This document shows, piece after piece, positions 1 to 64,000 of a stretch of 64,000 bases of DNA. Numbering within the stretch: position 1 is the stretch's first letter; the number at the start of each line of letters is the position of its first letter. The notes under the pieces are model-generated. The model had not been told where the DNA came from and did not search any database. It worked only from the letters and a program-made list of their open reading frames with translations. The DNA lies in contig JAGWOI010000008.1 of assembly GCA_028870995.1 (NCBI GenBank), forward strand, positions 3,468-67,467. The letters run 5' to 3'. Position numbers and translations under genes: made by a program. This DNA comes from Candidatus Omnitrophota bacterium. GTDB taxonomy: Bacteria > Omnitrophota > Gorgyraeia > Zapsychrales > Fredricksoniimonadaceae.

Positions 1-1
1 G

Positions 2-568
2 TTTTTGCGCACCATCGCGGATTTGACTTCGGTGGCCATCGAAAATGCGCAGCTCTACGAGCGCCTGGAGACCATGGCCATCAAGGACGGGTTGACCGGC
101 CTGTACCTGCGGCGGCACATGCTGGACCGCCTGCAGGAAGAAATTTCCCGCGAAATGCGGCGCAAACGCGATTTGAGTTTCCTGATGCTCGACCTCGACC
201 GGTTTAAACAGTACAATGATACCTTCGGCCATATGGCGGGGGACATCGTGCTTAAAGCGATCGCCAAAATCATGGAGGACCATTTCCACAATCCCGGCGA
301 GATCGTCTGCCGTTACGGCGGCGAAGAGTTTTGCGCGCTTCTGCCCGACTGTTCCAAGGCCAAGGCCGTGCAACTGGCCAATGATCTAAGAAAGAAGGTT
401 GAATCCCGTGAGATCATTTTGCGCCGTCAGAAGACAAATGTAACGGTCTCCATCGGGGTGGCGGCCTTCCCCAAGGACGCGGCCGGCCGGGACGAGCTTA
501 TTTTTAAAGCGGACGAGGCCCTGTACCAGGCCAAGGAAAGCGGGCGCAACAAGGTGTGTGCGGCATGA
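2..568 (+). CDS. GGDEF diguanylate cyclase, 5'-truncated at the window edge; the visible N-terminal residues look like the end of a GAF domain
   Basis: The ORF is open at the window start. It carries the GGDEF motif 'RYGGEEFCALLP' and an upstream RxxD-like 'RKRD'. The motif 'GLTGLYLRR' is typical of the GGDEF N-terminal region. Confidence 0.8.
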   Translation, partial: FLRTIADLTSVAIENAQLYERLETMAIKDGLTGLYLRRHMLDRLQEEISREMRRKRDLSFLMLDLDRFKQYNDTFGHMAGDIVLKAIAKIMEDHFHNPGEIVCRYGGEEFCALLPDCSKAKAVQLANDLRKKVESREIILRRQKTNVTVSIGVAAFPKDAAGRDELIFKADEALYQAKESGRNKVCAA

Positions 569-1584
569 TCTATGTCCTTCTCATCGCTACGGCAGTTTTT
601 ATAGGCGCAGTCTTCTACCTGGCCAAGCTGGTGGTGCTGGGACTAGAGCAGAAAGCCGACGAGGATGTGCTGAAGGCTAAGGAGGTTTTCCAGAAGATCA
701 TCGAGCAGAAGGACAAGTCCCAGGCAGAAAAAGTCAAGCTGGAACGCGAGGCTGTGGAGATCTTCACCCTTTATGACATGACCCGTGACATCACCCGGCA
801 TTTCGACGAGCAGGGGGCGTTCAGTATTTTCTTAAGCAAACTCAAAGAGAGCGTCCATGTCGAGGACTGCGAATTGGTCCATGATATCGCCGAAGGCTAT
901 AAGGGGGGCGTGTTGCCCAGCGGCTATGCCACCTTTATCCTCAAGAGCAAGGAGAAAAAATTGGGGGTTTTGTTGTATAAGGGGCTGGCCGACAAGGATA
1001 AGGAAAAGTTTGCCATCCTGGCCCACCAGTTCGCCCTGGCTTTGCGGCGCCTGAAGCTGTATAAGGACATCGAGACCCTGGCCATCACGGACGGCCTGAC
1101 CGGCGTCTACACCCGCCGTTATTTTATCGAGCGTTTCGACGAGGAAATCAAACGCAGCGCCCTGCGCAAGAGCAGCCTGGCTTTTTTGATGGTCGATGCC
1201 GACCACTTTAAGTCCATCAATGACCAGTATGGCCACCTGACCGGGGACGCTGTTCTCAAGGAGGTGGCCAATATCATCCGTGAGAACGTGCGCGAGATCG
1301 ATATTGTCGGCCGTTTCGGGGGGGAAGAATTTTGCGTCGTGCTGCCGGATACCGATTCGGAAGGTTCCCGGGTGGTGGCTGAACGTATCCGCAAGTCCGC
1401 CGAAAAGAAATCCATCAGGGCGTATGACAATACGGTACGCCTGACCTTAAGCATCGGGATCGCCGCTTTTCCCACCGACGGAAAGCTTTTGGAAGAATTG
1501 ATGGACAAGGCGGATTGGGCCTTGTACCGTGCCAAGTCCCAAGGGCGCAATTGTGTGGTTGCTTTCGGATCCTACAAGGAATGA
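556..1584 (+). CDS. Membrane-anchored GGDEF diguanylate cyclase with a GAF-like sensor region
   Basis: The N-terminal TM helix reads 'IYVLLIATAVFIGAVFYLAKLVVL'. The catalytic motif reads 'RFGGEEFCVVLP' and 'GLTGVYTRR' is also present. It is a tandem paralog of the preceding GGDEF gene. Confidence 0.8.
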   Translation: MCGMIYVLLIATAVFIGAVFYLAKLVVLGLEQKADEDVLKAKEVFQKIIEQKDKSQAEKVKLEREAVEIFTLYDMTRDITRHFDEQGAFSIFLSKLKESVHVEDCELVHDIAEGYKGGVLPSGYATFILKSKEKKLGVLLYKGLADKDKEKFAILAHQFALALRRLKLYKDIETLAITDGLTGVYTRRYFIERFDEEIKRSALRKSSLAFLMVDADHFKSINDQYGHLTGDAVLKEVANIIRENVREIDIVGRFGGEEFCVVLPDTDSEGSRVVAERIRKSAEKKSIRAYDNTVRLTLSIGIAAFPTDGKLLEELMDKADWALYRAKSQGRNCVVAFGSYKE

Positions 1585-2987
1585 AGACCCCATCTAAAAT
1601 TTTTGTCCTGGTTTTATTGCTGCTGGCTTTCCTGGCGAGCCTCGCCTGGGTGGGCGTGCGCCATATGGCCAGCATCCTGACCGAATTCGACCACGTGGCT
1701 CAGGTGGACCTGGTCCTGATGGAAACAGCCACCACCCTCAACGATATCCAGCTGAAGAAGGAAATCATTTTCACAAGGCTTACGTCTTCATCGGAAGAGC
1801 TGGCCTCAGGCCGCCTGCGGCCTTCCCGGCAGGAGTACCTGGGGGATTATGTCAGGGGGCTGGAAGGAGAGTACGACAGTTACATCCATGAGGCCGACAA
1901 GCAGATCCAGAAGATCGGCGGACTATCGGGGGTGCCGGACGAACTTAAAAGTTCCTTTGGACAGATGCGCCTGCAAATGCAGGATTTCGACAGCACCGTC
2001 AAGGCGATCTTCAAGTCAGTGGAAAGGGGCGGTTTTGAGCTGTCGCTGGAAGATCTGGATTCGACGGATTCCAAGCAAAAGGTCCTCACCGAGCACGTGC
2101 AGACCATCAGTGCCCAGATATGGGCCCTGGTGCACGAATCCATGAACAAGGGCAAGCGCTGGCGCGAACAATCCAGGCTCATTTTCTGGTTCAGTTTGCT
2201 GCTGACCGCCACCTTGGGGCTGTTGCTGTTTGCTTTCAGGAAGAATCTGGAAGAATTAAGCGCGCAAAAGAAGGACCTCGAAAAGTTAAACCAGGAACTT
2301 GACAAATTCGTCCATACCGTCAGTCATGATATTTTAGGGCCGCTGACCACCATCATCGGTTATGCCGCCTACCTTGAAAAGCACTATGCCTCCAAGCTCG
2401 ATGAACAGGGGAAGAATTCCATCAGCGGGGTGCGCAAAGGCGCCTCGAGGCTCAACGTGATGATCAAGGACATGCTGGAATTGACCCGCATGACCCGCGT
2501 CAAGAACCCCTATTCCAAGGTCGATATGCAGGAAGTTGTCGAAGCGGCCACGGCTAATTGCGATTTTATTGTCCGCCAGTCGAATGCCGAGATCAAGGTC
2601 GCGGGACCTCTGCCGCAGATCGTTTGCGACCGCATCAAGACGACCGCCGTGATCTCCAATCTTATCAGTAATGCGATCAAATTCACCAAGCCGGGCCAGA
2701 GGCCCATCATCAGGATCGGTGTTACCGAAACCCAGAAGGACCACGAGTTCTACGTCCAGGACAACGGCATAGGCATTGATCCTGATTCCCACAAAGATAT
2801 ATTCAATATTTTCAAGCGTCTGCACAACACCGACCAATTTGAAGGTTCGGGAGTGGGCCTGGCCATTGTCAAGGCGGCCGTGGAAGACCAGGGCGGGCAA
2901 GTGCGCGTGGAATCCATTCCCGGCCAAGGTGCCAAGTTCATCTTCACCATCCCCAAAAATCTCATTCCTGCTAAGCCCTTGTATTAA
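1581..2987 (+). CDS. Sensor histidine kinase: two TM helices, periplasmic sensor region, HisKA and HATPase_c domains
   Basis: The H-box reads 'HTVSHDILGPL'. The N/G boxes read 'SNAIKFT', 'DNGIGID' and 'GSGVGLAIVK'. The ATG at 1581 overlaps the upstream stop (ATGA), and the longer ORF beginning at 1515 runs back into the previous gene. Confidence 0.85.
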   Translation: MKTPSKIFVLVLLLLAFLASLAWVGVRHMASILTEFDHVAQVDLVLMETATTLNDIQLKKEIIFTRLTSSSEELASGRLRPSRQEYLGDYVRGLEGEYDSYIHEADKQIQKIGGLSGVPDELKSSFGQMRLQMQDFDSTVKAIFKSVERGGFELSLEDLDSTDSKQKVLTEHVQTISAQIWALVHESMNKGKRWREQSRLIFWFSLLLTATLGLLLFAFRKNLEELSAQKKDLEKLNQELDKFVHTVSHDILGPLTTIIGYAAYLEKHYASKLDEQGKNSISGVRKGASRLNVMIKDMLELTRMTRVKNPYSKVDMQEVVEAATANCDFIVRQSNAEIKVAGPLPQIVCDRIKTTAVISNLISNAIKFTKPGQRPIIRIGVTETQKDHEFYVQDNGIGIDPDSHKDIFNIFKRLHNTDQFEGSGVGLAIVKAAVEDQGGQVRVESIPGQGAKFIFTIPKNLIPAKPLY

Positions 2988-3111
2988 ACTTATCCGGTTA
3001 ATAATATAAAATTAGCTTAAAAAGCTATTGCTGGCATAGGTTTTTGGGTTAGAATAAATTAATATTTAAGATTTAAATATCCCTTAAATCCCCAAAAAAT
3101 TAAGGATTTTA

Positions 3112-4038
3112 ATGAAGCAGTACGTCGTTGGCGTGGATGTCGGCGGCACCAACATCAAGTTGGGTGTCGTGAACCCTGCCGGAAAAGTGCTTGTCAGAAC
3201 CAGCTTTGCCACAAAGCCTTTTGCCTCTCATCACAGCCACCTGATCACGGCCCTGGCCCGCGAGATCGAGGCCAGCATCATCACCGCCGGCCTTCACCGC
3301 CGCCAGATCGCGGGCATCGGCATCGGCCTGCCTGGACTGGTTGACTATGAAAAAGGGGTTGTGCGCTTCCTGCCTAACATCCCGGGCTGGCGTAATGTCC
3401 ATTTGAAATCCATCCTTGAAAAAAAGATAAAACTCCCTGTTTTTGTCGATAATGACGTCAAAATCATCACCCTGGCCGAGTTTAAGTTCGGGGCCGGCCG
3501 CGGCGCCAGGAATTTCGTTTGCCTGACCTTGGGCACAGGGGTCGGGGCGGGATTGATCTTAAACGGTCAGCTTTACCGCGGCGAGGATAATGCCGCCGGC
3601 GAATTGGGGCATATGCCGCTCAACGAACATGGGCCCAAATGCAACTGCGGCGGTGAAGGGTGCTTTGAAACCTATGTCGGCAACCGCTCGTTGTTCGCCC
3701 TGGCTTCGCAGATCATGAAAAAACCCGGCATGACCACCCAGGACATGTTCGCGCTGGCCAAAAAGGGGAATAAAAAAGCGCTGCTTTTCTGGAAAACCGC
3801 GGCCCAGCGCATCGGCAACGGCCTGGTCGGTATTGTGAACTTATTGAATCCGCACCTGATCATCATCGGCGGCGGTGTTTCCAATAATGAGAGATTTCTG
3901 TTTAAGACCATCGCCCAAACCATCCGCCGCCGTGCCATGAGCCTGCAGGGAAAGGCGTTTAAAATCAAACGCGCTCAATTTAAAGATGACGCGGGGATCA
4001 TCGGTGCCTACGTGTTGGTGACGAATGCGCAAAGGTAG
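3112..4038 (+). CDS. glcK: ROK-family glucokinase
   Basis: The N-terminus 'VGVDVGGTNIKLGVV' is an ATPase motif. The ROK zinc motif is 'HMPLNEHGPKCNCGGEGCFETY'. Confidence 0.8.
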   Translation: MKQYVVGVDVGGTNIKLGVVNPAGKVLVRTSFATKPFASHHSHLITALAREIEASIITAGLHRRQIAGIGIGLPGLVDYEKGVVRFLPNIPGWRNVHLKSILEKKIKLPVFVDNDVKIITLAEFKFGAGRGARNFVCLTLGTGVGAGLILNGQLYRGEDNAAGELGHMPLNEHGPKCNCGGEGCFETYVGNRSLFALASQIMKKPGMTTQDMFALAKKGNKKALLFWKTAAQRIGNGLVGIVNLLNPHLIIIGGGVSNNERFLFKTIAQTIRRRAMSLQGKAFKIKRAQFKDDAGIIGAYVLVTNAQR

Positions 4039-6268
4039 TTTATATATCCTGGCTTTTTTATTATTGCTGACAAGGCAGGCCGTCTCTGCGCCGCTGCCCA
4101 TGCCCGATATCAAGGGACAGTTCGGTAAAGATAAACTGAAAAAACCCTCTCAAGTTACCTTGCAGGCCGATCAGGTGAGCTTTTCCCAAGCCGACAACAA
4201 AGCTCATGCCGAAGGTCATGTGACGGTTAAATCCGGAAACCAGCAGTTGTTCTGCGACCGGCTGGACCTGGACCGCACCATCAAGCAGGTGGTGGCCGAA
4301 GGCAACGTTTATCTCGATACGCCCGATGAACAGGTGCTGGCACAGGGGTTGACCTATAGTTTTGATAAGAAGACCGGTGAATTCCGCGACGCCAGGGTAT
4401 GGATGGCCCCCTATCAGATCCGGGGCAAGCAAATCCAAAAAGTTTCCGAGAACCACATGGTCATGAAGGACGGGTATTTGACCACCTGCGACCTGGATGA
4501 GCCGCATTACCGGTTTTTTGCCCGCCGGATGGACATCTATCCCAGGGACAAGGCCGTTATCCGCGGCATGAAGGTGTATTTGGGCACAGTCCCGATCATG
4601 TACTTGCCTTATTTTTCCCAAGACCTGCGCAACCGTCCGATGCTCACTTTCATACCGGGGGATAACAAGAACTTCGGGCTCTTTTTATTGACCACCGCAC
4701 GCTTTCGGACCTCAATGGCCGGAACTCATGCGACTGTTTCTCTGCATTTTGACGCACGTGAACGTACGGGTTTCGGAGAGGGGGCCGATGTCCGTTACAA
4801 CACTCCTCATTTCGGCAGCGGCCTGTTGAGCGTGTACCGCACCGATGAGAATTTGATCCCAGGCGCGCATTTCTGGGACTCCAAGAATATCCCCACGGAG
4901 CACCACACCCTGTACCGCATCATCTGGCGGCACCATTGGAGGGTTGACCCTAATACCGATGTGGTTCTGCAGGAGTACAGGATCCATGATTATGATATCG
5001 CCAACAACCGTTTCTTGAAATTGTATTTTCCGCGGGATTACCAGCAGGGAGCCCAAGCTTCCAATTTCGACTCATATTTCCTATTGACGCATAATTTGCC
5101 GCACGGTACACTTGTTTTCAATGTTGAAACCAGCCGGCAGAACCCTGCCCTGCGCGGGGTGGAGCGGCTGCCGCAGGTCCAGTATATCCTTAATAACCAG
5201 CAGATCGGCAGGACAGGATTTTATTTCAAAACCACCGACACGTTTTCGAATTTGACCTATCAGAATTATCCCAAGACCTTCAACGAAAAAACAATGCGTT
5301 TTGATTCCAATGACGATATTTCGCACCCCTTTAAGATCGGATTCATCTCGTTCAATCCGCATGCCGGCGGGGAAGAGACCTACTACAGCCGTACTGCCGA
5401 TATCAATGAGAACAACATCGTCCGGGGCCTGTTCAGGGGAAGCCTGGACATGAGCACCAAATTCTACAGGGTATGGGACTACCATACGGATTTTATGGGG
5501 CTGGACATCAACCGCCTGCGCCATGTGGTGATCCCAAGCATTACGTATCTTTACCAATCGAGGCCGACCTTCCCCTCTTCCAGGCTTAACCAATTCGACC
5601 CGGCCATCGACAATCTGTACCGGATCCACCAGATTGAGTTTTCGCTGGCGAACAAGCTGCAGACCAAGCGCCACGGGGAAATCGTGGACCTGGCGAGGTT
5701 CGTGATCCTGACCAATTATGGGCTCAAGGGCACCACCCTGGGTGAGCCGCAGGTCAATACCCTCGGCCCCATGGCCGGCCTGTCGAACAGCCGCCGCGGA
5801 TTCAATCCCTTCGACACCATCCTTGATGTGAATCCCACGGATTGGCTGAGCTTTCATAACGACAACGAATATGATTTTCATTTCGGGCATTGGAACACCG
5901 AGAACTTCGACACCGAGTTCCATGGGAAGGGCTGGTCTTTTGCTTTGGGCAACCGCTATACCCGCGGTGAGGGCGATGCCATTACCAGCGAATGGGATTA
6001 TACGATCAACCCCAAATGGCGCGTGAGGATTTACGGGACCCAGCCGTTGACCTCCCCGACGGATGGGTCTGCAAGCAATGCCCGCGAGACCGCAATCACG
6101 CTGACCCGTGACTTGCATGAATGGGAAATGGACATGACCGTTGACAGGCTCGAAGGAAGGGGCTCCGTATTTTATATTCTCTTCCGTTTGAAGGCCATGC
6201 CGGACATGAAATTTAACTTATTACAATCCACCTTCCAGCCGTCGAGGGCGGGGTCGAACAACCAGTAA
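4025..6268 (+). CDS. lptD: LPS-assembly protein LptD (OstA family)
   Basis: It has a signal peptide followed by an N-terminal OstA-like region ('QADQVSF...AEGHVTVKSGNQQLFCDRLDLDRTIKQVVAEGNVYLD'). It is 747 aa long and has a beta-barrel-like C-terminus rich in aromatic and Gly residues. Confidence 0.75.
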   Translation: MRKGSLYILAFLLLLTRQAVSAPLPMPDIKGQFGKDKLKKPSQVTLQADQVSFSQADNKAHAEGHVTVKSGNQQLFCDRLDLDRTIKQVVAEGNVYLDTPDEQVLAQGLTYSFDKKTGEFRDARVWMAPYQIRGKQIQKVSENHMVMKDGYLTTCDLDEPHYRFFARRMDIYPRDKAVIRGMKVYLGTVPIMYLPYFSQDLRNRPMLTFIPGDNKNFGLFLLTTARFRTSMAGTHATVSLHFDARERTGFGEGADVRYNTPHFGSGLLSVYRTDENLIPGAHFWDSKNIPTEHHTLYRIIWRHHWRVDPNTDVVLQEYRIHDYDIANNRFLKLYFPRDYQQGAQASNFDSYFLLTHNLPHGTLVFNVETSRQNPALRGVERLPQVQYILNNQQIGRTGFYFKTTDTFSNLTYQNYPKTFNEKTMRFDSNDDISHPFKIGFISFNPHAGGEETYYSRTADINENNIVRGLFRGSLDMSTKFYRVWDYHTDFMGLDINRLRHVVIPSITYLYQSRPTFPSSRLNQFDPAIDNLYRIHQIEFSLANKLQTKRHGEIVDLARFVILTNYGLKGTTLGEPQVNTLGPMAGLSNSRRGFNPFDTILDVNPTDWLSFHNDNEYDFHFGHWNTENFDTEFHGKGWSFALGNRYTRGEGDAITSEWDYTINPKWRVRIYGTQPLTSPTDGSASNARETAITLTRDLHEWEMDMTVDRLEGRGSVFYILFRLKAMPDMKFNLLQSTFQPSRAGSNNQ

Positions 6269-6281
6269 GGGAGTCAAAGGA

Positions 6282-7610
6282 ATGAGAATTGCCATCATAG
6301 GTTCAGGTTACGTGGGTTTGGTTTCCGGGGTGTGTCTGGCCGAAATCGGGCACCATGTTGTCTGTGTGGACAATAATCCCGATAAGATCAGGACTTTGAA
6401 GAAAGGCAAGCTGCCTATTTATGAACCGGGGTTGCTGGAGCTCATGAAAGCCAATGTCGCCAAAAAGCGGCTTTCTTTCACCGGTTCCATCGGCGAGGCC
6501 ACAGAAAAATCGCAAGTCATTTTCCTGGCGGTGCCGACCCCGCCTAAGGCCAACGGGGACGCGGATTTGACCTATATCGAGAACGTGGCCCGCCAGATCG
6601 CCCAGCACATGGATTCCTACAAATTGATCGTAGAGAAATCCACCGTCCCCGCGGAGACCGGCAAGAAGATCAGGCGTACCATTCATTTGAACCTGCCTAA
6701 GAAGTATAAAAGCGGCAATAAAATCCTGCTGGATTTCGACGTGGCCTCTAACCCCGAGTTCCTCAAAGAAGGCAGCGCGGTGCATGATTTTATGAACCCG
6801 GACCGTGTTGTCATCGGTGTCGAGAGCAAAAAGGCGGAACAGTTGTTGAAGGAAATTTACAAGCCGCTGAAGGCCAAGGTCCTGGTCACCAACATTGCCT
6901 CGGCTGAAATGATCAAGCACGCCTCAAATTCATTTTTGGCCGCCAAGATCTCCTTTATCAACGCCGTGGCCCAGATCTGCGACCGGGTGGGCGCGGACGT
7001 GCTCAAGGTGGCGGAGGGCATGGGGCTGGACAAGCGCATCGGCCGTCAGTTTCTCGACGCAGGCGTCGGCTACGGCGGCAGCTGCTTTCCCAAAGACGTG
7101 GATGCCTTCATCCGGGTCGGTGAAAAGAGTGGTTATGAATTTGCCCTGCTTAGGGAAGTGCGGCGCATCAATGAGGCCCAGCGCCATTGGTTCGTGCGCC
7201 ATATCGAGGAAAAGCTTTGGAATATCAAGGACAAGATGATCGGCGTCTGGGGCCTGGCCTTCAAGCCAAATACCGACGATATCCGCAGCGCCGCGGCCCT
7301 TGAGATCATCCAGCTTTTGCAGGCGGAAGGGGCCAGGATACGGGCCTATGACCCCAAAGCCATGGACAACGCCAGGAAGGTCTTAAGCCGGAACACGGTT
7401 TTTTGCGACAGTCCTTATGCGGTGGCGGAAGGTTGCGATTGCCTTTTATTGCTGACCGAATGGCCGGAATTTGCGGATATCGATTTCGTCCAGATACGCG
7501 ACGCGATGAGCCAGACCGTGATCTTCGACGGCCGCAATTTTCTGGACGGGACGGCCTTAAGGGATTTGGGCTTTGAATACTTCGGCGTTGGCCGGGGAAA
7601 ATCTTTGTAA
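6282..7610 (+). CDS. ugd: UDP-glucose 6-dehydrogenase
   Basis: The Rossmann motif '[16 protein letters not shown]' is present. The catalytic Cys region is 'GGSCFPKDV'. The length (442 aa) is typical. Confidence 0.9.
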
Positions 7611-7625
7611 AAGGATAAGGAGTGA

Positions 7626-8585
7626 ATGATGCCTAAGAAAACAGTACTGATTACAGGCGGAGCGGGCTTTATCGGAAGCCATCTGTGCGACCGGTTCATC
7701 AAGGAAGGCTTTAAAGTCATTGCCGTCGACAACCTGATCACCGGCAACAAGGGCAACATTGCGCACCTGGCCAAGAACAAGGACTTCCGGTTTATCAAGC
7801 ACGATATTTCCAAACCTATCCGGATACCGGGGCAGGTCCATTATGTGCTTCATTTTGCCTCGCCGGCATCACCCATCGATTATCTGCAGCTTTCCATCCA
7901 GACCATGAAGGTCGGTGCCCTGGGCACGCATAACGCATTGGGGATCGCCAAGGCCAAGAAAGCGGTCTTTTTCCTGGCCTCCACCTCGGAAGTTTACGGC
8001 GACCCCCTGGAACATCCGCAAAAGGAAACCTATTGGGGCCATGTCAATCCCATCGGGCCCAGGGGCGTGTACGACGAGGCCAAGCGCTTTGCCGAGGCCC
8101 TGACCCTGGCTTATAAAAAGGTGCACGGGATGGATGTCAAGATCATCCGCATTTTCAATACCTATGGGCCGCGCATGCGGCTTAAGGACGGAAGGGTGGT
8201 CCCCGCATTCATTGACCAGGTCCTTCACGGCAAACCTTTGACGATCTTCGGCGACGGCAGGCAGACCAGGTCTTTTTGCTATGTGGATGATCTGGTCGAG
8301 GGCATCACCCGGCTTTTGTTCTCCAAATTGACCGGTCCGGTGAACATGGGTAATCCCCGCGAGTTCACCATTCGCCAATTTGCCGACCTGGTCGTCAAAA
8401 CCCAGGGGGGCCATAAGGCCAGGATTGTTTTTAAGCCCTTGCCCAAGGATGACCCCAAGCAGCGCCGGCCGGATATCACCCAGGCCAGGACGAAACTGGG
8501 ATGGGAACCGAAGGTCCGCCTGGAAGAAGGGATCGTCAAGACGATCGCCTATTTTAAAGAACACATCAACAATGGACGAAAATAA
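7626..8585 (+). CDS. uxs: UDP-glucuronate decarboxylase (UXS-type SDR). An ArnA-C-terminal-like 4-keto-forming decarboxylase cannot be excluded.
   Basis: '[17 protein letters not shown]' and '[12 protein letters not shown]' are present, with the typical YxxxK. It lies adjacent to ugd. Confidence 0.8.
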
Positions 8586-9196
8586 TGATTACCAAGGAAG
8601 AATTGGTTGCTTTTGAAATGGATATCGCCGAGGTCTTCGCGACCGGCGTTATTCGTGCTCCGGTGCACCTGCGGGCGGGCCGGGAAGAGATGCTCATCAA
8701 AATCTTCAAGGACCATCATATCGGCGACGATGATTACGTGTTCGGTTTTTGGGATTCCCATGAGCTGGCACTTTTGAAGGGCGTGCCGCCCCAGGAATTG
8801 AAACAAGCCATCCTGGACGGCAAAAGCATATCGCTGTGTTTCCCTCAATACAAGGTTTTGTGTTCGGGGATCGTGGGCAGCCTGATGGGCGCCGCCGCCG
8901 GGGTGGCCTGGGCCCTGAAGCATCAGCAGCAAAAGGGCAGGGCTTTTTTGTTTTGCGGGGACATGTCCTCGGAGACGGGTATTTTTCATGAAGCGGTCAA
9001 ATATGTTACTAATTTCGACCTGCCCGCCGTCTTTATTGTCTGTGACAACGGGGTCAGCGTCATGACCGACACCCGCGCCGCATGGGGAAGCTCCGACCCC
9101 TGGTTTAAAGGCACCAAGTACGAAAGCAAGATCATCTATTTTAAATACACCAACGGCTACCCGCATTCCGGCCTTGGTAAACTCATCAAATTTTAA
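8585..9196 (+). CDS. TPP-dependent dehydrogenase E1 component, alpha-like subunit (short form)
   Basis: The ThDP-binding region reads 'FCGDMSSETGIFHEAVKYVTNFDLPAVFIVCDNG'. At 203 aa it is much shorter than a canonical E1 alpha. Confidence 0.6.
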   Translation: MITKEELVAFEMDIAEVFATGVIRAPVHLRAGREEMLIKIFKDHHIGDDDYVFGFWDSHELALLKGVPPQELKQAILDGKSISLCFPQYKVLCSGIVGSLMGAAAGVAWALKHQQQKGRAFLFCGDMSSETGIFHEAVKYVTNFDLPAVFIVCDNGVSVMTDTRAAWGSSDPWFKGTKYESKIIYFKYTNGYPHSGLGKLIKF

Positions 9197-9200
9197 AACT

Positions 9201-9788
9201 ATGACGACCAATACACAGCTTAAATACTTCGATGAATTAAAAAGGACCATGGAATGGCTGGCCCAGCAGCCCAAGGTGATGTTTGTGGGACAGACGGTGG
9301 CCGGACCCGGCACCTTTATGTACCAGACCCTGCGCGACTGCCCCAAGGAACGCTGCCTGGAGATGCCCATCAATGAAAGTTTCCAGATGCAGTTTACGAT
9401 AGGGCTGGCCCTGACCGGCTATGTGCCCATTTCGGTTTATCCTAGGCAGAACTTTTTGCTGCTGGCCACTGGAGATATGGCCAATATGCTTGACAAGATC
9501 CCCTTGATCTCCGGGGGGAAATGGCCGTTGAAAATGATCATCCGGGTGGCCACCGGTCCCGATGCGCCGGTGCATCCGGGACACCAGCATATCGGCAATT
9601 ATGCCAAGGCCTTCCGGGAAATGTTCAAATGGATTGAGGTGGTGGAGCTTGACAGCGCCGAGGAGATCTTCCCGGCCTACAACCAGGCCTTGAACCGCAC
9701 GGATGGCAAATCGACGATGATCATCGAGCACGGGAATTTCTATAACGAAGAATATTACGCCAAGCGGATGATCAGCACCCAGCGCTGA
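9201..9788 (+). CDS. TPP-dependent dehydrogenase E1 component, beta-like subunit (transketolase pyrimidine-binding domain only)
   Basis: 'KVMFVGQTVAGPGTFMYQTLRD...ERCLEMPINESFQMQFTIGLALTGYVPI' resembles an E1 beta or transketolase Pyr domain. The C-terminal domain is absent. It is paired with the alpha-like gene. Confidence 0.55.
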   Translation: MTTNTQLKYFDELKRTMEWLAQQPKVMFVGQTVAGPGTFMYQTLRDCPKERCLEMPINESFQMQFTIGLALTGYVPISVYPRQNFLLLATGDMANMLDKIPLISGGKWPLKMIIRVATGPDAPVHPGHQHIGNYAKAFREMFKWIEVVELDSAEEIFPAYNQALNRTDGKSTMIIEHGNFYNEEYYAKRMISTQR

Positions 9789-9792
9789 AGGT

Positions 9793-10719
9793 ATGCATCG
9801 TAATTCCAGGATATTTATCGTCGGACACAACGACAGCATTGAAAATTCCCTTAAAAGTTATTTTCAAGCCAAGGGCTTTCGCCATGCTGTTTCCAATACC
9901 CAGGACCGCATTAATGTGCTGGACCAGCTGCAGGTGGAGAAATTTTTTAAGAGTTTCCGGCCGGAATATGTTTTTTTAGGCTCCGTTCGTTCCGGCGGCA
10001 TTATCGCCAACCAAAAATTCCCGGCGGAATTTATTTATGAAAACCTGCAGGCGCAGAGTTTGGTCATTGACGCCGCCCGGGTGGCTCAGGCTAAAAAGTT
10101 ATTATATTTTTCCAGTTCTTGCGCCTACCCGGCCCTGGCCAAACAACCGATCCGGGAAACGTCTTTATTGACGGGAGCGCTGGAATCTACCAGCGAGGCC
10201 TATGCCGTCGCCAAAATAGCCGGCATTAAAATGTGCCAGGCCTACCGCGCCCAATACGGTTTTAAGTCCGTTGTGGCGGTGCCGGCCACGCTTTACGGTC
10301 CGGGCAGCGACACGGACATGGAATCCGCCCATGTGCTGGGTGCCTTGACGGCTAAATTCCATAAGGCCGCCGCCGAAGGCAACGGCGAGGTGGCGGTTTG
10401 GGGTTCAGGCCGTCCCCGGAGGGAATTCCTTTATGTGGACGACTTTGTCAGCGCCTGTGTGTTTTTAATGGAAAAGTACGACGGGCAGGAACCTGTCAAT
10501 ATCGGCTGCGGTCATGATGTGCCCATCAGGCGATTGGCCCAAATGCTCAAGAAGGTCAGCGGCTTCAAGGGGAAGATCATCTTCGATGCCTCCAAACCCG
10601 ACGGGGTGATGCGTAAACTTCTGGACAGCAGCCGCCTGCGCAGGCTGGGCTGGAGGGCGAAGGTGGGTCTGGAAGAAGGCATTGAAAAAACCTACCGCTG
10701 GTATGTAAAAAATTTATGA
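9793..10719 (+). CDS. GDP-L-fucose synthase family (Fcl/WcaG-like) sugar-nucleotide 3,5-epimerase/4-reductase
   Basis: 'YFSSSCAYPALAKQPIRETSLLTGALESTSEAYAVAKIAGIKMCQAYRAQYG...ATLYGPGSD' aligns with Fcl, and the catalytic S/C/Y/K residues are retained. The N-terminal Gly-rich NADP motif is degenerate ('IFIVGHNDSIENS'). Confidence 0.75.
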   Translation: MHRNSRIFIVGHNDSIENSLKSYFQAKGFRHAVSNTQDRINVLDQLQVEKFFKSFRPEYVFLGSVRSGGIIANQKFPAEFIYENLQAQSLVIDAARVAQAKKLLYFSSSCAYPALAKQPIRETSLLTGALESTSEAYAVAKIAGIKMCQAYRAQYGFKSVVAVPATLYGPGSDTDMESAHVLGALTAKFHKAAAEGNGEVAVWGSGRPRREFLYVDDFVSACVFLMEKYDGQEPVNIGCGHDVPIRRLAQMLKKVSGFKGKIIFDASKPDGVMRKLLDSSRLRRLGWRAKVGLEEGIEKTYRWYVKNL

Positions 10720-11939
10720 GCATCAGGCGCAAATGGCTGTGGGGACTGCTCGCAGCGGTCGTTTTTACCGGGCTTTTAGGCAGGTATTTGGACAGGGTGC
10801 CCAAACGGCATTATTGCGATTTTCGCGTGTATCATCATGCGTCCGTAAGGATGGCGGCCGGGGAGGACATTTATGTCCGCGATACCATGGCGGTAACACC
10901 GTTTAAGTATTCGCCTTTTTTTGCTTTTTGTTTTATTCCCTTAGGGCTTTTGCCCATCAAAATTGCCGCGGGCCTGTTTTTTGCTCTTAATTTTATTCTG
11001 ACCATCGTTTTATTCCGCCTGGCGGCGGATATTGCTGAAGTAAGGGCCGCCGCGGCCCGGGCCGGCGCCCTGCCGCTGCTTTACGGGTTGGCGGTTTTAT
11101 TTTCAGCAAGGTTTATTTTCCTGGTCTGGGATTCAGGCCAGGTCAATATTTTAATGTGTGTCCTGGTGCTGGCCGGTTTGATGTTGGTCTCCAAGGGTAA
11201 GGATATGCCGGCAGGGGCCTGCCTGGCCGCAGCCATATTGATTAAATATGTACCGGCCGTTTTCTTGCCGTACCTGCTTCTTCAGAAAAAGTTTAAAGCG
11301 GTTGCGTGGACCTTGGCTTTTTTGGTCATTGGACTTGTATTGCCGTCGATGGTGGTGGGAGTCCAGAAAGACATTTCTTATTTGGGCTCATGGCTGCCCT
11401 TTATTACGCAAACGTCGCTGGACAAATTATCATATATCGACATCAAAAACCAATCCTTGTTTTCGATGGTCATCCGGTCCTTCAGCGCCAGCGGCATGGG
11501 CGTCAACATCATGCATTTGAGTTTTGAGCAGGGAAAGATCCTGGGGATTGCCATTTCAGCGCTGCTTTATGCGCTGGTGTTGGTTAAGGGGAAAAGACAA
11601 CCGGGACAGGCGGGGCTTGATGCGGCCCTGCTTTTTTGCTTTATGGCTCTTTTTAATCCCAATGGGTGGGAGCTGAACTTTGTGGCTTTGGGATTGCCGT
11701 ATATATTATTGATTGGATATTTAATTGAGGTAAAATGGAAAGACTCCTTTGTGACAATGAGCGTTATAATGGCAGCGGTGCTAAGCTCTGTTTTTGCCAG
11801 GGACGTCCTCGGCAAGGTCATGGAGAATGACAGCAATCTATGCAGCAATGTAACGATCGCGACGTTGCTTTTAATTGCCGCATTGTTTCAACTTAAATTT
11901 CTAAAGATTAAATCTATTAATGGAAAGGAAGTAGTATGA
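10716..11939 (+). CDS. Polytopic membrane protein, DUF2029/GT87-like putative glycosyltransferase
   Basis: It has at least 9 predicted TM helices. The N-terminal loop 'DFRVYHHASVRMAAGEDIY...PFKYSPFFA' is similar to DUF2029 (GT87 mannosyltransferase-like) proteins. Confidence 0.5.
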   Translation: MSIRRKWLWGLLAAVVFTGLLGRYLDRVPKRHYCDFRVYHHASVRMAAGEDIYVRDTMAVTPFKYSPFFAFCFIPLGLLPIKIAAGLFFALNFILTIVLFRLAADIAEVRAAAARAGALPLLYGLAVLFSARFIFLVWDSGQVNILMCVLVLAGLMLVSKGKDMPAGACLAAAILIKYVPAVFLPYLLLQKKFKAVAWTLAFLVIGLVLPSMVVGVQKDISYLGSWLPFITQTSLDKLSYIDIKNQSLFSMVIRSFSASGMGVNIMHLSFEQGKILGIAISALLYALVLVKGKRQPGQAGLDAALLFCFMALFNPNGWELNFVALGLPYILLIGYLIEVKWKDSFVTMSVIMAAVLSSVFARDVLGKVMENDSNLCSNVTIATLLLIAALFQLKFLKIKSINGKEVV

Positions 11940-12868
11940 AGATTTTAGTGACAGGAGCAGCAGGGTATATCGGTTCCATTTTGGTGCCGCGTCTGTTGGC
12001 CGAAGGGCATGAAGTCATTGCACTTGACAACTTTATGTACAACCAATCTTCTTTGCTGGATGTCTGTTACCATGACCGCCTGACCATCGTGCGGGGCGAC
12101 ACCCGTGACAAGGCCCTGATGACCCGGCTCATGAAGGACGCCGACGCTATTTTTCCTCTGGCCTGCCTGACCGGGGCGCCTCTATGCGCCAAGGATCCCG
12201 TCGGTGCACAGACCATCCTGCTGGATGCCGTCAACATGATCCTGCAGTTGCGAAGCCGGGATCAAAGGGTCATTTTTCCCACCACCAACAGCGGCTACGG
12301 GATCGGGGAGAAAGGCAAGCACTGCACGGAAGAAACCCCGTTACGCCCCATTTCCTTGTACGGGAAATTAAAAGTCGAAGCGGAGAACGCCATCCTCTCT
12401 GCCGGCAACGGGATAACCCTTCGCCTGGCCACGGCTTTTGGGGTTTCCCCGCGCATGCGCCTGGATCTCTTGGTCAATGATTTCACCTACCGGGCCGTGT
12501 ACGACCGGTTCGTGATCCTGTTCGAGGCCCATTTCAACCGCAATTACATCCACGTGCGGGACATCGCCAAGGCTTTTATCCACGCGTTGAATAATTTTGA
12601 CAAGATGAAGAACCAACCCTATAATGTCGGCTTAAGCGACGCTAATTTAACCAAACTGCAATTATGCCAGGAAATTAAAAAACTCGTCCCCGATTTTTAT
12701 TTTGTGGAAGCCACCATCGGCGAGGACCCCGATAAGCGTGACTACATCGTCAGTAACGAAAAGATCGAAAAGACCGGCTTCAAACCTGATGTTTCCCTTC
12801 AAAAAGGTCTACAGGAATTGATCAAAGGGTATCAAGTCATCAAGCGTAACCAATTTGCCAATATTTAA
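11936..12868 (+). CDS. NAD-dependent epimerase/dehydratase (extended SDR)
   Basis: 'MKILVTGAAGYIGSILV' is a Rossmann motif and YxxxK is 'YGKLK'. It sits inside the glycan cluster. Confidence 0.75.
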   Translation: MKILVTGAAGYIGSILVPRLLAEGHEVIALDNFMYNQSSLLDVCYHDRLTIVRGDTRDKALMTRLMKDADAIFPLACLTGAPLCAKDPVGAQTILLDAVNMILQLRSRDQRVIFPTTNSGYGIGEKGKHCTEETPLRPISLYGKLKVEAENAILSAGNGITLRLATAFGVSPRMRLDLLVNDFTYRAVYDRFVILFEAHFNRNYIHVRDIAKAFIHALNNFDKMKNQPYNVGLSDANLTKLQLCQEIKKLVPDFYFVEATIGEDPDKRDYIVSNEKIEKTGFKPDVSLQKGLQELIKGYQVIKRNQFANI

Positions 12869-12874
12869 AAGCCT

Positions 12875-14389
12875 ATGAAACAGCTCGATGTTTTGTTTGT
12901 GCACGCCAACGCTTCCCGGCGGATCTACCAGGACCTGGCCAAGGACTTCTCCGCCATCGAGCCGCCCATCTGGGCGGGATTGCTGGCCGGTCATTGCCGG
13001 CTGAAAGGGTTTTCCGTCGATATTTTGGATTGCGAAGCCCTGCATCTGGATGAGGAGCAGTCCGCCAACAGCATAGCGCAGGCCAAGGCCCGCTTGGTCT
13101 GTTTTGTGGTTTACGGGCAGCAGCCTTCGGCCAGCTCCCAGAACATGGCCGGGGCAACCAGCCTGGCGGAGGCTGCCGAAAAGCTTGCCCCTGAATCGAA
13201 GATCATTTTTGTCGGCGGTCATGTGGCGGCCCTGCCGCGGGAGGTACTGGAGCGGCATCAGGCCATCGATTTTGTCTGCCAGAACGAAGGCGTTTACACC
13301 ATTTCCAATTTATTGAAGACCAACCTCAACGATCAATTGGACAAGGTGGACGGTCTTGGTTTTCGTCAGGGGGCGCAAATTATGTTGAACAGGCCTTCGC
13401 CCATCGTGGCCAAGGCCGATCTGCCCCGCGAGATGCCAGGTGTCGCCTGGGACCTGTTGCCGTCGGCCAATTACCGCACCTCGCTTTGGCATTCCTATCC
13501 GAATAATTCCATACGCCAGCCTTTCGCGGCCCTGTACACGTCCTTAGGCTGCCCCATGCGTTGTTCCTTTTGCATGATCAATATCATCAACCGCCAGGAG
13601 AATGAGTTTTCCGACGGTTCGGCGGTGTTCCGCTACTGGGAGCCGGATCATATCATCCAACAATTCGATTATTTTGCCTCCCAAGGCATCACCAATATCA
13701 AGATCGCCGATGAGCTTTTTGTGCTCAGAAGCGACCATTTCCTGAAACTCTGCGAGCTGATCATCCAGCGCGGGTATAAATTCAACATCTGGTGTTATTC
13801 CCGCGTGGACACGGTCAAGGACCAGTACCTGGCCACCCTTAAGAAAGCCGGGGTCAATTGGCTGGCCCTGGGGATCGAAAGCGGCGTCTCCAAGGTGCGT
13901 AAGGACGTCACCAAGGGGCGCTTTGAAGATGTGGATATCCGCGGCGTTGTCGCCAAGATCCGCGAGCACGGCATCAATGTCATCGGCAACTATATTTTCG
14001 GCCTGCCGGAGGATGACTTAAGCAGCATGCAGATGACCCTTGACCTGGCCATGGAGATGAATACCGAGGAGGCCAATTTCTATTCGGCCATGGCTTATCC
14101 GGGTTCACCCCTGCACGGCCTGGCCCGCAAGGAGGGCTGGAAATTGCCGTCAAGCTACGCCGGTTTCTCCCAGCATTCCTATGAATGCCAGCCCCTGCCG
14201 ACCAAGCATTTGACCGCCCAGCAGGTCCTGGCCTTCAGGGATGAGGCCTGGATGAAGTACCACACCAGCGGCAAGTTTTTGGATCTCCTGAAACAGAAAT
14301 TCGGCCAGGCGGCTGTGGATGAGACGGTCAAATCCACTAAAATCAAATTAAAACGTAAAATCCTAGAAGAGGCTTCTATCGCTCCATGA
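12875..14389 (+). CDS. B12-binding radical SAM enzyme (class B; putative sugar C-methyltransferase or radical modifier)
   Basis: It has an N-terminal cobalamin-binding-like domain. The radical SAM motif is 'CPMRCSFC' (CxxxCxxC). The length is 504 aa. Confidence 0.8.
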   Translation: MKQLDVLFVHANASRRIYQDLAKDFSAIEPPIWAGLLAGHCRLKGFSVDILDCEALHLDEEQSANSIAQAKARLVCFVVYGQQPSASSQNMAGATSLAEAAEKLAPESKIIFVGGHVAALPREVLERHQAIDFVCQNEGVYTISNLLKTNLNDQLDKVDGLGFRQGAQIMLNRPSPIVAKADLPREMPGVAWDLLPSANYRTSLWHSYPNNSIRQPFAALYTSLGCPMRCSFCMINIINRQENEFSDGSAVFRYWEPDHIIQQFDYFASQGITNIKIADELFVLRSDHFLKLCELIIQRGYKFNIWCYSRVDTVKDQYLATLKKAGVNWLALGIESGVSKVRKDVTKGRFEDVDIRGVVAKIREHGINVIGNYIFGLPEDDLSSMQMTLDLAMEMNTEEANFYSAMAYPGSPLHGLARKEGWKLPSSYAGFSQHSYECQPLPTKHLTAQQVLAFRDEAWMKYHTSGKFLDLLKQKFGQAAVDETVKSTKIKLKRKILEEASIAP

Positions 14390-15369
14390 TCATTTCGCGT
14401 ACCCCTTTCCGTGTGTCCTTTTTCGGCGGAGGCACGGATTACAACGGCTGGTTCCAGGACCATAACGGCGCTGTCCTGGCTACCACCATCGATAAATATT
14501 GCTATATTACCTGTCGTTACCTGCCGCCTTTTTTCGAACATAAATCCCGCATCATCTATTCGGTGATGGAACATGTCAAGGAATCCATTGATGAGATCAA
14601 TCACCCTTCGGTGCGGGAATGCCTGCGGTTTTTAAGGATCAATGAAGGTGTCGAGATCCACCACGACGGCGACTTGCCGGCAAGGACCGGCTTGGGATCA
14701 AGCTCGGCCTTTACCGTTGGCCTGCTCAACAGCCTGTATGCCCTCAAGGGGCAGATGGTCAGCAAGGAGAGGTTGGCCAAGGAAGCCATCCATGTGGAAC
14801 AAAGCATGATCAAGGAAAATGTCGGCTGCCAGGACCAGATGCAGGCGGCCCATGGCGGGTTTAATTTGATCGAATTCGGGGGGTCCAATCACCTGCGTGT
14901 GGTGCCGATGACCCTTCCGGCGGAAAAAATGGAACGCCTTCAGGATCATTTGATGCTGTTTTTCTCCGGTTTTTCACGCAATGCTTCCACCATCGCCAAG
15001 GCCCAGATCGACAACATCCCGCAGAAGAAGGTGGAGTTGAGCCGCATGCATGAGATGGTCCATGAGGCGGTCGAGGTCTTAAATGGCAATGACTTGTTGA
15101 AATTCGGCCGGCTGCTGGATGAAAGCTGGAAGCTTAAGCGCACCTTGTCCGATAAGATCTCCAGTCCTTACATTGATGAGCTGTATGCCACGGCCTTCAA
15201 AAACGGCGCCATCGGGGGTAAATTGCTGGGGGCGGGAGGCGGCGGATTCGTGTTGTTTTTCGCCGAGCCTTCCCGGCAGCCTAAAATACGCCAGGCGCTC
15301 AAAAACCTTCTCGAAGTTCCTTTTAAATTCGAAAATTTGGGCACGCAGGTTATCGTTTACCAACCATAA
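14386..15369 (+). CDS. GHMP-family sugar kinase, D-glycero-D-manno-heptose 7-phosphate kinase (HddA)-like
   Basis: The N-terminus 'RTPFRVSFFGGGTDYNGW' is present. The GHMP motif is 'PARTGLGSSSAFTVGLL'. The C-terminal motif is 'GGKLLGAGGGGF'. Confidence 0.75.
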   Translation: MIISRTPFRVSFFGGGTDYNGWFQDHNGAVLATTIDKYCYITCRYLPPFFEHKSRIIYSVMEHVKESIDEINHPSVRECLRFLRINEGVEIHHDGDLPARTGLGSSSAFTVGLLNSLYALKGQMVSKERLAKEAIHVEQSMIKENVGCQDQMQAAHGGFNLIEFGGSNHLRVVPMTLPAEKMERLQDHLMLFFSGFSRNASTIAKAQIDNIPQKKVELSRMHEMVHEAVEVLNGNDLLKFGRLLDESWKLKRTLSDKISSPYIDELYATAFKNGAIGGKLLGAGGGGFVLFFAEPSRQPKIRQALKNLLEVPFKFENLGTQVIVYQP

Positions 15370-15386
15370 CGGGAAATAGGAAGGAT

Positions 15387-16115
15387 ATGAGCGAAACTTT
15401 TCCAGATGTGGTGATTCTTGCCGGAGGATTGGGCAAGCGCTTGCAGTCGGTCACCGGCGGCAGGCAGAAAGTTTTGGCCCAAATCAACGGCCGGCCTTTC
15501 CTGGAGATCCTTATTGATTATATCGCCTCCCAGGGCGGCAGGCGCTTTATCCTCTGTGTCGGCCACGGGGGGCACGAGGTGGCTGCGCACTTTCTCCACA
15601 AACACCATAATGACCGGGAGATTGTTCTTTCCGTGGAAGAATCCCCTCTGGGCACCGGCGGCGCCATCAAGGAAGGGGCACGGCATGTTAAGACCGGCCG
15701 CTTCCTGGCCATGAACGGCGATTGTTTCTGCGTGATCGACTACCGGCGCTTGATCAAATTCCACCACGAGCACCGGTCCAAAGCCACCCTGGCGGTGACC
15801 TTGATGCCTGAGCCCCAAGATTATGGGACCATTGAAGTGGCCAAGACCGGCGCCATCGAGGCTTTTAAAGAAAAGCAGCCCTTGGCTGCGGCCGCTTTTA
15901 TCAACACCGGCACCTATTGTTTTGATCGCGATATTTTTTCTCTTGTGGATACGCCGGATAAATTTTCGATTGAATATGATTTTTTCCCGCATTTGGTGGG
16001 AAAAGGATTTTATGCCTTTGAAGTGGAAAACCGTTTCATCGACATCGGCACCCCGGAAAGGTATTCCTGGGCCCAACAGCATTTGGGAACATTAAGAGGC
16101 GACCATGGATTTTAA
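15387..16115 (+). CDS. Sugar-1-phosphate nucleotidyltransferase, HddC-like (heptose-1-P guanylyltransferase candidate)
   Basis: 'VVILAGGLGKRLQSVTGGRQKVLAQINGRPFLE' is an NTP_transferase motif. It lies adjacent to the HddA-like kinase. Confidence 0.75.
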   Translation: MSETFPDVVILAGGLGKRLQSVTGGRQKVLAQINGRPFLEILIDYIASQGGRRFILCVGHGGHEVAAHFLHKHHNDREIVLSVEESPLGTGGAIKEGARHVKTGRFLAMNGDCFCVIDYRRLIKFHHEHRSKATLAVTLMPEPQDYGTIEVAKTGAIEAFKEKQPLAAAAFINTGTYCFDRDIFSLVDTPDKFSIEYDFFPHLVGKGFYAFEVENRFIDIGTPERYSWAQQHLGTLRGDHGF

Positions 16116-17292
16116 TAAAACGACAGCCATCAAAGACGGCCAGGAAGCGGCTAAATCATCCTATAAAGTCCCTTTCGGAACCGTGTCCATTACACCTTAC
16201 GCCCAAGAACTGATCAATAAGGCCATTGAGCGCCGGTGGCTGACCAAGGGCCAATATGTCAAGGAATTCGAAGAGAAGTTTGCCGCTCTTTTCGGCGTCA
16301 AATACGGCATCGCGGTTTCCAGCGGCACGGACGCGGACGCGATCGCCTGCGCTGTGCTTTATGACTTCGGCGCCCGAAGGGGGGACGAGATCATTGTGCC
16401 GGCCCTGACCTTTGTGGCGACAGGCAACGCCGTGCTGCAGGCGGGGTTTACGCCGGTTTTTGTCGATGTCAAGCGGGAGACCCTTAACATCGATCCCGAA
16501 AAAATCGAGAAGGCCATTACGCCCCGCACCCGCGCCATCATGCCCGTACATTTGATGGGCAAGCCCGCGGCCATGGATGAAATTTTGGGCATCGCTCAAA
16601 AGCACGATCTCCATGTGATCGAAGATGCGGCCGAAGCCCACGGCGCGGAATATAAAGGCCGTAAGATCGGCGCCATGGGGGACATGGCCTGCTTTTCGTT
16701 ATACGCCGCGCATATCGTCACCACCATCGAGGGCGGCATGCTCATTACGAACAACGAACGGATGGCTGAGGCGGCGCGGTCCTTGCGCAATCACGGCATT
16801 GACGGAAAATTCCAATTCAAACGCATCGGCTTCTCCGCCAAGATGAACGAGATCGAAGCGGCGGTGGGGTTGGGCAATATCCGGATTTTCCATGACATCC
16901 TTGAAAAGCGCCGGGCCAACGTGCGCCACCTCATCAAGGCTTTCAAGAAATTCGACGATTATTTTTGGTACCTGAAAGAAGACAGGGACGAAGTGTTGGG
17001 TCCGCATGCCTTCTCCCTCATCCTAAAGCCAGGCCTTAATTTCACCAAAAACGAGTTTGTCACGTATTTGGAAAAACAGGGCGTTGATTCGCGCAACCTG
17101 TTTTATTCCATCCCCACTCAAACCGCCAGTTATGAATTCATGGGCCACGAAAAGGGCGATTTTCCTGAAGCCGAATACTGCTCCGACCACGGCACCCACA
17201 TCGGCTGCCATCAGGATGTCGGCATCGGGCAAATGGACCATATCATCGCAACGGTCGAAGGATTCCTCAAAGCTAAAGGGTATCGTGTCTAA
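16105..17292 (+). CDS. DegT/DnrJ/EryC1/StrS-family PLP enzyme with His in place of the Schiff-base Lys; predicted sugar 3-dehydratase (ColD/E1-like)
   Basis: The active-site segment is 'FSLYAAHIVTTIEGG'. The paralog at 23247 has 'FSFYPTKSLGACGDAG', with Lys at the aligned position. Confidence 0.65.
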   Translation: MDFNKTTAIKDGQEAAKSSYKVPFGTVSITPYAQELINKAIERRWLTKGQYVKEFEEKFAALFGVKYGIAVSSGTDADAIACAVLYDFGARRGDEIIVPALTFVATGNAVLQAGFTPVFVDVKRETLNIDPEKIEKAITPRTRAIMPVHLMGKPAAMDEILGIAQKHDLHVIEDAAEAHGAEYKGRKIGAMGDMACFSLYAAHIVTTIEGGMLITNNERMAEAARSLRNHGIDGKFQFKRIGFSAKMNEIEAAVGLGNIRIFHDILEKRRANVRHLIKAFKKFDDYFWYLKEDRDEVLGPHAFSLILKPGLNFTKNEFVTYLEKQGVDSRNLFYSIPTQTASYEFMGHEKGDFPEAEYCSDHGTHIGCHQDVGIGQMDHIIATVEGFLKAKGYRV

Positions 17293-17296
17293 GGGC

Positions 17297-18394
17297 ATGC
17301 GCATTGCCATCAATTGCAGGTCCGTTCTCATGGCCCGGCGTACGGGGATCGGACGGTATACTTACAATTTGCTTGAAAGTTTAGGCAAAATCGATAAGGC
17401 CAATGAGTATATCCTTCACGCCCCCCGGTCCTTGTTCGATTTCAAGCGCCGCCTGCCGGACTTCTCAAAATATAAGAACCTAAGGAAATATCCTGATTAT
17501 TTCAAGCGGGGGGTCAACAGGTGTGATGTTTATCATTTTCCCTGCCTGGATGATGTCAGTTCCTGTACGGGAAAGCTCATCGTCACCATCCACGATTTTG
17601 TTTATAAAACCTTTGCTCAGACACACACACCGCAGGCCGTTGAATACTTAGAAAAGCATATGCGCTTGGTGACTTCCAGGGCTGACCGCATCATTTGCAT
17701 TTCTGAGAATACCCGCAAGGACCTGCATACTTTCTTTGATATCCCCGAACACAAGTCCTGTGTTGTCTACAACGGTGTCGACCATAATAATTTTTATCCT
17801 TTGTCTGCCGCCGAGGACGGCCGGGCCGGCCATGAGCTTAGGCAGCTGGGCATTGACCGGCCTTATGTGTTGTATGTGGGCACCATTGAACCGCGCAAAA
17901 ATCTTCATGGCTTGCTAGAGAGTTTTGCGTTGCTCAAGTCGAGAAAAGCTTTTTCGGGAGTACTGGTCGTTGCCGGGATGAAGGGATGGATGATGTCTGA
18001 TGTGGGTGAAAGGATCAAGAAATTAGGAATTGAACAGGATGTAATTTTTACAGGTTTTATTAGCGACGAAACCTTACGGCTGCTTTATAATAGGGCTGAG
18101 GTTTTCGTTTTCCCTTCTTTATATGAAGGATTTGGGTTTCCTATCCTGGAGGCTTTTTGCTGCGGCACCGCGGTGGTCACCTCTTCGACGTCTTCCTGCG
18201 GTGAAGTGGCAGGGGAAGCGGCGCTGAAGACTGATCCACTGGAGCCCAAGTCCATCGCCAAGGCCATGGAACAGGTGGTGGCCGACCCGGTCCTCAAGAA
18301 ATCCCTTCGTGAGGCTGGCCTGAAGCGTGCCCGGGAGTTTTCCTTCTTAACCATGGCCCAAAGGACCCTGGATGTTTATCGAAAGATTATCTAA
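17297..18394 (+). CDS. Glycosyltransferase family 1 (GT4)
   Basis: 'EPRKNLHGLLESF' and 'FVFPSLYEGFGFPILEAFCCGTAVVTS' are present. The long ORF from 17057 is an overlap artefact, so the start is set at ATG 17297. Confidence 0.8.
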   Translation: MRIAINCRSVLMARRTGIGRYTYNLLESLGKIDKANEYILHAPRSLFDFKRRLPDFSKYKNLRKYPDYFKRGVNRCDVYHFPCLDDVSSCTGKLIVTIHDFVYKTFAQTHTPQAVEYLEKHMRLVTSRADRIICISENTRKDLHTFFDIPEHKSCVVYNGVDHNNFYPLSAAEDGRAGHELRQLGIDRPYVLYVGTIEPRKNLHGLLESFALLKSRKAFSGVLVVAGMKGWMMSDVGERIKKLGIEQDVIFTGFISDETLRLLYNRAEVFVFPSLYEGFGFPILEAFCCGTAVVTSSTSSCGEVAGEAALKTDPLEPKSIAKAMEQVVADPVLKKSLREAGLKRAREFSFLTMAQRTLDVYRKII

Positions 18395-20018
18395 AGCTCT
18401 TCAAGCCCCGTGCCGGCCCCAAGACCTTTTTTTATTGTTCTTGTGGTCAGTGCTGGTGCTTTGGTGGCCGTCATACCTGCACCAGGAACTGAACCTGTTT
18501 GAATGGGGGCTTTACCTGCCCGGCATTGACGCCGTATCCCATGGACTGGTGCCTTACAGGGATTTCTTTCATTTGCGAGGCCCCTTCGAGTTGTACGCGC
18601 CCGCACTGTTCATGAAAATATTCGGTTTCAGGGCCGATGTCCTGGCCGCCTATTTTTATCTGGGCACGGTCCTGACCATCCTGGTATCCATTTTAATCGC
18701 TTATGAACTGATTCCCTCCCGGGCTTTACTGTATTCTTTCGTCTTCATTCTGATCACCCGGACCTTTCCGCGTTCAGTTTTTACTTTCTGGGGAGGGTTG
18801 CGTTATGTATGGGGATTGTTGGCGGTATGGTGCCTGGTGCGCTTCCTTAAAACTAAACGTCCCGGTTGGCTTATGGCAACAGGGTTTTTGGCCGCGATCG
18901 GCGGGGGCACGAGCATTGAGATCGGGGTCATCAGTGTGTTGGCTTTTATAGCGGTCATGGTTTTTGTCCGTGAATACCGGCGGTGGGCCTGGGCATTTTT
19001 GTCCGGGTTCCTGGTAGTCTGTATACCTTATAGCCTGTACCTATTAAGCCAAAATGCCTTTATACCCTATGTCCAGGCTCAGTGGGTGGTGGTGACCCAC
19101 ATGCAAAAAACTTTTTATCAATTAGGGCCGGTACCGGATACCGTGCCCAGATTCCTGCATGCCATGATTTTCCCCTTGGATAAGAATTTTTATAAGGTGA
19201 CGCCTATTTACTGTTATATATTCTTTTTCCCGTTTTATTTTCAGCGCCTGTTTCATAAAAGAGCCGCGCCTCTGGACCATGCGGCCTTGGCGGTCGCGGT
19301 ATATGGGCTGGGCATTTTTTTGACGGGATTCCGTCTGGTGGGGGGGCCTGTTTATGAAATGTCTTTGCAGCCTGAGAAAATAGTTTTGTTTTACTTGTGG
19401 GTGCAAGCTGTCGGCTGGATACGGCAAAAGTATCCTGGATTCAAATGGACCGGGGCCGCGCTGACAGCGGTGGTTGTATTGTCATCCTGCATCTATACCA
19501 TCGGCCGCTTTAAAACGAGATTTTATAAACCTTCCTGGGTCTGTCAATTGATCCAAGATAAGAATAAGGGAAAACAGGAATTGGTCAACGGCCAGCCGGC
19601 TGCGCCTATTGATTTGCCCCGCATCCGCCATATGACCGTGCCCGTATGGCAGGCCAAGGATTTAGAGGAGCTGAGCCGTTTCGTCAATGAACACGTGCCT
19701 GCGCATCAGGCCATATGGATGTATCCGGAGCTTGGCAGCTTGAATTTTATACTCATGAGACCCTGGGTGGGCCGTTTTCCCGTGGCTACGCTGTCCTGGA
19801 TGGATGACGCTTGGTTTGCCGAATATGAGAGCGTCCTCAAAAGTAATCCTCCTAAATTTGCCATTGTCAACAAGGTGATGGCGGACTGTTTTAATAAAGT
19901 CTATTTCTTAGTGCCGGCCAATCGCGTCAAACACGAGAGCATCATGCGATTCCTGAATAAGCACTACAGGATTGTTTATCAAACACCGAGCTATTTTGTA
20001 TACCGGTTTGCGGGTTAA
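18372..20018 (+). CDS. Large polytopic membrane protein; possible GT-C-type glycosyltransferase or polysaccharide polymerase
   Basis: It is 548 aa with at least 10 hydrophobic segments and an N-terminal loop 'YRDFFHLRGP'. No confident family assignment can be made from sequence alone. Confidence 0.4.
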   Translation: MFIERLSKALQAPCRPQDLFLLFLWSVLVLWWPSYLHQELNLFEWGLYLPGIDAVSHGLVPYRDFFHLRGPFELYAPALFMKIFGFRADVLAAYFYLGTVLTILVSILIAYELIPSRALLYSFVFILITRTFPRSVFTFWGGLRYVWGLLAVWCLVRFLKTKRPGWLMATGFLAAIGGGTSIEIGVISVLAFIAVMVFVREYRRWAWAFLSGFLVVCIPYSLYLLSQNAFIPYVQAQWVVVTHMQKTFYQLGPVPDTVPRFLHAMIFPLDKNFYKVTPIYCYIFFFPFYFQRLFHKRAAPLDHAALAVAVYGLGIFLTGFRLVGGPVYEMSLQPEKIVLFYLWVQAVGWIRQKYPGFKWTGAALTAVVVLSSCIYTIGRFKTRFYKPSWVCQLIQDKNKGKQELVNGQPAAPIDLPRIRHMTVPVWQAKDLEELSRFVNEHVPAHQAIWMYPELGSLNFILMRPWVGRFPVATLSWMDDAWFAEYESVLKSNPPKFAIVNKVMADCFNKVYFLVPANRVKHESIMRFLNKHYRIVYQTPSYFVYRFAG

Positions 20019-20022
20019 GAAC

Positions 20023-20862
20023 ATGAAGATCAGCGGTTTTACCATAGTCCGCAATGCGGTCAAATTCAATTATCCGGTTGTGGCTTCCATCCGTTCGATC
20101 CTGCCTATTTGTGACGAGTTTATCGTTAATGTGGGGGACAGCGAGGACGGCACCCTGGATTTGATCCGCTCGATCGGCAGCCCTAAGATCCGTATCATCC
20201 AAAACCGCTGGGACATGGGCCGCGGGTCCCAGGTGCTCTCCGAGCAGACCAACCTGGCGTTAAAAGAATGCCGGGGCGACTGGGCTTTTTATCTGCAAGG
20301 GGATGAGGTCATCCACGAGCAGGATTTAAACAAATTGAAGTTTTGGATGCGTTATTATTTGGACCGGCAGGAGGTGGATGCCCTGCGGTTCAAGTGGCTT
20401 CACTTTTACGGCTCTTTCTGGCGTTACCGTATCGACGCGGGCTGGTATCAAAAGCAGGAGAGGATCATCCGCAACAATGGACAGATCGAATCCTGCGGGG
20501 ACGCCTTCAGCTTCAGGCGTGTCGACGGCGGGAAATTAAGGGTGCGTCCGGTCTTCTGTTTTCTTTATCATTACGGCTGGGTCAATTCCAGCGAAGACAT
20601 GCGTCGGCGATGCGCCAACGCGGCTGAGATCGGTTTTATGGATAAGGACAAGAATAATTCTTTAGACGGTGGGTATGGCGACCTGGGGCGTTTTCCCTCG
20701 TATTTCGGCACGCACCCGTCCGTCATGCATGAGGCTGTGCAAGGGCATCGGCTGAGCCAGGAGGACTTTGGCCATATCCGCAGGGACTCTTGGTGGAATC
20801 CGTTTTTTTGGATGCGGCTGCGGCATAAAACCGGGCAGAGGGTCAAAGAGAAAATCGTTTAA
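20023..20862 (+). CDS. Hypothetical protein, possibly a GT-A-fold glycosyltransferase
   Basis: The N-terminus 'MKISGFTIVRNAVKFNYPVVASIRSILPICDEFIVNVGDSEDGT' resembles family-2-like GTs. The acidic motif is 'LQGDEV'. Confidence 0.4.
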   Translation: MKISGFTIVRNAVKFNYPVVASIRSILPICDEFIVNVGDSEDGTLDLIRSIGSPKIRIIQNRWDMGRGSQVLSEQTNLALKECRGDWAFYLQGDEVIHEQDLNKLKFWMRYYLDRQEVDALRFKWLHFYGSFWRYRIDAGWYQKQERIIRNNGQIESCGDAFSFRRVDGGKLRVRPVFCFLYHYGWVNSSEDMRRRCANAAEIGFMDKDKNNSLDGGYGDLGRFPSYFGTHPSVMHEAVQGHRLSQEDFGHIRRDSWWNPFFWMRLRHKTGQRVKEKIV

Positions 20863-20875
20863 GAACAGGTCGTAT

Positions 20876-22183
20876 ATGGATACCAATAAAGGTTTTGATT
20901 TCGGATGCGGCTGCGACAAGGTGGTGTTCTTTGCCTTTTGCGCCCTGATTTACTTTTTGCCCATTTCCATTGCCTTGACGGATACGTTTGCCGCACTGGC
21001 AGTGTTTTTCTATCTCCTGAAGAAAATCCACGGGCTTGTCCTTGCATGGCCAGCTCCGGGTAACAGGCTGTTTGATAAAATAAAATATACCGCCCGGGGT
21101 ATGGCCCCGGCACCCAGCATCCTGAAGCGCCCCATCGCCATCCTGGCGCTGGTGACCTTCCTGTCCGTCCTCCAAAGCCAGTTTTTAGGGGTAAGTTTTT
21201 ATGCATTTGGCGGGAAATTCTTAAAATATATATTCATCTATTTCAGTTTTGTCGAAACCTTCGTTACTCCCAAGCGGATGAAAGTTTTTGTGTGGGTTTT
21301 TTTGATTTCCGCGTTTCTTGTTTGCCTCAGCGGAGTGGCCCAGCATATCTACGGGGTGGACTTCTTGGCAGGGCGGCATTTGGCCCCGGACGGCAGGCTT
21401 TCGTCATCGTTTAAATTTCCCAACAGTTTGGGGATTTATCTGGTCGTGGTGCTGGCTGTTGTCGTTCAGCAGTTGTATGTCGAGAGTTTGAGAAAAAGGT
21501 TTTCGTGGACGCTGGGCGGATTGCTTATTTTATTGTTCCTCGCGATGTTCTGCATGACCTGGACCTTTTCCCGTGCGGCCTGGGGGGGATTTATGCTGTC
21601 CCTCTTCTTCCTGATGTTCACCGGCCGGGGCAAGATCCTTTATTTGGTTCTTCTATTGGGGCTTTTTCTGTCCTTCTCCCTGCCGCTTTTGGGCGAAATC
21701 CGGCATGTGGATTTGACGTCAAACAGTCTTCCCCATTTGGGCAATCCTTTTAATTCGATCGGGCATTTCGAAAGCATCGACCGCATCAATTTTTGGAAGA
21801 GCGCCATCTTTATCATCAAAAAATATCCGGCCCTGGGCAGCGGCTTAAATACCTATGCGCTGATGTTAAAGAAATTCTCCCTGCCTAACTGGTATGCCCA
21901 TAACGGCTACCTGCAGATCGGCGCTGAAACCGGACTCGTAGGACTGTCCTGCTTTTTATGGATGTTGTTCGTATTGTTCCGTCAGGGGATCAAGGGGATT
22001 GGCATCGGCATGGGCTCGTGGTCGAACATTCTGCTCCAGGCTGGCCTGGCTGGTTTATTGGGATTCTTAGGAGAGAGCTTTTTCGATAACTCCCTGGTCT
22101 CTGTCCAGTTGGCGGTTTTATTTTGGCTGATGACGGGTTTCACCGTGGCCGTCCTGAATTTAAACAATAAGAATGAAGGCTGA
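20876..22183 (+). CDS. O-antigen ligase/polymerase family (Wzy_C domain) membrane protein
   Basis: It has multiple TM helices. 'WTFSRAAWGG' and 'AHNGYLQIGAETGLVGL' are typical Wzy_C motifs. Confidence 0.7.
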   Translation: MDTNKGFDFGCGCDKVVFFAFCALIYFLPISIALTDTFAALAVFFYLLKKIHGLVLAWPAPGNRLFDKIKYTARGMAPAPSILKRPIAILALVTFLSVLQSQFLGVSFYAFGGKFLKYIFIYFSFVETFVTPKRMKVFVWVFLISAFLVCLSGVAQHIYGVDFLAGRHLAPDGRLSSSFKFPNSLGIYLVVVLAVVVQQLYVESLRKRFSWTLGGLLILLFLAMFCMTWTFSRAAWGGFMLSLFFLMFTGRGKILYLVLLLGLFLSFSLPLLGEIRHVDLTSNSLPHLGNPFNSIGHFESIDRINFWKSAIFIIKKYPALGSGLNTYALMLKKFSLPNWYAHNGYLQIGAETGLVGLSCFLWMLFVLFRQGIKGIGIGMGSWSNILLQAGLAGLLGFLGESFFDNSLVSVQLAVLFWLMTGFTVAVLNLNNKNEG

Positions 22184-23250
22184 TGGATTACCGCAAGATC
22201 CTTATCATCAATCCCTACGGCATCGGGGATGTTTTATTCACCACCCCCGTCATTAGAAATCTGCGTTTGGCGTTTCCCAAAGCTGCGATCGGTTACCTGG
22301 CCAATGCACGGACGGCCAGCTTCCTTAAAGCCGATGGCGATATAACCCGTGTTTTTGTTTATGAGCGCGACGAATTTGTCCAAGCCTATCGCCAGAATCC
22401 CTTAAAATTTGCGCGCAAGTGGTTTGAGCTTTTTCAAACCATTAAACAGGAGGCCTTCGACCTGGCCCTCGATTTTTCCATGAACAGCACCTTCGGATTT
22501 CTGACAGCAGCCTGCGGGATCAAGGAACGGGTTGGGTTCGATTATAAGAAACGCGGCCGGTTCCTGACTGACCGTCTTCCTTTTGAGGGTTACCAAGGGA
22601 AGCATGTCATCGAACACCAGTTGGATTTGCTGCGCTATTTGCAGATACCAGTGGCGACCAATCGCATGAGCCTCGCCATCCCTTACGGAGACATCCAATG
22701 GGCCCGCCAATGGGTCTTGCAGCAGGGTATCGACTCATCCAAACCTTTGATAGGGGTGGTACCGGGCGCCGGCGCCAGTTGGGGCAAAAACGCCGGGTTT
22801 AGGCGGTGGGCTGGGTCTAAATATGCAGAATTATTGGATAAAATTATTGAAAATTTCGACGCTGCCGTTATACTGATGGGAGATTCAACCGAACAAGAGT
22901 TGTGCAGGGACCTTGCCGTTCAAGTGCATTTTCCGCTTTATTCCGCCACAGGCCAAACCACTTTGACCCGTATGGCGGCGTTGATGGCGCGATGCCGCTT
23001 AGTCCTCGTCAATGACGGAGGGCCCTTGCATGTGGCGGTGGCCTCGGGCGTCAAGACTGTTTCCATTTTCGGCCCCCAAGACCACTTGATTTACGGCCCT
23101 TATCCTGCACAAGGCCATGTGGTGGTCAGGAAAGAGTTGCCGTGCCAGCCGTGTTACCGGCGGTTCCGCATGGCCCGCTGCGAACACATCAATTGTTTGA
23201 AAGAATTATCCGTCGAAGAAGTTTATAGAAAGGTTGCCGACATCCTATGA
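22183..23250 (+). CDS. Glycosyltransferase family 9 (ADP-heptose:LPS heptosyltransferase-like)
   Basis: The N-terminus is 'KILIINPYGIGDVLFTTPVIRNL'. The C-terminus 'VLVNDGGPLHVAVASGVKTVSIFGP' is typical of RfaF/RfaC. Confidence 0.8.
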   Translation: MDYRKILIINPYGIGDVLFTTPVIRNLRLAFPKAAIGYLANARTASFLKADGDITRVFVYERDEFVQAYRQNPLKFARKWFELFQTIKQEAFDLALDFSMNSTFGFLTAACGIKERVGFDYKKRGRFLTDRLPFEGYQGKHVIEHQLDLLRYLQIPVATNRMSLAIPYGDIQWARQWVLQQGIDSSKPLIGVVPGAGASWGKNAGFRRWAGSKYAELLDKIIENFDAAVILMGDSTEQELCRDLAVQVHFPLYSATGQTTLTRMAALMARCRLVLVNDGGPLHVAVASGVKTVSIFGPQDHLIYGPYPAQGHVVVRKELPCQPCYRRFRMARCEHINCLKELSVEEVYRKVADIL

Positions 23251-24347
23251 GTATTCCCTTCATTGATTTCAGAGAACAGAACCGCCTGATCGCCGCCGAG
23301 GTCGATACGGGCTTTAAGAAAGTATTTGAAAAAGGCGACTATATTCTGGGCGAACAGGCCCGTCTTTTTGAGGAGGCTTTCGCCCGTTACTGTGAAGCCA
23401 AACATGGCGTGGGCGTCAATTCGGGCACCGACGCGCTGCACCTGGCTTTGCTGGCGCTTGGCATCGACGAGAACGATGAAGTGATCCTGCCCACGCATAC
23501 CTTTATCGCCACGGCTTTGTGCGTCTCTTTCTGCCGGGCCAAGCCGGTCTTCGTGGATGTCGAACCGGACACTTATAACATCGATCCCGAAGCTTTCCGC
23601 AAGGCGATCACCAAGAAAACCAAGGCGGTTATCCCCGTACATATTTACGGCCAGCCGGCCAATATGGATGAGATCACCTCCATCGCCCGCGAGCACGGTA
23701 TCAAGGTCGTCGAGGACGCCGCTCAAGCGCACGGCTCCCGGTATAAGAACCGCAGGGTGGGATCATTGGGCGATGTGGCGTGCTTTTCTTTTTATCCCAC
23801 CAAGAGCCTTGGCGCTTGCGGGGATGCAGGCATGATCGTCACCAGCGATAAGGGGATTTATGAAAGGGCCCTGATGCTGCGCGATTATGGCCGCCAGGGC
23901 CGGTACGAGCATAAAATCAAGGGCACTAATTCCCGCCTGGATACGATCCAAGCGGTGATCCTTAACGCCAAGCTGAAACATTTGGACCAATGGAACCAGA
24001 TGCGCGCCAAGAATGCGGCTGCCTATGCGGAGCTTTTAAAGCCTTTGAAGGATGTGGTGGCGCCGGTGACCAAGCCGGACCGCACGCACGTCTTTCAGAC
24101 CTATGCCGTTCTTGTCCCTAACCGCGACAAGGTGATGGAGGCCATGAAGGCCCAAGGCATTGGCGTGCTGATCCATTATCCCATCGGTTTGCATTTGCAG
24201 GAGGCCTATGCGGAATTGGGTTATAAAAAAGGAGATTTCCCCGTGGCTGAGAAGGTGGCGGATCAGGTCATGAGCCTGCCCATGTTTCCCCATATGACCA
24301 GGGAACAGGTTGAGACGGTGGTGGCAGCTTTGAAAAAATCTTTATAA
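23247..24347 (+). CDS. DegT/DnrJ/EryC1/StrS-family sugar aminotransferase (canonical Lys)
   Basis: 'FSFYPTKSLGACGDAGMIVT' and 'VIPVHIYGQPANMDEI' are present. Confidence 0.85.
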   Translation: MSIPFIDFREQNRLIAAEVDTGFKKVFEKGDYILGEQARLFEEAFARYCEAKHGVGVNSGTDALHLALLALGIDENDEVILPTHTFIATALCVSFCRAKPVFVDVEPDTYNIDPEAFRKAITKKTKAVIPVHIYGQPANMDEITSIAREHGIKVVEDAAQAHGSRYKNRRVGSLGDVACFSFYPTKSLGACGDAGMIVTSDKGIYERALMLRDYGRQGRYEHKIKGTNSRLDTIQAVILNAKLKHLDQWNQMRAKNAAAYAELLKPLKDVVAPVTKPDRTHVFQTYAVLVPNRDKVMEAMKAQGIGVLIHYPIGLHLQEAYAELGYKKGDFPVAEKVADQVMSLPMFPHMTREQVETVVAALKKSL

Positions 24348-24348
24348 C

Positions 24349-25155
24349 ATGGCCCCTTTAAGTGTCGTCATCATCGCCAAGAATGAAGCCGGCCGCATCA
24401 AGGACTGCATCGAAAGTGTGCATGAATGGGCCGATGAGATCGTGGTGATCGACGATGAGAGCACCGACAACACCCGCGCCATTGCCTTGAAATACACTCC
24501 GGCCATTTACAGCCGCCGGATGGAGCTGGAGGGCAAGCAGCGTAATTTCGCCGCCTCACAGGCCAAGAACGACTGGATCATGCTCTTGGACTGCGATGAG
24601 CGCCCGACCCCGGAGCTTAAGGAAGAGATCGCGGCGGTGCTTAAAGAGCCGGATCCTAAGATCGCCGCCTATTGGGCGCCGCAGATCAATTATTTGGGCG
24701 ACATGCCGCTGCTGCACGGCGGATGGTCGAGCCCGCATATTCGTTTGTATAACAAGAATCGCATGTCATGGTCGGAAGCGGTTTATGATGTCATCCATCC
24801 GGGCATCAAGACCAAGGAAGGCTTCCGCGGAGGCCATTTGAAATCCGCCACCATCCATTATAGTTTCCGTAATGTCGAGGACCTGGTGGCCAAGATCAAC
24901 CGGTATTCGACCATGGAAGCCTTCAAGTGGTACATGGACAAACGGGATATGCCTTTGATCAAGGCTTTGTGGCGCGCCTGGGACCGTTTTTTCCGGAGAC
25001 TCGTTGCTAAAAAAGGTTACAAGGACGGTTATTTTGGTTTCGTGGCGGCGGTGGTCAGCAGTTTCAATGAGTTGGCGGTTTACAGCAAGTACAGGGAAAT
25101 GAAGGAAAAGGGACATTACCTGGACCGGTTTAAAGCCAAGGGCCTGATAGCATGA
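24349..25155 (+). CDS. Glycosyltransferase family 2 (WaaE/KdtX-like LPS core GT)
   Basis: 'LSVVIIAKNEAGRIKDCIESV...EIVVIDDESTDNT' and the DxD-like 'LDCDE' are present. Confidence 0.75.
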   Translation: MAPLSVVIIAKNEAGRIKDCIESVHEWADEIVVIDDESTDNTRAIALKYTPAIYSRRMELEGKQRNFAASQAKNDWIMLLDCDERPTPELKEEIAAVLKEPDPKIAAYWAPQINYLGDMPLLHGGWSSPHIRLYNKNRMSWSEAVYDVIHPGIKTKEGFRGGHLKSATIHYSFRNVEDLVAKINRYSTMEAFKWYMDKRDMPLIKALWRAWDRFFRRLVAKKGYKDGYFGFVAAVVSSFNELAVYSKYREMKEKGHYLDRFKAKGLIA

Positions 25156-25739
25156 AGGTCGTTTTTTTGGACAGAGACGGGGTCATCAACAAATTCCCGG
25201 GCAACGGCGCCTATGTGACCAAGGTCAAGGATTTTCATTTCATCCCCGGCTCCGTCGAAGCTATCCGGGATTTGACCCAAAGCGGGCATAAAATTTTTGT
25301 CATCTCCAACCAGGCCGGTGTGGGCAAGGGGGTTTACTCACGGCACAAACTCCAGCGCATCGACGCCAAAATGATCAAAGGTGTCGAAAAGGCCGGCGGC
25401 AGGATCCGCAAAAGCTTTTATTGCACCCATCGTTCCGACGCCGGCTGTGATTGCCGCAAGCCCGGCATAGGGATGCTTAAAAAAGCCTTGAAGTCCCTCA
25501 ACAAGACCATTGCCCACGCCCAGAAGGCCTTTTTCGTCGGCGACACCGAGGGAGACATCAAGACCGGGCATAATGCCGGTTGCAAGACCATTTTTGTGCT
25601 TTCAGGCCGGGAAAACCGCCGGTACATGCGCAAGTGGACCGTCAAACCCGATCATATCGTCAAGGATTTGAAGGCCGCCGCTTCGATCATTCAACATGCG
25701 AATTCTAATCATTCACGCAACAGCCGGCGCGGGGCATAA
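25152..25739 (+). CDS. gmhB: D-glycero-D-manno-heptose 1,7-bisphosphate phosphatase (HAD-IIIA)
   Basis: 'VVFLDRDGVIN' is HAD motif I. 'VISNQAGV' is present. The zinc-binding region is 'CTHRSDAGCDCRKP'. 'VGDTEGD' is present. Confidence 0.8.
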   Translation: MKVVFLDRDGVINKFPGNGAYVTKVKDFHFIPGSVEAIRDLTQSGHKIFVISNQAGVGKGVYSRHKLQRIDAKMIKGVEKAGGRIRKSFYCTHRSDAGCDCRKPGIGMLKKALKSLNKTIAHAQKAFFVGDTEGDIKTGHNAGCKTIFVLSGRENRRYMRKWTVKPDHIVKDLKAAASIIQHANSNHSRNSRRGA

Positions 25740-26784
25740 AAAAGCCGCCGAGGCGGTCTTCCGGGGGCTTGAGTCCCAAGGCGGACACCAGGTTATCTTT
25801 GCCGACGCGCTGGATTACACCAATCCTTTCTTCAAAAAGTCTTATCCGTGGGTGTATACCTTTATGGTCACACGCCTGCCCTGGGCATGGGGCTTTTTCT
25901 TCGGACTGCTCGACAGACCCTGGATGCAGCCGCTGCTTGCCCTGGCCCGCCGCCTGTACAATGGCTTTAATGCCGCCCCTTTACAGCAATGGCTCATCAA
26001 AGAACAATTTGACGTGATCATTGCCACGCATTTTTTGTCGGCGGAAGTGGGCGCCTATCTTAAAAGGGAAGGCAAGATCAAATCCAGGCTCATCTGTGTG
26101 GTGACGGACTTTGATGCCCATCGCATTTGGGTCAACAGGGGCACGGATATTTATACCGCGGCGTGTGAATACACAAAGAACAAGCTTGAGAGCCTCGGGG
26201 TTTCTCCCGATAAGATCTTCATCACCGGCATACCGACTGACCCCAAATTCAACCTGACGCAGGACAAGACCGCCTTAAAGAAGAAACTGGGGATCCAGGA
26301 GAATCTATTGACTATCTTGATCGCCACCGGCTCTTTCGGGATGGGGCCGATCGAACAATTGGCCGGACTGCTGAAAGACTATCAGCTGCTCATCGTTTGC
26401 GGGCATAACCGCAGCCTTTATGAACAATTAAAACCATTAATGCAAAAGGACGGACATGTGCTGGTCCTGGGCCTGGTCGATAACATGCATGAATTGATGT
26501 CGGTCGCTGATATGATGGTCACCAAGCCCGGCGGGCTCTCCATTGCGGAAGCCCTGGTCAAGAACCTGCCCATGATATTCTTCAGCGCCATTCCCGGCCA
26601 GGAGACCAACAATATCAAGGTCCTGGCCAGTTATCAGGCCGCCCAGGGACAGTGTTCCCTGGACCAGATTGTCAAGACCGTCCGGGAATGGCATTCCCAT
26701 CCACAACAATTAGCGGCGCTGCGCGGGCGGCTGGCGGCCCTGGCGCATCCCCGTGCCGTTGTCGATATAATCTCTCTGATATGA
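25696..26784 (+). CDS. MGDG-synthase/UgtP-like glycosyltransferase (GT28), diacylglycerol or lipid glycosyltransferase
   Basis: The N-terminus 'ILIIHATAGAGHKKAAEAV' is typical of the MGDG_synth domain. The C-terminal Glyco_tran_28_C-like region is 'VTKPGGLSIAEAL'. Confidence 0.75.
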   Translation: MRILIIHATAGAGHKKAAEAVFRGLESQGGHQVIFADALDYTNPFFKKSYPWVYTFMVTRLPWAWGFFFGLLDRPWMQPLLALARRLYNGFNAAPLQQWLIKEQFDVIIATHFLSAEVGAYLKREGKIKSRLICVVTDFDAHRIWVNRGTDIYTAACEYTKNKLESLGVSPDKIFITGIPTDPKFNLTQDKTALKKKLGIQENLLTILIATGSFGMGPIEQLAGLLKDYQLLIVCGHNRSLYEQLKPLMQKDGHVLVLGLVDNMHELMSVADMMVTKPGGLSIAEALVKNLPMIFFSAIPGQETNNIKVLASYQAAQGQCSLDQIVKTVREWHSHPQQLAALRGRLAALAHPRAVVDIISLI

Positions 26785-28499
26785 TCGCACAGGTGGCCTT
26801 CGACCTGCCCCTCGAGGGGCCTTTTGATTATCTCATTCCGGAGCCTCTGGCCTCCCGGGTGGCTGTAGGCTGCCGGGTCAGGGTTTCCTTTGGATTCCGT
26901 CCCAAAACCGGATTTGTGGTGGGGTTATTGGCACAAAGCGCCCTGCCTAAACTAAAACCGGTCCTGGCAGTGGAGGACAGCGGTAATTTTAATGATCTGG
27001 ACCTTCAGTTTGCCAGAAGTTTCAGCGCCTATTACGGCTGCAGCCTTGGAGAGACCCTGGCTGCCACTTTAAGGAATAAGCAGGAGGCCGGACCTTCCGT
27101 CCGGCGGGAAGGCTCGCCGCGCTTTGTTTTATGCCGCTGCAGCCCGGCGGATTACGCCGCCCGGATCCGGGCGGTCAGGGAAGGGTACAAAAAAGGGCGT
27201 TTTTTAATCCTGGTCCCTGATGCCTTCAGGGGCCGGATGCTTTCTTCCGCGGTCGACGGAGAGGTCAAGATGGGCACCCGTTCGCTGGTGTTCGAAACCG
27301 ACGGCCGTTATGACTGTGTCATCATGGTGGATGAAGAGGATGCCTCCTACAAGCAAGAGCAAAGCCCCATGTATGAGACCCGTCAGGTGCTCTTGCAGCG
27401 TGCCGCCATTTATGGGTTCGATGTGGCCTTTGTGGGGATTACACCGTCGGTGGAATTGATGGCTTTGGTGCGCGAAGGCAAGATCCAAGAACTTGAGGCG
27501 GCCCGCGTTGATGTTCCCACGGTCAGGTTGGTGGACTTGTCCAATTACAAATTTATTCCAGGCCTGGTCTCTCCGCCGGTGCGGGAAGCCCTGGAAAATG
27601 CCTTGAAGGCGGGGCAGAAGGGGCTTTTGATCTTAAACCGTAAAGGTTCCTACCGCCTGACCCGCTGTGTGGATTGCGCCGAGATCCTCAAATGCGAACG
27701 CTGCGACAGTCCTCTTTATTTTTCAAGGGCCGAGGGCAAATACCTCTGCCGCCATTGCCCATTCACGGCCCCCGGCGACACCGTATGTCCCAAATGCCAA
27801 AACCAAAGCTGGCGTTCGCAGGGCATCGGCGTCGAGCAGGTCCAGGCGGAATTAAAGAAAATATTCCCGACAGCGCGGATCGCCGCTTTCGAGCGCGAGA
27901 CAAAATCTTCGGCACGCCGGCAAGAGGTGGACGCCCGTGCCGATATCCTGATAGCCACCCAGGCAGCCTTACGCTTTCAGGGACAATGGCAGGCCGGGGT
28001 CGCCGCATTTATCGATTTTGACAGTCAGCTAAACCGTCTGGACATGTCTGCCGGCTTTAAGGCCTTCAGTCTGACCTTGCATATCGGCGGCATGGCCCAG
28101 ACTGTGTTCATCCAGACCCGTAACATCAATCATCATGTGCTTCAATGCCTTGCCCGGGCTGATATGGGGGGATTTTACGACGAAGAATTGAAATTAAGGC
28201 AGGAATTGGGCTTCAGCCCCTTTAAACACTGGGTCAAAATAAGCTGGCGCGGGCCATCGGAAAAATCAACCCACCAAGCGGCCTGTCATGTGTATAATGA
28301 ACTGGCAAAGGCGGCTCCCCAAGTTTGTTTGATCACCGAACCGGCCGCTGAAGCGGTGGCCCGCAAGCGGGGCCAGTTTCGTTTTCAGGTGATGGTGCAG
28401 GCCGATGAGGTGCCGCCTGCCGTGGCCTTCATCAAATCAGCCATCGCCAGGGTCAAACGGACCAGCGGGGTGATTACGACGATCAATGTCGATCCGTGA
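26781..28499 (+). CDS. priA: Primosomal protein N' (PriA) homolog lacking the Walker A P-loop
   Basis: The PriA N-terminus is 'MIAQVAFDLPLEGPFDYLIPEPL...VGCRVRVSFG'. The DEAH-box region reads 'VIMVDEEDASYKQEQSPMYETRQV'. The Cys-cluster zinc finger is 'LNRKGSYRLTRCVDCAEILKCERCDSPLYF...CRHCPFTAPGDTVCPKCQN'. No GxGKT/S motif occurs anywhere in the protein. Confidence 0.7.
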   Translation: MIAQVAFDLPLEGPFDYLIPEPLASRVAVGCRVRVSFGFRPKTGFVVGLLAQSALPKLKPVLAVEDSGNFNDLDLQFARSFSAYYGCSLGETLAATLRNKQEAGPSVRREGSPRFVLCRCSPADYAARIRAVREGYKKGRFLILVPDAFRGRMLSSAVDGEVKMGTRSLVFETDGRYDCVIMVDEEDASYKQEQSPMYETRQVLLQRAAIYGFDVAFVGITPSVELMALVREGKIQELEAARVDVPTVRLVDLSNYKFIPGLVSPPVREALENALKAGQKGLLILNRKGSYRLTRCVDCAEILKCERCDSPLYFSRAEGKYLCRHCPFTAPGDTVCPKCQNQSWRSQGIGVEQVQAELKKIFPTARIAAFERETKSSARRQEVDARADILIATQAALRFQGQWQAGVAAFIDFDSQLNRLDMSAGFKAFSLTLHIGGMAQTVFIQTRNINHHVLQCLARADMGGFYDEELKLRQELGFSPFKHWVKISWRGPSEKSTHQAACHVYNELAKAAPQVCLITEPAAEAVARKRGQFRFQVMVQADEVPPAVAFIKSAIARVKRTSGVITTINVDP

Positions 28500-28508
28500 A
28501 AGGAACCG

Positions 28509-29441
28509 ATGCGCATTGTTTTCTTCGGCAGTGATGAATTTGCAGCGGTACATCTGGAGGCTTTATTGGCCGCCGGCCAGCAGGTGGCTGCCTGCGTCAC
28601 CGGTCCGGACAAGCCGCAAGGCCGCGGCATGAAACTTACCGTCCCGCCCATTAAGCAAATGGCGCTGGATCGGCAAATCCCTTGCCTTCAGCCGGCATCG
28701 CTTAAAGATAAGGCTGTCACAGAAGCCTTGAAAGCCTATCAGGCTGATATTTTTGTGGTCGTGGCCTACGGGTATCTGTTGACGCAGGAGATCCTGGATA
28801 TCCCCCGCTTTTTATGCATGAACGTTCACGGGTCGCTGCTTCCAAAATACAGGGGCGCGGCACCGGTCAATTGGGCTGTCCTCAATGGCGATAATGAAAC
28901 CGGCGTGAGCATCCAGAAGATGGTGCTGCGTCTTGATGCCGGAGACATTATTGCCCAGGAGAAAATGACGATCGGCGGGGATGAAGATGCCGGACAATTG
29001 CGAGGGCGCATGAGCCGGGTGGGAGCCGGGTTGTTGGTCAAGATTTTGAAGGAACATCCGCAGGGGGATTTCCCTTTGATCCCGCAAGATCAAGCCTTGG
29101 TCACTTATGCACCCAAGTTAACCAAGGACATGGGCAGGATCGACTGGAAAAAGACTGCCGCCTCCGTCAATAATCAGGTGCGCGGCTTGCAGCCCTGGCC
29201 TGGCGCGTACACGTTTTATAAAGGGAAAATGCTTAAAATAATCAAGTTGCTGGTCACGGCTGAAGCCGGCGGCGGCTTTTCGCCGGGCCAGGTGATAAAG
29301 ACGGACAAAAATGGTTTTTATGTGGCCTGTGCGGACAAGGCCCTGCTGGTCAAGGAAGTGCAGCCTGAAGCAGGCCGGGTGATGCCTGCCGCAAGCTTTG
29401 TGGCCGGGTATAAAGTAATACAAGGGAGTTTATTAGAATAA
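28509..29441 (+). CDS. fmt: Methionyl-tRNA formyltransferase
   Basis: 'MRIVFFGSDEFAAVHLEALL', 'HGSLLPKYRGAAPVNWAV' and the C-terminal Fmt domain are present. Confidence 0.9.
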   Translation: MRIVFFGSDEFAAVHLEALLAAGQQVAACVTGPDKPQGRGMKLTVPPIKQMALDRQIPCLQPASLKDKAVTEALKAYQADIFVVVAYGYLLTQEILDIPRFLCMNVHGSLLPKYRGAAPVNWAVLNGDNETGVSIQKMVLRLDAGDIIAQEKMTIGGDEDAGQLRGRMSRVGAGLLVKILKEHPQGDFPLIPQDQALVTYAPKLTKDMGRIDWKKTAASVNNQVRGLQPWPGAYTFYKGKMLKIIKLLVTAEAGGGFSPGQVIKTDKNGFYVACADKALLVKEVQPEAGRVMPAASFVAGYKVIQGSLLE

Positions 29442-29558
29442 AAATAGGGAGAGCTTCCTATTTAATGATATAATTTCGTTTATGGCCGCTTTCGCTGCAA
29501 TAAAAATTAAGGAAAGCGGCACTTTGAATCAGTGGAAAAGCTTAATGGAATTTTAAGG

Positions 29559-30533
29559 ATGTCGCAACTGCGCAAAGATCCTGTTGTCAGTCGTTGGGTG
29601 ATCGTGGCCACAGAACGGGCCCGTCGGCCGGCGGCTTTTGTCGATCCCCAATCCAGTGCGACCGATCCCAAGAACTGTCCTTATTGCCATGATACCGCCT
29701 CAAAGGTGGTGCATGAATCCCATGGCGTCAGGGTCATCAACAGCAGCGGCCCCATCCTGGACGGCAGCAAGCCTTTTGAGCGCCGTGCCCACGGGCTTTA
29801 CGAAGTGGCGCATAGTCACGGCAGCCACGAGATCGTGGTGGAAACGCCCCAGCATGTGGCCAATATGGCGGACCTGCCCGTGGCACAAATTACGGCCGTT
29901 TTCCAGACCTATGCCTTGCGTATGCAAGCCCATCGGGAGAACCCTTTTGTCGAGTATGTGCTGGCCTATAAGAATTATGGCGTCGCCGCGGGCAGCCGTG
30001 CTATCGGGCACGCCCGTTCCCAAATCATGGCCGTACCGGTCCTGCCCATGCGGATCAAGGACAAGACCAGGGGCGCTGAAAAATATTTCGATTACCACGA
30101 GCGCTGCTTGTTTTGCGACATCGTGGCCCAGGAATTAAAGCGGGGCGAACGATTGGTTTCCCAAAACGAGCATTTTGTGGCCGTCACTCCCTTTGCCCCG
30201 CGTTTTCCCTTTGAGACGTGGATCCTGCCCAAGGAGCATCATTGCGATTTCGCGCAAGGGGTCGTCGGCTTCGAGGATTCCCTGGCCGCCCTGATAAAGG
30301 ACGTATTATTACGTTTCAAAATAGGATTAAATGATCCGGCCTACAACTATATGATCCAGACCGCGCCGGTCAAAAGGCCATCCGCATTCAAGGATGATTA
30401 TCATTGGCACATCGAGATCATGCCGCGGTTGACCCGGGTGGCGGGCTTTGAGCGGGGGACGGGTTTTTATATCTGCCCCATCCCACCGGAGATGACCGCC
30501 GATTTTTTAAAAGAGGTTGATATCCATGCCTGA
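29559..30533 (+). CDS. Galactose-1-phosphate uridylyltransferase (GalT, HIT-like) family paralog with Arg at the nucleophilic His position; predicted catalytically inactive
   Basis: The N-terminus is 'RKDPVVSRWVIVATERARRP', the zinc motif is 'CPYCHD', and the active-site motif reads 'IGHARSQ' where HPHxQ is expected. Confidence 0.8.
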   Translation: MSQLRKDPVVSRWVIVATERARRPAAFVDPQSSATDPKNCPYCHDTASKVVHESHGVRVINSSGPILDGSKPFERRAHGLYEVAHSHGSHEIVVETPQHVANMADLPVAQITAVFQTYALRMQAHRENPFVEYVLAYKNYGVAAGSRAIGHARSQIMAVPVLPMRIKDKTRGAEKYFDYHERCLFCDIVAQELKRGERLVSQNEHFVAVTPFAPRFPFETWILPKEHHCDFAQGVVGFEDSLAALIKDVLLRFKIGLNDPAYNYMIQTAPVKRPSAFKDDYHWHIEIMPRLTRVAGFERGTGFYICPIPPEMTADFLKEVDIHA

Positions 30534-31521
30534 GCTCAGACGTGATCCGGTGGTTGGACGCTGGGTCATCATTGACAGCGAGCACCTTAAAACACCCAAG
30601 GATTTTCCCAAGGACGATAACACGCCTATACGGCAGGCGATTTGCCCTTTTTGTCCCGGCCGCGAACATCAAACGCCGCCGGAAGTGGATGCGGTCCGCC
30701 CATCGGGCAGCGCTGCCAATTCGCCGGGCTGGCTGGTGCGCACGGTCCCCAATAAATTCCCGGTGCTGGGCAGCGAGGGTGAGTTTAAAAAGGAAGGGGC
30801 CGGTATCTATGACCAGATGAGCGGCATCGGCGCCCATGAAGTGGTGATCGAAGGTCCTGATCATGATAAGAATCTCGACCAGCTGACGGCTGAAGAGATG
30901 CGCGCCGTTATAGGCCAGTACGGCAGCCGCTTTCGCCAATTGTCCCAGGACAGCCGGTTCAAATATATCGTGATTTTCAAGAATTTTGGCGAGTCGGCCG
31001 GGGCCACCATCGAACATCCTCACAGCCAGATCATTGCCTTGCCCATGGTGCCTAAAACCGTGTTGGAAGAGCTCAAAGGCACCGAGTATTATTATCAGTA
31101 CCATGGGCGTTGTGTTTTATGCGACATCATTTCCCAGGAATATCATGATAAGGAACGTATCGTTGCCGAGAACACCAGCTTCCTGGCTTTCTGTCCCTAT
31201 GCCCCGCGGTATTGCTTTGAAACATGGATCATCCCTAAAGGCCATAGCGCGGACTTTGCCGGCGCCGATGACCAAACCCAGTTTCACCTGGCCCAGATCC
31301 TGCAGGATGTCCTTAAAAAGGTCAAAAAAGCCCTGGGCAATCCTTCCTACAATTATTATCTGCATACGGCGCCGCTGGGATATGCCAACCCGGCCTGTTA
31401 CCATTGGCACATCGAGATCATTCCCAAATTGACCCGTAGCGTCGGTTTTGAATGGGGGACAGGGTTGCATATTGTGCCCACCTTCCCGCAGGATGCGGCC
31501 CGCTATTTAAGGGAAGCTTAA
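30526..31521 (+). CDS. galT: Galactose-1-phosphate uridylyltransferase (GalT) family, canonical HPH motif
   Basis: The N-terminus is 'RRDPVVGRWVIIDSEHLKTP', the zinc motif is 'CPFCPG', the active-site motif is 'IEHPHSQ', and the second half-site has 'HWHIEIIPK'. Confidence 0.85.
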   Translation: MPELRRDPVVGRWVIIDSEHLKTPKDFPKDDNTPIRQAICPFCPGREHQTPPEVDAVRPSGSAANSPGWLVRTVPNKFPVLGSEGEFKKEGAGIYDQMSGIGAHEVVIEGPDHDKNLDQLTAEEMRAVIGQYGSRFRQLSQDSRFKYIVIFKNFGESAGATIEHPHSQIIALPMVPKTVLEELKGTEYYYQYHGRCVLCDIISQEYHDKERIVAENTSFLAFCPYAPRYCFETWIIPKGHSADFAGADDQTQFHLAQILQDVLKKVKKALGNPSYNYYLHTAPLGYANPACYHWHIEIIPKLTRSVGFEWGTGLHIVPTFPQDAARYLREA

Positions 31522-31581
31522 AATTTGACAATACGGACTTTTGAAGTAGAATAAGACTTCCTTAAGCGGCCTTACCATCAT

Positions 31582-31657
31582 GCCGAGTTAGCTCAGGTAG
31601 TAGAGCGCAGGACTGAAAATCCTGGCGTCCCCAGTGCAAGTCTGGGACTCGGCACCA
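31582..31657 (+). tRNA. tRNA-Phe (anticodon GAA)
   Basis: It folds as a cloverleaf by hand: acceptor GCCGAGT/ACTCGGC, D-stem GCTC/GAGC, anticodon stem CAGGA/TCCTG with loop CTGAAAA, T-stem CCCAG/CTGGG. The 3' CCA is encoded. Confidence 0.85.
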
Positions 31658-31674
31658 TTTTTTAGAATAATGCC

Positions 31675-31920
31675 ATGCCTAAAGACAGCCAACAACTGAC
31701 GACCCTAAGTAATATGCCTGTGGGGCAAAAGGCCTTGATTGCCGCCTTTGCCGTTGATACCGATCAAGGGGAACATATTCAAAAGATGGGTTTTGTGCCA
31801 GGGGAAATATTGGAAGTGGTCCGGGCCCAAGCCGACCGTATTGAAGTCAAGATCGGTCAGTACTTTGTTTCTTTAAATAAAACTGAGGCCGATTGCATCA
31901 AGGTAAAGCCTTTCTTATAA
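31675..31920 (+). CDS. feoA: FeoA-domain protein
   Basis: At 81 aa, 'LSNMPVGQKALIAAF...GFVPGEILEVVR...IEVKIGQYFVSL' is an SH3-like FeoA fold signature. No feoB gene is adjacent. Confidence 0.7.
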   Translation: MPKDSQQLTTLSNMPVGQKALIAAFAVDTDQGEHIQKMGFVPGEILEVVRAQADRIEVKIGQYFVSLNKTEADCIKVKPFL

Positions 31921-31990
31921 ATCATTTCGTTGTCAATTGGATCGGGTTTGCTTATAATACCTCTTCGCTGAAAACAGCGAAGGAAAGGAC

Positions 31991-32629
31991 ATGGCTATGG
32001 GTTCATCTTTGTCTATGATCGATGTGAGCAGGGTCGAAAGCGCCAAGCTGGAGAAGTCCCCTTACGAGTACATCGTGGTTTCAGATTTTATCCGGGGCGA
32101 ATGGAAGGACAAGCTGATCGCCAGCTACCCGCAACTTAAGGCCGCGGGCAGTTTTCCGTTGACGACTGTTTCCTGCAGTCCCGAGTTCAAGCAGCTGATC
32201 GATGAAATGAACTCCGAAGATTTCCGTCGTGCCATTGAATCCAAATTTTCCCTTGATCTTAAAGACAAACCGACAATGTTTACCGTCCGCGGCAAATGTC
32301 GGCTTAAGGACGGTCAGGTCCATACGGATTCGGAAAGCAAGATCATCACCGTCCTACTTTATATGAACCCTTCCTGGGAAAACCAGGGGGGGCGGCTGCG
32401 CCTTTTGAACAGCAATAACATCGACGATATCAAGACCGAAGTGCCGCCGGACGTAGGGACCCTGCTGGTATTCAAACGCTGCGATCATTCCTGGCACGGA
32501 CACCTGCCTTTTGAAGGTGTGCGCAAGGTGATCCAGATGAACTGGGTGACACACCAGAAATTCGTGGACCAGGAGCAAAAACGCCACCGCTGGTCCGCCC
32601 TCTTCAAAATATTCTCCCCGTCGTATTAA
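31991..32629 (+). CDS. 2-oxoglutarate/Fe(II)-dependent oxygenase superfamily protein
   Basis: The HxD...H facial triad candidates are 'VHTDSE' and 'HSWHGH', with 'RLRLLNSN' upstream. The protein is 212 aa. Confidence 0.6.
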   Translation: MAMGSSLSMIDVSRVESAKLEKSPYEYIVVSDFIRGEWKDKLIASYPQLKAAGSFPLTTVSCSPEFKQLIDEMNSEDFRRAIESKFSLDLKDKPTMFTVRGKCRLKDGQVHTDSESKIITVLLYMNPSWENQGGRLRLLNSNNIDDIKTEVPPDVGTLLVFKRCDHSWHGHLPFEGVRKVIQMNWVTHQKFVDQEQKRHRWSALFKIFSPSY

Positions 32630-32633
32630 AACC

Positions 32634-33587
32634 ATGGCCGCAACCGATCTGCCGACATTATCGTGCTGGGTCGCCAGTCAAGGCCTTATCGGCCTCCAGA
32701 ACCAGGCCGAAGGGCTTGCCCGGGCGCTGGGGTTTCCTTTCACCATAAAAGAGTTCAAAAAACCGCGCGGCTGGCGGCCTTGGCCGCTGCCCCCTGAAAA
32801 ATACGGTTTTCTGCCGCCCTGGCCCGATGTGCTCATCACCTGCGGGTGCCAGAGCGCCGGCCTTTCCGTGGCTGTGCGCCGGGCGAGTCAAGGCAAGACC
32901 TTCACGATCCATATCCAGGACCCGGCCATGGCGCCTAAGCATTTTGATGTGGTGGTGGCTCCCAGCCATGACAAGGTGCGGGGGGAAAATGTTTTTGTGA
33001 GCCAGGGATCGGTGCACCATGTGACCCTGGAGAAGCTTAAAGAGGCGGCCGATCATTTCAGGCCGTTGTTGGGCCGCCTGCCGCGGCCGCTCGTCAGCGT
33101 GCTGGTAGGCGGCTCCAATAGGCACCAGGACTTTTCCACCGTGATTGCCCGTGACTTGGCCGGCAAGCTCTTGGCGGCCGCAAAAGCCAGCGGCGGGGGG
33201 CTGGCGGTCTCGCCTTCGCGGCGGACGGGTGCCGCCAACGAGGCCCTCCTGCGCCAGGAACTACGGGCTGTGCCTTCCTATATATGGGACGGCAGCGGTG
33301 AGAATCCTTATTTTGGCCTTTTGGGCTTAGGGGACGCCATCGTGGTCACCAGCGATTCCGTTTCCATGATTTCCGAAGCCTGTTCCAGCGGCAAACCCGT
33401 CTATATATATGAATTGCCAAACGCCGGCAAAAGGCATAAAATTTTTTTGGAGAGTTTTATTCGACAGGGCCTGGTGAGACTCTTTAAGGGCAGTATTGAG
33501 CCCTGGGAGGCAACAGCGCTCAATGAAACCCAAAAGGCCGTTGATTTTATTCGCTTGCGACTCAAAGAAAGGTGGGGAAGGACATGA
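32634..33587 (+). CDS. ELM1/DUF1022-family protein (predicted GT-B-like fold, function unknown)
   Basis: The N-terminus 'LSCWVASQGLIGLQNQAEGLARALG' and the overall length and composition resemble bacterial 'mitochondrial fission ELM1' family proteins. Confidence 0.55.
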   Translation: MAATDLPTLSCWVASQGLIGLQNQAEGLARALGFPFTIKEFKKPRGWRPWPLPPEKYGFLPPWPDVLITCGCQSAGLSVAVRRASQGKTFTIHIQDPAMAPKHFDVVVAPSHDKVRGENVFVSQGSVHHVTLEKLKEAADHFRPLLGRLPRPLVSVLVGGSNRHQDFSTVIARDLAGKLLAAAKASGGGLAVSPSRRTGAANEALLRQELRAVPSYIWDGSGENPYFGLLGLGDAIVVTSDSVSMISEACSSGKPVYIYELPNAGKRHKIFLESFIRQGLVRLFKGSIEPWEATALNETQKAVDFIRLRLKERWGRT

Positions 33588-35533
33588 TAACACCGGTACT
33601 CACTCAGAAAAGATCTCTGGACATTAAAACGTTTAATAATACAGGCGGTTCTTCCGCGCTGTTTAAAGCGCTCGGTCATCCCTTGACCGCATCTAAGATG
33701 AATGGTCTTATCAGTTCCTTGTCCTCGTTGGGCAGGGTGGCGGTCTATGATCCTCTGGGACAGGCGGCAGAGTGGCAGGCCCTTTATGATATCTCTTCCG
33801 TTAAAATTGCCGCTGTTTTTGTCCAGAATGTGGCCGACCTCGACAAGCAGCTGTTGGGTAAGAATACACAGCCGGTGATGGATTTAGCAAAGGCCCAGGC
33901 CGATGCACTGGTGGTGACAGCTTTCGACGCGGCCCGCCTGGTCGCCCAAATCCAGCATTTACTGCCTCAAGGCCTTAAGATATTGTCCTTTGATGATGTC
34001 CGCCTTCCCGATGAATTTCTCACCAACACCCGTCATTACCTTGATCCTTTGAATTTCGCCACCAATTTTGTTTTCTTCAGGGAAGAGGCAGGCCACCACA
34101 CGCGGCTGGTCACGGCCAATTATTGGGCCGGATACAGCCAGAAGGAGGTGGGCCTCTGGTGCTGCCTTTTCGACAAGGACGGCAAGGCCTTGTCCCAGTG
34201 GTGGGAGAAACTTAAAAAAAGCGTTCATACCATCACGCTCGACAGCAAGGAAATCAAGGAGCGCCTGAAGCTGGGGTCATTTACCGGCAGTTTGTTTGTG
34301 CATTTTACCGGTGTCGCCGGCCATGATGTGGCCAAATATGCCTTGGATACGTACGGCGACGTTGAAACCGTGCTTTCCTGCACGCACGATGCCAATCCCT
34401 GGCCCGCGGATCTTTATGCCGGTCTGCCGGCGCCCAAGGAAGGCAGCCAGGTGTTGCTGTGGGTGCAAAACAGCCATCCCTGCCCGATTCCGGCCAACAG
34501 CATCGGCTTAAGTTTCATGGGTTCGGATGAGGTGGTTGTGTATGATAAACCGATCGGTGGTTTTGCTACCGTTGAGCTGGATACGGCAGAGTTTTTCCCG
34601 AAGGCCAGGTGGCCTCAGCAGTTTGAAGTTCATGCGGGCCGGTATTTTGTCCGCCCCCGGTACGAAGTGATCGATCAGGTCAAAGGCCGCTGTCTCATTG
34701 CGCATACCAACGTCGAGCGCACTGATTTGAAGGCCGATCCGGCCATTCCGGCCTTGGGCCGCGTCATGGGCAAAATTTACATCCTGCCCATGCCGGTATT
34801 GCCGGTCGACCGCTGGCAGACGATCGTGCTGCCGACACCGATGTCCACGGCGCAGAAGAATTTGCCGCTGGCCTTGTCGATCTATGACCGTCAGGGCAAG
34901 AAAGTGGCTTCTCATTTTTTGGGGGTATTGGATCGCGCCTCCATTAAGGATTTCAATATCAATGATTTGTTAAGCAAGCGTTCTCCAGAGGATTTTCCCG
35001 AAGGATTCGGTCATGTGGAATTGACCTATGATTTTTCGCAAGGCGGTCAGGCCGACGGCTGGCTGCATGGGCTGGTGCGCTACGAAGACACTCAAAGCGG
35101 TCATAACGCAGAAACCAGCTTCGGTTCCCATATTTTTAATACCGTACTGGTTTATAAAAATGAGCCGCAGTCTTACGCGGGCAGACCGCCGGGCTTGAGC
35201 ACCCGGCTTTTTTTGCGCCTGTGGCCGGGTGAGGAAGTCGATACCTTGTGCCATTTGATCTATCCGGCTTCAACGCCCTGGCATGCTCAGTCTATGACAG
35301 ACCTTATCCTGACCGATGCCGATGGTCGGGAGGTGCACAAGAAAACCGTGCGCATTCCCTGCAGCGGTTCCTTGTTCTGGCGCTATCATGAGATGTTCAG
35401 TCAAGAAGAGCGCCGGCGCGCGGGCAAGAATGCCTACATCATCATCCGTGACATGACCTGCCGCCTGTTCGGTTATCACGGGCTGATCAACGACGGCAAG
35501 GCCTTTTGTCTGGACCACATGTTCGGTTTTTAA
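33572..35533 (+). CDS. Large hypothetical cytoplasmic protein with three or four internal repeats
   Basis: It is 653 aa with no recognisable catalytic motif. Recurrent segments are 'CLFDKDGKALSQ', 'SIYDRQGKKVASH' and 'ILTDADGREVHKK', each preceded by aromatic-rich stretches. Confidence 0.5.
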   Translation: MGKDMITPVLTQKRSLDIKTFNNTGGSSALFKALGHPLTASKMNGLISSLSSLGRVAVYDPLGQAAEWQALYDISSVKIAAVFVQNVADLDKQLLGKNTQPVMDLAKAQADALVVTAFDAARLVAQIQHLLPQGLKILSFDDVRLPDEFLTNTRHYLDPLNFATNFVFFREEAGHHTRLVTANYWAGYSQKEVGLWCCLFDKDGKALSQWWEKLKKSVHTITLDSKEIKERLKLGSFTGSLFVHFTGVAGHDVAKYALDTYGDVETVLSCTHDANPWPADLYAGLPAPKEGSQVLLWVQNSHPCPIPANSIGLSFMGSDEVVVYDKPIGGFATVELDTAEFFPKARWPQQFEVHAGRYFVRPRYEVIDQVKGRCLIAHTNVERTDLKADPAIPALGRVMGKIYILPMPVLPVDRWQTIVLPTPMSTAQKNLPLALSIYDRQGKKVASHFLGVLDRASIKDFNINDLLSKRSPEDFPEGFGHVELTYDFSQGGQADGWLHGLVRYEDTQSGHNAETSFGSHIFNTVLVYKNEPQSYAGRPPGLSTRLFLRLWPGEEVDTLCHLIYPASTPWHAQSMTDLILTDADGREVHKKTVRIPCSGSLFWRYHEMFSQEERRRAGKNAYIIIRDMTCRLFGYHGLINDGKAFCLDHMFGF

Positions 35534-35538
35534 AATTT

Positions 35539-36447
35539 ATGGAAAAAAGGTCTCTGCATCCGCAGTTTGCCCATTTCCGCGCCCTTATCAATCGAGAAGG
35601 AAGATCGAATATCCACAGCTCCAGGGAAAGGCATAATCCGCTGTTGGACCTTTACCATTATCTTTTTTCTCTCTCCTGGCCCAAGTTCTTCCTCTGTATC
35701 GCCGCCGTTTATCTGTTGATCAACCTGTGTTTTGGAAGTTTCTATTTTTTCGATGGGGTGGATATCCTAAAGAAGGCATCAGGCCTCCAACGTTTCAGTC
35801 ATTGCTTTTTATTGAGCGTCGAAAATATGACGGCCGTCGATTACAGCAGGGTGGAGCGCGGCAGCGGCGGGGTGTACCTGTTGATGACGGTCCAGGCATT
35901 CCTTGGGCTCCTGACCCTGGCCGTGATCACCGGTCTTTTTTACGCGCGGTTTTCGAGGGCCACCGCCAGGGTCATTTTCAGCAATAAAATCACCATTGCT
36001 CCTTATAACGGCAGGACGTGCCTTTCTTTCAGGATCGCCAATGAACGTTTGAACCAGATTGCGGAAGCCCGGATGTCCCTGCACATGACCAGAAATGAGG
36101 TCAGCCGGGAAGGGGAACATACCCGCAAATTTTATGACCTTAACTTGGAGCGCAGTCATACGCCCTTGTTTTCGTTAAGCTGGACGGTGAGGCACTTTAT
36201 CGACGAATACAGCCCCCTGTTCGGCATGGATGAACAACAAATGAAGGAAGCCCAAATGGGCATCCTGGCGTCGTTGACCGGCACCGACGAGACTTTTTCC
36301 CAGCCCATCATGGCCCGCCATGCGTATTCCGTCGAAGACATTGTTTACAACCGGCGTTTTAAAGATATCATAATATGGCAGGATAAGAAGGTGCATATCA
36401 ATTTAAAAGGCATCCACGACCTGCACGAGGCGGACATGGGCCGCTAA
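35539..36447 (+). CDS. KirBac-like inward-rectifier-fold channel with a non-canonical selectivity filter
   Basis: 'LSVENMTAVDYSRV' aligns with the KirBac 'FSVETLATVGYGDM'. 'YLFSLSWPKFF' is a slide-helix/TM1 match. The cytoplasmic Ig-like domain is 'ARVIFSNKITIAPYNGRTCLSFRIANERLNQIAEARMSLHMTRNE'. Confidence 0.75.
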   Translation: MEKRSLHPQFAHFRALINREGRSNIHSSRERHNPLLDLYHYLFSLSWPKFFLCIAAVYLLINLCFGSFYFFDGVDILKKASGLQRFSHCFLLSVENMTAVDYSRVERGSGGVYLLMTVQAFLGLLTLAVITGLFYARFSRATARVIFSNKITIAPYNGRTCLSFRIANERLNQIAEARMSLHMTRNEVSREGEHTRKFYDLNLERSHTPLFSLSWTVRHFIDEYSPLFGMDEQQMKEAQMGILASLTGTDETFSQPIMARHAYSVEDIVYNRRFKDIIIWQDKKVHINLKGIHDLHEADMGR

Positions 36448-36453
36448 CGGGAT

Positions 36454-36969
36454 ATGATAAGGATATATTCAGGTTCGAGAGGTTTCGGGTTCCTTCTTTT
36501 TTTTATCCTGGGAATTTTCCTGCTTTTGCTGGTTTTCTTTTGGGGTATAACGGCCATCATGCAGCTGCTGCTGCCGTTATTGATCGTGGTCTCTTACCTG
36601 ACGATCATTGTTTTTGTCATGGGGTTCCTTCCGGCCACCTCCATTAAGCGTTTGCGCCCTGCCCTCAGCAGGTATTCACTGTTGATGTCCTATTGCCTGG
36701 GTACGGCTGCCTGGATATTGGCTTTTCTGTTTGTCATCCGCGCTTTCGGGTTCCTCGGCGTGGTGTTTGCCTTTTTCTTCAAATACCTGGGGTTTATCGC
36801 GCTCGCCGGCGCGCTGGCCAAGGGGGCCTGGCATGTGGCTGCCCATTTGGCCTTATGGTCCATCTTCGCCTATGTCACGAAATTCTATAGCCAATGGCTG
36901 TTGACGTTAAAGTCCTACGGCCGCCAAAGGAGCGGTAATATCATTGACATACAGGCCAGGGAGGTTTAG
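36454..36969 (+). CDS. Small hypothetical 4-TM membrane protein
   Basis: It is 171 aa with four long hydrophobic segments and lies directly downstream of the channel gene. Confidence 0.5.
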   Translation: MIRIYSGSRGFGFLLFFILGIFLLLLVFFWGITAIMQLLLPLLIVVSYLTIIVFVMGFLPATSIKRLRPALSRYSLLMSYCLGTAAWILAFLFVIRAFGFLGVVFAFFFKYLGFIALAGALAKGAWHVAAHLALWSIFAYVTKFYSQWLLTLKSYGRQRSGNIIDIQAREV

Positions 36970-36980
36970 AGTAATTTTTT

Positions 36981-37667
36981 ATGGACTATACTGCATACAT
37001 CCATTGCCAAGTCAAGAATTTGAAAAATGGCCTGGAGAAAAGCCGGATCCAGCCTTATGTGACCATTTCACGCCAAACAGGCGCCTGGGGGCTGACCATT
37101 GCCAAAAAACTTTGCGAATCCTTAAAGAAGGTCCCCCAGTTCAAAAACTGTCCATGGGCCATTTTTGATAAAGAGATCCTTGATAAGGTGATACATGAGC
37201 TAAATTTGCCGGAAACGGTTCTTCCTTATCTTTCGGAATCGACCATTACCGAGATCGAGGATCTGATGGAGGAGCTCTTCGGACTGCATCCTTCCCGGTA
37301 CCTGCTGGTCCAGGAGACCAGCAAGACCATCCTGCATTTGGCCCAGCTCGGCCATGCCATCATTGTGGGCAGGGGCTCGGGCATCATCACTGCCAAAATC
37401 CCCGGCGGTGTTCATGTGCGGTTGATAGCCCCCTTGGAAAAACGCATTGAGCATATGCAGGAGTATTTAAAGGTCAGCCGCGAGGAGGCCAGAAGGTTTA
37501 TCCTTGAAAAAGACGCCAACCGGAAGAATTACGCTAAAAAGTATTTCGATAAGGATAATAGCGATCCTTTGTTGTATGACCTGGTCATCAATGTGGATGC
37601 CGTGGGGATCCATGAGACGGTGAAGATCATTGAAGATTTGTTACTGATCAAGAATAAGCTATGTTAA
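36981..37667 (+). CDS. Cytidylate kinase-like family protein (Cytidylate_kin2-type P-loop NTPase)
   Basis: 'YVTISRQTGAWGLTIAKKLCESL' is the variant P-loop of this family. The C-terminus is 'YDLVINVDAVGIHETVKIIEDL'. Confidence 0.65.
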   Translation: MDYTAYIHCQVKNLKNGLEKSRIQPYVTISRQTGAWGLTIAKKLCESLKKVPQFKNCPWAIFDKEILDKVIHELNLPETVLPYLSESTITEIEDLMEELFGLHPSRYLLVQETSKTILHLAQLGHAIIVGRGSGIITAKIPGGVHVRLIAPLEKRIEHMQEYLKVSREEARRFILEKDANRKNYAKKYFDKDNSDPLLYDLVINVDAVGIHETVKIIEDLLLIKNKLC

Positions 37668-38107
37668 AGCGGCTGCTGACAGGGGCCATGATTTTCACTT
37701 TGTGGAGCGGGTATCTTCAAGCCCAGGAGGTCCCGTCCCAGAAAAAGACCTTGGCCGACGGCTGTACCTATGAGGGTCAATTCAAGGGCGACGTCCCCGG
37801 TGGCCAAGGGGCCGTGACCTGTCCCAACGGGGTGCAATACACCGGAGCATTCAAGGACGGGCTTTATGACGGCCCAGGGACCCTGGTTTATGCCGACAGC
37901 AGCAAATACGAGGGGCATTTTAAAGAGGGGCTTCTGGACGGCCACGGGGATTTGACTTGGGCCGACGGGGGGTCTTATAAGGGGAATTTCAGCGCAGGTC
38001 AGATCAACGGCGAGGGGGTTTTGACCGGCGCAGACGGCAGCCGTCACGAAGGCTACTTTAAAAACGGGGATTTTGTGGGTACGGAAGAGCCGGCACAGGA
38101 CAATTAA
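37661..38107 (+). CDS. Secreted MORN-repeat protein
   Basis: It has a signal peptide followed by five tandem 'YxGxFKxGxxxGxG' MORN motifs. Confidence 0.75.
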   Translation: MLKRLLTGAMIFTLWSGYLQAQEVPSQKKTLADGCTYEGQFKGDVPGGQGAVTCPNGVQYTGAFKDGLYDGPGTLVYADSSKYEGHFKEGLLDGHGDLTWADGGSYKGNFSAGQINGEGVLTGADGSRHEGYFKNGDFVGTEEPAQDN

Positions 38108-38127
38108 TTGCTTTAGAAAGGATAAAT

Positions 38128-38760
38128 ATGTCAGGTCATGTAAAGAAGGTTTTGGCGGCAGGCTTGTTGCTGTTGTTGTCGCTGCCGGGATTATCTTATG
38201 CCGACTGGTCCGTGGGGATCGGCGTAGGCAACCCTGATTATCACCGCGATCATGACAGGGACCGCTGGCATGAATGGCACGAGCATCCCCGCTGGGGTTA
38301 TCGGGAGCGTTATTTGCCGCCGGATTGCTACACCATCTGGTCTGACGGCATCAGGTATCATTATTGCGGAGGCGTGTATTACACCTATGCCAGCGGGGAT
38401 TATATGCTGGTCAACCCTCCGGCAGGAGCTTTTGTCAACGCCATTCCGCCGGATTTTCACCCTGTGGTCATTAACGGGATTACCTATTATACCGATCAGG
38501 GCATTTATTATGTTTTAACCGCCCGTGGTTATCAAGTGGTCGCCCCGCCTGTAGTGGAACAGCCGCAGGTGCTGACGCCGCCTCCGGCGCCGCCCACCAG
38601 CTATGGCCAGGACAGTTTCACCGTGAATGTGCCCAACAACAGCGGGGGCTATACGACGGTGGTCGTTAAAAGATCGGGTAAGGGCTATGTGGGGCCGCAA
38701 GGGGAGTATTACGCGGAATTTCCCAAGGTTTCCGAGCTTAAAGCCATGTACGTGAAGTGA
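38128..38760 (+). CDS. Secreted His/Asp/Tyr-rich hypothetical protein (family A, long form)
   Basis: The signal peptide ends 'LSYADW'. A His-rich stretch 'HRDHDRDRWHEWHEHPRWGY' follows, then 'GGVYYTYASGDYMLVNPPAGA'. It is paralogous to 45670..46005. Confidence 0.6.
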   Translation: MSGHVKKVLAAGLLLLLSLPGLSYADWSVGIGVGNPDYHRDHDRDRWHEWHEHPRWGYRERYLPPDCYTIWSDGIRYHYCGGVYYTYASGDYMLVNPPAGAFVNAIPPDFHPVVINGITYYTDQGIYYVLTARGYQVVAPPVVEQPQVLTPPPAPPTSYGQDSFTVNVPNNSGGYTTVVVKRSGKGYVGPQGEYYAEFPKVSELKAMYVK

Positions 38761-38783
38761 CCTAGCGTAAAAAATCGTTAAAG

Positions 38784-38834
38784 AACCGGGACACAGGATT
38801 TTTTAATAAAAATTCAATGTGTCCCGGTTTTTTT
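38784..38834 (+). terminator. Putative intrinsic terminator: 10-bp stem, long loop, T-run
   Basis: 'CCGGGACACA' is followed by an AT-rich loop of about 22 nt and then 'TGTGTCCCGG', with a TTTTTTT run immediately after. It is located after the stop of the 38128..38760 gene. Confidence 0.4.
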
Positions 38835-38885
38835 ATTCCCGCCATTGACACGCTACTTCCTATCATGTATATTTAACCAGTAGAA

Positions 38886-38904
38886 TATTTCACATAGTGA
38901 AATA
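38886..38904. promoter_or_regulatory. Perfect 8-bp inverted repeat, candidate MarR operator
   Basis: 'TATTTCAC-ATA-GTGAAATA' is a perfect inverted repeat. It ends about 20 bp upstream of the marR ATG at 38925, just before the RBS 'GGGAGG'. Confidence 0.45.
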
Positions 38905-38924
38905 AATGGGAGGTTGCATAAAAT

Positions 38925-39398
38925 ATGGGACAGCTTAAACTGGAAGAGTTTGGGGACCGGATGGTCGGGCTCCTTCCCAAATTGAAGATCGAGATGGGCT
39001 GTTACGAAAACAACACCCTGATCAAGAGCGACCTGACCGAGACCCAGCTCTTGGTTTTGGAATGCCTTTCCACCTGCGGGCTCTGCAAGATGCATATTTT
39101 AGTTGAGGCCCTTAAGTCCAAATTTCCCTCCGTTACGGCCATGATCGACAGGCTGGTAAAAATGGGTTTTGTGAGGCGCGAACACGGCAAGGAGGACCGC
39201 CGCACTGTCCTGGTGGATTTGAGTGTCAAAGGCCGCAAGGTCTTAAACCAGGTGCATGGGGAGCGTCGGAAGGTTTTCATGCAGGTTTTTAGCCGGGTTT
39301 CCCAGGCCGAAAGGGAAGAATATTTAAGGATCATTGAAAAGCTGGTCGACAGTTTTTCCCATCCTATTGAACCCACCAAGAAAGACAAATGCCTATGA
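38925..39398 (+). CDS. MarR-family transcriptional regulator
   Basis: The winged-HTH region is 'LTETQLLVLECLSTCGLCKMHILVEAL...VTAMIDRLVKMGFVRREHGKEDRRTVLVDLSVKGRKVL'. Confidence 0.8.
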   Translation: MGQLKLEEFGDRMVGLLPKLKIEMGCYENNTLIKSDLTETQLLVLECLSTCGLCKMHILVEALKSKFPSVTAMIDRLVKMGFVRREHGKEDRRTVLVDLSVKGRKVLNQVHGERRKVFMQVFSRVSQAEREEYLRIIEKLVDSFSHPIEPTKKDKCL

Positions 39399-40546
39399 AA
39401 AGATTTTTCCGACTGTTGCCGGCCGTTGCGGTGAGCGTTATTTTTATCGGCTGCAGCCACAAGCAAGGGGGCGGGATGCCCGCCATGCCGCCGCCGGAAG
39501 TGAGTGTGGCGCAGGTGACATCCCAGGATGTGCCTCTCACCGCTGAACTGCCGGGCCGCATCGATGCCGTGCGCACCGCCCAGGTCCGGGCCCGCGCCAC
39601 CGGTATCCTGCTTAAGCAAATATATAAGGAAGGCTCGGAGGTCAAGGAGGGGGATGTCTTGTTCCAGATCGATCCGGCACCGTTGCAGGCGAGCCTGGAC
39701 AGCGCCAAGGCCGCACTGGCCAAGGCCAGGGCGAACCTGGAAGATGCCCAAATCAAGGCCGAGCGCTACAAGGCGCTGGCTGCCATCCATGCCGTCAGCA
39801 AACAAGAGTATGATGATGCCAACGCCTTAGGGTTGCAGGCCAAGGCGGATGTCGAGTCGGCCAAGGCCGCGGTGGAGGTGGCTCGACTGAACCTGGGTTA
39901 TGCCACGGTGACGGCGTCCATTTCGGGTCACATTGGGCCGGCACTCGTGACCGAAGGCGCTCTGGTGAGCCAAACCGATGCCACCCCGATGGCCTTGATC
40001 CAGCAGCTTGACCCGATTTATTTTGACTTTACCGAATCCAGTACGGAAGAATTGAAGCTGAGACAGGCCTTTGAAGGGGGAAAGCTGCAACGCGTCGCGC
40101 CCCATGAAGCCAAGATCACCTTGTTATTGGAAGACGGCAGCGAGTATAAACAACCGGGCAAGCTATTGTTCACGGATACCACGGTGGATCCCAGCACAGG
40201 CATGGTGACCTTGCGTGCCATGTTCCCCAATCCGGACCATTTATTGCTGCCGGGGATGTTCGCCCGCTGCCGCATCAAGCAGGCGGTCAATCCCCAGGCG
40301 GTTTTGGCGCTTCAGCAGGGGATCATTCTCGGTCCTAACGGGACTGCCAGTGCCATGGTGGTAACGCCTGACAACAAGGTGGAATCACGGCCCGTCAACA
40401 TAGGCCAGGCCATCGGTGACAAGTGGGTCGTGACCGGCGGCCTGAAGGCGGGGGAAAGCATTATTGTTGAAGGCCTGCAGAAGGCCAGGCCCGGCATGAC
40501 CGTCAAACCTGTGCCGTTCAAGACGGACAATCAGTATTCCCTATAA
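39389..40546 (+). CDS. RND efflux periplasmic adaptor (membrane fusion protein, MexA/AcrA-like)
   Basis: The lipobox is 'FIGCS'. A coiled-coil hairpin region and HlyD-like beta-barrel segments are present. Confidence 0.85.
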   Translation: MPMKRFFRLLPAVAVSVIFIGCSHKQGGGMPAMPPPEVSVAQVTSQDVPLTAELPGRIDAVRTAQVRARATGILLKQIYKEGSEVKEGDVLFQIDPAPLQASLDSAKAALAKARANLEDAQIKAERYKALAAIHAVSKQEYDDANALGLQAKADVESAKAAVEVARLNLGYATVTASISGHIGPALVTEGALVSQTDATPMALIQQLDPIYFDFTESSTEELKLRQAFEGGKLQRVAPHEAKITLLLEDGSEYKQPGKLLFTDTTVDPSTGMVTLRAMFPNPDHLLLPGMFARCRIKQAVNPQAVLALQQGIILGPNGTASAMVVTPDNKVESRPVNIGQAIGDKWVVTGGLKAGESIIVEGLQKARPGMTVKPVPFKTDNQYSL

Positions 40547-40561
40547 AGTTTAAGGAAAAAC

Positions 40562-43500
40562 ATGCTGTCCAAGTTTTTTATAGATAGACCGATATTCGCC
40601 TGGGTCATCTCTTTATTGATCTTGCTCATGGGAATCGTGGCCATTACCCAATTGCCCGTGGCCCAGTATCCAAGCGTGGCTCCTCCGTCGATATCAGTCA
40701 TTGCCAACTATGCCGGCGCTTCCGCCGAGACCCTGCAGGAGACGGTCACCTCGGTCATCGAGCAGCAGCTCAACGGCATCGATCATTTGCTTTACATGTC
40801 CTCCTCCAGCAATTCCAGCGGGCAGGCCATGATCTCCCTTTATTTCGAACCCGGCACCAATCCCGATACGGCCCAGGTGCAGGTCCAGAACAAGCTGCAG
40901 CTGGCCCTGCCGAGCCTGCCAATCGTCGTCCAGCAGGCCGGCGTCACCGTCGTTAAATCCACGCGTAATTTCCTGATGTTCTTCACCTTGTCATCTACCG
41001 ACGGCAGCATGAATGCCGTCGACCTCGGCAATTATATTTCCGCCCATGTCTTGCAACCTATCAGCCGCCTACCGGGAGTGGGCGAGGCGGATTTGTTCGG
41101 CACGGAGTATGCCATGCGCGTCTGGATGGATCCGCAAAAACTTTATAGCTACAGATTGACGGCAGGGGACGTGATCGCAGCCCTTCAGGCGCAGAACATC
41201 CAGGTGCCTTTGGGACAGCTGGGGGCGAGACCCGCGGTCAAGGGGCAGGAATTGAACATCACCCTTCAGGGTCAGGGGACCTTGCGCAGCCCCAAGGAGT
41301 TCGGCAATATTCTTCTCAAGGTGAATCCCGACGGCTCACGGGTGTACTTGCGTAATGTCGCACGGGTGGCCCTGGCCGGATTGGACTATACCACCCAGGC
41401 GTTCATCAACGGCCGGCCATCGGCGGCCGTGGCCATTAAATTGACCCCCACGGCCAATGCCGTCAAGACCGCCGATGCGATACGGGCGAAAGTGGCCGAG
41501 CTTTCCCAATACTTCCCGCCGCATATTAAGGTCAATTTCCCTCTGGACCAGTCCGCCTTCGTGCGCATCTCCATCCAGGAGGTCATCAAGACCCTGCTTA
41601 TCGCCATCTTTCTCGTGTTTTTGGTCATGTATCTGTTCCTGCAGAATTTCCGCACGACCCTGATACCCACGATCGTAGTACCGGTGGCCTTGATGGGGAC
41701 ATTCACGGCCATGAAGGCTTTTGGATTTTCCATCAATGTGTTGACCCTGTTCGGCATGGTGCTGGCCATCGGCATGCTGGTCGATGATGCCATTGTGGTG
41801 GTTGAAAACGTTGAGCGCCTCATGCGGGAGGAGGGGCTAGGTCCCCGGGAGGCCAGCATCAAGGCCATGGAGCAGATCACCGGCGCGCTCGTTGGTATTT
41901 CGCTCGTACTGACGGCGGTCTTTATCCCCATGGCCTTTTTCGGCGGGTCAGTGGGGGCCATTTACCGGCAGTTCTCCTTGTCGCTCATTGCCTCGATGCT
42001 GTTTTCCATCTTTCTGGCCCTGACCATGACCCCGTCCTTGTGCGCCTCGATGCTCAAGCCCATTCCGCCGGGACATCATGACCAAAAGCGCGGCTTTTTC
42101 GGCTGGTTCAACCGCTTTTTCGATAACAGCCGCAACACCTATCAGAGCATCATCGCCCGTATGATGAAAGGCACCGTGCGGTATTTCCTCATCTACTTGG
42201 CCATCATTGCCGCCATTGTTGTTCTGTTCTCCCGGCTGCCGTCGTCGTTCTTGCCGGAAGAGGACCAGGGTTATTTCATCACGCTTGTTTCGCTGCCGGT
42301 GGGCGCTACCCAGCAACGGACACTGAAGGTGCTCAAACAAGTGGAACAATATTTCCTGAAACAGCCGGAAGTCCGGGAGATCATCACCGTGGCTGGATTC
42401 AGTTTCAACGGCCGCGGCCAGAATTCGGCGCTCGCCTTTATCCGCCTGAAGGACTGGAGCCAGCGTCCCGGCGCGGTTCATAAAGCGCCGGCGATCATCG
42501 GGCGGGCATTTATGGCCTTCTCCAGGATCAAGGACGCCATTATCTATCCGGTGAATCTGCCGCCTATCCCGGAACTGGGTACCTCCTCGGGGTTTGATAT
42601 GGAATTGGAGGATCAAGAGGGGCTGGGCCATGAAAAGTTCATGCAGGCCGTCCATCAATTGCTGGGTATGGCCGCTAAAAACCCCAATGTGTCGGGTGTG
42701 CGCATGCAGGGCCTGGAGGACGTGCCCGAGCTAAAGGTTAATGTCGACAAGGACAAGGCCAGCGCCCTGGGAATTTCCCTCGCGGAGCTTAACACCACCA
42801 TGCAAGCCGATCTGGGTTCCCTGTATGTCAATAATTTCGTGCACGGCAACCGGGTGCAGCGTGTGATGGTCCAGCTTGACGCGCCTTTCCGCATGCTTCC
42901 CCAGGACATCGATAAAATTTATGTGCGCAACAACCAGGGGAAGATGGTCTCCTTGGGGGGGCTTGTCCACCTGCAATGGGCTTATGGTTCTCCGCAATTG
43001 CAGCGGTACAACGGTGTTCCTGCCATCGAGATCGTGGGAAGTGCCGCGCCCGGCAAGAGTACTGGCCAGGCCATGAAAGCCATGGCAAGCCTTGTCAAAA
43101 AACTGCCGCCGGGTATCGGTTATGAATGGACAGGCCAGTCTTACGAGGAACTTTTATCCAGCGCCCAGGCACCGGCCCTGTTTATGCTTTCCTTAATTGT
43201 CGTCTTCCTGGCGCTGGCGGCCCTTTATGAAAGCTGGAACATTCCTTTTGCTGTTATGCTGGTCGTACCGTTGGGGATTTTGGGCTCGTTGCTGGCTGCC
43301 ACCTTACGCGGGCTTCCCAATGACGTGTATTTTAAAGTGGGTCTTTTGGCCATCATCGGTTTATCAGCCAAGAATGCTATTTTGATCGTTGAGTTTGCCA
43401 AGGACCTGCAAAAAGAGGGGAAGGAATTGGTCCAAGCCACCCTGGAGGCCGCTCATTTGCGCCTGCGGCCCATCCTGATGACATCCATGGCTTTTATTTT

Positions 43501-43678
43501 AGGGGTCAGCCCTTTGATATTCAGCAACGGGGCTGGTTCGGCCAGCCAGCACGATATCGGCACTGGCGTTGCGGGCGGCATGTTGACCGCTACCTTCCTG
43601 GCCCTGCTGTTTGTCCCGATATTCTTTGTTTCCGTGCGCCGGTTGTTCATGCCGAAGAATAAAGGTAAGGTGAAATGA
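40562..43678 (+). CDS. RND multidrug efflux permease (HAE1 family, AcrB/MexB-like)
   Basis: It is 1038 aa with 12 TM helices and two large periplasmic loops. It begins 'MLSKFFIDRPIFAWVISLLILLMG'. Confidence 0.9.
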   Translation: MLSKFFIDRPIFAWVISLLILLMGIVAITQLPVAQYPSVAPPSISVIANYAGASAETLQETVTSVIEQQLNGIDHLLYMSSSSNSSGQAMISLYFEPGTNPDTAQVQVQNKLQLALPSLPIVVQQAGVTVVKSTRNFLMFFTLSSTDGSMNAVDLGNYISAHVLQPISRLPGVGEADLFGTEYAMRVWMDPQKLYSYRLTAGDVIAALQAQNIQVPLGQLGARPAVKGQELNITLQGQGTLRSPKEFGNILLKVNPDGSRVYLRNVARVALAGLDYTTQAFINGRPSAAVAIKLTPTANAVKTADAIRAKVAELSQYFPPHIKVNFPLDQSAFVRISIQEVIKTLLIAIFLVFLVMYLFLQNFRTTLIPTIVVPVALMGTFTAMKAFGFSINVLTLFGMVLAIGMLVDDAIVVVENVERLMREEGLGPREASIKAMEQITGALVGISLVLTAVFIPMAFFGGSVGAIYRQFSLSLIASMLFSIFLALTMTPSLCASMLKPIPPGHHDQKRGFFGWFNRFFDNSRNTYQSIIARMMKGTVRYFLIYLAIIAAIVVLFSRLPSSFLPEEDQGYFITLVSLPVGATQQRTLKVLKQVEQYFLKQPEVREIITVAGFSFNGRGQNSALAFIRLKDWSQRPGAVHKAPAIIGRAFMAFSRIKDAIIYPVNLPPIPELGTSSGFDMELEDQEGLGHEKFMQAVHQLLGMAAKNPNVSGVRMQGLEDVPELKVNVDKDKASALGISLAELNTTMQADLGSLYVNNFVHGNRVQRVMVQLDAPFRMLPQDIDKIYVRNNQGKMVSLGGLVHLQWAYGSPQLQRYNGVPAIEIVGSAAPGKSTGQAMKAMASLVKKLPPGIGYEWTGQSYEELLSSAQAPALFMLSLIVVFLALAALYESWNIPFAVMLVVPLGILGSLLAATLRGLPNDVYFKVGLLAIIGLSAKNAILIVEFAKDLQKEGKELVQATLEAAHLRLRPILMTSMAFILGVSPLIFSNGAGSASQHDIGTGVAGGMLTATFLALLFVPIFFVSVRRLFMPKNKGKVK

Positions 43679-45072
43679 ACATAAGACCTTTAAAAGTCAT
43701 TATTTCAACCGCGCTGACCTTCTCCATGGCCTTCTCCGGGTGCACCTTTATTCCCAAATACCAGCGTCCGGCCCCGCCCGTGCCGGCACAATTTACGCAT
43801 GCCAATCCTAAAGTGCAGACGGCAGGAACACCTGCCTATGACATCGGCTGGCAGGCCTTTTTCAAGGACCCGCGGCTGCAAAAGCTTATTGGGCTGGCCC
43901 TGGCCAACAACCGTGATTACCGTGTGGCCATGTTGAATGTGGAACAGATCCGCGATCAGTACAGGATCATTCGGTATGCCTTGATTCCGACCTTCCAGAT
44001 CGATGCCCAGGGCACGCGTGAACGCGGTCTGGTCGGTAAAAGCATTACGTCGCTGACTTCCTATCAGGCGAACATCAATACCTCCTATGAAGTGGACCTT
44101 TTCGGTCATATCCGCAGCCTCCAGGCCCAGGCCGTGGAGCAATATTTCGCCACCCGTCAAGCAGCCCTGGCGGCCCGGATTTCGCTTGTGGCCGCCGTGG
44201 CCCAGCAGTATTTGACCGTGCTTGCGATGGAAGAGCAGGTGCGCCTGCTGCGGCATACGCTCAAGAACGTTGAATCTTATTATGGGTTGATTACAAAGAG
44301 TTATCAAATCGGCAATGCCTCTGCCTTGGACGTGCGCCTGGCTGAAGTCCAGGTGCAGACGATCGAGGCGGCGGTTGCCGGCGATGAACGCCTTGAGGCC
44401 CAGGCGAAGGATGGTCTGATGCTTTTGGTGGGTGAGGCCTTGCCCGCAGACCTTCCGCCGTCAGGCAGTCTGGCTTCACAGAGGCTGATAGAGGATTTGC
44501 CGGCAGGACTTTCGTCGGATTTGCTGCAGCAGCGTCCGGATATCCTGGAAGCGGAGCATAATCTCAAGGCTGCCAACGCCAACATCGGTGTCGTGCGGGC
44601 GGCTTTCTTCCCCAGCATCACCCTGACCGCTTCCGACGGGACCGCCAGCGTCAAGCTGGCCAAGCTCTTTGAGCACAATGTCTGGAGTTTTTCGCCCCAA
44701 ATTTCGTTGCCGTTATTCAACCAGAATACCAACCTGGCCAATTTGCATGCGGCCCAGGTCCAAAAAAAAATCCAGATCGCCCAATATGAAAAAACCGTCC
44801 AGACGGCTTTTAAGGAAGTTTCCGACGGGCTTATCGCCCGCGATACGTATAACGCGCAATTAACGGCCCAGCAAAAGCTGGTTGACGCCCAACATGAACG
44901 TTACGTCCTCACCCAGGCCCGTTACCTTAACGGCATCGACAGTTACCTGACCGTGCTGCTGGCGCAGCAAGATTTGTACAGCGCCCGGCAAACCCTCATC
45001 CAGGTAAGCCTGGACCGTCTCACCAACCTCATCAATCTCTACAAAGCCCTTGGCGGCGGCTGGAAAAAATAG
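43675..45072 (+). CDS. RND efflux outer membrane factor lipoprotein (NodT/OprM family)
   Basis: The lipobox is 'FSGCTF'. Two OEP repeats are present and the C-terminus reads 'LYKALGGGW'. Confidence 0.85.
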   Translation: MNIRPLKVIISTALTFSMAFSGCTFIPKYQRPAPPVPAQFTHANPKVQTAGTPAYDIGWQAFFKDPRLQKLIGLALANNRDYRVAMLNVEQIRDQYRIIRYALIPTFQIDAQGTRERGLVGKSITSLTSYQANINTSYEVDLFGHIRSLQAQAVEQYFATRQAALAARISLVAAVAQQYLTVLAMEEQVRLLRHTLKNVESYYGLITKSYQIGNASALDVRLAEVQVQTIEAAVAGDERLEAQAKDGLMLLVGEALPADLPPSGSLASQRLIEDLPAGLSSDLLQQRPDILEAEHNLKAANANIGVVRAAFFPSITLTASDGTASVKLAKLFEHNVWSFSPQISLPLFNQNTNLANLHAAQVQKKIQIAQYEKTVQTAFKEVSDGLIARDTYNAQLTAQQKLVDAQHERYVLTQARYLNGIDSYLTVLLAQQDLYSARQTLIQVSLDRLTNLINLYKALGGGWKK

Positions 45073-45092
45073 GGACAGATCCCTATTTTTTC
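45069..45092 (+). terminator. Rho-independent terminator
   Basis: 'ATAGGGA-CAGA-TCCCTAT' is a 7-bp stem. It overlaps the OMF stop codon and is followed by TTTTTTC. Confidence 0.55.
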
Positions 45093-45170
45093 TTGAGCGG
45101 AACTTTTTCGGCCCTCTCTTTGTCTAAATGAGTGAAGGATGAGAGAGAAACAATTTCAACAGGAGGTCAT

Positions 45171-45680
45171 ATGACAGCAAAAATGAAAATGGCAGGATTG
45201 GCCGTGGCGTTGATGGGGTTATTGTCTTTTTCTGCGGCTTACGCGGACAACGGACCGATGGGCGGCGGGAATATGCACAAAGGCTGGCACCATGAAGATA
45301 AAGGGAAGAGGTTGGGCGAGGTCCTTAATCTGACAGAATCTCAGGATAAACAACTGCAGGCGCTTCATGAACAGCAAAGGACCCAAATGAAGGCGGTCTT
45401 CGAACAGATGAAGGCCAACCGGCAGGATTTTGAGGCGGAAATCGCTAAAGAAAAACCGGACATGAATAAAATCAATGACCTTCAAACCAAGCTGAAGAGC
45501 ATCCAGGCCCAAATGGTGGACGATCATTTAAACGGGATCCTGGCCGTCAAAAAGATTCTGACGCCGCAGCAGTTTGCCGGATACATGGCCTTGAAGAAGG
45601 AGAGGCAGATGAAGATGATGCACCGCATGCATGAGCGCTTCGAGCATGGAGTGAATAAGGGAGGGGAATATGAGAAATAA
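45171..45680 (+). CDS. Periplasmic LTXXQ-motif protein (Spy/CpxP/ZraP family)
   Basis: A signal peptide is present. 'LTESQDKQLQALHEQQ' and 'LTPQQFAGY' are LTXXQ motifs. The RBS AGGAGG lies upstream of the ATG at 45171. Confidence 0.65.
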   Translation: MTAKMKMAGLAVALMGLLSFSAAYADNGPMGGGNMHKGWHHEDKGKRLGEVLNLTESQDKQLQALHEQQRTQMKAVFEQMKANRQDFEAEIAKEKPDMNKINDLQTKLKSIQAQMVDDHLNGILAVKKILTPQQFAGYMALKKERQMKMMHRMHERFEHGVNKGGEYEK

Positions 45681-46005
45681 AATATTCATGGGAATTTTGA
45701 TGTTGGTATTATTAGCTGTTCCTCAATTATCGTATGCCGATTGGGGAGTAGGGGGCCGCGTGGGCGACCGCGACGGCCATCACGACCGCGACGACCACCG
45801 TTTTTACGGCTGGTATAACCATCCGCAATGGGGCTGGCGTGCGCAGTATGTTCCTGCCGGTTTTGTCCCTGTCCGGGTGGGCTGGCAGCAGTATTATTAC
45901 TATAATGGATGGTATTACACCTATATCAACGGCAATTACGTTCCGGTCAACCCGCCGGTGGCGCCGGTGGTCTATCAACCGGGAGTTCAGGTAATTTATA
46001 GATAA
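45670..46005 (+). CDS. Secreted His/Asp/Tyr-rich hypothetical protein (family A, short form)
   Basis: The signal peptide ends 'LSYADW'. 'DRDGHHDRDDHRFYGWYNHPQWGW' and 'NGWYYTYINGNYVPVNPPVAP' follow. It is paralogous to 38128..38760. Confidence 0.55.
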   Translation: MRNKIFMGILMLVLLAVPQLSYADWGVGGRVGDRDGHHDRDDHRFYGWYNHPQWGWRAQYVPAGFVPVRVGWQQYYYYNGWYYTYINGNYVPVNPPVAPVVYQPGVQVIYR

Positions 46006-46050
46006 AAAGTTCTGAATTTAATCTAAATAGAAGAGAAAGAAGAATATAAT

Positions 46051-46452
46051 ATGGGCATGAAATGGCTTTTAACCTTCGCCGCCCTATGCGGAATGCTGCT
46101 GCCTGCCTTCGCGCAAGATATCTCTGCAAATGCGCCGGGCGGTCTTCCTAACATACAGGACTCCTTAAGCCTGACCGAAGACCAGGTGGATGCCGTCATG
46201 CCCATCGTTGAGAAATATGCTTCCCAGCGCCAGGAATTACGGGAAAGCCTGAAAAATGGGATTTTAAGCACGGCCCATGCCCGCCCTCAAATGAAACAAA
46301 TAAAGCAACAGGAGCGCCGGGAGTTGGCCAAATATTTAAGTGCCGCTCAATTGAGCCGGTGGGATGCCTTGTATAAAGCCAGGCATAAGGATCGTCTTGC
46401 GGACGGCGGCCGGGAAGAAAGCAACGGTAATGGGACAAGCAGCGCACATTAA
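46051..46452 (+). CDS. Periplasmic LTXXQ-like protein
   Basis: A signal peptide is present. '[18 protein letters not shown]' and 'LSAAQLSRW' are the motif matches. Confidence 0.5.
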
Positions 46453-47632
46453 AAAAGGGCCGCCGGGATGGGTATGGGGCATCCTTGTTATTCTTCTGGC
46501 TGTCTGGGGTGTTCATCATTGGTATAGTAAGCCGGCAGCAGGCCCTCAAGGAATGCAGGCCGCAGGGAAGCAGGGCGGCCGGATATCCTTCGAGTCGCCC
46601 ATCGTCACGGCCACGGCCCATACCGGCAGCATTGAAATTTATCTCAACGGCCTTGGCTCGGTCACGCCCCTGAACACCGTTACCGTCCGGTATCTTGTCG
46701 GCGGGCAGTTGGTGAAGGTTTTTTTCAAGGAGGGCCAGATCGTCAAGGAAGGGGATTTGCTGGCCCAGATCGATCCACGGCCTTTTGAAATCCAACTGAC
46801 CCAAGCCCAAGGCCAGCTGCTGCATGACAAGGCCCTGCTGGAAGATGCGCAATTAAACCTGGAGCGCTATAAGATCCTCTCCGGTCAGGATGCCATCCCC
46901 AAACAACAATTGGATACCCAGGCCGCCCTGGTCCGGCAATACGAGGGCTCGGTGAAGGTGGATCAGGCCCAGGTCAGCAATGCCCAACTGCAGTTGACCT
47001 ACGCGCGCGTCACGTCTCCGATCAGCGGCCGCATCGGCTTGCGCCTGGAAGATGCGGGAACAATCGTCTCTCCCAGCGACACCACCGGCCTGGCGGTGAT
47101 CACCAAGCTGCAGCCTATTACAGTGGTTTTTTCCATTCCTGAGGACAATCTCCCCCAGGTCCTGAAGCCCTACCAGTCCGGCCAAAAACTCACGGCCTTG
47201 GCCTTTAACCGCGAAGATACGAAGCAAATAGCAACGGGCACCTTGGAGGCTGTGGACAGTCAGATCGACCCGGCCACCGGCATGGTCAAGTTGAAAGCGG
47301 TATTTGACAACAAGGACGATGCGCTATTTCCCAACCAGTTCGTCAATATTCATTTGCTTGTCCAGGTCGAGAAGAATGCGGTCATCATACCCGTGGCTGC
47401 CGTCCAGCAGGGGCCGCAAGGCGATTTTGTTTTTGTGGTCAAGCCGGACCATACGGTGACGGTGCGCGATGTCAAATTGGGTACGACCCAAAAGGACAGC
47501 GTGGCCGTCAAGCAAGGCTTGGCGGCGGGTGAGGTGGTTGTGGTGGAAGGGGCGGATAAACTCAAAGAAGGCAGCAAGGTCATTCTCTCCATGGGGCAGA
47601 GGCGGCAAAAGGTTTCCGGAGAGGCCCCATGA
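46430..47632 (+). CDS. RND efflux adaptor subunit (MdtA-like)
   Basis: A TM anchor is followed by '[37 protein letters not shown]'. The start at 46430 is the first in-frame ATG that gives a modest 23-nt overlap with the upstream gene; the 46364 start would overlap it by 89 nt. Confidence 0.8.
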
Positions 47633-50600
47633 ACCCCTCCCGCATATTCGTTATGCGGCCGGTGGCCACCGTCTTGTTGATGGCGGCCATCCTGCTGGCC
47701 GGTGCCGTGGCTTTTCTGCAATTACCCATTTCCGCCTTACCCCAGGTCGACTATCCTGTTATTCAGGTTGTGACTTTTTATCCGGGCGCAAGTCCTGATG
47801 TGATGTCAACGGCCATCACCGCCCCTCTGGAGCGCCAGTTCGGTCAAATGCCCGGCCTGAAACAGATGCGCTCCACCTCGTCGGGCGGAAGCTCAGTCAT
47901 CACGCTCCAATTTGATCTGGATTTAAATATCGATATCGCGGAGCAGGAAGTGCAGGCCGCCATCAACGCGGCCGCCAGTTTATTGCCGGCAGACCTGCCC
48001 AATCCGCCGGTCTACAGCAAGGTCAACCCTGCCGATGCGCCGGTCCTCACGCTGGCGTTGACCTCGAAGATCCTGCCGCTTTCCCAGGTTGAAGACCTGG
48101 CCGACACACGGCTGGCCCAAAAGATTTCCCAAGTCTCAGGGGTAGGACTTGTTGCCATCAGCGGCGGCCAGCGTCCGGCGGTGAGGATCCAGGCTAATCC
48201 CACCGCCCTGGCCGCTTACGGCATGACCGTCGAAGATTTGCGTACGGCCATAGGACAGGCCAACGTCAACCAGGCCAAAGGCTCTTTCGACGGGGCCAGG
48301 CAATCGTCCATCATCAATGCCAATGACCAAATCCAGTCCAGCCGGGAGTATAAGAAATTGGTGGTCGCTTACCAGCACGGCAATCCGGTTTTTCTTTCCG
48401 ACGTGGCCCGTGTCATCGACGACGTGGAGAATGTCAAACAGGCGGCATGGTTCAATACCTCGCCCGCAGTCATCATCAACATTCAACGCCAGCCGGGGCA
48501 TAACGTCATTGCCGTGGTGGACAGGATCAAGAAGATGCTCCCTGTCTTGGAAGCCGCCCTGCCGGCCTCGGTCCAGGTGTCCGTCTTGACGGACCGCACC
48601 ACCACGATCCGCGCTTCCGTGGCAGACGTCCAGTTTGAATTGATGCTGGCCGTGGCTCTGGTCGTGATGGTCATCTTCCTTTTCCTGCGCACCCTTTCCG
48701 GCACGATCATCCCCAGCATTGCGGTCCCCGTTTCGCTCGTCGGTACTTTCGGCCTCATGTACCTGTTCGGCTTTAGTCTTAACAACCTTTCGCTTATGGC
48801 CCTGACCATCGCCACGGGATTTGTCGTCGATGATGCAATTGTGATGATCGAAAACATTTCGCGTTATATCGAAGAGGGCGAAAAGCCCCTGGAGGCGGCG
48901 CTTAAAGGTTCCAAACAGGTGGCGTTTACCATCATGTCGCTTAGCATTTCCCTGATCGCCGTTCTTATTCCGTTGTTGTTTATGGGCGATGTGGTCGGCC
49001 GCCTGTTCCGTGAATTCGCCATCACCTTAGGGTGCACCATCGTGATTTCCGCCATCGTGTCGCTCACCCTGACGCCCATGATGTGCGCCCGTCTGCTTAA
49101 ATATATACCCCCGGAAAGGCAGGGGAGGTTCTACCGGGCTTGCGAAGAAATATTCCACCGGACCATCGGGAAATACGGCCAGTCCCTACAATGGGTCTTG
49201 AAGCATCAGCATCTCACCTTGTTGGCGGCCCTGGGGACACTTGTCCTGACGGTGTTGTTATATATTTTTGTTCCCAAAGGGTTTTTCCCCATCCAGGACA
49301 CCGGGATCATTCAGGGTATTTCAGAGGCGCCCCAGACGGTTTCTTTTACCGCCATGGCCAGCCTCCAGGAGAAGCTGGCCGCCGTGATCCTCAAAGACCC
49401 GGCGGTGGCAAGCCTTTCCAGCTTTATCGGCGTTGACGGCACCAATACCACCCTCAACAGCGGCCGGATGGCCATCAACCTCAAGCCTCTGGAAGAGCGT
49501 AAAATTTCCGCCGCCGATTGCATACGCCGCTTACAGAAAGAACTGGCCCAAGTCAAAGGGATCACCCTGTTCATGCAGCCGGTGCAGGACCTGACCGTTG
49601 ATGACACCGTCAGCCGCACGCAATATCAATACACCCTGGAAGACCCCAACGGCGATGAACTCAACACCTGGGCGCCCAAGGTGGAGGATGCCTTGAGGAC
49701 CCTGCCGCAATTGCGCGATGTCAGCAGTGATGAACAGGCCCAGGGTCTTCAAGTCTCCCTGACGATTGACCGCAGCACGGCGTCAAGGCTGGGAGTGACG
49801 CCTTCAGTTATCGACAACACTCTTTACAGTGCTTACGGCCAGCGGATCGTCTCGACCATATTCACCCAGCTTAACCAATACCGGGTCATCCTGGAGGTGG
49901 CACCGCCGTTTAAAAAAGACCCGGCTAAGCTCAATGACCTTTATGTCCGCGGGACCAACAGCGCCCAGGTGCCGTTATTGGCCATGACCAAGGTCAAGCA
50001 GACCAAGACCCCCCTGATCATAAGCCGCCTGGGCCAGTTTCCAGCGGTGACATTATCGTTCAATCTGGCGCCGGGTGTCGCGTTGGGAGAGGCGGTCAGG
50101 GCGATCCAATCGACGACCAAGAGCATGGGGTTGCCGGGCAGCATCACCGGGCAGTTTGAGGGCACGGCTGCGGCTTTTCAATCGTCCCTGGGCAACGAGC
50201 TGTTCTTGATCCTGGCGGCGATGATAACGGTGTATATTGTGCTGGGCGTTTTGTATGAAAGTTATGTCCATCCGTTGACGATCCTTTCCACCTTGCCATC
50301 GGCAGGGGTGGGGGCCATTTTGTCCCTGTTGATTTTTCATAACGATTTCAGCGTGATTGCCCTTATCGGCATTATCCTTTTGATCGGCATCGTCGAGAAA
50401 AACGGCATCATGATGGTGGACTTTGCCCTGGATGCCCAGCGGCAGGAAGGCAAGAAACCTGAAGAAGCCATCTACCAGGCCTGCCTGTTAAGGTTTAGGC
50501 CTATTATGATGACCACGATGTCTGCGATCCTTGGTGCCGTACCTTTGGCCTTCGGCGGCGGGATGGGCTCGGAGCTGCGGCAGCCGCTGGGGATCACCAT

Positions 50601-50706
50601 CATCGGCGGGCTTATTATCAGTCAAATGCTGACGCTGTTTACGACACCGGTCATATATCTGTGGTTCGACAGGTTAGCCAAGCGATTTGGGGCAGAAAAA
50701 TCATGA
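47629..50706 (+). CDS. RND permease (MdtB-like)
   Basis: It is 1025 aa with a 12-TM RND architecture. The ATG overlaps the adaptor stop (ATGA). Confidence 0.9.
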
Positions 50707-53700
50707 ACATCTCAGGGATTTTTATCAAACGTCCGGTCGCCACTTCGCTTTTGACGGCAGGTCTTGTCCTGGCCGGGCTTTTGGCGGCATTTTATTTGCC
50801 GGTCTCGACCTTGCCGCAAATTGATCTGGCCACCATCAGTGTCGGCGCAGCCTTGCCCGGGGCCAGTCCCGAAACCATGGCATCGACGGTGGCAACTCCT
50901 TTGGAACGCCAGCTGGCGCATATTGCCGGCGTCAGCGAGATGACTTCGAGCAGCGTTTTGGGGGAGACCCATATCACCGTGCAATTCGATCTGAGCCGTG
51001 ACATTAACGGGGCGGCCCGTGATGTGCAGGCGGCCATCAATGCCGCCCAGGCGTATCTGCCGGCGGATCTGCCGATACATCCCACCTGGCGCAAGTACAA
51101 CCCGGCGGAAGCACCTATCATGATCCTGGCCTTGCATTCAGACACGATGACGAAAGCCCAAGTCTATGATGCGGCTGATACTATTGTGGCGCAAAAACTG
51201 GCCCAGGTCGCCGGGGTCGGCCAGGTGACTATCGGCGGAGGTACTTCCCGCGCCCGCGCGGTACGGGTGGAACTGAATCCAAAGGCCTTGAACAAATACG
51301 GGATTTCTTTAGATAAGGTGCGTGCCGCCATTCAAAGCACCAATGCCGACCGCCCCAAGGGGGAGTTTTCCAACGACAGGCGGTCTTGGGAAATTTCCAC
51401 GAATGATCAGCTGTATGTGGCCCGTGATTATAAGCCTCTCATTGTCGCGCATAGTGCCCAGGGCGTTGTGGTGCATTTATCGGATGTGGGCCAGGTGGTG
51501 GATTCACAGACCGATATCCGCGATCTGGCGCTGGTCAATGGCAAGCCTGCCACCCCGATCATTGTGTTCCGCCAGCCGGGGGCCAATATCATCAAGACCG
51601 TGGACGCGGTGAAGGCCGCTCTTCCGCAGATAAAGGAGGCCATACCCGCCGCCATCGATCTTTCCACTGTCCTGGACCGTTCCCCCTCGATCAGGGCCTC
51701 CATTGCCGAGGCCCAACGCACGGTGGTGATTGCGGGCATGCTGGTCATTCTCGTTGTTTTTGCCTTTTTGCGCAACTGGCGTTCCACCATCATCCCTGCG
51801 ATCGTTGTGCCTGTTGCATTAGTCGGCACCTTTGGGGTGATGTACCTGCTGCATTTCACCCTCGACAATCTTTCGCTCATGGCCTTGACCGTGGCCACAG
51901 GTTTTGTCGTGGATGATGCGATCGTGGTGGTTGAAAACGTCACGCGTTATATTGAAGCAGGAATGGCCCCGCGCGAGGCGGCGTTAAAAGGCGCGGGGGA
52001 AATAGGTTTTACCATTCTCTCCATCAGCCTTTCCCTGATGGCGGTGTTTTTGCCCATTATGCTGATGGGCGGGGTGATAGGGCGTTATTTGAGGGAATTT
52101 GCCCTCACCATGTCGGTGGCTATTTTGATTTCCATGATCGTTTCCCTGACCACGACGCCCATGATGTGCACCATGCTTTTAAGAAAACACGGCCCTCAAG
52201 AGAAGCATGGGCGTATCTTCAATGTCATGGAAGGCGCCTTTAATGGGTTGCACCGTTTTTATGAAAGGACCTTATTATGGGCCCTCGACCATCAAGGGAT
52301 GATGTTGAGTGTGACCATTGGGGCATTGGTCTTGAGCATTTATTTATTTACCGTTGTGCCGCTGGGCTTGTTCCCTCAGCAGGATACCGGGCGCCTGATG
52401 GCTAATGTCATGGCCTCGCAGGATCTGTCTTTTCAGGCCCTGGAGAAAAAATTAAACCGCGTCGTCAAGATCATCATGAGTGATCCCGCGATTGACAGCG
52501 TGACCGCTTTTACCGAAGGTTCGAATTCCGCGCATATGTTTATCGCGCTTAAAAGTCCAAAAGTGCGTAAGATTTCAACAGACCGGGTGATTGCCAGGCT
52601 GCGACGCAAGCTGCTTTCAGTGCCAGGGGCGCTGACGATCCTGCAGAATGTGCAGGATCTGAACCTGCCGGGCGCGCGCATGGCTTCTGCCCAATACCAA
52701 TACACCATCCAGGGCAGTGATGTGGAGCAATTAAATGCCTGGACGCCTAAGATTGAAGCTGCTTTAAAGAAGCTGCCCCAATTGGCGGATGTTAACAGCG
52801 ACAAGCAAAGCAGGGGGCTGCAGACGAATTTGATCATTGACCATACCACCGCATCCCGTCTGGGGGTGACCACCCAGGCCATTGACAACACCGTGTACGA
52901 TGCTTTTGGACAGCGGCAGGTATCGACGACATACCAACAATTAAATCAATATCATGTGGTGATGGAAGTGGCACCCGAATATTGGCAGCGGCCGGAGGGC
53001 CTTAAGGACATTTATGTCGCTAATAACATGGGTGTCCTGGTCCCTTTAAGCGCCTTTGCCCATTACGAGCGGGGAACAACGGCCCTGGCGGTTGCCCATC
53101 AAGGCCAGTTCCCGGCCATCACCTTTTCCTTTAATTTGCCTCTGGGAGTTTCGCTGGGGACCGCGGTCAGCGCCGTGAATGCCGCCATGAGCCGGATCAT
53201 GCTGCCATCGACCATCACGGGGAGTTTTCAAGGCTCGGCAAAAATATTTCAGTCGTCGATGCATTCCGAGCCGGTATTGATTTTTACCGCCCTTCTGGCT
53301 GTTTATATTGTATTGGGGATCCTTTATGAAAGTTATATCCATCCGGTCACCATTCTTTCAACCCTGCCTTCGGCCGGTGTCGGGGCGCTGGTGGCGCTTT
53401 TAATCACGCATACGGAATTAAGCATTATTGCCATGATCGGCCTTATTCTGTTGATCGGCTTGGTCAAGAAGAACGGGATTCTGATGGTGGACTTTGCCCT
53501 TGATGCTGAAAGGCTGGAAGGCAAGAATTCACATGATTCCATTTATGAAGCCTGTTTGCTGCGTTTCCGCCCCATCATGATGACGACGATGTCGGCCATC
53601 CTGGGGGCGCTGCCGCTGGCCTTGGGGCAGGGCATGGGCTCGGAGCTGCGGCGGCCGCTAGGGATTGCCATTATCGGCGGGCTTATCTTCAGCCAAATGC

Positions 53701-53798
53701 TCACCCTATACACAACTCCGGTGATTTATCTCTATATGGAGCGATTTAAAATTTGGAGTAAAGGATTAAGAAAAAATTATAGACTATCGACGGGTTGA
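50703..53798 (+). CDS. RND permease (MdtC-like), second permease of a heteromeric pump
   Basis: It is 1031 aa from the ATG at 50703, which forms an ATGA overlap with the previous gene. It is paralogous to the previous gene. Confidence 0.9.
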
Positions 53799-53800
53799 AT

Positions 53801-55207
53801 ATGAAAACATTCAAGGATCACGTGACGATTAAAACATTTGCTGCCGCCTGCCTCGTTCTCCTGGCCGGCTGCGCGATGGGGCCAAAATATGTTCGTCCGA
53901 CGGTGACGGTGCCTGCCGCCTATAAGGAGAACAAGGATTGGAAGCCGGCCCAGCCCCGCGACAACTATCTTAAGGGCGAATGGTGGAAGGTTTTCAACGA
54001 TCCGCGCCTGGATGCGCTGGAGACCCAGGTCGATATTTCCAATCAGAACATTGCCCTGGCCCAGGCGCAGTACGAACAATCTTATGCCCTGGTGAAAGCT
54101 TCTCAGTCGGCTTTTTTTCCTATATTGACCACAACGGGTTCCTACACGCGGTCCCATGCGGCGTCCGGTTCAAAATCGGCCACTTCGCAGACGCTGCTTA
54201 AGGCTGATGTCAGCTGGGAGGTGGACCTTTGGGGCAGGATCCGCAGGACCATGGAATCCTATAAGGCGCAGGCCCAGGCCTCGGCCGCCGACCTTCAAAA
54301 TGCCCGGTTAAGCGCGCAGGCCCAACTGGCCTTTGATTATTTCGGGCTGGCCTCACTCGACGCGCAAAAAAGGCTTCTGGATGATACGGTCGTGCTTTAT
54401 AAGAAATTTTTGGTCCTGACCGAGAACCGCCATGCCGGAGGTGTCGCGGCATTGGCGGATGTCATCCAGGCGCGGACCCAGTTGGAGGGTGCCCAGGCCC
54501 AGCAGATCGATATCGGTGTGGCACGTACACAGTTGGAGCATGCGATCGCTTTGCTGGTCGGCAAACCTGCCCCTGATTTTTCTCTGCCTGCGTTGGTGCT
54601 GCCGGCAGAGGTGCCCTCTGTCCCTGCTGGTCTTCCTTCACAACTGCTGGAACGGCGGCCGGACATAGCGTCAGCGGAAAGGACGGTCGCCTCGGCCAAT
54701 GCCGCCATCGGGGTGGCGGAAGCGGCGTATTTCCCGACGCTGACCTTGAGCGCCTCGGGCAGTTATGAAAGTTCCAATCTGGCCAACTTGTTTGCCTCGC
54801 CCAACCCCTTATGGTCGCTGGGTCCCGCGCTTGCCGAGACCATCTTCGACGCGGGGCTGCGGAGGGCCCAGACGGCGCAGGCCAAGGCTGTTTATAACCA
54901 GCAGGTTGCTTCATACCGCCAGACGGTGTTGACCGCCTTTGAGCAGGTGGAAGACAATCTGTCCGCTTTGCGGATCTTCGCCGAGGAGCAGGCCATCCAG
55001 GACCAGGCTTTGAAGGATGCTCAAAAAGCCGTCGCCCTGGAGACTGACCGTTATAAGGCAGGGACCGTCAGCGCACTGGACGTCATTACCACCCAGGCCA
55101 CGAGCCTGGCTGATCAGAGGACCGATATTTCTCTCATTGGTCAGCGTTTGCAAGCCTGCGTGCGGCTTATTGAATATTTGGGCGGGGGATGGGGTGAGGA
55201 CAAATGA
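53801..55207 (+). CDS. RND efflux outer membrane factor lipoprotein (NodT family)
   Basis: The lipobox is 'LAGCAM'. It has an OEP-repeat architecture and a C-terminus 'IEYLGGGW'. Confidence 0.85.
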   Translation: MKTFKDHVTIKTFAAACLVLLAGCAMGPKYVRPTVTVPAAYKENKDWKPAQPRDNYLKGEWWKVFNDPRLDALETQVDISNQNIALAQAQYEQSYALVKASQSAFFPILTTTGSYTRSHAASGSKSATSQTLLKADVSWEVDLWGRIRRTMESYKAQAQASAADLQNARLSAQAQLAFDYFGLASLDAQKRLLDDTVVLYKKFLVLTENRHAGGVAALADVIQARTQLEGAQAQQIDIGVARTQLEHAIALLVGKPAPDFSLPALVLPAEVPSVPAGLPSQLLERRPDIASAERTVASANAAIGVAEAAYFPTLTLSASGSYESSNLANLFASPNPLWSLGPALAETIFDAGLRRAQTAQAKAVYNQQVASYRQTVLTAFEQVEDNLSALRIFAEEQAIQDQALKDAQKAVALETDRYKAGTVSALDVITTQATSLADQRTDISLIGQRLQACVRLIEYLGGGWGEDK

Positions 55208-56100
55208 GAGCATTCATTTTGAGGATCGGGATAGCTTTTGCCTGTGTCTCAGGTTTCGCCTGCCGGGACGTGCATGCGATCACCATCGAGGATTTAGACC
55301 GGGCCATTGCCATTAATCCGGATTCCGGCGATGCCTACTATAATCGCGGCCTATTTTGGGAAAGACAAGGTCTTTGGGCCAAGGCCGCCGGTGATTTCGG
55401 CAAAGCCATTAGCCTCAATCCCAAGGATGCCGGCGCCTATAAAGCCAGGGCCGGGGCATATGTTCAATTGGATAATTTGACCCAGGCGTTGGCGGATTAT
55501 GATAAAGCGTTGGTCCTGACGCCCCAGGACGCCGCTGTTTATTATAACCGCGGGTTGGTTTTCGCCCATCTGGGTGATACGGCCCGTTCCATCGCTGATT
55601 TTTCCCAGGCCATTTTAATAGACCCCAAGGACGCGCGAAGCTACCACAACCGGGCCCTGTCCTGGTATAAGGCGGGTGATACAAATAAGGCCATTGCCGA
55701 TTTGACTAAAAGCATTGCCTTGGATCCCGCCAATGCCACGGCGTATTACAACCGCGGCCTGTGTTACGACCGGCAGGCCAAATACATCGACGCTATCAAT
55801 GATTTCAGCAAGGCCGTACGATTAAACCCTGCTTATGCCCAGGCCTATACCAACCGTGGTAAAATTTATGTCCAATTAAATGACTACACCCAGGCCAGGC
55901 TTGATTTCACCAAGGCCATTGAGATTAATCCCAACATCCCGCAGACCTACAATAACCGCGCTATTGTTTATTACCGCCTAAAGGAATATCATAAGGCCTG
56001 GGGCGATTTGCAAAAAGCCTTGGGCCTGGGGTATAAGGTTAATGAGCAATTAATGCGTATTATCAAAGAAGCTGGTAGCAGGCAGCAGGAGGGTAAATGA
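55204..56100 (+). CDS. Tetratricopeptide-repeat lipoprotein/periplasmic protein
   Basis: A signal peptide with Cys is present, followed by about 7 TPR units ('AYYNRGL...', 'AYKARAGAY...', 'VYYNRGLVF...'). Confidence 0.75.
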   Translation: MRAFILRIGIAFACVSGFACRDVHAITIEDLDRAIAINPDSGDAYYNRGLFWERQGLWAKAAGDFGKAISLNPKDAGAYKARAGAYVQLDNLTQALADYDKALVLTPQDAAVYYNRGLVFAHLGDTARSIADFSQAILIDPKDARSYHNRALSWYKAGDTNKAIADLTKSIALDPANATAYYNRGLCYDRQAKYIDAINDFSKAVRLNPAYAQAYTNRGKIYVQLNDYTQARLDFTKAIEINPNIPQTYNNRAIVYYRLKEYHKAWGDLQKALGLGYKVNEQLMRIIKEAGSRQQEGK

Positions 56101-56546
56101 ATATGAAAAATATTTTATGGACGTTAAAAAAGGGGACTGTCCCCGTTTTTGCGGTTTTTATGGTTTTGTTGTCCCTGCCGGTCCTGGCTCAGGAAATGCA
56201 GGAGTCCGACAATCTCATTGCCCAAATGAGGACCACTCTGGATCTGCAGCCTGATCAGGTGGCGGGCATCACGCCGATCATCCAGCGTTATGTGGTGCTG
56301 TTTGCCAATCTGCAAAAAAGCATCCATGAGGGGACCATCAATCCCAGTGCCGTCGACAGTCAGCGCCAGCAGTTGGAGGCGGCGGAAACCCAGGAGCTGT
56401 CCCAGTACTTGCAGCCGTACCAATTAAGCGAATGGAGACAGATGCAGGCGCAGCTGTACCGGCCCTCCGGCGCCAACGCCGGCCGCAGCGGCGACGATCC
56501 AGGCCAATACACGAATTATCCCGTGCAAAATCCCAATTCCGAATGA
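56097..56546 (+). CDS. Secreted hypothetical protein, distant LTXXQ-like
   Basis: A signal peptide is present. 'LDLQPDQVAGITPIIQRY' resembles the '[18 protein letters not shown]' motif of the 46051 gene. Confidence 0.45.
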   Translation: MNMKNILWTLKKGTVPVFAVFMVLLSLPVLAQEMQESDNLIAQMRTTLDLQPDQVAGITPIIQRYVVLFANLQKSIHEGTINPSAVDSQRQQLEAAETQELSQYLQPYQLSEWRQMQAQLYRPSGANAGRSGDDPGQYTNYPVQNPNSE

Positions 56547-58180
56547 GCGATCCGGTACCATCGACTAACAGCCCCTGGCGCTCCGTCATTATCGTTGCCT
56601 GCGTTGGCATCATTGCCTATTCCAACACTTTCTTCAGCCCTTTTGAGTTGGATGATTTCAGTTCCATTGTTAACAATGGCTGCATCCAAAACTTGGGTGA
56701 CCTGCATGGCATCTGGCATTTTTTGCCGCGCCGGTTCATACTTTATCTTTCTCTTGCCTTCAATTACCATTTTAACGGGCTTAATGTCTGCGGCTGGCAC
56801 TTGTTTAATCTGGCGGTCCATCTGGCGGCAGCCGTCCTGGTGTGGCGGCTGGCCCTGCTGACATTTTCGACACCGGTGCTGCGTGAAGACCAAATCGCCC
56901 GACACGCTCCTGCGATTGCCTTATGGGCGGGTTTAATATTTGTGTCGCATCCCGTCCAGACCGAGGCGGTCACCTATATCGTGCAGCGGGCCGCCTCCCT
57001 GGCGGCCATGTTTTATCTGGCGTCCCTTTGCCTGTACCTCAAAGCAAGGCTCTTGCAGGAGCAGGGAAAGCCTGCCTGGAAGAGCTTTTATGCCGGCTGC
57101 CTGCTCTCGACGGTTGCTGCCATGTATACCAAGGAAACGGCCATCACCCTGCCGTTGATGATTGTATTATGCGAAGTCAGTTTTTTAAGGGCGTGGAAGG
57201 ATATTGACTGGAAACAGCTTATCCCTGTACTGTTGTCCCTCCTGGTCATACCTGTCACCATGGTGTTGACGGAAAACAGCCCCGCAAGGATCCATCACTT
57301 GTGCAGCGAACCAGGCATATCCCCCTGGCAGTACTTCCTGACCCAGTTGAGGGTCATTGTCACTTATATAAGACTGCTTTTCCTGCCGGTCCATCAAGAT
57401 TTTGATTATGATTATCCGGTCTTCAAAAGTTTTTTCCAGACGCCTGTCCTGTTGAGCTTTTTGTTCCTTGCTGCCGTCCTTCTGGGGGCGAAGCGGTTAT
57501 GGCCCAAGTACAGATTAGTTTCCTTCGGCATTTTCTTCTTTTTTCTGGCCCTTGTGCCTGAATCGAGCATCCTGCCCATCAAGGACGTTATTTTTGAGCA
57601 CAGGCTTTATTTGCCGATGGTGGGTTTTAGTCTGTCCCTGGCCGGAGCAGCGTATTATTTTCTGGGCAAGAACCATCTTAAAGCCATGACCTTAGGTTTA
57701 ACGGTCATTGTAGTATGCTTTTCGGCACTGACGTATGCCAGGAACAATGTTTGGCAGGACAATTTGACTTTATGGCAGGACACGGTGCAAAAATCACCAC
57801 ACAAGGCCAGGCCGTACCTGTGCCGTGGTTATGCCTGGGAAAGCAAAGGGGATTTCCAGCAAGCGATCGCCGATTATTCCAAGGTCATTACCTTGGACCC
57901 TTCCGAGCCGGATGATTATTATAATAGAGGCACCCTTTATTGCAGGCTAGGAGCTTTTGCCCAGGCGATTTCCGATCTTGACAAAGCCATCGCTTTAAAT
58001 CCCGATGATGCCGATTTCTACAATAACAGGGCCGTGACCTACGAGCGGCTCAAGGAGTACCGTCGCGCTCTGGCTGATTTTGAGAGGGCCAGGGTATTAG
58101 GGCACCCGGTCGATGCCGCCCGCATAAGCTTACTCAAACGAAAGTCCGCAGAAGCCCTCAGGCAGTCAAAAAAGAATTAG
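56543..58180 (+). CDS. Membrane protein with a PMT-like polytopic N-terminal domain and C-terminal TPR repeats
   Basis: The N-terminus 'WRSVIIVACVGIIAYSNTFFSPFELDDFSSIVNN' is typical of the TPR/PMT_2-like family. The C-terminus has 4 TPR units ('PYLCRGYAW...DDYYNRGTLY...ADFYNNRAVTY'). Confidence 0.7.
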   Translation: MSDPVPSTNSPWRSVIIVACVGIIAYSNTFFSPFELDDFSSIVNNGCIQNLGDLHGIWHFLPRRFILYLSLAFNYHFNGLNVCGWHLFNLAVHLAAAVLVWRLALLTFSTPVLREDQIARHAPAIALWAGLIFVSHPVQTEAVTYIVQRAASLAAMFYLASLCLYLKARLLQEQGKPAWKSFYAGCLLSTVAAMYTKETAITLPLMIVLCEVSFLRAWKDIDWKQLIPVLLSLLVIPVTMVLTENSPARIHHLCSEPGISPWQYFLTQLRVIVTYIRLLFLPVHQDFDYDYPVFKSFFQTPVLLSFLFLAAVLLGAKRLWPKYRLVSFGIFFFFLALVPESSILPIKDVIFEHRLYLPMVGFSLSLAGAAYYFLGKNHLKAMTLGLTVIVVCFSALTYARNNVWQDNLTLWQDTVQKSPHKARPYLCRGYAWESKGDFQQAIADYSKVITLDPSEPDDYYNRGTLYCRLGAFAQAISDLDKAIALNPDDADFYNNRAVTYERLKEYRRALADFERARVLGHPVDAARISLLKRKSAEALRQSKKN

Positions 58181-58219
58181 CATTATTCGTGCATGGATGG
58201 TATAAGTAATTACCATTTC

Positions 58220-58293
<74 letters not shown>

Positions 58294-58439
58294 TGTTAAA
58301 GAATTGCCGCTGCTGTGTCTCTTTTTATCCTGTTTTAATCTCTCCTTAATTCCTTCTTTGCTATGAAGTGTCTGTAAAGGAGGGTCTCTGTCCGCCGCCA
58401 AGAGGGTATCCAGGCAGGAAATTTGAAATCCAGGAAAAT

Positions 58440-59816
58440 ATGAGCGAATCCATATCTCCCGAAGTCAATCGCAGCCTCAAGTCCTGCGTCAAGGAGGGGG
58501 TTTTTTCCCAGATCATGATCGGGATTTTTGATATTTACCTCAACCCCTTGGCCATCTTTTTAAGGGGATCGACGCTGGAAATCGGTCTTTTGGCCTCCAT
58601 ACCCGGTGTTCTGTCCGCATTCTCCCAGGTTTTTGCCACCGGCGCGGTGCGGTGCATGGGAAACCGCAGGAATCTTTTGGTGCGGGTGGCCTTGTTTCAA
58701 GCTTTTCTCATCCTGGCCATCCCGTTTCTATTGTTCCTGCATGGCCGGTCCCTGCGCATCGAATTGTTGATTATTCTGGCCACCTTGTTCAGGGTATCTG
58801 GTTCTTTCATGGGACCGGCCTGGGGCAGTATGGTCAGCGAGTATTTGCCGGCACATTCACGCGGAGCCTTTTTTGGACGCCGGACCCAGATCATCAGCAT
58901 CGCCGGGATCATCGGCATGGTTTTTTGGGGCCTGTTCCTGTTCTTCATGAAAAATTATAAATTGGAAATGCAGGGATTTTTTGTCATTTTTTTGTGCGCG
59001 CCGCTGTTCCGCCTTTTCTCTGCCTATTACATGAGCAGGCAGGTTGAAGTGCATCCGTCGCAATCGGCTCAAATGCACCAGGTCAGGATGGGGTTGAAAA
59101 ATACCAACTTCCTTTTTTTTGTCTTTTATACAGCCGCCATCACTTTCGCCACCCAGATGGCCTCACCGTACACGAGCGTGTACATGTTAAGAGATCTCAA
59201 TTTCAGCTATTGGAGCTACATGTGCGTCAATTTCGCCTCCATGTTTACCGGGCTCCTTTCATTTCCCATCTGGGGCCGGCATGCGGACATTCTGGGAAAC
59301 CTTAAAGTGCTGAAACTGACCGGCTGGCTGATCCCCTGGACGCCGATCCTGTATATGTTCAGCCACACGCCCTGGCAGTTAAGCGTGGTCGAAGTATTCA
59401 ATGGTTTTATCTGGGCAGGTTTCAACCTATGCGCCACTAATTTCATTTATGATGCCGCCCCTCCCCATAAACGGGTGCAATACATTTGTTACTCCAACAT
59501 CGTCAACGGTATCGCCTTGTTTTCCGGGGCCTCGATAGGAGGCGTGCTGGGCTCCCATTTGCCGTTGGTGGACGGTTCCCGCTTATTCTTTCTTTTTATG
59601 ATCTCTTCATTTTTCCGCCTGATGTCCCAGTGGCTGATTTTTCCCCAAGTCCATGAGGTCAGGGTCGCCTACCGCAAAGTGCACAGCTACACCTTGTTTT
59701 TCAGTGTTTTGGGTATCAGGCCCATATTCGGCCGGGATGTGGAATCGCCCACCTTGTCCCGGCCGTTTTCCCACCGGTTCAAAATGTTTTTCAGGGCGGC
59801 ATTAAGGCCGCGGTGA
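58440..59816 (+). CDS. MFS-type transporter
   Basis: About 12 hydrophobic segments are present. A 'GxxxxRxGRR'-like loop is 'GNRRNLLVR'. The ATG at 58440 has an RBS-like 'AGGAAA' upstream. Confidence 0.7.
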   Translation: MSESISPEVNRSLKSCVKEGVFSQIMIGIFDIYLNPLAIFLRGSTLEIGLLASIPGVLSAFSQVFATGAVRCMGNRRNLLVRVALFQAFLILAIPFLLFLHGRSLRIELLIILATLFRVSGSFMGPAWGSMVSEYLPAHSRGAFFGRRTQIISIAGIIGMVFWGLFLFFMKNYKLEMQGFFVIFLCAPLFRLFSAYYMSRQVEVHPSQSAQMHQVRMGLKNTNFLFFVFYTAAITFATQMASPYTSVYMLRDLNFSYWSYMCVNFASMFTGLLSFPIWGRHADILGNLKVLKLTGWLIPWTPILYMFSHTPWQLSVVEVFNGFIWAGFNLCATNFIYDAAPPHKRVQYICYSNIVNGIALFSGASIGGVLGSHLPLVDGSRLFFLFMISSFFRLMSQWLIFPQVHEVRVAYRKVHSYTLFFSVLGIRPIFGRDVESPTLSRPFSHRFKMFFRAALRPR

Positions 59817-59846
59817 GCGGTGTTTATATTAGAGAAAGAGTATGTC

Positions 59847-59990
59847 ATGAAAAGGATTTTTGTAGGGACCAGCGGTTGGAATTATAAGCATTGGCGTGAG
59901 CACATCATGGCATTTTTTAATAATGATGCCCATGGCTATGCCGTTGGTAATGCGTTAGAATTGAGGAAACTTTTGGGAGAAAACCTATGA
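59847..59990 (+). pseudogene. 47-aa ORF resembling the N-terminus of DUF72 (YecE-like) proteins; possible gene remnant
   Basis: 'MKRIFVGTSGWNYKHW' matches the 'IGTSGWSYxxW' N-terminal signature, but the ORF then diverges and stops at 47 aa, overlapping the xth start. Confidence 0.3.
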
Positions 59991-60745
59991 GACTCCTGTC
60001 ATGGAATGTGAACGGATTGCGTTCGGTGCTGGACAAGGAATTATTCGCGGTTTTTGTAGAGAAATACCAGCCCGACGTGCTGTGCCTTCAGGAAACCAAG
60101 ACCCGTGATAAGGTGGATGTCAGGATTCCGGGCTATGAGGAGTTTTGGAACCATGCGCGGAAAGCCGGCTACGCCGGCACCGCCGTCTTTACCAGGATCA
60201 AACCTCTCAACCATGCCTATGGCATCGGAATCCCCCGACACGACGAGGAAGGGCGGGTGATCACCCTGGAATTCAACAATTTTTTCCTGGTCAACGTGTA
60301 TGTGCCTAATGCCAAGCGGGATCTCAGCCGTTTAAGCTATCGTACCAAGGAATGGGACGTTGATTTTTTGAAATACTTAAGAACTCTTGAGAAGAAGAAA
60401 GCCGTTGTCTTTTGCGGGGATTTGAACGTGGCCCATCAGGAAATCGATTTGTCCAATCCTAAAGCCAATGTGAAGAACCATGGATTCACACCGCAGGAAA
60501 GGGCTGGGTTTGATAAGATCATCGAGGCGGGTTTCATCGATACCTTCAGGGAATTTGAAAAGGCCGGCGGCCAGTACACCTGGTGGAGCCGTTTTAATAA
60601 CTGCCGTCAGCGCAATATCGGCTGGCGCATTGATTATTTCTGCATTTCGTCCTCTCTTAGGCGTAAGCTCAATAAGGCATTTATCCTCGATGCCGTCATG
60701 GGCTCAGACCATTGCCCCGTGGGCATTGAATTAAATACCCATTAA
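59987..60745 (+). CDS. xth: Exodeoxyribonuclease III
   Basis: 'MRLLSWNVNGLRS', 'VLCLQETK' and 'GDLNVAHQEIDL' are present. The C-terminus is 'WRIDYF...SDHCPV'. Confidence 0.9.
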   Translation: MRLLSWNVNGLRSVLDKELFAVFVEKYQPDVLCLQETKTRDKVDVRIPGYEEFWNHARKAGYAGTAVFTRIKPLNHAYGIGIPRHDEEGRVITLEFNNFFLVNVYVPNAKRDLSRLSYRTKEWDVDFLKYLRTLEKKKAVVFCGDLNVAHQEIDLSNPKANVKNHGFTPQERAGFDKIIEAGFIDTFREFEKAGGQYTWWSRFNNCRQRNIGWRIDYFCISSSLRRKLNKAFILDAVMGSDHCPVGIELNTH

Positions 60746-61021
60746 AAAACCCTCCTGTGCTAACTATCAGCGTATACCCACTTTTGCGGTGGATATTTTT
60801 CTGAGGATGTCTCCCCTCTATTGGAGGAAACATTTTTCGTCAGCCAAGAGGGATATCTTCATGGCTACCGGTTACAAAATACCATGCCGAACATGAAGGC
60901 AGGATGAAGTTATCATTAAAAAAATCTTTTCATGTTCATTTCATTACTTCTTAATCTTGGTCTTGTTATTTTATAAGTGGATTTCAATTCCAAGCAATTG
61001 ACATCAATGGAAGAGGTTTTT

Positions 61022-61243
61022 ATGCCGGAAAAGAAAACATTACGAAAAGCAGCCCAGGACAAGCGCGAAGGCAAGGCTGCCACTACTCAAGCTGGACATT
61101 TCATCGAGGAAGAAATGCGTCACGCCAGGCAAGGCAAGCACCCTGTCAAGTCGCGCAAGCAAGCCATTGCCATCGGCTTGTCAAAAGCCCGCAGGGCAGG
61201 TCTAAAGTTGCCGCCTAGGAAAAAGAGCCGTTCTTCGTCTTAA
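61022..61243 (+). CDS. Small basic conserved hypothetical protein
   Basis: It is 73 aa, Lys/Arg-rich, with 'SRKQAIAIGLSKARRAGLKLP'. An RBS-like 'GAAGAGG' lies upstream of the ATG at 61022. Confidence 0.5.
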   Translation: MPEKKTLRKAAQDKREGKAATTQAGHFIEEEMRHARQGKHPVKSRKQAIAIGLSKARRAGLKLPPRKKSRSSS

Positions 61244-61259
61244 GAAAGGAGGGTTGACT

Positions 61260-61727
61260 ATGATCAGAATAAATTCCCGTCAAGCGGCCAAGCACCGCAA
61301 GGAAGTGCACCATTTGGACAAGACGCTCATGAAGGCCAATGAATGGTTGAAAGAAATACAGAATGAACTTCATTTGGAAGGTGAATTGGATGCCTATGCT
61401 TCATTACGGGCGGTGTTGCACGGCTTAAGGGACCATTTAAGCACCGATGAGGTGGCTCAATTGGGTGCCCAATTGCCTGTGCTTATCAGGGGCGTTTACT
61501 ATGAGGGATGGGACCCCAGGCCGAAGCCGGAGAGGGTCCATAATCCCCAGCAATTTATTGATGAAATAAAGAAACACATCCGGGAAGGTTTGAACCCAAC
61601 CTACGTCACGGAAGGCATTCTTAGGTTCTTGGAAAACAGGATGGGAGAGGGGGAGATCAATTCCATCAAAAGGATCCTGCCCCATTTATGGCCCGCCGGT
61701 ATCAGGGAAGGGTCGGTTATGGATTAG
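61260..61727 (+). CDS. DUF2267-domain protein
   Basis: 'LRAVLHGLRDHLSTDEVAQLGAQLPVLIRGVYYEGWDP' is the characteristic DUF2267 core. The RBS 'AAGGAGGG' lies upstream. Confidence 0.65.
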   Translation: MIRINSRQAAKHRKEVHHLDKTLMKANEWLKEIQNELHLEGELDAYASLRAVLHGLRDHLSTDEVAQLGAQLPVLIRGVYYEGWDPRPKPERVHNPQQFIDEIKKHIREGLNPTYVTEGILRFLENRMGEGEINSIKRILPHLWPAGIREGSVMD

Positions 61728-61756
61728 GCAGGCCTGTTTTGCTGCTGAAAAAGGGG

Positions 61757-62422
61757 ATGATTATGCCCGCGCAAATGACAGAAAGGATATTAGAAATTCC
61801 CATCAGAGAAAAGGCCCTGGGCGGTATCCTGACGGTGCCCACGGACCCCCACGGGATGATCGTTTTTGCCCACGGCAGCGGCAGCGGCCGGTTCAGTCCC
61901 AGAAACCAATTTGTGGCCGACCATCTTAATCATTCGGGTTTCGCCACCCTTTTGTTTGACCTGCTGACCCCCAAGGAGGAGGAGCTTGATGACGAGACCG
62001 GGAAATTGCGTTTCAATATCGAGTTTCTGACCGACAGGCTGGTCGTGACCGCGGACTGGTTGCGGGAGCATTTCGGGCTGTTCGATATGCCCTTCGGGTT
62101 TTTTGGTGCCAGCACCGGTGCCGCGGCCGCACTGGCGGCGGCCACCAAGCGCCCGTTTGTCGTCAGGGCGGTGGTGTCCAGGGGAGGCCGTCCGGATCTG
62201 GCCTCAGCCTCTTTGGCCTTTGTGCAGGTGCCGACCCTGCTCGTTGTCGGCGGTAACGACCCGGTCGTTCTTGAGCTCAACCGCAATGCGCTGGAGCAAC
62301 TACCGGTGCCGCAGAAACAACTTGAAATCGTTCCGGATGCGACCCACCTTTTTGAAGAGCCGGGGGCCCTGGAAAAGGTGGCCCAGCTGGCGTCTCAATG
62401 GTTCCTTGATTATTTGCTTTAG
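61757..62422 (+). CDS. Dienelactone hydrolase-family alpha/beta hydrolase
   Basis: 'MIVFAHGSGSG' and the nucleophile elbow 'GASTGAAAAL' are present. Asp/His candidates occur in the C-terminal half. Confidence 0.75.
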   Translation: MIMPAQMTERILEIPIREKALGGILTVPTDPHGMIVFAHGSGSGRFSPRNQFVADHLNHSGFATLLFDLLTPKEEELDDETGKLRFNIEFLTDRLVVTADWLREHFGLFDMPFGFFGASTGAAAALAAATKRPFVVRAVVSRGGRPDLASASLAFVQVPTLLVVGGNDPVVLELNRNALEQLPVPQKQLEIVPDATHLFEEPGALEKVAQLASQWFLDYLL

Positions 62423-62438
62423 GGAAGGAAGGTATACG

Positions 62439-62891
62439 ATGAAGCTGACCAGCAATAAATTTCAACATAATGAGATGATCCCTGCCGTTTACACCTGTGA
62501 GGGGGAGAATATCAATCCGCCGCTTTCCATCAGTGATCTGCCGCCGCAAGCGCAAAGCCTGGTGCTTATCGTCGATGATCCCGACGCGCCCGGCAGCACC
62601 TTTATTCATTGGGTGGTTTATGATATCCCGGTCACCGGACACATTAAAGAAAACAGCGTTCCTGGAACAACCGGCATCAACGATTTTAAACGCCGCAATT
62701 ACGGAGGCCCTTGCCCGCCCTCGGGGGTGCATCATTATTATTTCAAGGCCTATGCCCTGGATACCAAGCTTGATTTGCCTGAGGGCCAGACCAAGGCGCA
62801 GATCGAGAAGGCCATGCAGGGCCATGTGCTGGACCAGGATGAACTTATCGGGCTGTTCAGCAAGGAGCGGCAAACGGCAGGACGCGTTTGA
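62439..62891 (+). CDS. PEBP-family (YbhB/YbcL-like) protein
   Basis: 'LIVDDPDAP', 'HWVVYDIP' and 'GYGGPCPPSGVHHYYFKAYALD' are present. Confidence 0.8.
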   Translation: MKLTSNKFQHNEMIPAVYTCEGENINPPLSISDLPPQAQSLVLIVDDPDAPGSTFIHWVVYDIPVTGHIKENSVPGTTGINDFKRRNYGGPCPPSGVHHYYFKAYALDTKLDLPEGQTKAQIEKAMQGHVLDQDELIGLFSKERQTAGRV

Positions 62892-62957
62892 TTTAATCTT
62901 ATTTTAACTCTTCTTTAATTTCACCTTTGATACTTTCTCATCGAAAGGAGTTGCCTT

Positions 62958-63590
62958 ATGCCAACGATGACAATGACCGGCCCGTTCAAACTGCCGGAAT
63001 TACCCTATGCTGCCAACAGTCTGGAGCCTTATATCGACAGCAAGATCATGGAAATCCACCATGACAAGCACCATGGCGGATATGTGGCCAATTTGAACAG
63101 CGCCATTGCCGGTACGGAGGCGGAAAATGCGAGTATCGAAGATATCTGCAGACAGGTTTCTAAATATCCTGCGGTCGTCCGCAATAACGGCGGTGGGCAT
63201 TACAACCACGCCATGCTATGGACGATCATGTCTCCTGAAGGAGGGGGGACGCCGCACGGCGACCTGCTCAATTTCATCAATGATTCCTTCGGTTTTTTTG
63301 AAACGTTTAAAAAACAATTCTCCGAAGCCGGCATGAACCGTTTCGGGTCGGGTTGGGCGTGGCTGATCGTTGATGACAGTAAGCGGTTGGTGGTCTGCTC
63401 AACGTCAAACCAGGACAACCCCTTGATGGATGTGGCCCCGGTGAAGGGTTTCCCTATTCTCGGCATGGATGTGTGGGAACATGCCTATTACTTGAAATAT
63501 CAAAACCGCCGGGCTGATTATATTACTGCTTTCTGGAACCTCATCAACTGGGACGAGGTCAACAGGCGCCTGGCCATGGTCATGGAATGA
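62958..63590 (+). CDS. sod: Fe/Mn superoxide dismutase
   Basis: 'LPELPYAANSLEPYIDSKIMEIHHDKHH' is present. The metal ligands are 'GGGHYNHAMLW' and 'DVWEHAYY'. Confidence 0.9.
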   Translation: MPTMTMTGPFKLPELPYAANSLEPYIDSKIMEIHHDKHHGGYVANLNSAIAGTEAENASIEDICRQVSKYPAVVRNNGGGHYNHAMLWTIMSPEGGGTPHGDLLNFINDSFGFFETFKKQFSEAGMNRFGSGWAWLIVDDSKRLVVCSTSNQDNPLMDVAPVKGFPILGMDVWEHAYYLKYQNRRADYITAFWNLINWDEVNRRLAMVME

Positions 63591-63617
63591 GTAGGAAATG
63601 AAAAGGAGGTGATTCAT

Positions 63618-64000
63618 ATGGATCACGGACAAGGAGTACTTTTGGACCGTACAACGATTTTCTCGGTTGAAAGCGGGTCATTGATCGAGGGATTGACAGG
63701 AATAGGAGGGATGGTCCTGGCCATTATCGGTTTGGCCGGAATCATACCGGAAATGATGCTTTCTGTGGCTGTTATTGCCATCGGCGCCGGTTTGCTGCTG
63801 CAAGGCATGGCCGTGGCCGCGCGTTTCTCGGCCATCCTGAGTGAAGCTGAAGCCGCTGCCGTCCAATCTGGCGCGGAGCTGAGGGGCAGCGTTTCCGTCG
63901 AGACAATCGGAGGAATAGCCGGTATTGCCCTTGGTATTTTGGCGTTGATCGGTATTTTCCCCATGGTATTAAATGCGGTGGCCGCCATAGTATTCGGAGT
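63618..64000 (+). CDS. Partial (3'-truncated by the window) hydrophobic Gly/Ala-rich membrane protein
   Basis: The RBS 'AAAGGAGG' lies 7 nt upstream of the ATG at 63618. The reading frame stays open to the window end and shows two long hydrophobic segments. It is absent from the ORF track only because it has no stop codon. Confidence 0.5.
   Translation, partial: MDHGQGVLLDRTTIFSVESGSLIEGLTGIGGMVLAIIGLAGIIPEMMLSVAVIAIGAGLLLQGMAVAARFSAILSEAEAAAVQSGAELRGSVSVETIGGIAGIALGILALIGIFPMVLNAVAAIVFG

Follow-up and report, generated by a model that had tools for sequence, protein, structure and literature searches.

A putative LPS-type outer-membrane glycan operon in Candidatus Omnitrophica, with a conserved nucleotide-sugar module and a proposed route to a 4-C-acyl 3-deoxy-heptose

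The window, the whole 64-kb stretch of DNA analysed, comes from a Candidatus Omnitrophica MAG and contains one tightly packed co-directional operon (6282-26784) bordered by an LptD-like gene on one side and priA on the other. ORF calling places every ORF of this region on the + strand, with intergenic gaps of -44 to +17 bases. The genes are as follows.

4025-6268, + strand: LptD-like outer-membrane LPS transport protein, the upstream border (Pfam LptD_N)
6282-7610, + strand: UDP-glucose 6-dehydrogenase, Ugd (three UDPG_MGDP_dh domains; TIGR03026 482 bits, above cutoff)
7626-8585, + strand: UDP-glucuronate decarboxylase, UXS (E = 1e-105 to human UXS1 chains 4gll and 2b69)
8585-9196, + strand: truncated E1 alpha-like ThDP-binding subunit, PP domain only, 203 aa (Pfam E1_dh, profile positions 7-177 of 300)
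9201-9788, + strand: truncated E1 beta-like subunit, Pyr domain only, about 196 aa (Pfam Transket_pyr; ATG start at 9201)
9793-10719, + strand: Fcl-like SDR, GDP-fucose-synthase fold, degenerate NADP(H) glycine loop (E = 8e-88 to E. coli GDP-fucose synthase, GFS)
10716-11939, + strand: GT87-like polytopic membrane glycosyltransferase, a variable gene (Pfam GT87, 101 bits)
11936-12868, + strand: homologue of Cj1427-type GDP-heptose C4-dehydrogenase (PDB 6VO6, E = 3e-119, 59% identity over 307 aa)
12875-14389, + strand: B12-binding-domain radical SAM enzyme (Pfam B12-binding, Radical_SAM)
14386-15369, + strand: HddA-like GHMP sugar kinase (best NCBIfam model HddA, 146 bits, cutoff 600)
15387-16115, + strand: HddC-like sugar-1-phosphate nucleotidyltransferase (best NCBIfam model HddC, 140 bits, cutoff 300)
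16105-17292, + strand: DegT-family protein with His for the PLP lysine, predicted C3-dehydratase (alignment to perosamine synthetase)
17297-18394, + strand: GT4 glycosyltransferase (Pfam Glycos_transf_1, Glyco_transf_4)
18372-20018, + strand: 548-aa polytopic membrane protein, GT-C-like (weak Pfam PMT_2, E = 5e-4)
20023-20862, + strand: GT2-like (GT-A fold) protein (Pfam Glycos_transf_2, 25.6 bits, cutoff 23.3)
20876-22183, + strand: Wzy_C family protein, O-antigen ligase/polymerase type (Pfam Wzy_C, 57.6 bits)
22183-23250, + strand: GT9 heptosyltransferase-like protein (Pfam Glyco_transf_9, 109 bits; TIGR02195 heptosyltransferase II, 123 bits, cutoff 135)
23247-24347, + strand: ordinary DegT aminotransferase, Lys retained (Pfam DegT, 425 bits; motif FSFYPTKSLG)
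24349-25155, + strand: GT2 glycosyltransferase (Pfam Glycos_transf_2, 84 bits)
25152-25739, + strand: GmhB-like heptose 1,7-bisphosphate phosphatase (NF006506, 159.7 bits, cutoff 178)
25696-26784, + strand: MGDG-synthase/GT28-like glycosyltransferase, the last conserved gene ahead of priA (Pfam MGDG_synth, Glyco_tran_28_C)

The single co-directional block described in an earlier note on this DNA is borne out, each of the families claimed being recovered with Pfam, NCBIfam and PDB, but its gene list had missed the Lys-type DegT protein (23247-24347), the GT-C-like protein (18372-20018) and the GT28-like gene (25696-26784) with which the conserved block ends. Other Omnitrophota contigs repeat the gene order, with proteins that are mostly 60-90% identical, and this recurrence suggests that the arrangement is more than chance. 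The LptD gene occupies the equivalent position in one such contig (L002), and the GT28-like gene is kept in L001 and L002. The GT2-like gene at 20023-20862 is kept in L001, L002 and L004, whereas the GT87-like gene is missing at the corresponding position in all three; the Wzy_C gene differs in position among relatives and, in L004, the protein found in place of the 548-aa GT-C-like protein matches PTPS_related. The GT4 gene lies directly 3' of the His-type DegT gene in L001, and one or two genes separate them in L002 and L004. Its product is a candidate transferase for the product of the sugar module described below.

This module, comprising the truncated E1 alpha/beta pair, the His-type DegT protein, the Cj1427-like SDR, the HddA- and HddC-like enzymes, the B12 radical SAM enzyme and often the Fcl-like protein, recurs far outside the Omnitrophota. 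The combination is not a one-off: a DNA-pattern scan, followed by tblastn and ORF calling, gave at least 120 loci spread across many phyla, including, among the matches listed, SAR11, Nitrospira, Verrucomicrobiota, Betaproteobacteria, CPR and Woesearchaeota. A literature search found no paper describing the nine-gene module, which is apparently unstudied. Related loci were read as 8-kb blocks, and absences inside them are weak evidence. In the distant set (88 loci among the matches listed, E1 alpha 38-50% identical), the E1 pair is accompanied by a His-type DegT protein in 56 loci, an HddA-like kinase in 53, a Cj1427-like SDR in 39, an HddC-like enzyme in 35, an Fcl-like SDR in 32, a radical SAM enzyme in 31 and a GmhA-like SIS protein in 18. 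That such counts are reached although each locus spans only 8 kb argues that the module is a conserved unit. The typical order, also that of a cultured Herbaspirillum sp. (L070), is radical SAM, HddA, Fcl, E1 alpha, E1 beta, DegT, HddC, GmhA, Cj1427-like, GmhB, and in 42 of the 62 listed loci that have a recognised gene next after E1 beta, this gene is DegT. Ugd and UXS, which the earlier note listed in the same block, fall outside this unit: among the loci listed they adjoin it in the Omnitrophota clade only. No Ugd was found in the 8-kb blocks of the 88 distant loci listed, and the ten of these labelled UXS carry other SDRs (19-33% identity to the UXS of the window), which, where examined, look Gmd/RmlB-like.

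The proposal that the locus activates a heptose is supported by profile searches, which place the kinase in the HddA and the nucleotidyltransferase in the HddC subfamily, rather than with galactokinase or RmlA, and by the GmhA and GmhB genes of related cassettes. The kinase matches the PDB heptose kinases 3k85 (E = 6e-37), 4n3o and 4usk (range 6e-37 to 4e-33). The HddC-like enzyme, which matches 5xhw from the Yersinia 6-deoxy-manno-heptose pathway (1e-37), is probably a guanylyltransferase. These two proteins and the GmhB-like protein (88% identity in L001) all score below NCBIfam equivalog cutoffs. Profile searches of the ORFs found no GmhA within the 64-kb window, so this isomerase must be encoded elsewhere.

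The three SDRs of the locus are UXS, the Fcl-like protein and the Cj1427-like protein, and no 4,6-dehydratase of the Gmd/DmhA type was found in the locus, L001, L002 or L004. A role for UXS as 4,6-dehydratase was ruled out by comparing its match to human UXS1 (1e-105) with that to the gmd model (43 bits only). The GDP-heptose 4,6-dehydratase postulated earlier is thus replaced by a predicted C4-dehydrogenase. The PDB match of this SDR, 6VO6, was identified via a published primer sequence as Campylobacter jejuni Cj1427, a GDP-heptose C4-dehydrogenase which, with the HS:5 C3-dehydratase, converts GDP-heptose to GDP-D-glycero-3-deoxy-4-keto-heptose in vitro (PMC10680097). Since an enzyme of this type would leave the C6 hydroxyl on the 4-keto sugar, a 3-deoxy-heptose is predicted here rather than the 3,6-dideoxy-heptose first suggested. 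The Fcl-like protein had been read as a 3,5-epimerase/4-reductase. Its family membership holds (NCBIfam Fcl 381 bits, below the cutoff of 500) and it retains the Ser/Cys, Tyr/Lys and His catalytic residues; but throughout the clade GHNDSIENS stands in place of GxxGxxG and, without this NADP(H) glycine loop, it is not assignable as a reductase.

The replacement of the PLP lysine in the first DegT protein was confirmed: its FSLYAAHIVTT aligns with FSFFGNKIITT, with His at the Lys position of perosamine synthetase, as would suit a ColD/E1-like 3-dehydratase. Identity to Omnitrophota homologues is 76-87%, and His is found in 62 of the 67 DegT ORFs that cover the site in the related loci listed. 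Four of the five Lys forms, all in Omnitrophota contigs, are orthologues of the second, Lys-type DegT protein of the locus (34% identity to the His-type protein), leaving L088 as the sole cassette DegT with Lys. In sequence comparison the Omnitrophota His-type proteins are nearest to aminotransferases, not to ColD or E1, and they share only 30% identity with those of distant cassettes. Their predicted C3-dehydratase function follows from the Lys-to-His hallmark.

In the radical SAM enzyme, the CxxxCxxC cysteines (C226, C230, C233) are invariant in the homologue alignment. Its best models are HpnJ (143 bits) and AprD4. Among solved enzymes it is nearest to AprD4, which is a diol dehydratase rather than a methylase; C-methylation may be one of several options. 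The E1 alpha subunit (80-88% identity in Omnitrophota homologues) keeps a GDM-x26-DN ThDP/Mg motif; across 117 homologues, the conservation of G125, M127, D154 and N155 is 95% or higher. The beta subunit has no Transketolase_C domain by Pfam, and across 110 homologues the Glu of its PINE motif likewise reaches 95% conservation or more; alpha-beta fusions are found elsewhere. The conservation of these residues and of the radical SAM cysteines is a sign of functional proteins.

Gene context is informative as to the substrate of the pair. L080 (Bacteroidetes) reads Gmd, Wzt, E1 alpha, E1 beta, SDR, Fcl-like, His-DegT, with no heptose genes within its 8-kb block, and L093 (Desulfatiglandales) reads Wzm, Wzt, Cj1427-like, E1 alpha, E1 beta, SDR, Fcl-like, His-DegT. 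Such gene content suggests that two partners of the ThDP pair stay constant, a 4-keto generator and a 3-dehydratase, and L080 in particular ties the enzyme to 3-deoxy-4-keto GDP-sugars. YerE-like enzymes branch 3-deoxy-4-keto NDP-sugars (PMC9306805), and antibiotic pathways use enzymes of the E1 alpha/beta type to branch keto-sugars, KbDH having been validated in vitro (PMC12247030, PMC4425429). With these precedents and the L080 context, the C-branching role that the earlier note gave to the ThDP enzyme is plausible for a 3-deoxy-4-keto sugar.

The module probably starts from an activated seven-carbon sugar and ends with a 3-deoxy form that bears a carbon branch, in the order GDP-heptose, 4-keto, 3-deoxy-4-keto and C4-acyl-branched sugar. 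The Cj1427-like SDR, judged by its 59% identity to the characterised enzyme, would oxidise C4, and the His-type DegT protein would remove the C3 hydroxyl to give GDP-D-glycero-3-deoxy-4-keto-heptose. By analogy and gene context, the two-subunit E1-type enzyme would decarboxylate a 2-oxo acid, most simply pyruvate, and transfer the acyl anion onto the ketone at C4, giving a 4-C-acyl tertiary alcohol in the manner of YerE in yersiniose synthesis. The Fcl-like SDR is a candidate for epimerisation or reduction; the radical SAM enzyme may alter the heptose further, for instance at its 6,7-diol side chain by dehydration or methylation. Either the GT4 or the GT-C-like transferase encoded next to the module could install the product in a core or O-chain-like glycan, other residues of which may be served by Ugd, UXS, the Lys-type DegT, GT9, GT2 and Wzy_C proteins.

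The pair might instead act early, like transketolase, DXS or the lincomycin transaldolase LmbR, building a sugar-phosphate backbone for the isomerase, kinase, phosphatase and nucleotidyltransferase to activate, with a GDP-octose or unusual heptose as the outcome. The octose of lincomycin biosynthesis is activated by HddA, GmhB and HddC homologues; E1 alpha lies directly 3' of the kinase gene in 35 distant loci among the matches listed, and the E1 family includes one fusion to an APH-type kinase and weak DXP_synthase_N matches. This is nevertheless unlikely, given that the L080 pair accompanies Gmd and His-DegT with no sugar-phosphate genes in its 8-kb block, that the 3-dehydratase is the most constant downstream neighbour of the pair, and that the GmhA-like and GmhB-like proteins of the cassettes score at or near heptose-specific cutoffs.

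A pentose acceptor would also fit the Omnitrophota order, in which the E1 genes directly follow UXS: Ugd, UXS, E1 alpha and E1 beta lie side by side at the locus, and UXS is directly 5' of E1 alpha in 25 of 32 close-clade loci among the matches listed. If UXS released UDP-4-keto-xylose, the pair could form a eurekanate-like C4-branched pentose, leaving the heptose genes to a separate pathway; a model for everninomicin, there a hypothesis, combines the UXS-type decarboxylase EvdS6 with a PDH-like heterodimer (PMC10338323). We consider this improbable, because in the 88 distant loci listed the pair is flanked by heptose kinase and His-DegT genes, with neither a close UXS homologue nor Ugd, and because the UXS of the window is very close to the xylose-forming human enzyme. 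Equally doubtful is an unbranched, merely epimeric heptose, as in C. jejuni HS:2, where Cj1427 acts before epimerisation and reduction. The Cj1427-like and Fcl-like pair fits that logic, and the DegT, E1 and radical SAM assignments come from homology alone; yet these supposedly unrelated or inactive proteins are 70-88% identical across Omnitrophota, keep their cofactor motifs and are syntenic with heptose genes in many phyla, and the Fcl-like protein of the clade is without the loop that a reductase needs. The sequence first proposed, of GDP-heptose 4,6-dehydratase, C3-dehydratase and epimerase/reductase leading to a 3,6-dideoxy-heptose as in C. jejuni HS:5, is very improbable in view of the SDRs present, even with His-DegT and Fcl-like proteins at the locus, a Gmd/RmlB-like SDR in some SAR11 and Parcubacteria cassettes, and an AprD4-like enzyme that could in principle strip a side-chain hydroxyl by another mechanism.

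The reading preferred here, that a conserved nucleotide-sugar module leading to a 4-C-acyl 3-deoxy-heptose lies at the heart of an LPS-type outer-membrane glycan operon, has in our judgement about an even chance of being correct. Its steps of C4-dehydrogenase followed by C3-dehydratase have been carried out in vitro with the Campylobacter enzymes; here they are predicted from the genes. The branching step would share the logic of yersiniose synthesis, a C-branch on a 3-deoxy-4-keto sugar, although the enzymes differ, an E1 pair here and YerE there. In length, the one property compared, the subunits of the pair (203 and about 196 aa) are well short of those of the sugar-branching Pau11/12 (325 and 345 aa).

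All open reading frames from window position 3112 to past 29441 lie on the + strand, intergenic spacing is -44 to +17 bases throughout 6282-26784, and the stretch is bordered by an LptD-like gene before it (4025-6268) and by priA and fmt after it. These features of strand, spacing and borders make 6282-26784 an operon-like unit in an LPS setting. The protein families that the earlier note had named in this locus were each recovered with Pfam, NCBIfam and solved-structure comparison; missing from its list were a second DegT protein and a 548-aa GT-C-like membrane protein.

Operon genes for which coordinates are used in the text (window position, strand, product)
7626-8585, +, UXS
8585-9196, +, E1 alpha-like ThDP protein
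9201-9788, +, E1 beta-like ThDP protein
9793-10719, +, Fcl-like SDR
10716-11939, +, GT87-like protein
11936-12868, +, SDR related to Campylobacter jejuni Cj1427
12875-14389, +, radical SAM enzyme
16105-17292, +, DegT protein with histidine at the Schiff-base position (His-DegT)
18372-20018, +, GT-C-like membrane protein
23247-24347, +, DegT protein with lysine at that position (Lys-DegT)

The presence of GT9, GT2, Wzy_C, GmhB, the LptD neighbour and two GT-C-like membrane proteins fits a core or O-chain-type glycan, and the GT4 gene directly 3' of His-DegT would be the simplest candidate transferase for the module product. The scores do not support taking Ugd, UXS, Lys-DegT, GT2 and the GT-C-like protein for an Arn (4-amino-arabinose lipid A) pathway: the ArnA model gives 98 bits only, the decarboxylase being UXS1-like (1e-105), ArnB reaches 225 of 631 bits and the PMT_2 match of the GT-C-like protein is weak.

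A Candidatus Omnitrophica MAG encodes a protein 100% identical to His-DegT. For His-DegT and the E1 alpha-like protein, hundreds of Omnitrophota homologues exist, with identities of 76-88%. Three related contigs (L001, L002 and L004) share the order Ugd, UXS, E1 alpha, E1 beta, Fcl-like, Cj1427-like, radical SAM, kinase, nucleotidyltransferase and His-DegT, after which come a GT4 gene and a GT2-like one. L001 and L002 continue with GT9, Lys-DegT, GT2, GmhB and an MGDG-synthase-like gene, and then priA, seen in L001. In L004, a groundwater Omnitrophota contig, defence-type genes take the place of the GT9-to-priA stretch, the GT2-like gene being succeeded by DarT/Macro, an SLFN-like helicase and MazG-like genes (15975-21179). 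In addition, a nucleotidyltransferase/HepT toxin-antitoxin pair lies between E1 alpha and E1 beta (2815-3616). The glycan operon of L004 is interrupted by inserted defence-type genes. GT87 and Wzy_C vary among the Omnitrophota relatives. The GT87-like gene is a variable insert at the junction of the Fcl-like and Cj1427-like genes; the same site holds an IS-type transposase (rve) and an ORF of unknown type in L001 (3138-5253) and is empty in L002 and L004.

The ORF chain of the window (1-64000) runs on the + strand throughout, and the cumulative GC skew climbs steadily. The following features lie beyond the operon.

Features of the rest of the window (position, strand, description)
29532-30533 and 30517-31521, +, tandem galactose-1-phosphate uridylyltransferase/HIT-like genes
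31582-31657, tRNA-Phe, after the tandem genes
31991-32629, +, 2OG-Fe(II) oxygenase
32634-33587, +, ELM1-family protein beside the oxygenase (Pfam Mito_fiss_Elm1, 302 bits)
35506-36447, +, bacterial protein with an inward-rectifier potassium channel C-terminal domain (IRK_C, 86 bits)
38925-55207, +, MarR regulator, then two RND efflux operons (39389-45072 and 46364-55207)

The oxygenase and the ELM1-family gene may form another glycan-related pair. The RND operons encode a membrane-fusion protein, one or two AcrB-type pumps and an outer-membrane factor.

The E1 alpha/beta pair (203 + about 196 aa) consists of a PP domain and a Pyr domain only (Pfam E1_dh and Transket_pyr). The GDM-x26-DN motif for ThDP/Mg and the cofactor-activating glutamate of PINE are conserved; E1_dh is matched only up to profile position 177 of 300 and the Transketolase_C domain is absent from E1 beta. 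Since the regions through which canonical E1 cooperates with E2 are absent, the pair likely works on its own, as a carboligase or decarboxylase. The E1 alpha-like protein shares about 30% identity with canonical PDH E1 alpha proteins. In an exhaustive search through 1.84 billion cluster representatives, 278 clusters (50% identity) reached E <= 1e-10; in the best 150 of these 278, full-length members are mostly about 200-250 aa long, and many shorter entries are fragments. Five truncated E1 alpha-like relatives have unusual architectures (P0278, P0288, P0351, P0328 and P0345: two with inteins, one APH-type kinase fusion and two alpha-beta fusions of about 400 aa). When plasmids were searched by tblastn with the E1 alpha-like protein of Herbaspirillum, canonical pdhA-type genes were the only matches, at about 30% identity, and there was no cassette.

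A degenerate DNA pattern made by hand from the ThDP motif matches once in the window and not at all in shuffled copies. Scanning one genome per species with this pattern gave at least 120 loci, each taken as an 8-kb block, and the window proteins were compared with them by tblastn and blastp. As labelled, the loci belong to Omnitrophota, Planctomycetales-labelled contigs, Pelagibacteraceae, SAR116, Verrucomicrobiota, Nitrospira, Betaproteobacteria, Actinomycetota, Acidobacteriota-type MAGs, Bacteroidetes, Elusimicrobia, Gemmatimonadetes, Parcubacteria, Saccharibacteria and Woesearchaeota; the cultured Betaproteobacteria Herbaspirillum sp. NPDC101397 and Massilia sp. LXY-6 carry the cassette. 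Among the loci listed, 88 are distant, with an E1 alpha 38-50% identical to that of the window.

Genes accompanying the E1 pair in the 88 distant loci (8-kb blocks, among the loci listed)
His-type DegT: 56 of 88
HddA-like kinase: 53 of 88
Cj1427-like SDR: 39 of 88
HddC-like transferase: 35 of 88
Fcl-like SDR: 32 of 88
radical SAM enzyme: 31 of 88
GmhA-like SIS protein: 18 of 88
Ugd: 0 of 88

Among the loci listed, 62 have a recognised gene next to E1 beta on its 3' side, and in 42 of these it is DegT; the kinase lies immediately 5' of E1 alpha in 35. The Herbaspirillum locus (L070) packs ten genes into 8 kb: radical SAM, kinase, Fcl-like, E1 alpha, E1 beta, His-DegT, nucleotidyltransferase, GmhA-like, Cj1427-like and GmhB. 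From this co-occurrence and adjacency, the E1 pair is part of the heptose module. Ugd and UXS are its neighbours in the Omnitrophota clade only: UXS is present in 27 and Ugd in 18 of the 32 close loci among those listed, and the ORFs labelled "UXS" in 10 of the 88 distant loci are 19-33% identical to the window protein, those examined resembling Gmd/RmlB-type or other SDRs.

A Bacteroidetes locus (L080) contains Gmd, Wzt, E1 alpha, E1 beta, an SDR, Fcl-like, His-DegT and NUDIX genes, with no kinase or isomerase, and a Desulfatiglandales locus (L093) contains Wzm, Wzt, Cj1427-like, E1 alpha, E1 beta, an SDR, Fcl-like and His-DegT genes. From their content, the ThDP pair has two constant partners, an enzyme that generates the 4-keto group (Gmd or Cj1427-like) and a 3-dehydratase. 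By analogy with the yersiniose, erwiniose and caryophyllose pathways, the hexose version of the cassette points to a 3-deoxy-4-keto NDP-sugar as the probable substrate of the ThDP enzyme.

In the window, the 4-keto group can be assigned to the Cj1427-like SDR. Its match to PDB 6VO6 (E = 3e-119) spans 307 of 310 residues at 59% identity, and the SDR Tyr-x3-Lys is present (YGKLK aligned to YGIDK). The entry is titled only "putative sugar-nucleotide epimerase/dehydratease"; it is identified as Cj1427 because the peptide RAFKMMKV, encoded by a published Cj1427 primer (PMC3546167), occurs in the 6VO6 chain. Cj1427 oxidises GDP-heptose at C4 and contains tightly bound NADH that is recycled by alpha-ketoglutarate; together with the PLP-dependent C3-dehydratase of serotype HS:5 it gave GDP-D-glycero-3-deoxy-4-keto-heptose (m/z 616.08), which the authors obtained by mixing enzymes across serotypes (PMC10680097).

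The earlier note had derived a 3,6-dideoxy-heptose from a GDP-heptose 4,6-dehydratase and had taken the absence of this activity from the SDRs as evidence against its reading; the locus encodes no 4,6-dehydratase among its SDRs. UXS is ruled out for this role, since its match to human UXS1 (1e-105) makes it a UDP-glucuronate decarboxylase; according to the literature, whether a UXS releases a 4-keto pentose cannot be read from sequence or structure. As the Cj1427-like SDR supplies the 4-keto group, deoxygenation at C3 remains feasible and deoxygenation at C6 by the 4,6-dehydratase route does not. In some SAR11 and Parcubacteria cassettes, one SDR is Gmd/RmlB-like and a possible 4,6-dehydratase (L056 973-3187, L089 655-1620 and L033 3325-4347), which suggests that a 6-deoxy version of the pathway may exist there. 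L056 also carries a nucleotidyltransferase-GmhB fusion.

The second step would be carried out by His-DegT. The Schiff-base lysine of perosamine synthetase is replaced by histidine in this protein (FSLYAAHIVTT aligned to FSFFGNKIITT), which bears out the ColD/E1 3-dehydratase hallmark that had been pointed out for it; the second DegT of the operon retains the lysine. Among the loci listed, 62 of the 67 DegT ORFs of related loci that cover the site have histidine. Of the five lysine forms, four are orthologues of Lys-DegT in Omnitrophota contigs and one is a cassette DegT (L088). The best PDB matches of His-DegT are aminotransferases (7b0m, 1e-65; perosamine synthetase, 5e-63), with E1 and ColD at about 1e-44 to 1e-45, and its identity is 34% to Lys-DegT of the same operon and 30% to the Herbaspirillum His-DegT (L070 3910-5079). 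DegT proteins of distant cassettes are RfbH-like. Either the lysine-to-histidine change arose twice or the gene was replaced with the histidine preserved. Given these aminotransferase relatives and the low identity to other His-DegTs, the protein is a predicted C3-dehydratase on the basis of its hallmark residue and context rather than of close homology. Because neither the locus nor L070 contains a gene for an E3-like flavodoxin or ferredoxin reductase, a ColD-like glutamate-driven mechanism would fit better than an E1-type mechanism with E3.

The activation enzymes resemble those of heptose pathways. The best NCBIfam models are HddA for the kinase (146 of 600 bits) and HddC for the nucleotidyltransferase (140 of 300 bits), the nearest solved structures are heptose kinases and Yersinia HddC (about 1e-37), and galactokinase and RmlA models score far below. 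GmhB gives 159.7 bits against a cutoff of 178 with NF006506 and passes HAD-IIIA subfamily models; its L070 homologue, at 181 bits, is above the NF006506 cutoff. The 64-kb window has no SIS-domain ORF for GmhA in its ORF chain; L001, L002 and L004 likewise have none within 10 kb, and the GmhA of this organism must be encoded elsewhere. L070 has a GmhA-like protein (188 bits to NF010546).

The Fcl-like SDR keeps Ser107, Tyr136 and Lys140 of E. coli Fcl and the epimerisation pair Cys109 and His179 (SSSCAY, YAVAK and SAHV), and lacks the GxxGxxG NADP(H) loop (GHNDSIENS for GHRGMVGSA; NCBIfam Fcl, 381 bits against a cutoff of 500). Loss of the loop (GH[ND]DSIENS) extends to the whole Omnitrophota/'Planctomycetales'-labelled clade, for example L001 1909-2832, whereas AGHAGLIGSA is intact in distant cassettes; both groups retain the catalytic Ser/Cys, Tyr/Lys and His. 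Judged from these residues, the Omnitrophota protein may be an epimerase only, or may bind its cofactor in another mode.

The radical SAM enzyme has an N-terminal B12-binding domain (Pfam, 57.7 bits) and a Radical_SAM domain (60 bits), and C226, C230 and C233 of its CxxxCxxC motif are invariant. It occurs mostly with the heptose version of the cassette, with one case beside a Gmd-like SDR (L033). HpnJ (143 bits), BchE and AprD4 rank above the methylase models in NCBIfam, all far below cutoff, and a profile of 16 orthologues matches, in PDB, AprD4 (2e-22, core region only), 9ccb (7e-19), TsrM (9e-11), OxsB (2e-8) and TokK (9e-7). By both the NCBIfam and the PDB profile rankings, methylases are not its nearest characterised relatives. 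A role as a B12-dependent methylase is possible in view of the TsrM and TokK matches. Dehydration of the 6,7-diol, C-methylation or rearrangement are possible reactions, and the probability of any single one is low.

The pathway most likely yields a GDP-activated 3-deoxy-heptose with the C6 hydroxyl retained, which the ThDP pair acylates at C4 and the radical SAM enzyme alters further. The route from heptose through the 4-keto to the 3-deoxy-4-keto sugar is probable, and the case for C4 branching by the ThDP pair is evenly balanced. The gene content from which the earlier note predicted a C-branched or C-methylated deoxy-heptose was confirmed, and its interpretation is supported in part. In a wider and more tentative proposal, the locus would exemplify a widespread GDP-sugar tailoring module in which an E2-independent E1-type carboligase, reduced to PP and Pyr domains, acylates 3-deoxy-4-keto GDP-sugars at C4; in the heptose version, a radical SAM enzyme with a B12 domain would also remodel the side chain, and the branched 3-deoxy-heptoses made in this way would be of a new class, displayed at the cell surface by Omnitrophota, SAR11, Nitrospira, Verrucomicrobiota, CPR bacteria and Woesearchaeota. 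What is notable in the module is its breadth across phyla and its two unusual enzymes.

If true, both a new sugar and its biosynthetic route would be defined, the sugar being a natural 3-deoxy-heptose that is probably branched at C4, and E1-type ThDP branching would reach from actinomycete antibiotics to the surface glycans of many phyla. The minimal E1 scaffold could also be a useful biocatalyst, as could the radical SAM enzyme, a new one acting on sugars. The cassette is present in very abundant uncultured groups (SAR11, Nitrospira and Omnitrophota), whose surface glycans shape interactions with phages and grazers. As Herbaspirillum sp. NPDC101397 and Massilia sp. LXY-6 are cultured, the prediction is directly testable.

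Literature on Omnitrophota heptoses and on combinations of GDP-heptose, radical SAM and thiamine enzymes yielded no description of the cassette, and an earlier bioinformatic mention is possible. Among the closest known systems are the capsular GDP-heptose pathways of C. jejuni, which share an activation route probably of the HddA/HddC/GmhB type, a Cj1427 homologue (59%), a His-type DegT and an Fcl-family SDR. However, the C4-dehydrogenase and the C3-dehydratase are not naturally combined in C. jejuni, where 3-deoxy-heptoses come from enzymes of mixed serotypes. Its clusters contain neither a ThDP nor a radical SAM enzyme, whereas the module has both, and its epimerases are separate enzymes, in place of which there is here an Fcl-like protein with a degenerate NADP loop.

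The chemical logic is that of yersiniose, erwiniose and caryophyllose: a His-type DegT provides a 3-deoxy-4-keto NDP-sugar, which in the YerE-type step is acylated at C4 by a ThDP enzyme (PMC9306805), and the product is an LPS sugar. In these pathways, however, CDP-hexoses pass through a 4,6-dehydratase rather than a GDP-type heptose through a C4-dehydrogenase, and branching is due to a single-chain acetolactate-synthase-type enzyme (YerE/ErwE), with reduction by YerF, instead of a minimal two-subunit E1-type enzyme. Moreover, yersiniose-type E1 needs an E3 reductase, while the module lacks E3 and has an added radical SAM enzyme.

According to a 2025 review, only YerE-type enzymes are responsible for branching in LPS, and E1-type branching is a feature of secondary metabolites. 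Keto-sugar branching of the E1 alpha/beta type is known from antibiotic clusters, with one enzyme validated in vitro (PMC12247030, PMC4425429). AviB1/AviB2, Pau11/Pau12, EvdU5/EvdS3 and KbDH-alpha/beta (alpha-KADH2) are likewise two-subunit PDH-E1-like ThDP enzymes encoded beside keto-sugar genes, and at C3 or C4 they attach a two-carbon branch taken from pyruvate (PMC4425429, PMC12247030). Those pairs have the full E1 length (325 + 345 aa for Pau11/12) and belong to actinomycete secondary-metabolite clusters, whereas the module pair (203 + about 196 aa), without the C-terminal part of E1 alpha and Transketolase_C, belongs to cell-surface glycan loci of many phyla. By the 278 clusters and the lengths of their members, it would form a family of its own. 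For the radical SAM enzyme, the closest solved relative is AprD4, the 1,2-diol dehydratase of the AprD4/AprD3 system, whose second member is an SDR reductase (profile E = 2e-22, core region only), and both AprD4 and HpnJ, its best NCBIfam model, act on sugar-like substrates.

Follow-up and report, generated by a model that had tools for sequence, protein, structure and literature searches.

A Histidine-Type DegT-Family Enzyme From Omnitrophota, a Putative PMP-Dependent GDP-4-Keto-Heptose C3-Dehydratase

Introduction

To our knowledge, the characterized His-type DegT enzymes all belong to a single clade, which comprises ColD, E1, and SpnQ. Reviews regard the exchange of the catalytic lysine for a histidine, which serves as general base and general acid, as the key difference of these enzymes (PMC8987622). 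The ColD-type enzymes, including the GDP-6-deoxy-4-keto-heptose C3-dehydratases of C. jejuni HS:5 and HS:11, exhibit the common DegT fold, carry His at the Lys position and a small residue in front of it, and their characterized members are 62–67% identical to each other (PMC10440746). In E1 (DdhC/RfbH/AscC) and SpnQ, the same exchange is found and PMP-dependent C3 deoxygenation is the chemistry performed.

Related reactions involve heptoses and branched sugars. In vitro, Cj1427, a C4-dehydrogenase that leaves the 6-hydroxyl group in place, and a ColD-type C3-dehydratase together yield GDP-D-glycero-3-deoxy-4-keto-heptose (PMC10680097). YerE, a ThDP-dependent enzyme, attaches a C2 branch to CDP-4-keto-3,6-dideoxyglucose, which is itself a 3-dehydratase product (PMC9306805), and the two-subunit, PDH-like enzymes AviB1/AviB2 were proposed to perform a similar branching (PMC4753412).

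Here, we describe a His-type DegT-family gene located in a 64-kb stretch of Omnitrophota DNA, which was analyzed as a whole and is referred to as the window. Omnitrophota are a widespread, mostly uncultured phylum, and we know of no account of their surface chemistry so far. Searching the literature for LPS or heptose of Omnitrophota returned nothing relevant.

Family Membership and Catalytic Position

The gene at positions 16105..17292 (+) is a complete open reading frame (ORF) from ATG to stop whose product comprises 395 aa. It belongs to the Pfam family PF01041 (DegT_DnrJ_EryC1; E = 1.7e-102, 343.8 bits against a gathering score of 19.8 bits), with residues 34–384 covering profile positions 8–359 of 360. 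An AF2 model of the target protein (pLDDT 83), which was used for fold matching, identified sugar transaminases and GDP-perosamine synthase as the best Foldseek folds.

A preliminary description of this locus claimed that a histidine replaces the catalytic lysine, and this is borne out by the alignments. A phmmer search against the PDB placed His203 (codon CAT, 16711..16713, +), which is contained in the segment FSLYAAHIVTTIEGG and preceded by Ala202, opposite the Schiff-base Lys in FSFFGNKIITTGEGG of GDP-perosamine synthase (3bn1/3dr7). In this synthase, Lys186 was mutated for PDB entry 3dr4, whose title contains “K186A.” Hence, the Schiff-base Lys of the S-x-x-x-x-K segment that marks an aminotransferase is missing from the target and its column is filled by His203. 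Comparison with a characterized Campylobacter C3-dehydratase, which the same description had proposed as a check, is in agreement: BLASTP aligned His203 with the catalytic His, the first His of FSTFFSHHMATMEGG, in the C. jejuni HS:5 GDP-heptose C3-dehydratase (sequence from the supplement of PMC10440746). With Ala202, the target also exhibits the small residue that precedes the catalytic position in 3-dehydratases (Ser in ColD-type enzymes). Asp174 and Ser198, which bind PLP, are kept and Lys153 is invariant.

A second DegT gene is located further downstream at 23247..24347 (+; PF01041, E = 3.4e-127). Its segment CFSFYPTKSLGACGDAG, with the motif FSFYPTK, retains the Lys as had been stated (AAG codon at 23802-23804), and the encoded protein falls with the Lys set in the tree described below. 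This paralog is of a true aminotransferase type. It is found downstream of the target in most Omnitrophota loci.

Conservation and Covarying Residues

All 120 close homologs of the target (76–87% identical) carry His at the catalytic column. Across these sequences, 198 of 395 positions are near-invariant and His203, Asp174, Ser198, and Glu177 are invariant. This conservation shows strong selection on what is predicted to be an active enzyme. His was also found at this column in 91 of the 150 best representatives of 50%-identity clusters; together with its presence in 120/120 close homologs, this indicates that the substitution is neither a chance nor a sequencing event. The loss of the canonical Lys could be taken to indicate a catalytically dead DegT-like protein that functions as a scaffold or regulator. 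However, given the four invariant residues, the conservation of half of all positions, and the fact that known active dehydratases are marked by the same substitution (PMC8987622), this scenario has hardly any likelihood.

Several positions covary with the catalytic residue. In the His set (n = 69), position 202 is occupied by Ala in 52 and by Ser in 12 sequences (Ala/Ser, 64/69), while Asn (22) and Thr (11) are found most often in the Lys set (n = 45). Glu177 does not vary within the His set; His230 (64/69) and His369 (62/69) are enriched in it and shared with the Campylobacter enzyme. A neighbor-joining tree, computed without the catalytic and −1 columns, yielded a single bipartition between His and Lys sequences in 152 of 200 bootstraps. 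In this rough tree, which covers only the 150 best representatives and has deep branches (76% support), the target is found on the His side together with ColD/E1-like proteins, albeit in a separate deep clade outside the ColD/E1-like clade. An independent origin of the His from a perosamine-synthase-like ancestor was considered because aminotransferases are the best PDB matches of the target, but the tree without catalytic columns, whose support is moderate, gives no preference to this idea. The His carriers among the 150 nearest representatives span several deep clades and some of them are fused to glycosyltransferases.

For ColD, transaminase activity requires the double mutant S187N/H188K. 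The Lys-to-His exchange had been put forward as the defining change; reviews support its role as the key difference (PMC8987622), but it is not the sole change that matters.

Relation to Aminotransferases, E1, and ColD

The highest-scoring solved relatives of the target are aminotransferases (216–225 bits, 34–36% identity, TM about 0.8), and GDP-perosamine synthase (Per; 34% identity), a GDP-sugar enzyme, is among the closest solved folds. This synthase (3bn1/3dr4) and the metagenomic or archaeal sugar transaminases 7b0m and 7b0d share the IEDAAEA and TT-x-EGG motifs with the target. Unlike the target, they exhibit an Asn-Lys dyad and an internal aldimine and lie on the Lys side of the bipartition. 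Among the aminotransferase equivalogs of NCBIfam, PseC scored best with 244.5 bits against a cut-off of 423.5, and the target stayed far below every cut-off for PseC, LegC, WecE, ArnB, and DesI.

These best sequence and fold matches would fit a working aminotransferase without internal aldimine, which would bind PMP/PLP non-covalently and convert GDP-4-keto-heptose into a 4-amino-4-deoxy-heptose, comparable to SpnQ without its reductase. Indeed, the His-type enzyme SpnQ shows transaminase activity with PLP and glutamate, but under the same conditions no such activity was found for ColD and E1 (PMC8987622). In addition, the conserved region already contains a normal Lys-type aminotransferase, and the target has the covarying residues of the His set instead of an Asn/Thr-Lys dyad and is located on the His side of the tree. 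An aminotransferase function is therefore considered quite improbable.

With respect to E1, RfbH (NCBIfam equivalog NF011936) is the second-best NCBIfam match of the target, which reached 235.3 bits against a cut-off of 423. The match is divided into two stretches, the better of which stops at query residue 233, corresponding to profile position 253 of 440. The only four Cys residues of the target (82, 196, 359, and 368) are all conserved within the family, though the wider His set shows no conservation of Cys196 and Cys359. A search of the target for an E1-type Fe-S motif found none, as the stretch from residue 197 to 358 is free of Cys; E1 carries three of its four Fe-S ligands in the counterpart of this region. 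Likewise, neither the module nor the larger ORFs scanned in the window contained a gene for an E3-like reductase or ferredoxin. E1 comprises about 437 aa, carries a [2Fe-2S] Cys motif, and depends on an E3-type reductase, whereas the target is 395 aa long and exhibits neither motif nor partner; the neighborhoods of E1 and SpnQ point to CDP- and dTDP-sugars, that of the target to a GDP-sugar. Membership in the E1/RfbH/DdhC group thus fails with regard to score, Cys motif, and reductase partner. A reductive 3-deoxygenase of the E1/SpnQ type, which would use an Fe-S cluster together with a reductase or ferredoxin supplied externally, is consequently very unlikely, in spite of the catalytic-position His, the four family-wide Cys residues, and the rank of RfbH among the NCBIfam matches.

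Judged from these comparisons, the target is most likely of the ColD type and not of the E1 type. Like the ColD-type enzymes, it is devoid of an Fe-S motif. As with these enzymes, a GDP-linked substrate is expected and PMP is probably regenerated from glutamate, and an Fcl-like reductase is present in the cluster of the target as ColC is for colitose. It is not, however, a ColD ortholog. The target is only 30% identical to the HS:5 enzyme in BLASTP, exhibits AAHI in place of the ColD-type motif SHH, and belongs to the separate deep clade mentioned above. In addition, the partner of ColD is a 4,6-dehydratase of the GMD/DmhA type, which was not found in the window, whereas the partner of the target is a Cj1427-like C4-dehydrogenase. 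The 3-dehydratase signature initially assigned to the gene therefore holds as regards the DegT fold, the His, Ala202, and the position in the tree, but not in the sense of orthology to ColD or E1, as is evident from the identity to the Campylobacter enzyme, the RfbH score (235 vs. 423 bits), and the aminotransferases among the best PDB matches. Dehydratase activity in the clade of the target, if true, would add a large unannotated group to the known sugar 3-dehydratases. Database entries for the proteins of this group carry the names “aminotransferase” or “dTDP-4-amino-4,6-dideoxygalactose transaminase.”

Neighboring Genes and the Proposed Substrate

The substrate of the target is proposed to be made within the same operon. 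A gene for a short-chain dehydrogenase/reductase (SDR), placed two genes upstream of the target (11936..12868, +), encodes a putative C4-dehydrogenase that matches PDB 6vo6/6vo8 with 401 bits and aligns gap-free, at 58% identity, with the 313-aa C. jejuni SDR P0271. We take the chain of 6vo6 to be the GDP-heptose C4-dehydrogenase Cj1427: it shares 96% identity with the representative sequence of a cluster of 439 C. jejuni proteins of 313 aa, in agreement with the title of the structural paper. By this homology, the SDR would be the co-encoded source of an NDP-4-keto sugar that is expected for a 3-dehydratase.

The genes for sugar activation point to a heptose. The product of 14386..15369 (+), a sugar kinase with GHMP N and C domains in Pfam, has HddA as its top NCBIfam match (146 bits vs. 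a cut-off of 600) and the heptose kinases 3k85, 4n3o, and 4usk as its best PDB matches. It is followed by a sugar-1-phosphate nucleotidyltransferase (15387..16115, +; Pfam NTP_transferase), a HddC-like guanylyltransferase (top NCBIfam match HddC, 139.5 bits vs. 300) whose best PDB matches are 5xhw/6jq8 (“6-deoxy-D-mannoheptose pathway protein,” 133 bits), followed by GDP-mannose pyrophosphorylases. The SDR encoded at 9793..10719 (+) resembles GDP-fucose synthase and represents an epimerase/4-reductase of the Fcl/ColC/Cj1428 type (NCBIfam Fcl, 381 bits vs. 500; PDB 1bsv, 298 bits; 7m13/7anc, 216 bits). The HddA-, HddC-, and Fcl-like neighbors that had been reported previously are thus confirmed by their best NCBIfam matches, all of which stay below the equivalog cut-offs. 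As the HddA- and HddC-like scores are far below these cut-offs, the activated sugar could also be another higher sugar. A gene for a GmhB-like heptose 1,7-bisphosphate phosphatase (25152..25739, +; NCBIfam PRK08942, 159.7 bits vs. 178) is conserved in Omnitrophota loci, and no GmhA (SIS domain) turned up in the set of window ORFs that we scanned.

No 4,6-dehydratase of the GMD type is present in the window, whose three SDRs are UXS, the Fcl-like, and the Cj1427-like protein. The SDR at 7626-8585 was first taken as the missing 4,6-dehydratase because dTDP-glucose 4,6-dehydratase is its best NCBIfam match. It was rejected as such: it matches the human UDP-glucuronate decarboxylase UXS1 with 357 bits and follows a gene for UDP-glucose dehydrogenase. 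With a Cj1427-like partner in place of a 4,6-dehydratase, the 6-hydroxyl group should be retained. The substrate had been proposed to be a GDP-4-keto-6-deoxy sugar, possibly a heptose. The neighboring genes are indicative of a GDP-heptose, but the 6-deoxy part is improbable in view of the missing 4,6-dehydratase and the C4-dehydrogenase homolog found instead; the predicted substrate is probably not a 6-deoxy sugar.

Synteny With ThDP and B12-Radical-SAM Genes

Upstream of these genes, two consecutive ORFs encode a minimal ThDP-dependent enzyme. The alpha-like subunit (8585..9196, +; 203 aa) contains an E1_dh domain (PF00676, 6e-13) with a GDM...DNG cofactor motif and matches PDH E1 alpha chains in the PDB with 25–29 bits. 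The beta-like subunit (9201..9788, +; 195 aa), for which the ATG fitting the homolog lengths of 194–195 aa was chosen as start, contains a Transket_pyr domain (PF02779) and matches PDH E1 beta chains with 25–30 bits. A B12-binding radical SAM enzyme of 504 aa is encoded at 12875..14389 (+), with Pfam B12-binding and Radical_SAM domains and CPMRCSFC at aa 226; its best NCBIfam match, HpnJ, scored 143 bits and thereby far below the cut-off.

The gene order alpha-like ThDP subunit, beta-like ThDP subunit, Fcl-like reductase, C4-dehydrogenase, radical SAM enzyme, GHMP kinase, nucleotidyltransferase, and His-type DegT enzyme is colinear in about 30 Omnitrophota loci or species. A five-gene core, in the order C4-dehydrogenase, alpha-like and beta-like ThDP subunit, radical SAM enzyme, and His-type DegT enzyme, is kept even in a relative that is only 53% identical. 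Of all partners of the target, the C4-dehydrogenase homolog is conserved best.

Comparable ThDP enzymes are known from acyl-branched sugar pathways, namely YerE/YerF (yersiniose/erwiniose), AviB1/AviB2 (avilamycin), and Pau11/Pau12 (paulomycin). In Yersinia, a ThDP-dependent branching enzyme uses the E1 product as its acceptor, and the target likewise is accompanied by syntenic ThDP genes. The two-subunit, PDH-E1-like architecture is shared with AviB1/AviB2. In contrast to the enzymes of these pathways, the subunits described here comprise only about 200 aa each and carry no Transketolase_C domain. The known pathways use CDP- or dTDP-hexoses where a GDP-heptose is proposed here, and the B12-radical-SAM enzyme is an addition of the Omnitrophota module.

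Given this arrangement, the target might be a PMP-dependent eliminase or deoxygenase that acts on another intermediate or position, such as a sugar already branched by the ThDP pair or modified by the radical SAM enzyme, a 3-keto sugar, or a UDP-4-keto-pentose that originates from the adjacent UGD and UXS genes. The ThDP pair and the radical SAM gene travel with the His-type DegT gene even if no kinase and transferase genes are located between them, other orders of steps are conceivable, in which the dehydratase might act after both, and the UGD and UXS-type decarboxylase genes lie directly upstream. Human UXS1, to which the 357-bit match of the UXS homolog refers, releases UDP-xylose and not a 4-keto sugar, however, and other genes separate the UXS homolog from the module in some loci. 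The retention of the C4-dehydrogenase as the most conserved partner, also in the divergent relative, is a further argument against this proposal. Finally, known ThDP branching enzymes accept a 3-deoxy-4-keto sugar, which would place the dehydratase first (PMC9306805). An alternative substrate or position is accordingly regarded as improbable.

Proposed Reaction and Pathway

The explanation that we favor, and consider fairly probable, is a putative ColD-type, PMP- and glutamate-dependent C3 deoxygenation of GDP-D-glycero-4-keto-heptose, whose product would enter a colitose-like or a yersiniose-like, C4-branched pathway. In this model, the Cj1427-like enzyme would oxidize C4 without removal of the 6-hydroxyl group and thereby supply the 4-keto substrate. 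Since His203 replaces the Schiff-base Lys, the target would lack an internal aldimine, and L-glutamate would first convert PLP to PMP, which would form a ketimine with the C4 carbonyl of GDP-4-keto-heptose. Abstraction of the C4' proton by His203 would be accompanied by expulsion of the 3-hydroxyl group, and hydrolysis of the resulting enamine would release GDP-3-deoxy-4-keto-heptose and ammonia and regenerate PLP.

The 3-deoxy-4-keto product could then be reduced and epimerized by the Fcl-like enzyme, following the logic of colitose. Alternatively, the minimal ThDP alpha/beta pair might first attach a two-carbon branch to C4 of this product, as in the yersiniose and AviB1/AviB2 pathways. The B12-radical-SAM enzyme would add one more modification. 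Overall, the target most likely takes the 3-hydroxyl group off an activated seven-carbon sugar in a route that would lead to a cell-surface sugar.

The three enzyme types combined in vitro, C4-dehydrogenase, His-type dehydratase, and Fcl-like reductase, are the same as those found in synteny here. In that combination, alpha-ketoglutarate is made by the dehydratase and consumed by the dehydrogenase. It was an artificial mixture of enzymes from different serotypes, with products described as novel, whereas the arrangement in Omnitrophota is natural, phylum-wide, and joined to ThDP and B12-radical-SAM genes. A literature search for natural 3-deoxy-heptoses found only in vitro work. From the pairing of the target with a Cj1427-type C4-dehydrogenase, we predict that D-glycero-3-deoxy-heptoses, so far obtained only from enzyme mixtures in vitro, also arise by a natural route.

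The presence of ThDP and B12-radical-SAM genes in the colinear module suggests that the Omnitrophota envelope contains a new branched higher sugar. Taken further, and put forward only tentatively, the His-type DegT enzyme, the ThDP pair, the B12-radical-SAM enzyme, and the Cj1427-like dehydrogenase might build an undescribed 3-deoxy-D-glycero-heptose with an acyl or hydroxyalkyl branch at C4, possibly C-methylated and of nine or more carbon atoms. Such a sugar might be a conserved core component of the envelope, and the target might stand for a large group of sugar deoxygenases that forms a lineage apart from ColD and E1.

Directly downstream of the target, a GT4 glycosyltransferase is encoded at 17297..18394 (+; Pfam Glycos_transf_1/Glyco_transf_4). 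The GT4 genes of the other loci are divergent, with 37–45% identity.

The His-type DegT protein and the residue at its catalytic position

The gene at 16105..17292 (+) is a complete ORF, from ATG to stop, that encodes 395 aa, and a profile search matched the Pfam family DegT_DnrJ_EryC1 over the full length of the protein (E = 1.7e-102). The preliminary description of this DNA had reported a His in place of the catalytic Lys; the ORF coordinates proved exact and the segment in question, FSLYAAHIVTTIEGG, is present. In a phmmer alignment it pairs with FSFFGNKIITTGEGG of the GDP-perosamine synthases 3bn1 and 3dr7, which places His203 (codon CAT, 16711-16713, +) on their Schiff-base Lys, the residue altered in PDB 3dr4 (“K186A mutant”). 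The Lys-keeping paralog that had been described downstream was found at 23247..24347 (+) and reads CFSFYPTKSLGACGDAG. Substitution of this Lys by His is the main difference of E1, ColD and SpnQ from aminotransferases, and their catalytic His serves both as a general base and as a general acid (PMC8987622).

The protein is 100% identical to an NCBI entry labelled Candidatus Omnitrophica, which assigns the window to a MAG of this group. Among the 120 best homologs, which are 76-87% identical, all 120 carry His at the catalytic position, and at 198 of the 395 positions no more than two of them deviate. A scan with one genome per species yielded 42 loci at 68-88% identity, essentially all in Omnitrophota-type MAGs. 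This conservation indicates that the Lys-to-His substitution is fixed and under strong selection, and is not a sequencing error; a catalytically dead enzyme appears extremely improbable.

Relationship to ColD, E1 and aminotransferases

The experimentally characterised GDP-6-deoxy-4-keto-heptose C3-dehydratase of C. jejuni HS:5, whose sequence was taken from the supplement of PMC10440746, is 62-67% identical to ColD of E. coli and Yersinia (PMC10440746). BLASTP aligned this Campylobacter enzyme, of the kind named for comparison in the preliminary description, with the His-type DegT protein at 30% identity over 355 residues and matched FSLYAAHIVTTIEGG to FSTFFSHHMATMEGG, so that His203 lies opposite its first His and Ala202 opposite Ser.

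In the 150 best representatives of 50%-identity clusters, the catalytic column contains His in 91 and Lys in 56 cases. Further columns covary with the catalytic residue. At position 202 the His set has Ala/Ser, whereas Asn/Thr predominate in the Lys set. The His set also shows an invariant Glu177 and an enrichment of His230 and His369, both of which are common to our protein and the Campylobacter enzyme. In a bootstrapped neighbor-joining tree computed with the catalytic and the -1 column omitted, which is rough and relies on a limited taxon sample biased to the query, a single bipartition places all 69 His proteins on one side and all 45 Lys proteins on the other (152/200 bootstraps). The protein forms a separate clade with P0122, a 53% identical relative, and P0123 (175/200), while the best NCBIfam model for the clade of the Campylobacter enzyme is RfbH (343-406 bits). 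This rough tree suggests that the protein shares a broad His-type clan with ColD and E1, as a deep branch of its own that holds no characterised member.

Lys153, located in a HLMGKP loop, is invariant within the family. Half of the His-type proteins have Lys/Arg in this column, where Lys-type enzymes have His/Gln; Lys153 may lie close to the active site and compensate there as a basic residue. Fusions to glycosyltransferase domains (GT2 or GT4) occur in some His-type DegT proteins (among P0124, P0125, P0168, P0169, P0223, P0138 and P0191), one of which also carries a methyltransferase, and two in this group are interrupted by inteins.

The RfbH (E1) model scored 235 bits, below its cut-off of 423. 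Among PDB chains, ColD and E1 reached ~150-157 bits, versus 216-225 bits for perosamine synthase and the transaminase 7b0m. Similarly, Foldseek searches with an AF2 model (pLDDT 83) ranked transaminases and perosamine synthase on top, at 34-36% identity, ahead of E1 and ColD (26-27%). Judged by these scores, the protein is an ortholog of neither the ColD nor the E1 type. SpnQ, itself of the His type, can act as a Lys-less transaminase, an activity that is unlikely for the present protein.

E1 and SpnQ need a [2Fe-2S] cluster on four Cys and a reductase; ColD instead relies on glutamate and a hydrolysis step (PMC8987622). Four Cys occur in our protein (82, 196, 359, 368), none of them between 197 and 358, and two are not conserved across the wider His set. 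Neither a reductase nor a ferredoxin gene was found in the surrounding gene module or among the scanned ORFs of the window. The Cys pattern and the lack of redox partners in the module and the scanned ORFs favour a ColD-type rather than an E1-type mechanism and make an E1-type reductive enzyme very unlikely.

A conserved gene module

Window proteins were searched by tblastn against all loci retrieved. In ~30 Omnitrophota loci, genes for ThDP-alpha, ThDP-beta, an Fcl-like SDR (9793-10719), a putative C4-dehydrogenase, a B12-binding radical SAM enzyme, a GHMP kinase (14386-15369), a nucleotidyltransferase (15387-16115) and the His-type DegT protein follow in this order on one strand, with 60-92% identity between the proteins. 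At the P0122 locus (L051), the C4-dehydrogenase, both ThDP subunits, radical SAM and His-type DegT genes are still together; at the P0123 locus (L052), an Fcl-like gene lies upstream and a fragment of a radical-SAM gene downstream.

The ThDP-enzyme subunits (8585-9196 and 9201-9788, +; 203 and 195 aa) reach only 25-30 bits against PDH E1 alpha/beta and lack a Transketolase_C domain; they may form a minimal sugar-branching carboligase. The radical SAM gene (12875-14389, +), always placed between the C4-dehydrogenase and kinase genes, encodes CPMRCSFC at aa 226 and has HpnJ as best NCBIfam model, far below cut-off. A GT87-family glycosyltransferase gene between the Fcl-like and C4-dehydrogenase genes (10716-11939) is present only in this window, other loci being empty or carrying a transposase there (L001 3138-4289); the site looks like a variable insertion point in an otherwise fixed module.

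Downstream, a second block (22183-26784), syntenic in most Omnitrophota loci, encodes a GT9 heptosyltransferase-like protein, the Lys-type DegT paralog, a GT2, a GmhB-like phosphatase and an MGDG-synthase-like GT28. The Lys-type paralog could aminate a 4-keto sugar of the same pathway.

In a Nitrospirae MAG (JACRGX010000024.1, L048 8218-19419), a Cj1427 homolog occurs with a nucleotidyltransferase, GHMP kinase, SIS isomerase, two SDRs, full-length PDH-E1-like alpha/beta, a Methyltransf_13 C-methyltransferase and a split transketolase; a His-type DegT gene is absent from this region, which may specify another branched-heptose pathway. ThDP enzymes next to a heptose C4-dehydrogenase thus appear to be a recurring theme.

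Substrate and proposed pathway

The HddA-, HddC- and Fcl-like neighbors noted previously are present as best hits, not as equivalogs: the kinase has HddA as top match and heptose kinases as best PDB matches, the nucleotidyltransferase has HddC as top match and HddC 5xhw, then GDP-mannose pyrophosphorylases, as best PDB matches, and both score well below equivalog thresholds. The C4-dehydrogenase-like SDR (11936-12868, +) scores 401 bits to PDB 6vo6/6vo8, the former of which we take to be Cj1427, as fits the title of the structural paper. It aligns without gaps, at 58% identity, to P0271, a C. jejuni protein of 313 aa that represents the cluster nearest to the 6vo6 chain (96% identity).

No 4,6-dehydratase gene was found in the 64-kb window; the SDR encoded at 7626-8585 was the one further candidate, but its score of 357 bits to human UXS1 marks it as a UDP-glucuronate decarboxylase, and it was rejected. 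Consequently, the expected substrate would retain its 6-OH, at odds with the GDP-4-keto-6-deoxy sugar proposed initially. GmhA (SIS domain) was not seen among the scanned ORFs of the window. Directly upstream of the module, UDP-glucose 6-dehydrogenase and UDP-glucuronate decarboxylase genes (6282-8585) suggest that UDP-xylose is supplied for this glycan region.

The 3-dehydratase reading seems right in kind, but orthology to ColD or E1 and the 6-deoxy substrate need correcting. The following scheme builds on the observed family, His203 at the Lys column, covariation, clan, synteny and partner homologies. The enzyme would be loaded with PMP from glutamate and form a ketimine at substrate C4; His203 would take the C4' proton, the 3-OH would be expelled, and hydrolysis would yield GDP-D-glycero-3-deoxy-4-keto-heptose, ammonia and PLP. 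As a minor possibility, the enzyme would carry out a PMP-dependent elimination on a different intermediate of this pathway. For Campylobacter enzymes, the exact combination of C4-dehydrogenase and C3-dehydratase works in vitro, and its products were called novel (PMC10680097). A literature search found no natural 3-deoxy-heptose. More speculatively, the Fcl-like enzyme might then reduce C4, following the logic of colitose formation, in which ColC reduces C4. Equally speculatively, the minimal ThDP pair might first place a two-carbon unit on C4, as YerE does on CDP-4-keto-3,6-dideoxyglucose (PMC9306805) and as proposed for AviB1/AviB2 (PMC4753412). The protein is a divergent His-type DegT enzyme found across the phylum, with a putative heptose C4-dehydrogenase as its natural partner inside an unusual ThDP/radical-SAM sugar module.

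Other genes in the window

Two galactose-1-phosphate uridylyltransferase-like genes lie in tandem with slight overlap (29532-31521). The genes at 32634-33587 and 35506-36447 encode an Elm1 (“mitochondrial fission”) family protein (302 bits) and a protein with an inward-rectifier K+ channel C-terminal domain, annotations that are unusual for a bacterium. Two RND efflux operons are located side by side (MFP-RND-OMF, 39389-45072; MFP-RND-RND-OMF, 46364-55207), the first one just downstream of a MarR-type regulator gene (38925-39398).

Follow-up and report, generated by a model that had tools for sequence, protein, structure and literature searches.

When a DNA replication fork has broken down, replication is restarted by the protein PriA. 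The window analysed here, a stretch of 64,000 nucleotides from the Omnitrophota, encodes a PriA homolog whose ATPase motifs cannot be recognized in the usual form. The locus therefore raises the question whether the gene is intact and a genuine orthologue of priA, whether its product can still act as a motor, and, if not, what a motor-less PriA might do in the cell. The gene and its two neighbours are the following:

25696 to 26784, plus strand: gene for an MGDG-synthase-like glycosyltransferase, the upstream synteny anchor
26781 to 28499, plus strand: degenerate priA orthologue, 572 amino acids and a stop codon
28509 to 29441, plus strand: fmt (methionyl-tRNA formyltransferase), directly downstream, a conserved synteny anchor

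The product of the gene is found in GenBank as MDE2027412.1 and MDE2222209.1 (locus tag KGK03_03960), two identical entries that are encoded on two contigs and labelled by NCBI as 'hypothetical protein' of a Candidatus Omnitrophica MAG. The ATG start codon overlaps the stop codon of the upstream gene in the sequence ATGA. Since every homologue starts with MIAQV, this ATG is the true start; for the same two reasons, a longer open reading frame beginning with a GTG at position 26652 was rejected. The original prediction had assigned the plus-strand frame 26781-28499 to a homolog of PriA, and this assignment holds: the frame is intact and carries PriA domains at both ends. It had also considered that correcting a frameshift or a sequencing error might bring an intact Walker A motif to light. 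This was rejected: there is none in the three forward frames between positions 26600 and 27500, and the two alternative frames are filled with stop codons and do not contain GK[ST]. The uninformative NCBI name is what might speak for an artefact or a decaying pseudogene. Such an origin is extremely improbable: in addition to the intact frame, the closed alternative frames and the identical protein on two contigs, the architecture is common to over 300 full-length relatives, the most distant of which are about 28% identical, 29 positions are invariant and about 70 nearly invariant in an alignment of 59 sequences, and the predicted fold is a confident one. The conservation data thus refute this explanation.

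The domain organization of the protein is as follows:

26781 to 27071, plus strand: 3'-DNA-binding domain, aa 1-97 (Pfam PF17764)
27072 to 27119, plus strand: linker, aa 98-113, in place of the winged-helix domain of about 90 residues of E. coli PriA
27120 to 27500, plus strand: RecA-like lobe 1, trimmed and with degenerate motifs, aa 114-240 (AF2 secondary structure and alignments)
27501 to 28217, plus strand: RecA-like lobe 2 with a Cys-rich insertion, aa 241-479 (alignments and AF2 model)
27666 to 27797, plus strand: Cys-rich region, aa 296-339, with the pattern CxxC-x5-CxxC-x14-CxxC-x9-CxxC and two predicted zinc ions
28218 to 28496, plus strand: PriA C-terminal domain, aa 480-572 (Pfam PF18074)

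Both ends of the protein are readily recognized by Pfam: the PriA_3primeBD domain (PF17764) matches aa 4-97 (E=2.7e-19), in agreement with the proposed N-terminal DNA-binding region, and the PriA_C domain (PF18074) matches aa 480-572 (E=5e-12). The zinc-finger insertion was also correctly predicted: the eight cysteines (positions 296, 299, 305, 308, 323, 326, 336 and 339) are all conserved to 100%, and their spacing equals that of C436...C479 in E. coli PriA. Between the two ends, none of the domains DEAD, ResIII and Helicase_C was detected by Pfam even at E<=1. The region of the winged helix comprises 8 residues; its length is 95 residues in the PriA of E. coli and 29 in the canonical PriA proteins of Omnitrophota, which lack this domain as well. 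Moreover, the lobe 1 region has been reduced to 88 residues versus 131-133 in canonical PriAs, with about 40 residues gone between motifs Ia and Ib. With the NCBIfam model TIGR00595 (priA), the window PriA reaches 225.3 bits, under the cut-off of 230.35. The alignment covers model positions 78-508 only, leaving 1-77 unmatched; thus, it is the Walker A end of the model that is missing. The scores are far lower with the PRK14873 models (37-131 bits) than with the PRK05580 and TIGR00595 models (153-231 bits), which places the protein outside the actinobacterial subfamily.

The predicted structure agrees with these assignments. The AF2 model (pLDDT 90.8, pTM 0.89) has two RecA-like lobes, the Cys-rich insertion with two predicted zinc ions and then the PriA C-terminal domain. 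The best Foldseek matches of the model are the PriA structures 8fak, 6dcr, 6dgd and 4nl4 (E=1e-41 to 1e-37, TM 0.76-0.78), and in the sequence comparison with PriA crystal structures, the segments aa 2-95 and aa 160-541 were aligned with E=1e-43. The protein resembles the PriAs of E. coli and Klebsiella pneumoniae (4NL4, 6DGD, 8FAK) in domain order, fold, the 3'-end pocket, the aromatic-rich loop and the C-terminal domain, but it is 160 residues shorter.

The loss is concentrated in the motifs that serve ATP binding and hydrolysis, of which three remnants can be located:

27120 to 27167, plus strand: beta-1 strand, remnant of the Walker A loop and start of the alpha-1 helix, 'RFVLCRCSPADYAARI', aa 114-129
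27327 to 27341, plus strand: motif II (Walker B) remnant 'VDEED', aa 183-187, acidic residues kept, DExH histidine replaced
28077 to 28100, plus strand: motif VI remnant 'LHIGGMAQ', both arginines of QxxGRxGR lost (canonical: 'VAGRAGRA')

At the Walker A site, which indeed reads 'RFVLCRCSPADYAARI' as originally described, the P-loop is five residues shorter, and 'CSPAD' is found in place of GxTGSGKT. In a profile-profile alignment with canonical Omnitrophota PriA (probability 100%, E=2.3e-90), 'HGITASGKTEVY' pairs with 'C--xG---xY', and in the AF2 model a strand (115-119) is followed by a helix (122-134) at this site, with pLDDT values of 93-95. The claim that GK[ST] occurs nowhere in the reading frame is also correct, the only GK dipeptides being GKI (233) and GKY (319). 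The same is true for the relatives: among the 101 members of the family of about 570 amino acids to which the window PriA belongs, GK[ST] does not occur in a single one at the position that corresponds to Walker A. The tripeptide is present elsewhere in 48 of these 101 proteins, nearly always between aa 279 and 541, with four occurrences at aa 112-171. In motif II, 'DEED' replaces 'DEEH' as had been noticed. In motif VI of the degenerate groups, R584 has become M or L, R587 E or D, and Q580 His or Arg; motif III is degenerate in the window PriA, and so is motif V ('ILIATQA', within lobe 2). The motif losses are concordant in MAFFT, HMMER and profile-profile alignments.

Judged from these alignments, the window PriA has lost all elements for ATP binding and hydrolysis: the P-loop and the two arginines of motif VI are missing, another residue stands in place of the DExH histidine, and motifs III and V have degenerated. 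Three kinds of alignment and more than 300 relatives support the proposal that it is unable to bind or hydrolyse ATP via a P-loop, and the sequence predicts that the protein has neither DNA-dependent ATPase nor 3'-to-5' helicase activity. A nucleotide might still be bound or hydrolysed at a non-canonical site: most members keep the acidic Walker B residues (D-E-E/D), and older biochemistry led to the proposal that E. coli PriA has a second site at which nucleotides bind weakly (PMC5778457). With a shortened P-loop devoid of Gly-Lys-Ser/Thr, with the motif VI arginines and Q580 replaced, motifs III and V degenerate and no nucleotide-binding Pfam domain detected in the window PriA, we regard a cryptic enzyme as very improbable.

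The acidic residues of Walker B (DEE) are fairly well conserved even though there is no P-loop. They may still have some function, for instance in binding a metal.

In contrast to the motor, the parts of the protein that would contact the DNA have been retained. The residues of the 3'-end pocket of E. coli PriA, as given in PMC5778457, are Asp17, Tyr18 and Lys61; they correspond to D16, Y17 and K59 of the window PriA and are conserved to 100, 100 and 99%, respectively, in its subfamily. At the position of Asp17, which the degenerate forms share with E. coli, the canonical PriAs of Omnitrophota have a histidine. A second conserved element follows shortly after motif II:

27345 to 27383, plus strand: aromatic-rich DNA-binding loop 'SYKQEQSPMYETR', highly conserved

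In E. coli PriA, the aromatic-rich loop forms crosslinks with the DNA where the fork branches (PMC5778457), and its residues Y327, K328, Q329, P333, Y335 and R338 are conserved in both the canonical and the degenerate groups. R697 was also considered as a key residue for binding of the SSB tail; it was dropped since position 697 of E. coli PriA is a serine. The distribution of constraint over the protein has been reversed: in canonical Omnitrophota PriAs, the lobes are most conserved (identity 0.74-0.78 vs 0.58 for the 3'-binding domain), whereas it is the 3'-binding domain in the degenerate groups (0.56 vs 0.46 and 0.45 vs 0.33). Thus, it is now the DNA-binding domain and no longer the motor lobes that is under the strongest conservation.

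Is this protein the PriA of the organism, or an additional copy? The position upstream of fmt, on which the original prediction relied, is confirmed in the window, where fmt adjoins priA. The order HAD phosphatase, MGDG-synthase-like gene, priA, fmt was found for degenerate forms in 6 of 6 loci (including L002, L003, L004, L008 and L009) and in the window, and canonical priA genes of Omnitrophota are located at the same site in 4 of 4 loci examined (L005, L007, L015 and L020; L020 is cut upstream and still has UDG-priA-fmt). A gene for uracil-DNA glycosylase lies immediately 5' of the canonical priA and is missing there in all loci with a degenerate priA. Since degenerate and canonical PriAs occupy one and the same site, the window gene is an orthologue rather than an extra copy: it is the positional orthologue of a true helicase that has decayed in place. 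The alternative would be an accessory paralogue, with a canonical PriA encoded elsewhere in the genome and the motor-less copy as a specialised or regulatory partner. The presence of both canonical (about 666 amino acids) and degenerate PriAs within Omnitrophota would be compatible with such a pair, and the sequence inspected amounts to 64 kb of the genome. We nevertheless judge this to be quite improbable, given that canonical priA genes occupy the syntenic site of the degenerate gene and none was seen off-site among the loci examined, and that the flanking genes diverge with the lineage and not with the type of PriA (Fmt identity between canonical and degenerate lineages is 43-47%, and 45-51% among canonical ones).

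The searches for a second copy are in line with orthology. In six frames of the 64-kb window, there is no occurrence of the Walker A-bearing motif G.TG[SA]GKT, and the 30 other annotated ORFs of the window are unrelated to PriA. An ORF of 747 codons at 4025-6268 has the size of a PriA; it was rejected since it has no PriA domain and gives just a weak match to LptD_N (E=6e-6). Off-site canonical PriAs of Omnitrophota were sought in reference genomes with a canonical lobe 1 fragment including Walker A (A3) as the query: the matches listed were mostly from Bacillota, and the two Omnitrophota loci among them, a small sample, were both syntenic. As a weak point, none of the 11 contigs of more than 300 kb with a degenerate form recurs among the best 120 canonical matches. 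The suggestion that this gene is probably the only priA of the organism thus receives indirect support from the shared syntenic site, while the sequence scanned for a second copy was the 64-kb window.

The loss of the motor is common to a large group of Omnitrophota lineages and not peculiar to the window gene. A census of 460 full-length relatives contains 320 proteins in which Walker A and the arginines of motif VI are both missing, and about 130 canonical ones. The loss is thus shared by more than 300 full-length proteins, and those that bear a name are all from Omnitrophota. In a neighbour-joining tree, the degenerate forms fall into one clade adjoining the canonical PriAs of Omnitrophota. 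Strict monophyly of the degenerate forms was obtained in 9 of 50 bootstraps; when one or two canonical sequences were tolerated within the clade, the number rose to 34 of 50. These values support neither one loss event nor several firmly, and long-branch attraction is possible. The relatives can be arranged in a series of erosion: (i) canonical PriA of about 666 amino acids; (ii) intermediates that have lost motif VI and kept the Walker A sequence GSGKT; (iii) proteins of about 615 amino acids without a P-loop; (iv) proteins of about 570 amino acids with a trimmed lobe 1, among them the window PriA; and (v) one sublineage with proteins of about 560 amino acids that have lost the zinc-binding Cys-rich region, too. 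The canonical proteins (e. g. UCD55232.1 = P0381, from CP070780.1), which are encoded at the same chromosomal position, have intact GITASGKT, DEEH and GRAGR motifs and the Pfam domains DEAD, ResIII and Helicase_C.

A motor-less PriA has a precedent. The PriA of Deinococcus radiodurans has no ATPase or helicase activity and binds ssDNA, forked DNA and DnaB (PMC4504706, Lopper, Boone & Morrow 2015). Like this protein, the window PriA is an orthologue derived from a helicase that has lost its catalytic motifs and is still under selection. The way in which the motor has been lost is different: in the PriAs of Deinococcus-Thermus, the motifs are substituted in place, with the lysine of GKT changed to arginine and a poor match to Walker B (PMC4504706), whereas the window PriA has a P-loop cut by five residues, no motif VI arginines, a lobe 1 shorter by about 40 residues and no winged helix. 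Because the nearest relatives and the syntenic orthologues are canonical PriAs of Omnitrophota, the loss appears to be independent of that in Deinococcus; the tree comprises sequences from outside Deinococcus-Thermus. A laboratory mutant provides a functional model: E. coli priA300 (K230R) has no ATPase, helicase or translocase activity, yet it assembles primosomes, and the cells are nearly wild type (PMC5778457). The priA300 protein differs from the window PriA in being a point mutant in which the fold and the remaining motifs are unchanged; PriB and DnaT are required for its function, and it does not work in the PriA-PriC pathway. Since E. coli can live with a PriA devoid of ATPase activity and a precedent for a pseudohelicase is known, the finding in Omnitrophota is of limited surprise. 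To our knowledge, the PriAs of mycobacteria and streptomycetes are flagged by UniProt as having no detectable helicase domains; if this flag is right, the actinobacterial 'primosome assembly protein PriA' (PRK14873) would be a further motor-less lineage. A search of the full-text literature for Omnitrophota together with PriA retrieved nothing relevant, and the terms 'primosome', 'helicase', 'replication restart' and 'DnaB' are absent from the Omnitrophota genomics texts searched.

From these comparisons, we consider it likely that the window gene is an orthologous priA turned into a pseudohelicase, an ATPase-dead platform that would recognise forks and recruit the replicative helicase. The N-terminal pocket would dock the 3' end of the nascent leading strand at abandoned forks and D-loops, the fork would be laid over the dead helicase core, and the passive platform might then recruit DnaB, either directly or together with the loader of the cell and SSB, in the way in which the PriA of D. 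radiodurans and the K230R protein of E. coli seem to act. For the degenerate PriAs of Omnitrophota as a group, it is the sequence comparison that predicts DNA binding, recruitment of DnaB and a lack of ATPase activity. The window PriA would be unable to unwind the nascent lagging strand; therefore, forks without a single-stranded lagging-strand template would need another helicase or a nuclease, or go unrestarted. The helicase activity of PriA is required in E. coli for restart via PriA-PriC and for some further transactions (PMC5778457), so a PriA without a motor implies a restart system that is narrower or differently organised.

Alternatively, the scaffold may have been taken over by a task other than restart, such as loading the helicase at the origin, protecting forks or sensing branched DNA. 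PriA evolves far faster than its neighbours (its identity falls from 56-61% among canonical lineages to 26-29% between canonical and degenerate ones, as compared to 43-47% for Fmt), and one sublineage has lost the Cys-rich region, which in E. coli PriA matters for helicase function and for the interaction with PriB (PMC5778457). Against this, the features for fork recognition, i. e. the 3'-end pocket, the aromatic-rich loop and the C-terminal domain, are those conserved most, the ancestral position and the translational coupling have been retained, and Deinococcus provides an example in which the binding of forks and DnaB outlasts the loss of the motor. A change of function thus seems rather unlikely, and we favour the fork-recognising pseudohelicase.

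If so, Omnitrophota would be the second exception after Deinococcus, apparently an independent one and much larger, with hundreds of sequence clusters and a deeper erosion. For annotation, this matters since these proteins score just under the NCBIfam equivalog cut-off and bear mixed names, 'hypothetical protein' or 'primosomal protein N''; it would be incorrect to call them 'helicase'. The Omnitrophota are ultra-small bacteria, many of which appear to be host-dependent (PMC10066038). There is about an even chance that a large part of this phylum restarts, or otherwise rescues, replication with a motor-less PriA, with the erosion series preserved at a single syntenic locus. Canonical and degenerate orthologues at one locus in one phylum represent a natural experiment on which parts of PriA serve restart and which serve unwinding, and on what compensates for the motor. 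If all members of the series are functional, the minimal restart module would be an inert frame of two lobes that carries the 3'-end pocket, the aromatic-rich loop and the C-terminal domain, and this would imply that PriA hands the fork over to DnaB directly, with no need for ATP, PriB, DnaT or PriC.

The gene at 26781-28499 (+) is an intact open reading frame of 572 codons; its start codon overlaps the stop codon (TGA) of the glycosyltransferase gene upstream (ATGA). A longer open reading frame starting from a GTG at 26652 was rejected as the gene: in the MAFFT alignments all homologues begin with MIAQV..., and the coordinates of the original prediction, 26781-28499, are thus correct. The product is present in GenBank as two identical entries, MDE2027412.1 and MDE2222209.1 (KGK03_03960, Candidatus Omnitrophica MAG), annotated as "hypothetical protein". 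Pfam recognizes the PriA 3'-DNA-binding domain at amino acids 4-97 (E=2.7e-19), in agreement with the N-terminal DNA-binding region noticed earlier, and the PriA C-terminal domain at amino acids 480-572 (E=5e-12); DEAD, ResIII and Helicase_C gave no Pfam match in this protein even at E<=1. The NCBIfam priA equivalog model TIGR00595 scores 225.3 bits, slightly below its cut-off of 230.35, and is matched at model positions 78-508 only, leaving the Walker A end of the model unmatched. The PriA structures of K. pneumoniae and E. coli match in two blocks (amino acids 2-95 and 160-541; E=1e-43), and in the structure comparison the 64 residues 96-159 face about 200 residues of PriA.

The state of the motifs was determined in MAFFT alignments with E. 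coli PriA and in a profile-profile alignment (probability 100%, E=2.3e-90) that set the window protein's family against the canonical PriAs of Omnitrophota. The Walker A site is 'GITASGKTEVY' in the canonical Omnitrophota proteins and 'GVTGSGKTEVY' in E. coli, and it has become 'CSPAD-----Y' in the window protein: five residues are missing from the loop that joins strand 1 to helix 1, and this loop lacks GK[ST]. The original prediction of a PriA homolog without Walker A and without GK[ST] anywhere in the reading frame is therefore confirmed, the sole GK dipeptides of the protein being GKI and GKY. Moreover, it had allowed for an intact Walker A hidden by a frameshift, and none is hidden: between 26600 and 27500, both alternative frames are interrupted by stop codons and contain no GK[ST]. 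About 40 residues are deleted in the stretch between motifs Ia and Ib, motif Ib (GTRSxxF) is retained, motif II is DEED instead of DEEH, as had been read from the sequence, motifs III and V are xTPS and ATQA, and in motif VI 'QVAGRAGR' is replaced by 'HIGGMA' with the loss of both arginines. The protein has no winged-helix domain. Its aromatic-rich loop, 'SYKQEQSPMYETR', shows high conservation, and the Cys-rich zinc-finger insertion seen in the first reading has eight cysteines spaced exactly as in E. coli PriA. At the level of its sequence, the protein has lost every element for ATP binding and ATP hydrolysis.

A sequencing or assembly artefact is ruled out by the relatives, the conserved positions and the confident predicted fold. 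First, a word-indexed search returned more than 100 full-length relatives (560-640 aa, 39-67% identity); all of them show the two Pfam domains of the window protein, and the named ones are all Omnitrophota. Second, 59 aligned relatives share 29 invariant and about 70 nearly invariant positions, distributed from the 3'-binding domain through motifs Ib and II and the aromatic-rich loop to the cysteines and the C-terminal domain. Finally, the AlphaFold2 model built on this alignment has a pLDDT of 90.8 and a pTM of 0.89 and is confident even at the former P-loop junction (strand 115-119, helix 122-134). Its best structural matches are all PriA (8fak, 6dcr, 6dgd, 4nl4; E=1e-41 to 1e-37, TM 0.76-0.78), followed by generic SF2 helicases at E~1e-5.

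We searched 1.84 billion cluster representatives with a profile and then inspected the motifs; the window's family of about 570 aa (group A) proved to be a single branch within a far wider radiation. Group B (about 615 aa) has a full-sized lobe 1, again without GK[ST] and without the motif VI arginines, and in group C (about 560 aa) the whole Cys-rich region is missing in addition. The canonical PriAs of about 666 aa, which have no winged-helix domain, keep GITASGKT, DEEH and GRAGR, and all helicase Pfam domains are detected in them. Walker A and the motif VI arginines are both missing from 320 of 460 full-length sequences; about 130 are canonical. All named members of groups A, B and C belong to Omnitrophota, as does every named top match of the canonical query P0189; some other canonical sequences have no known taxon. 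In a neighbour-joining tree, computed without Deinococcus-Thermus and actinobacterial PriA sequences, the degenerate forms make up one clade beside the canonical Omnitrophota PriAs, with intermediates of about 670 aa in basal position. Their strict monophyly was recovered in only 9 of 50 bootstraps, and we therefore make no claim of a single loss. Two of the intermediates (P0233, P0237) have an intact GSGKT and have lost the motif VI arginines, and the third (P0238) has 'AQAKT', DEEH and no motif VI, which hints that the arginines disappeared before the P-loop. The homologues without the eight cysteines (P0180, P0231, P0251, P0193 and others; about 560 aa) comprise 17 sequences from one Omnitrophota sublineage.

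The degenerate gene occupies a defined slot, in the order HAD phosphatase, MGDG-synthase-like glycosyltransferase, priA and fmt, usually followed by GalT-like genes. The slot is shared by the following loci (L-numbers, comparison loci):

Window, L002 (1.29-Mb contig), L003 and L004: degenerate priA, group A
L008 (3.36-Mb contig): degenerate priA, group B
L009, 6001-7686: degenerate priA, group C (P0180, without Cys region, Walker A or motif VI), still at the syntenic locus
L005 (CP070780.1, 1.43 Mb), L007, L015 and L020: canonical priA; L020 is cut upstream, with uracil-DNA glycosylase gene, priA and fmt visible

The conserved position upstream of fmt, part of the original prediction, was thus found at all degenerate and canonical loci examined. 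The flanking genes act as vertically inherited markers: Fmt identity is 43-47% between canonical- and degenerate-PriA lineages, close to the 45-51% among canonical lineages, whereas PriA identity drops from 56-61% among canonical lineages to 26-29% between canonical and degenerate forms. By position, the window gene is therefore orthologous to a real helicase gene; it decayed in situ and evolved faster afterwards. Elsewhere in its genome, the organism may have another priA or a different system for restart; within the 64-kb window no PriA-type Walker A is present in any frame.

The canonical and degenerate loci also differ in a gene for uracil-DNA glycosylase (PF03167). It separates priA from the MGDG-synthase-like gene at all four canonical loci:

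L005, 7313-8017
L007, 7342-7992
L015, about 4911-5597
L020, about 3636-4265

It is absent from this position at all seven degenerate loci (in the window, the upstream gene ends at 26784 and priA starts at 26781), and tblastn detected no copy in the 64-kb window. Other features of the window are:

5-568 and 556-1584: two adjacent GGDEF diguanylate cyclase genes at the window start
29532-30533 and 30517-31521: tandem overlapping paralogues downstream of fmt, galactose-1-phosphate uridylyltransferase-like/HIT-type (DUF4921, DUF4931), a pair conserved in most related loci
32634-33587: strong match to the "mitochondrial fission ELM1" family (PF06258, E=6e-90)
33572-35533: 653-aa open reading frame, no Pfam match at E<=1e-5
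35506-36447: inward-rectifier K+ channel C-terminal domain protein (PF17655, E=3e-24)
40562-43678, 47629-50706 and 50661-53798: three open reading frames of about 1,030-1,045 aa; the first encodes an RND transporter of the AcrB family, with MarR and HlyD-like genes in front of it

At L003, in a relative (GCA_044225175.1), fmt is directly followed by a giant gene for a product of 3,895 residues (8740-13737, extending beyond the locus), in line with reports of very long proteins in Omnitrophota (bioRxiv 10.64898/2026.06.07.730766).

Conservation indicates what selection keeps. In the canonical Omnitrophota PriAs the helicase lobes are best conserved (mean pairwise identity 0.74-0.78 versus 0.58 for the 3'-binding domain), whereas the order is reversed in the degenerate groups, with 0.56 for the 3'-binding domain versus 0.46 for the lobes in group A and 0.45 versus 0.33 in group B. 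In E. coli PriA, the nascent 3' end is held in a pocket of Asp17, Tyr18 and Lys61, and the aromatic-rich loop can be crosslinked to fork-junction DNA (PMC5778457). The pocket residues are 100, 100 and 99% conserved in group A, residues Y327, K328, Q329, P333, Y335 and R338 of the loop (E. coli numbering) are conserved in all groups, and all eight cysteines reach 100% conservation in groups A and B. In the degenerate groups, R584 is replaced by Met or Leu and R587 by Glu or Asp, and the Walker A columns hold gaps or unrelated residues. The Asp17 column (window amino acid 16, nucleotides 26826-26828) contains His in 70% of the canonical Omnitrophota PriAs and Asp in 94-100% of the motor-less forms. 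The orthologue has retained the PriA fold and its DNA-recognition elements under purifying selection.

The window protein is a PriA by fold and by orthology. It falls short of what defines the PriA helicase equivalog: motif I and the motif VI arginines are missing, motif II is altered, the score stays under the cut-off, and Pfam detects no helicase domain. The concept of a PriA pseudohelicase applies to it, but not in the Deinococcus-Thermus form: in that group the motifs carry in-place substitutions (Lys to Arg), whereas here the P-loop has been excised and lobe 1 trimmed. Together with the canonical PriAs of its own phylum as closest relatives, this points to an independent origin of the decay. 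A review of 2018 lists Deinococcus as the sole exception to conserved PriA helicase activity (PMC5778457). Our full-text literature search yielded nothing on PriA in Omnitrophota, and the words primosome, helicase, "replication restart" and DnaB are absent from two Omnitrophota genomics papers. Given the Deinococcus precedent, we regard these proteins as a variant of a known concept; they are no conceptual surprise, and for specialists in replication restart they are of interest as a large natural deletion series.

From the pattern of conservation, we infer that the protein probably binds DNA and partners: it would dock on abandoned forks or D-loops with its 3'-end pocket and the face of its dead helicase core, and would serve as a passive platform on which DnaB is reloaded. 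Two experimental precedents support this idea. The PriA of D. radiodurans, with degenerate Walker A and B motifs, has neither ATPase nor helicase activity, yet it binds single-stranded DNA and forks about as tightly as E. coli PriA does, and it also interacts with DnaB (PMC4504706). Similarly, E. coli PriA-K230R (priA300) has no ATPase, helicase or translocase activity and supports restart in vivo and in vitro via the PriA-PriB but not the PriA-PriC pathway (PMC5778457). If the motor-less PriA is indeed a passive platform, forks with a duplex-covered lagging-strand template would need a different helicase or would not be restarted at all.
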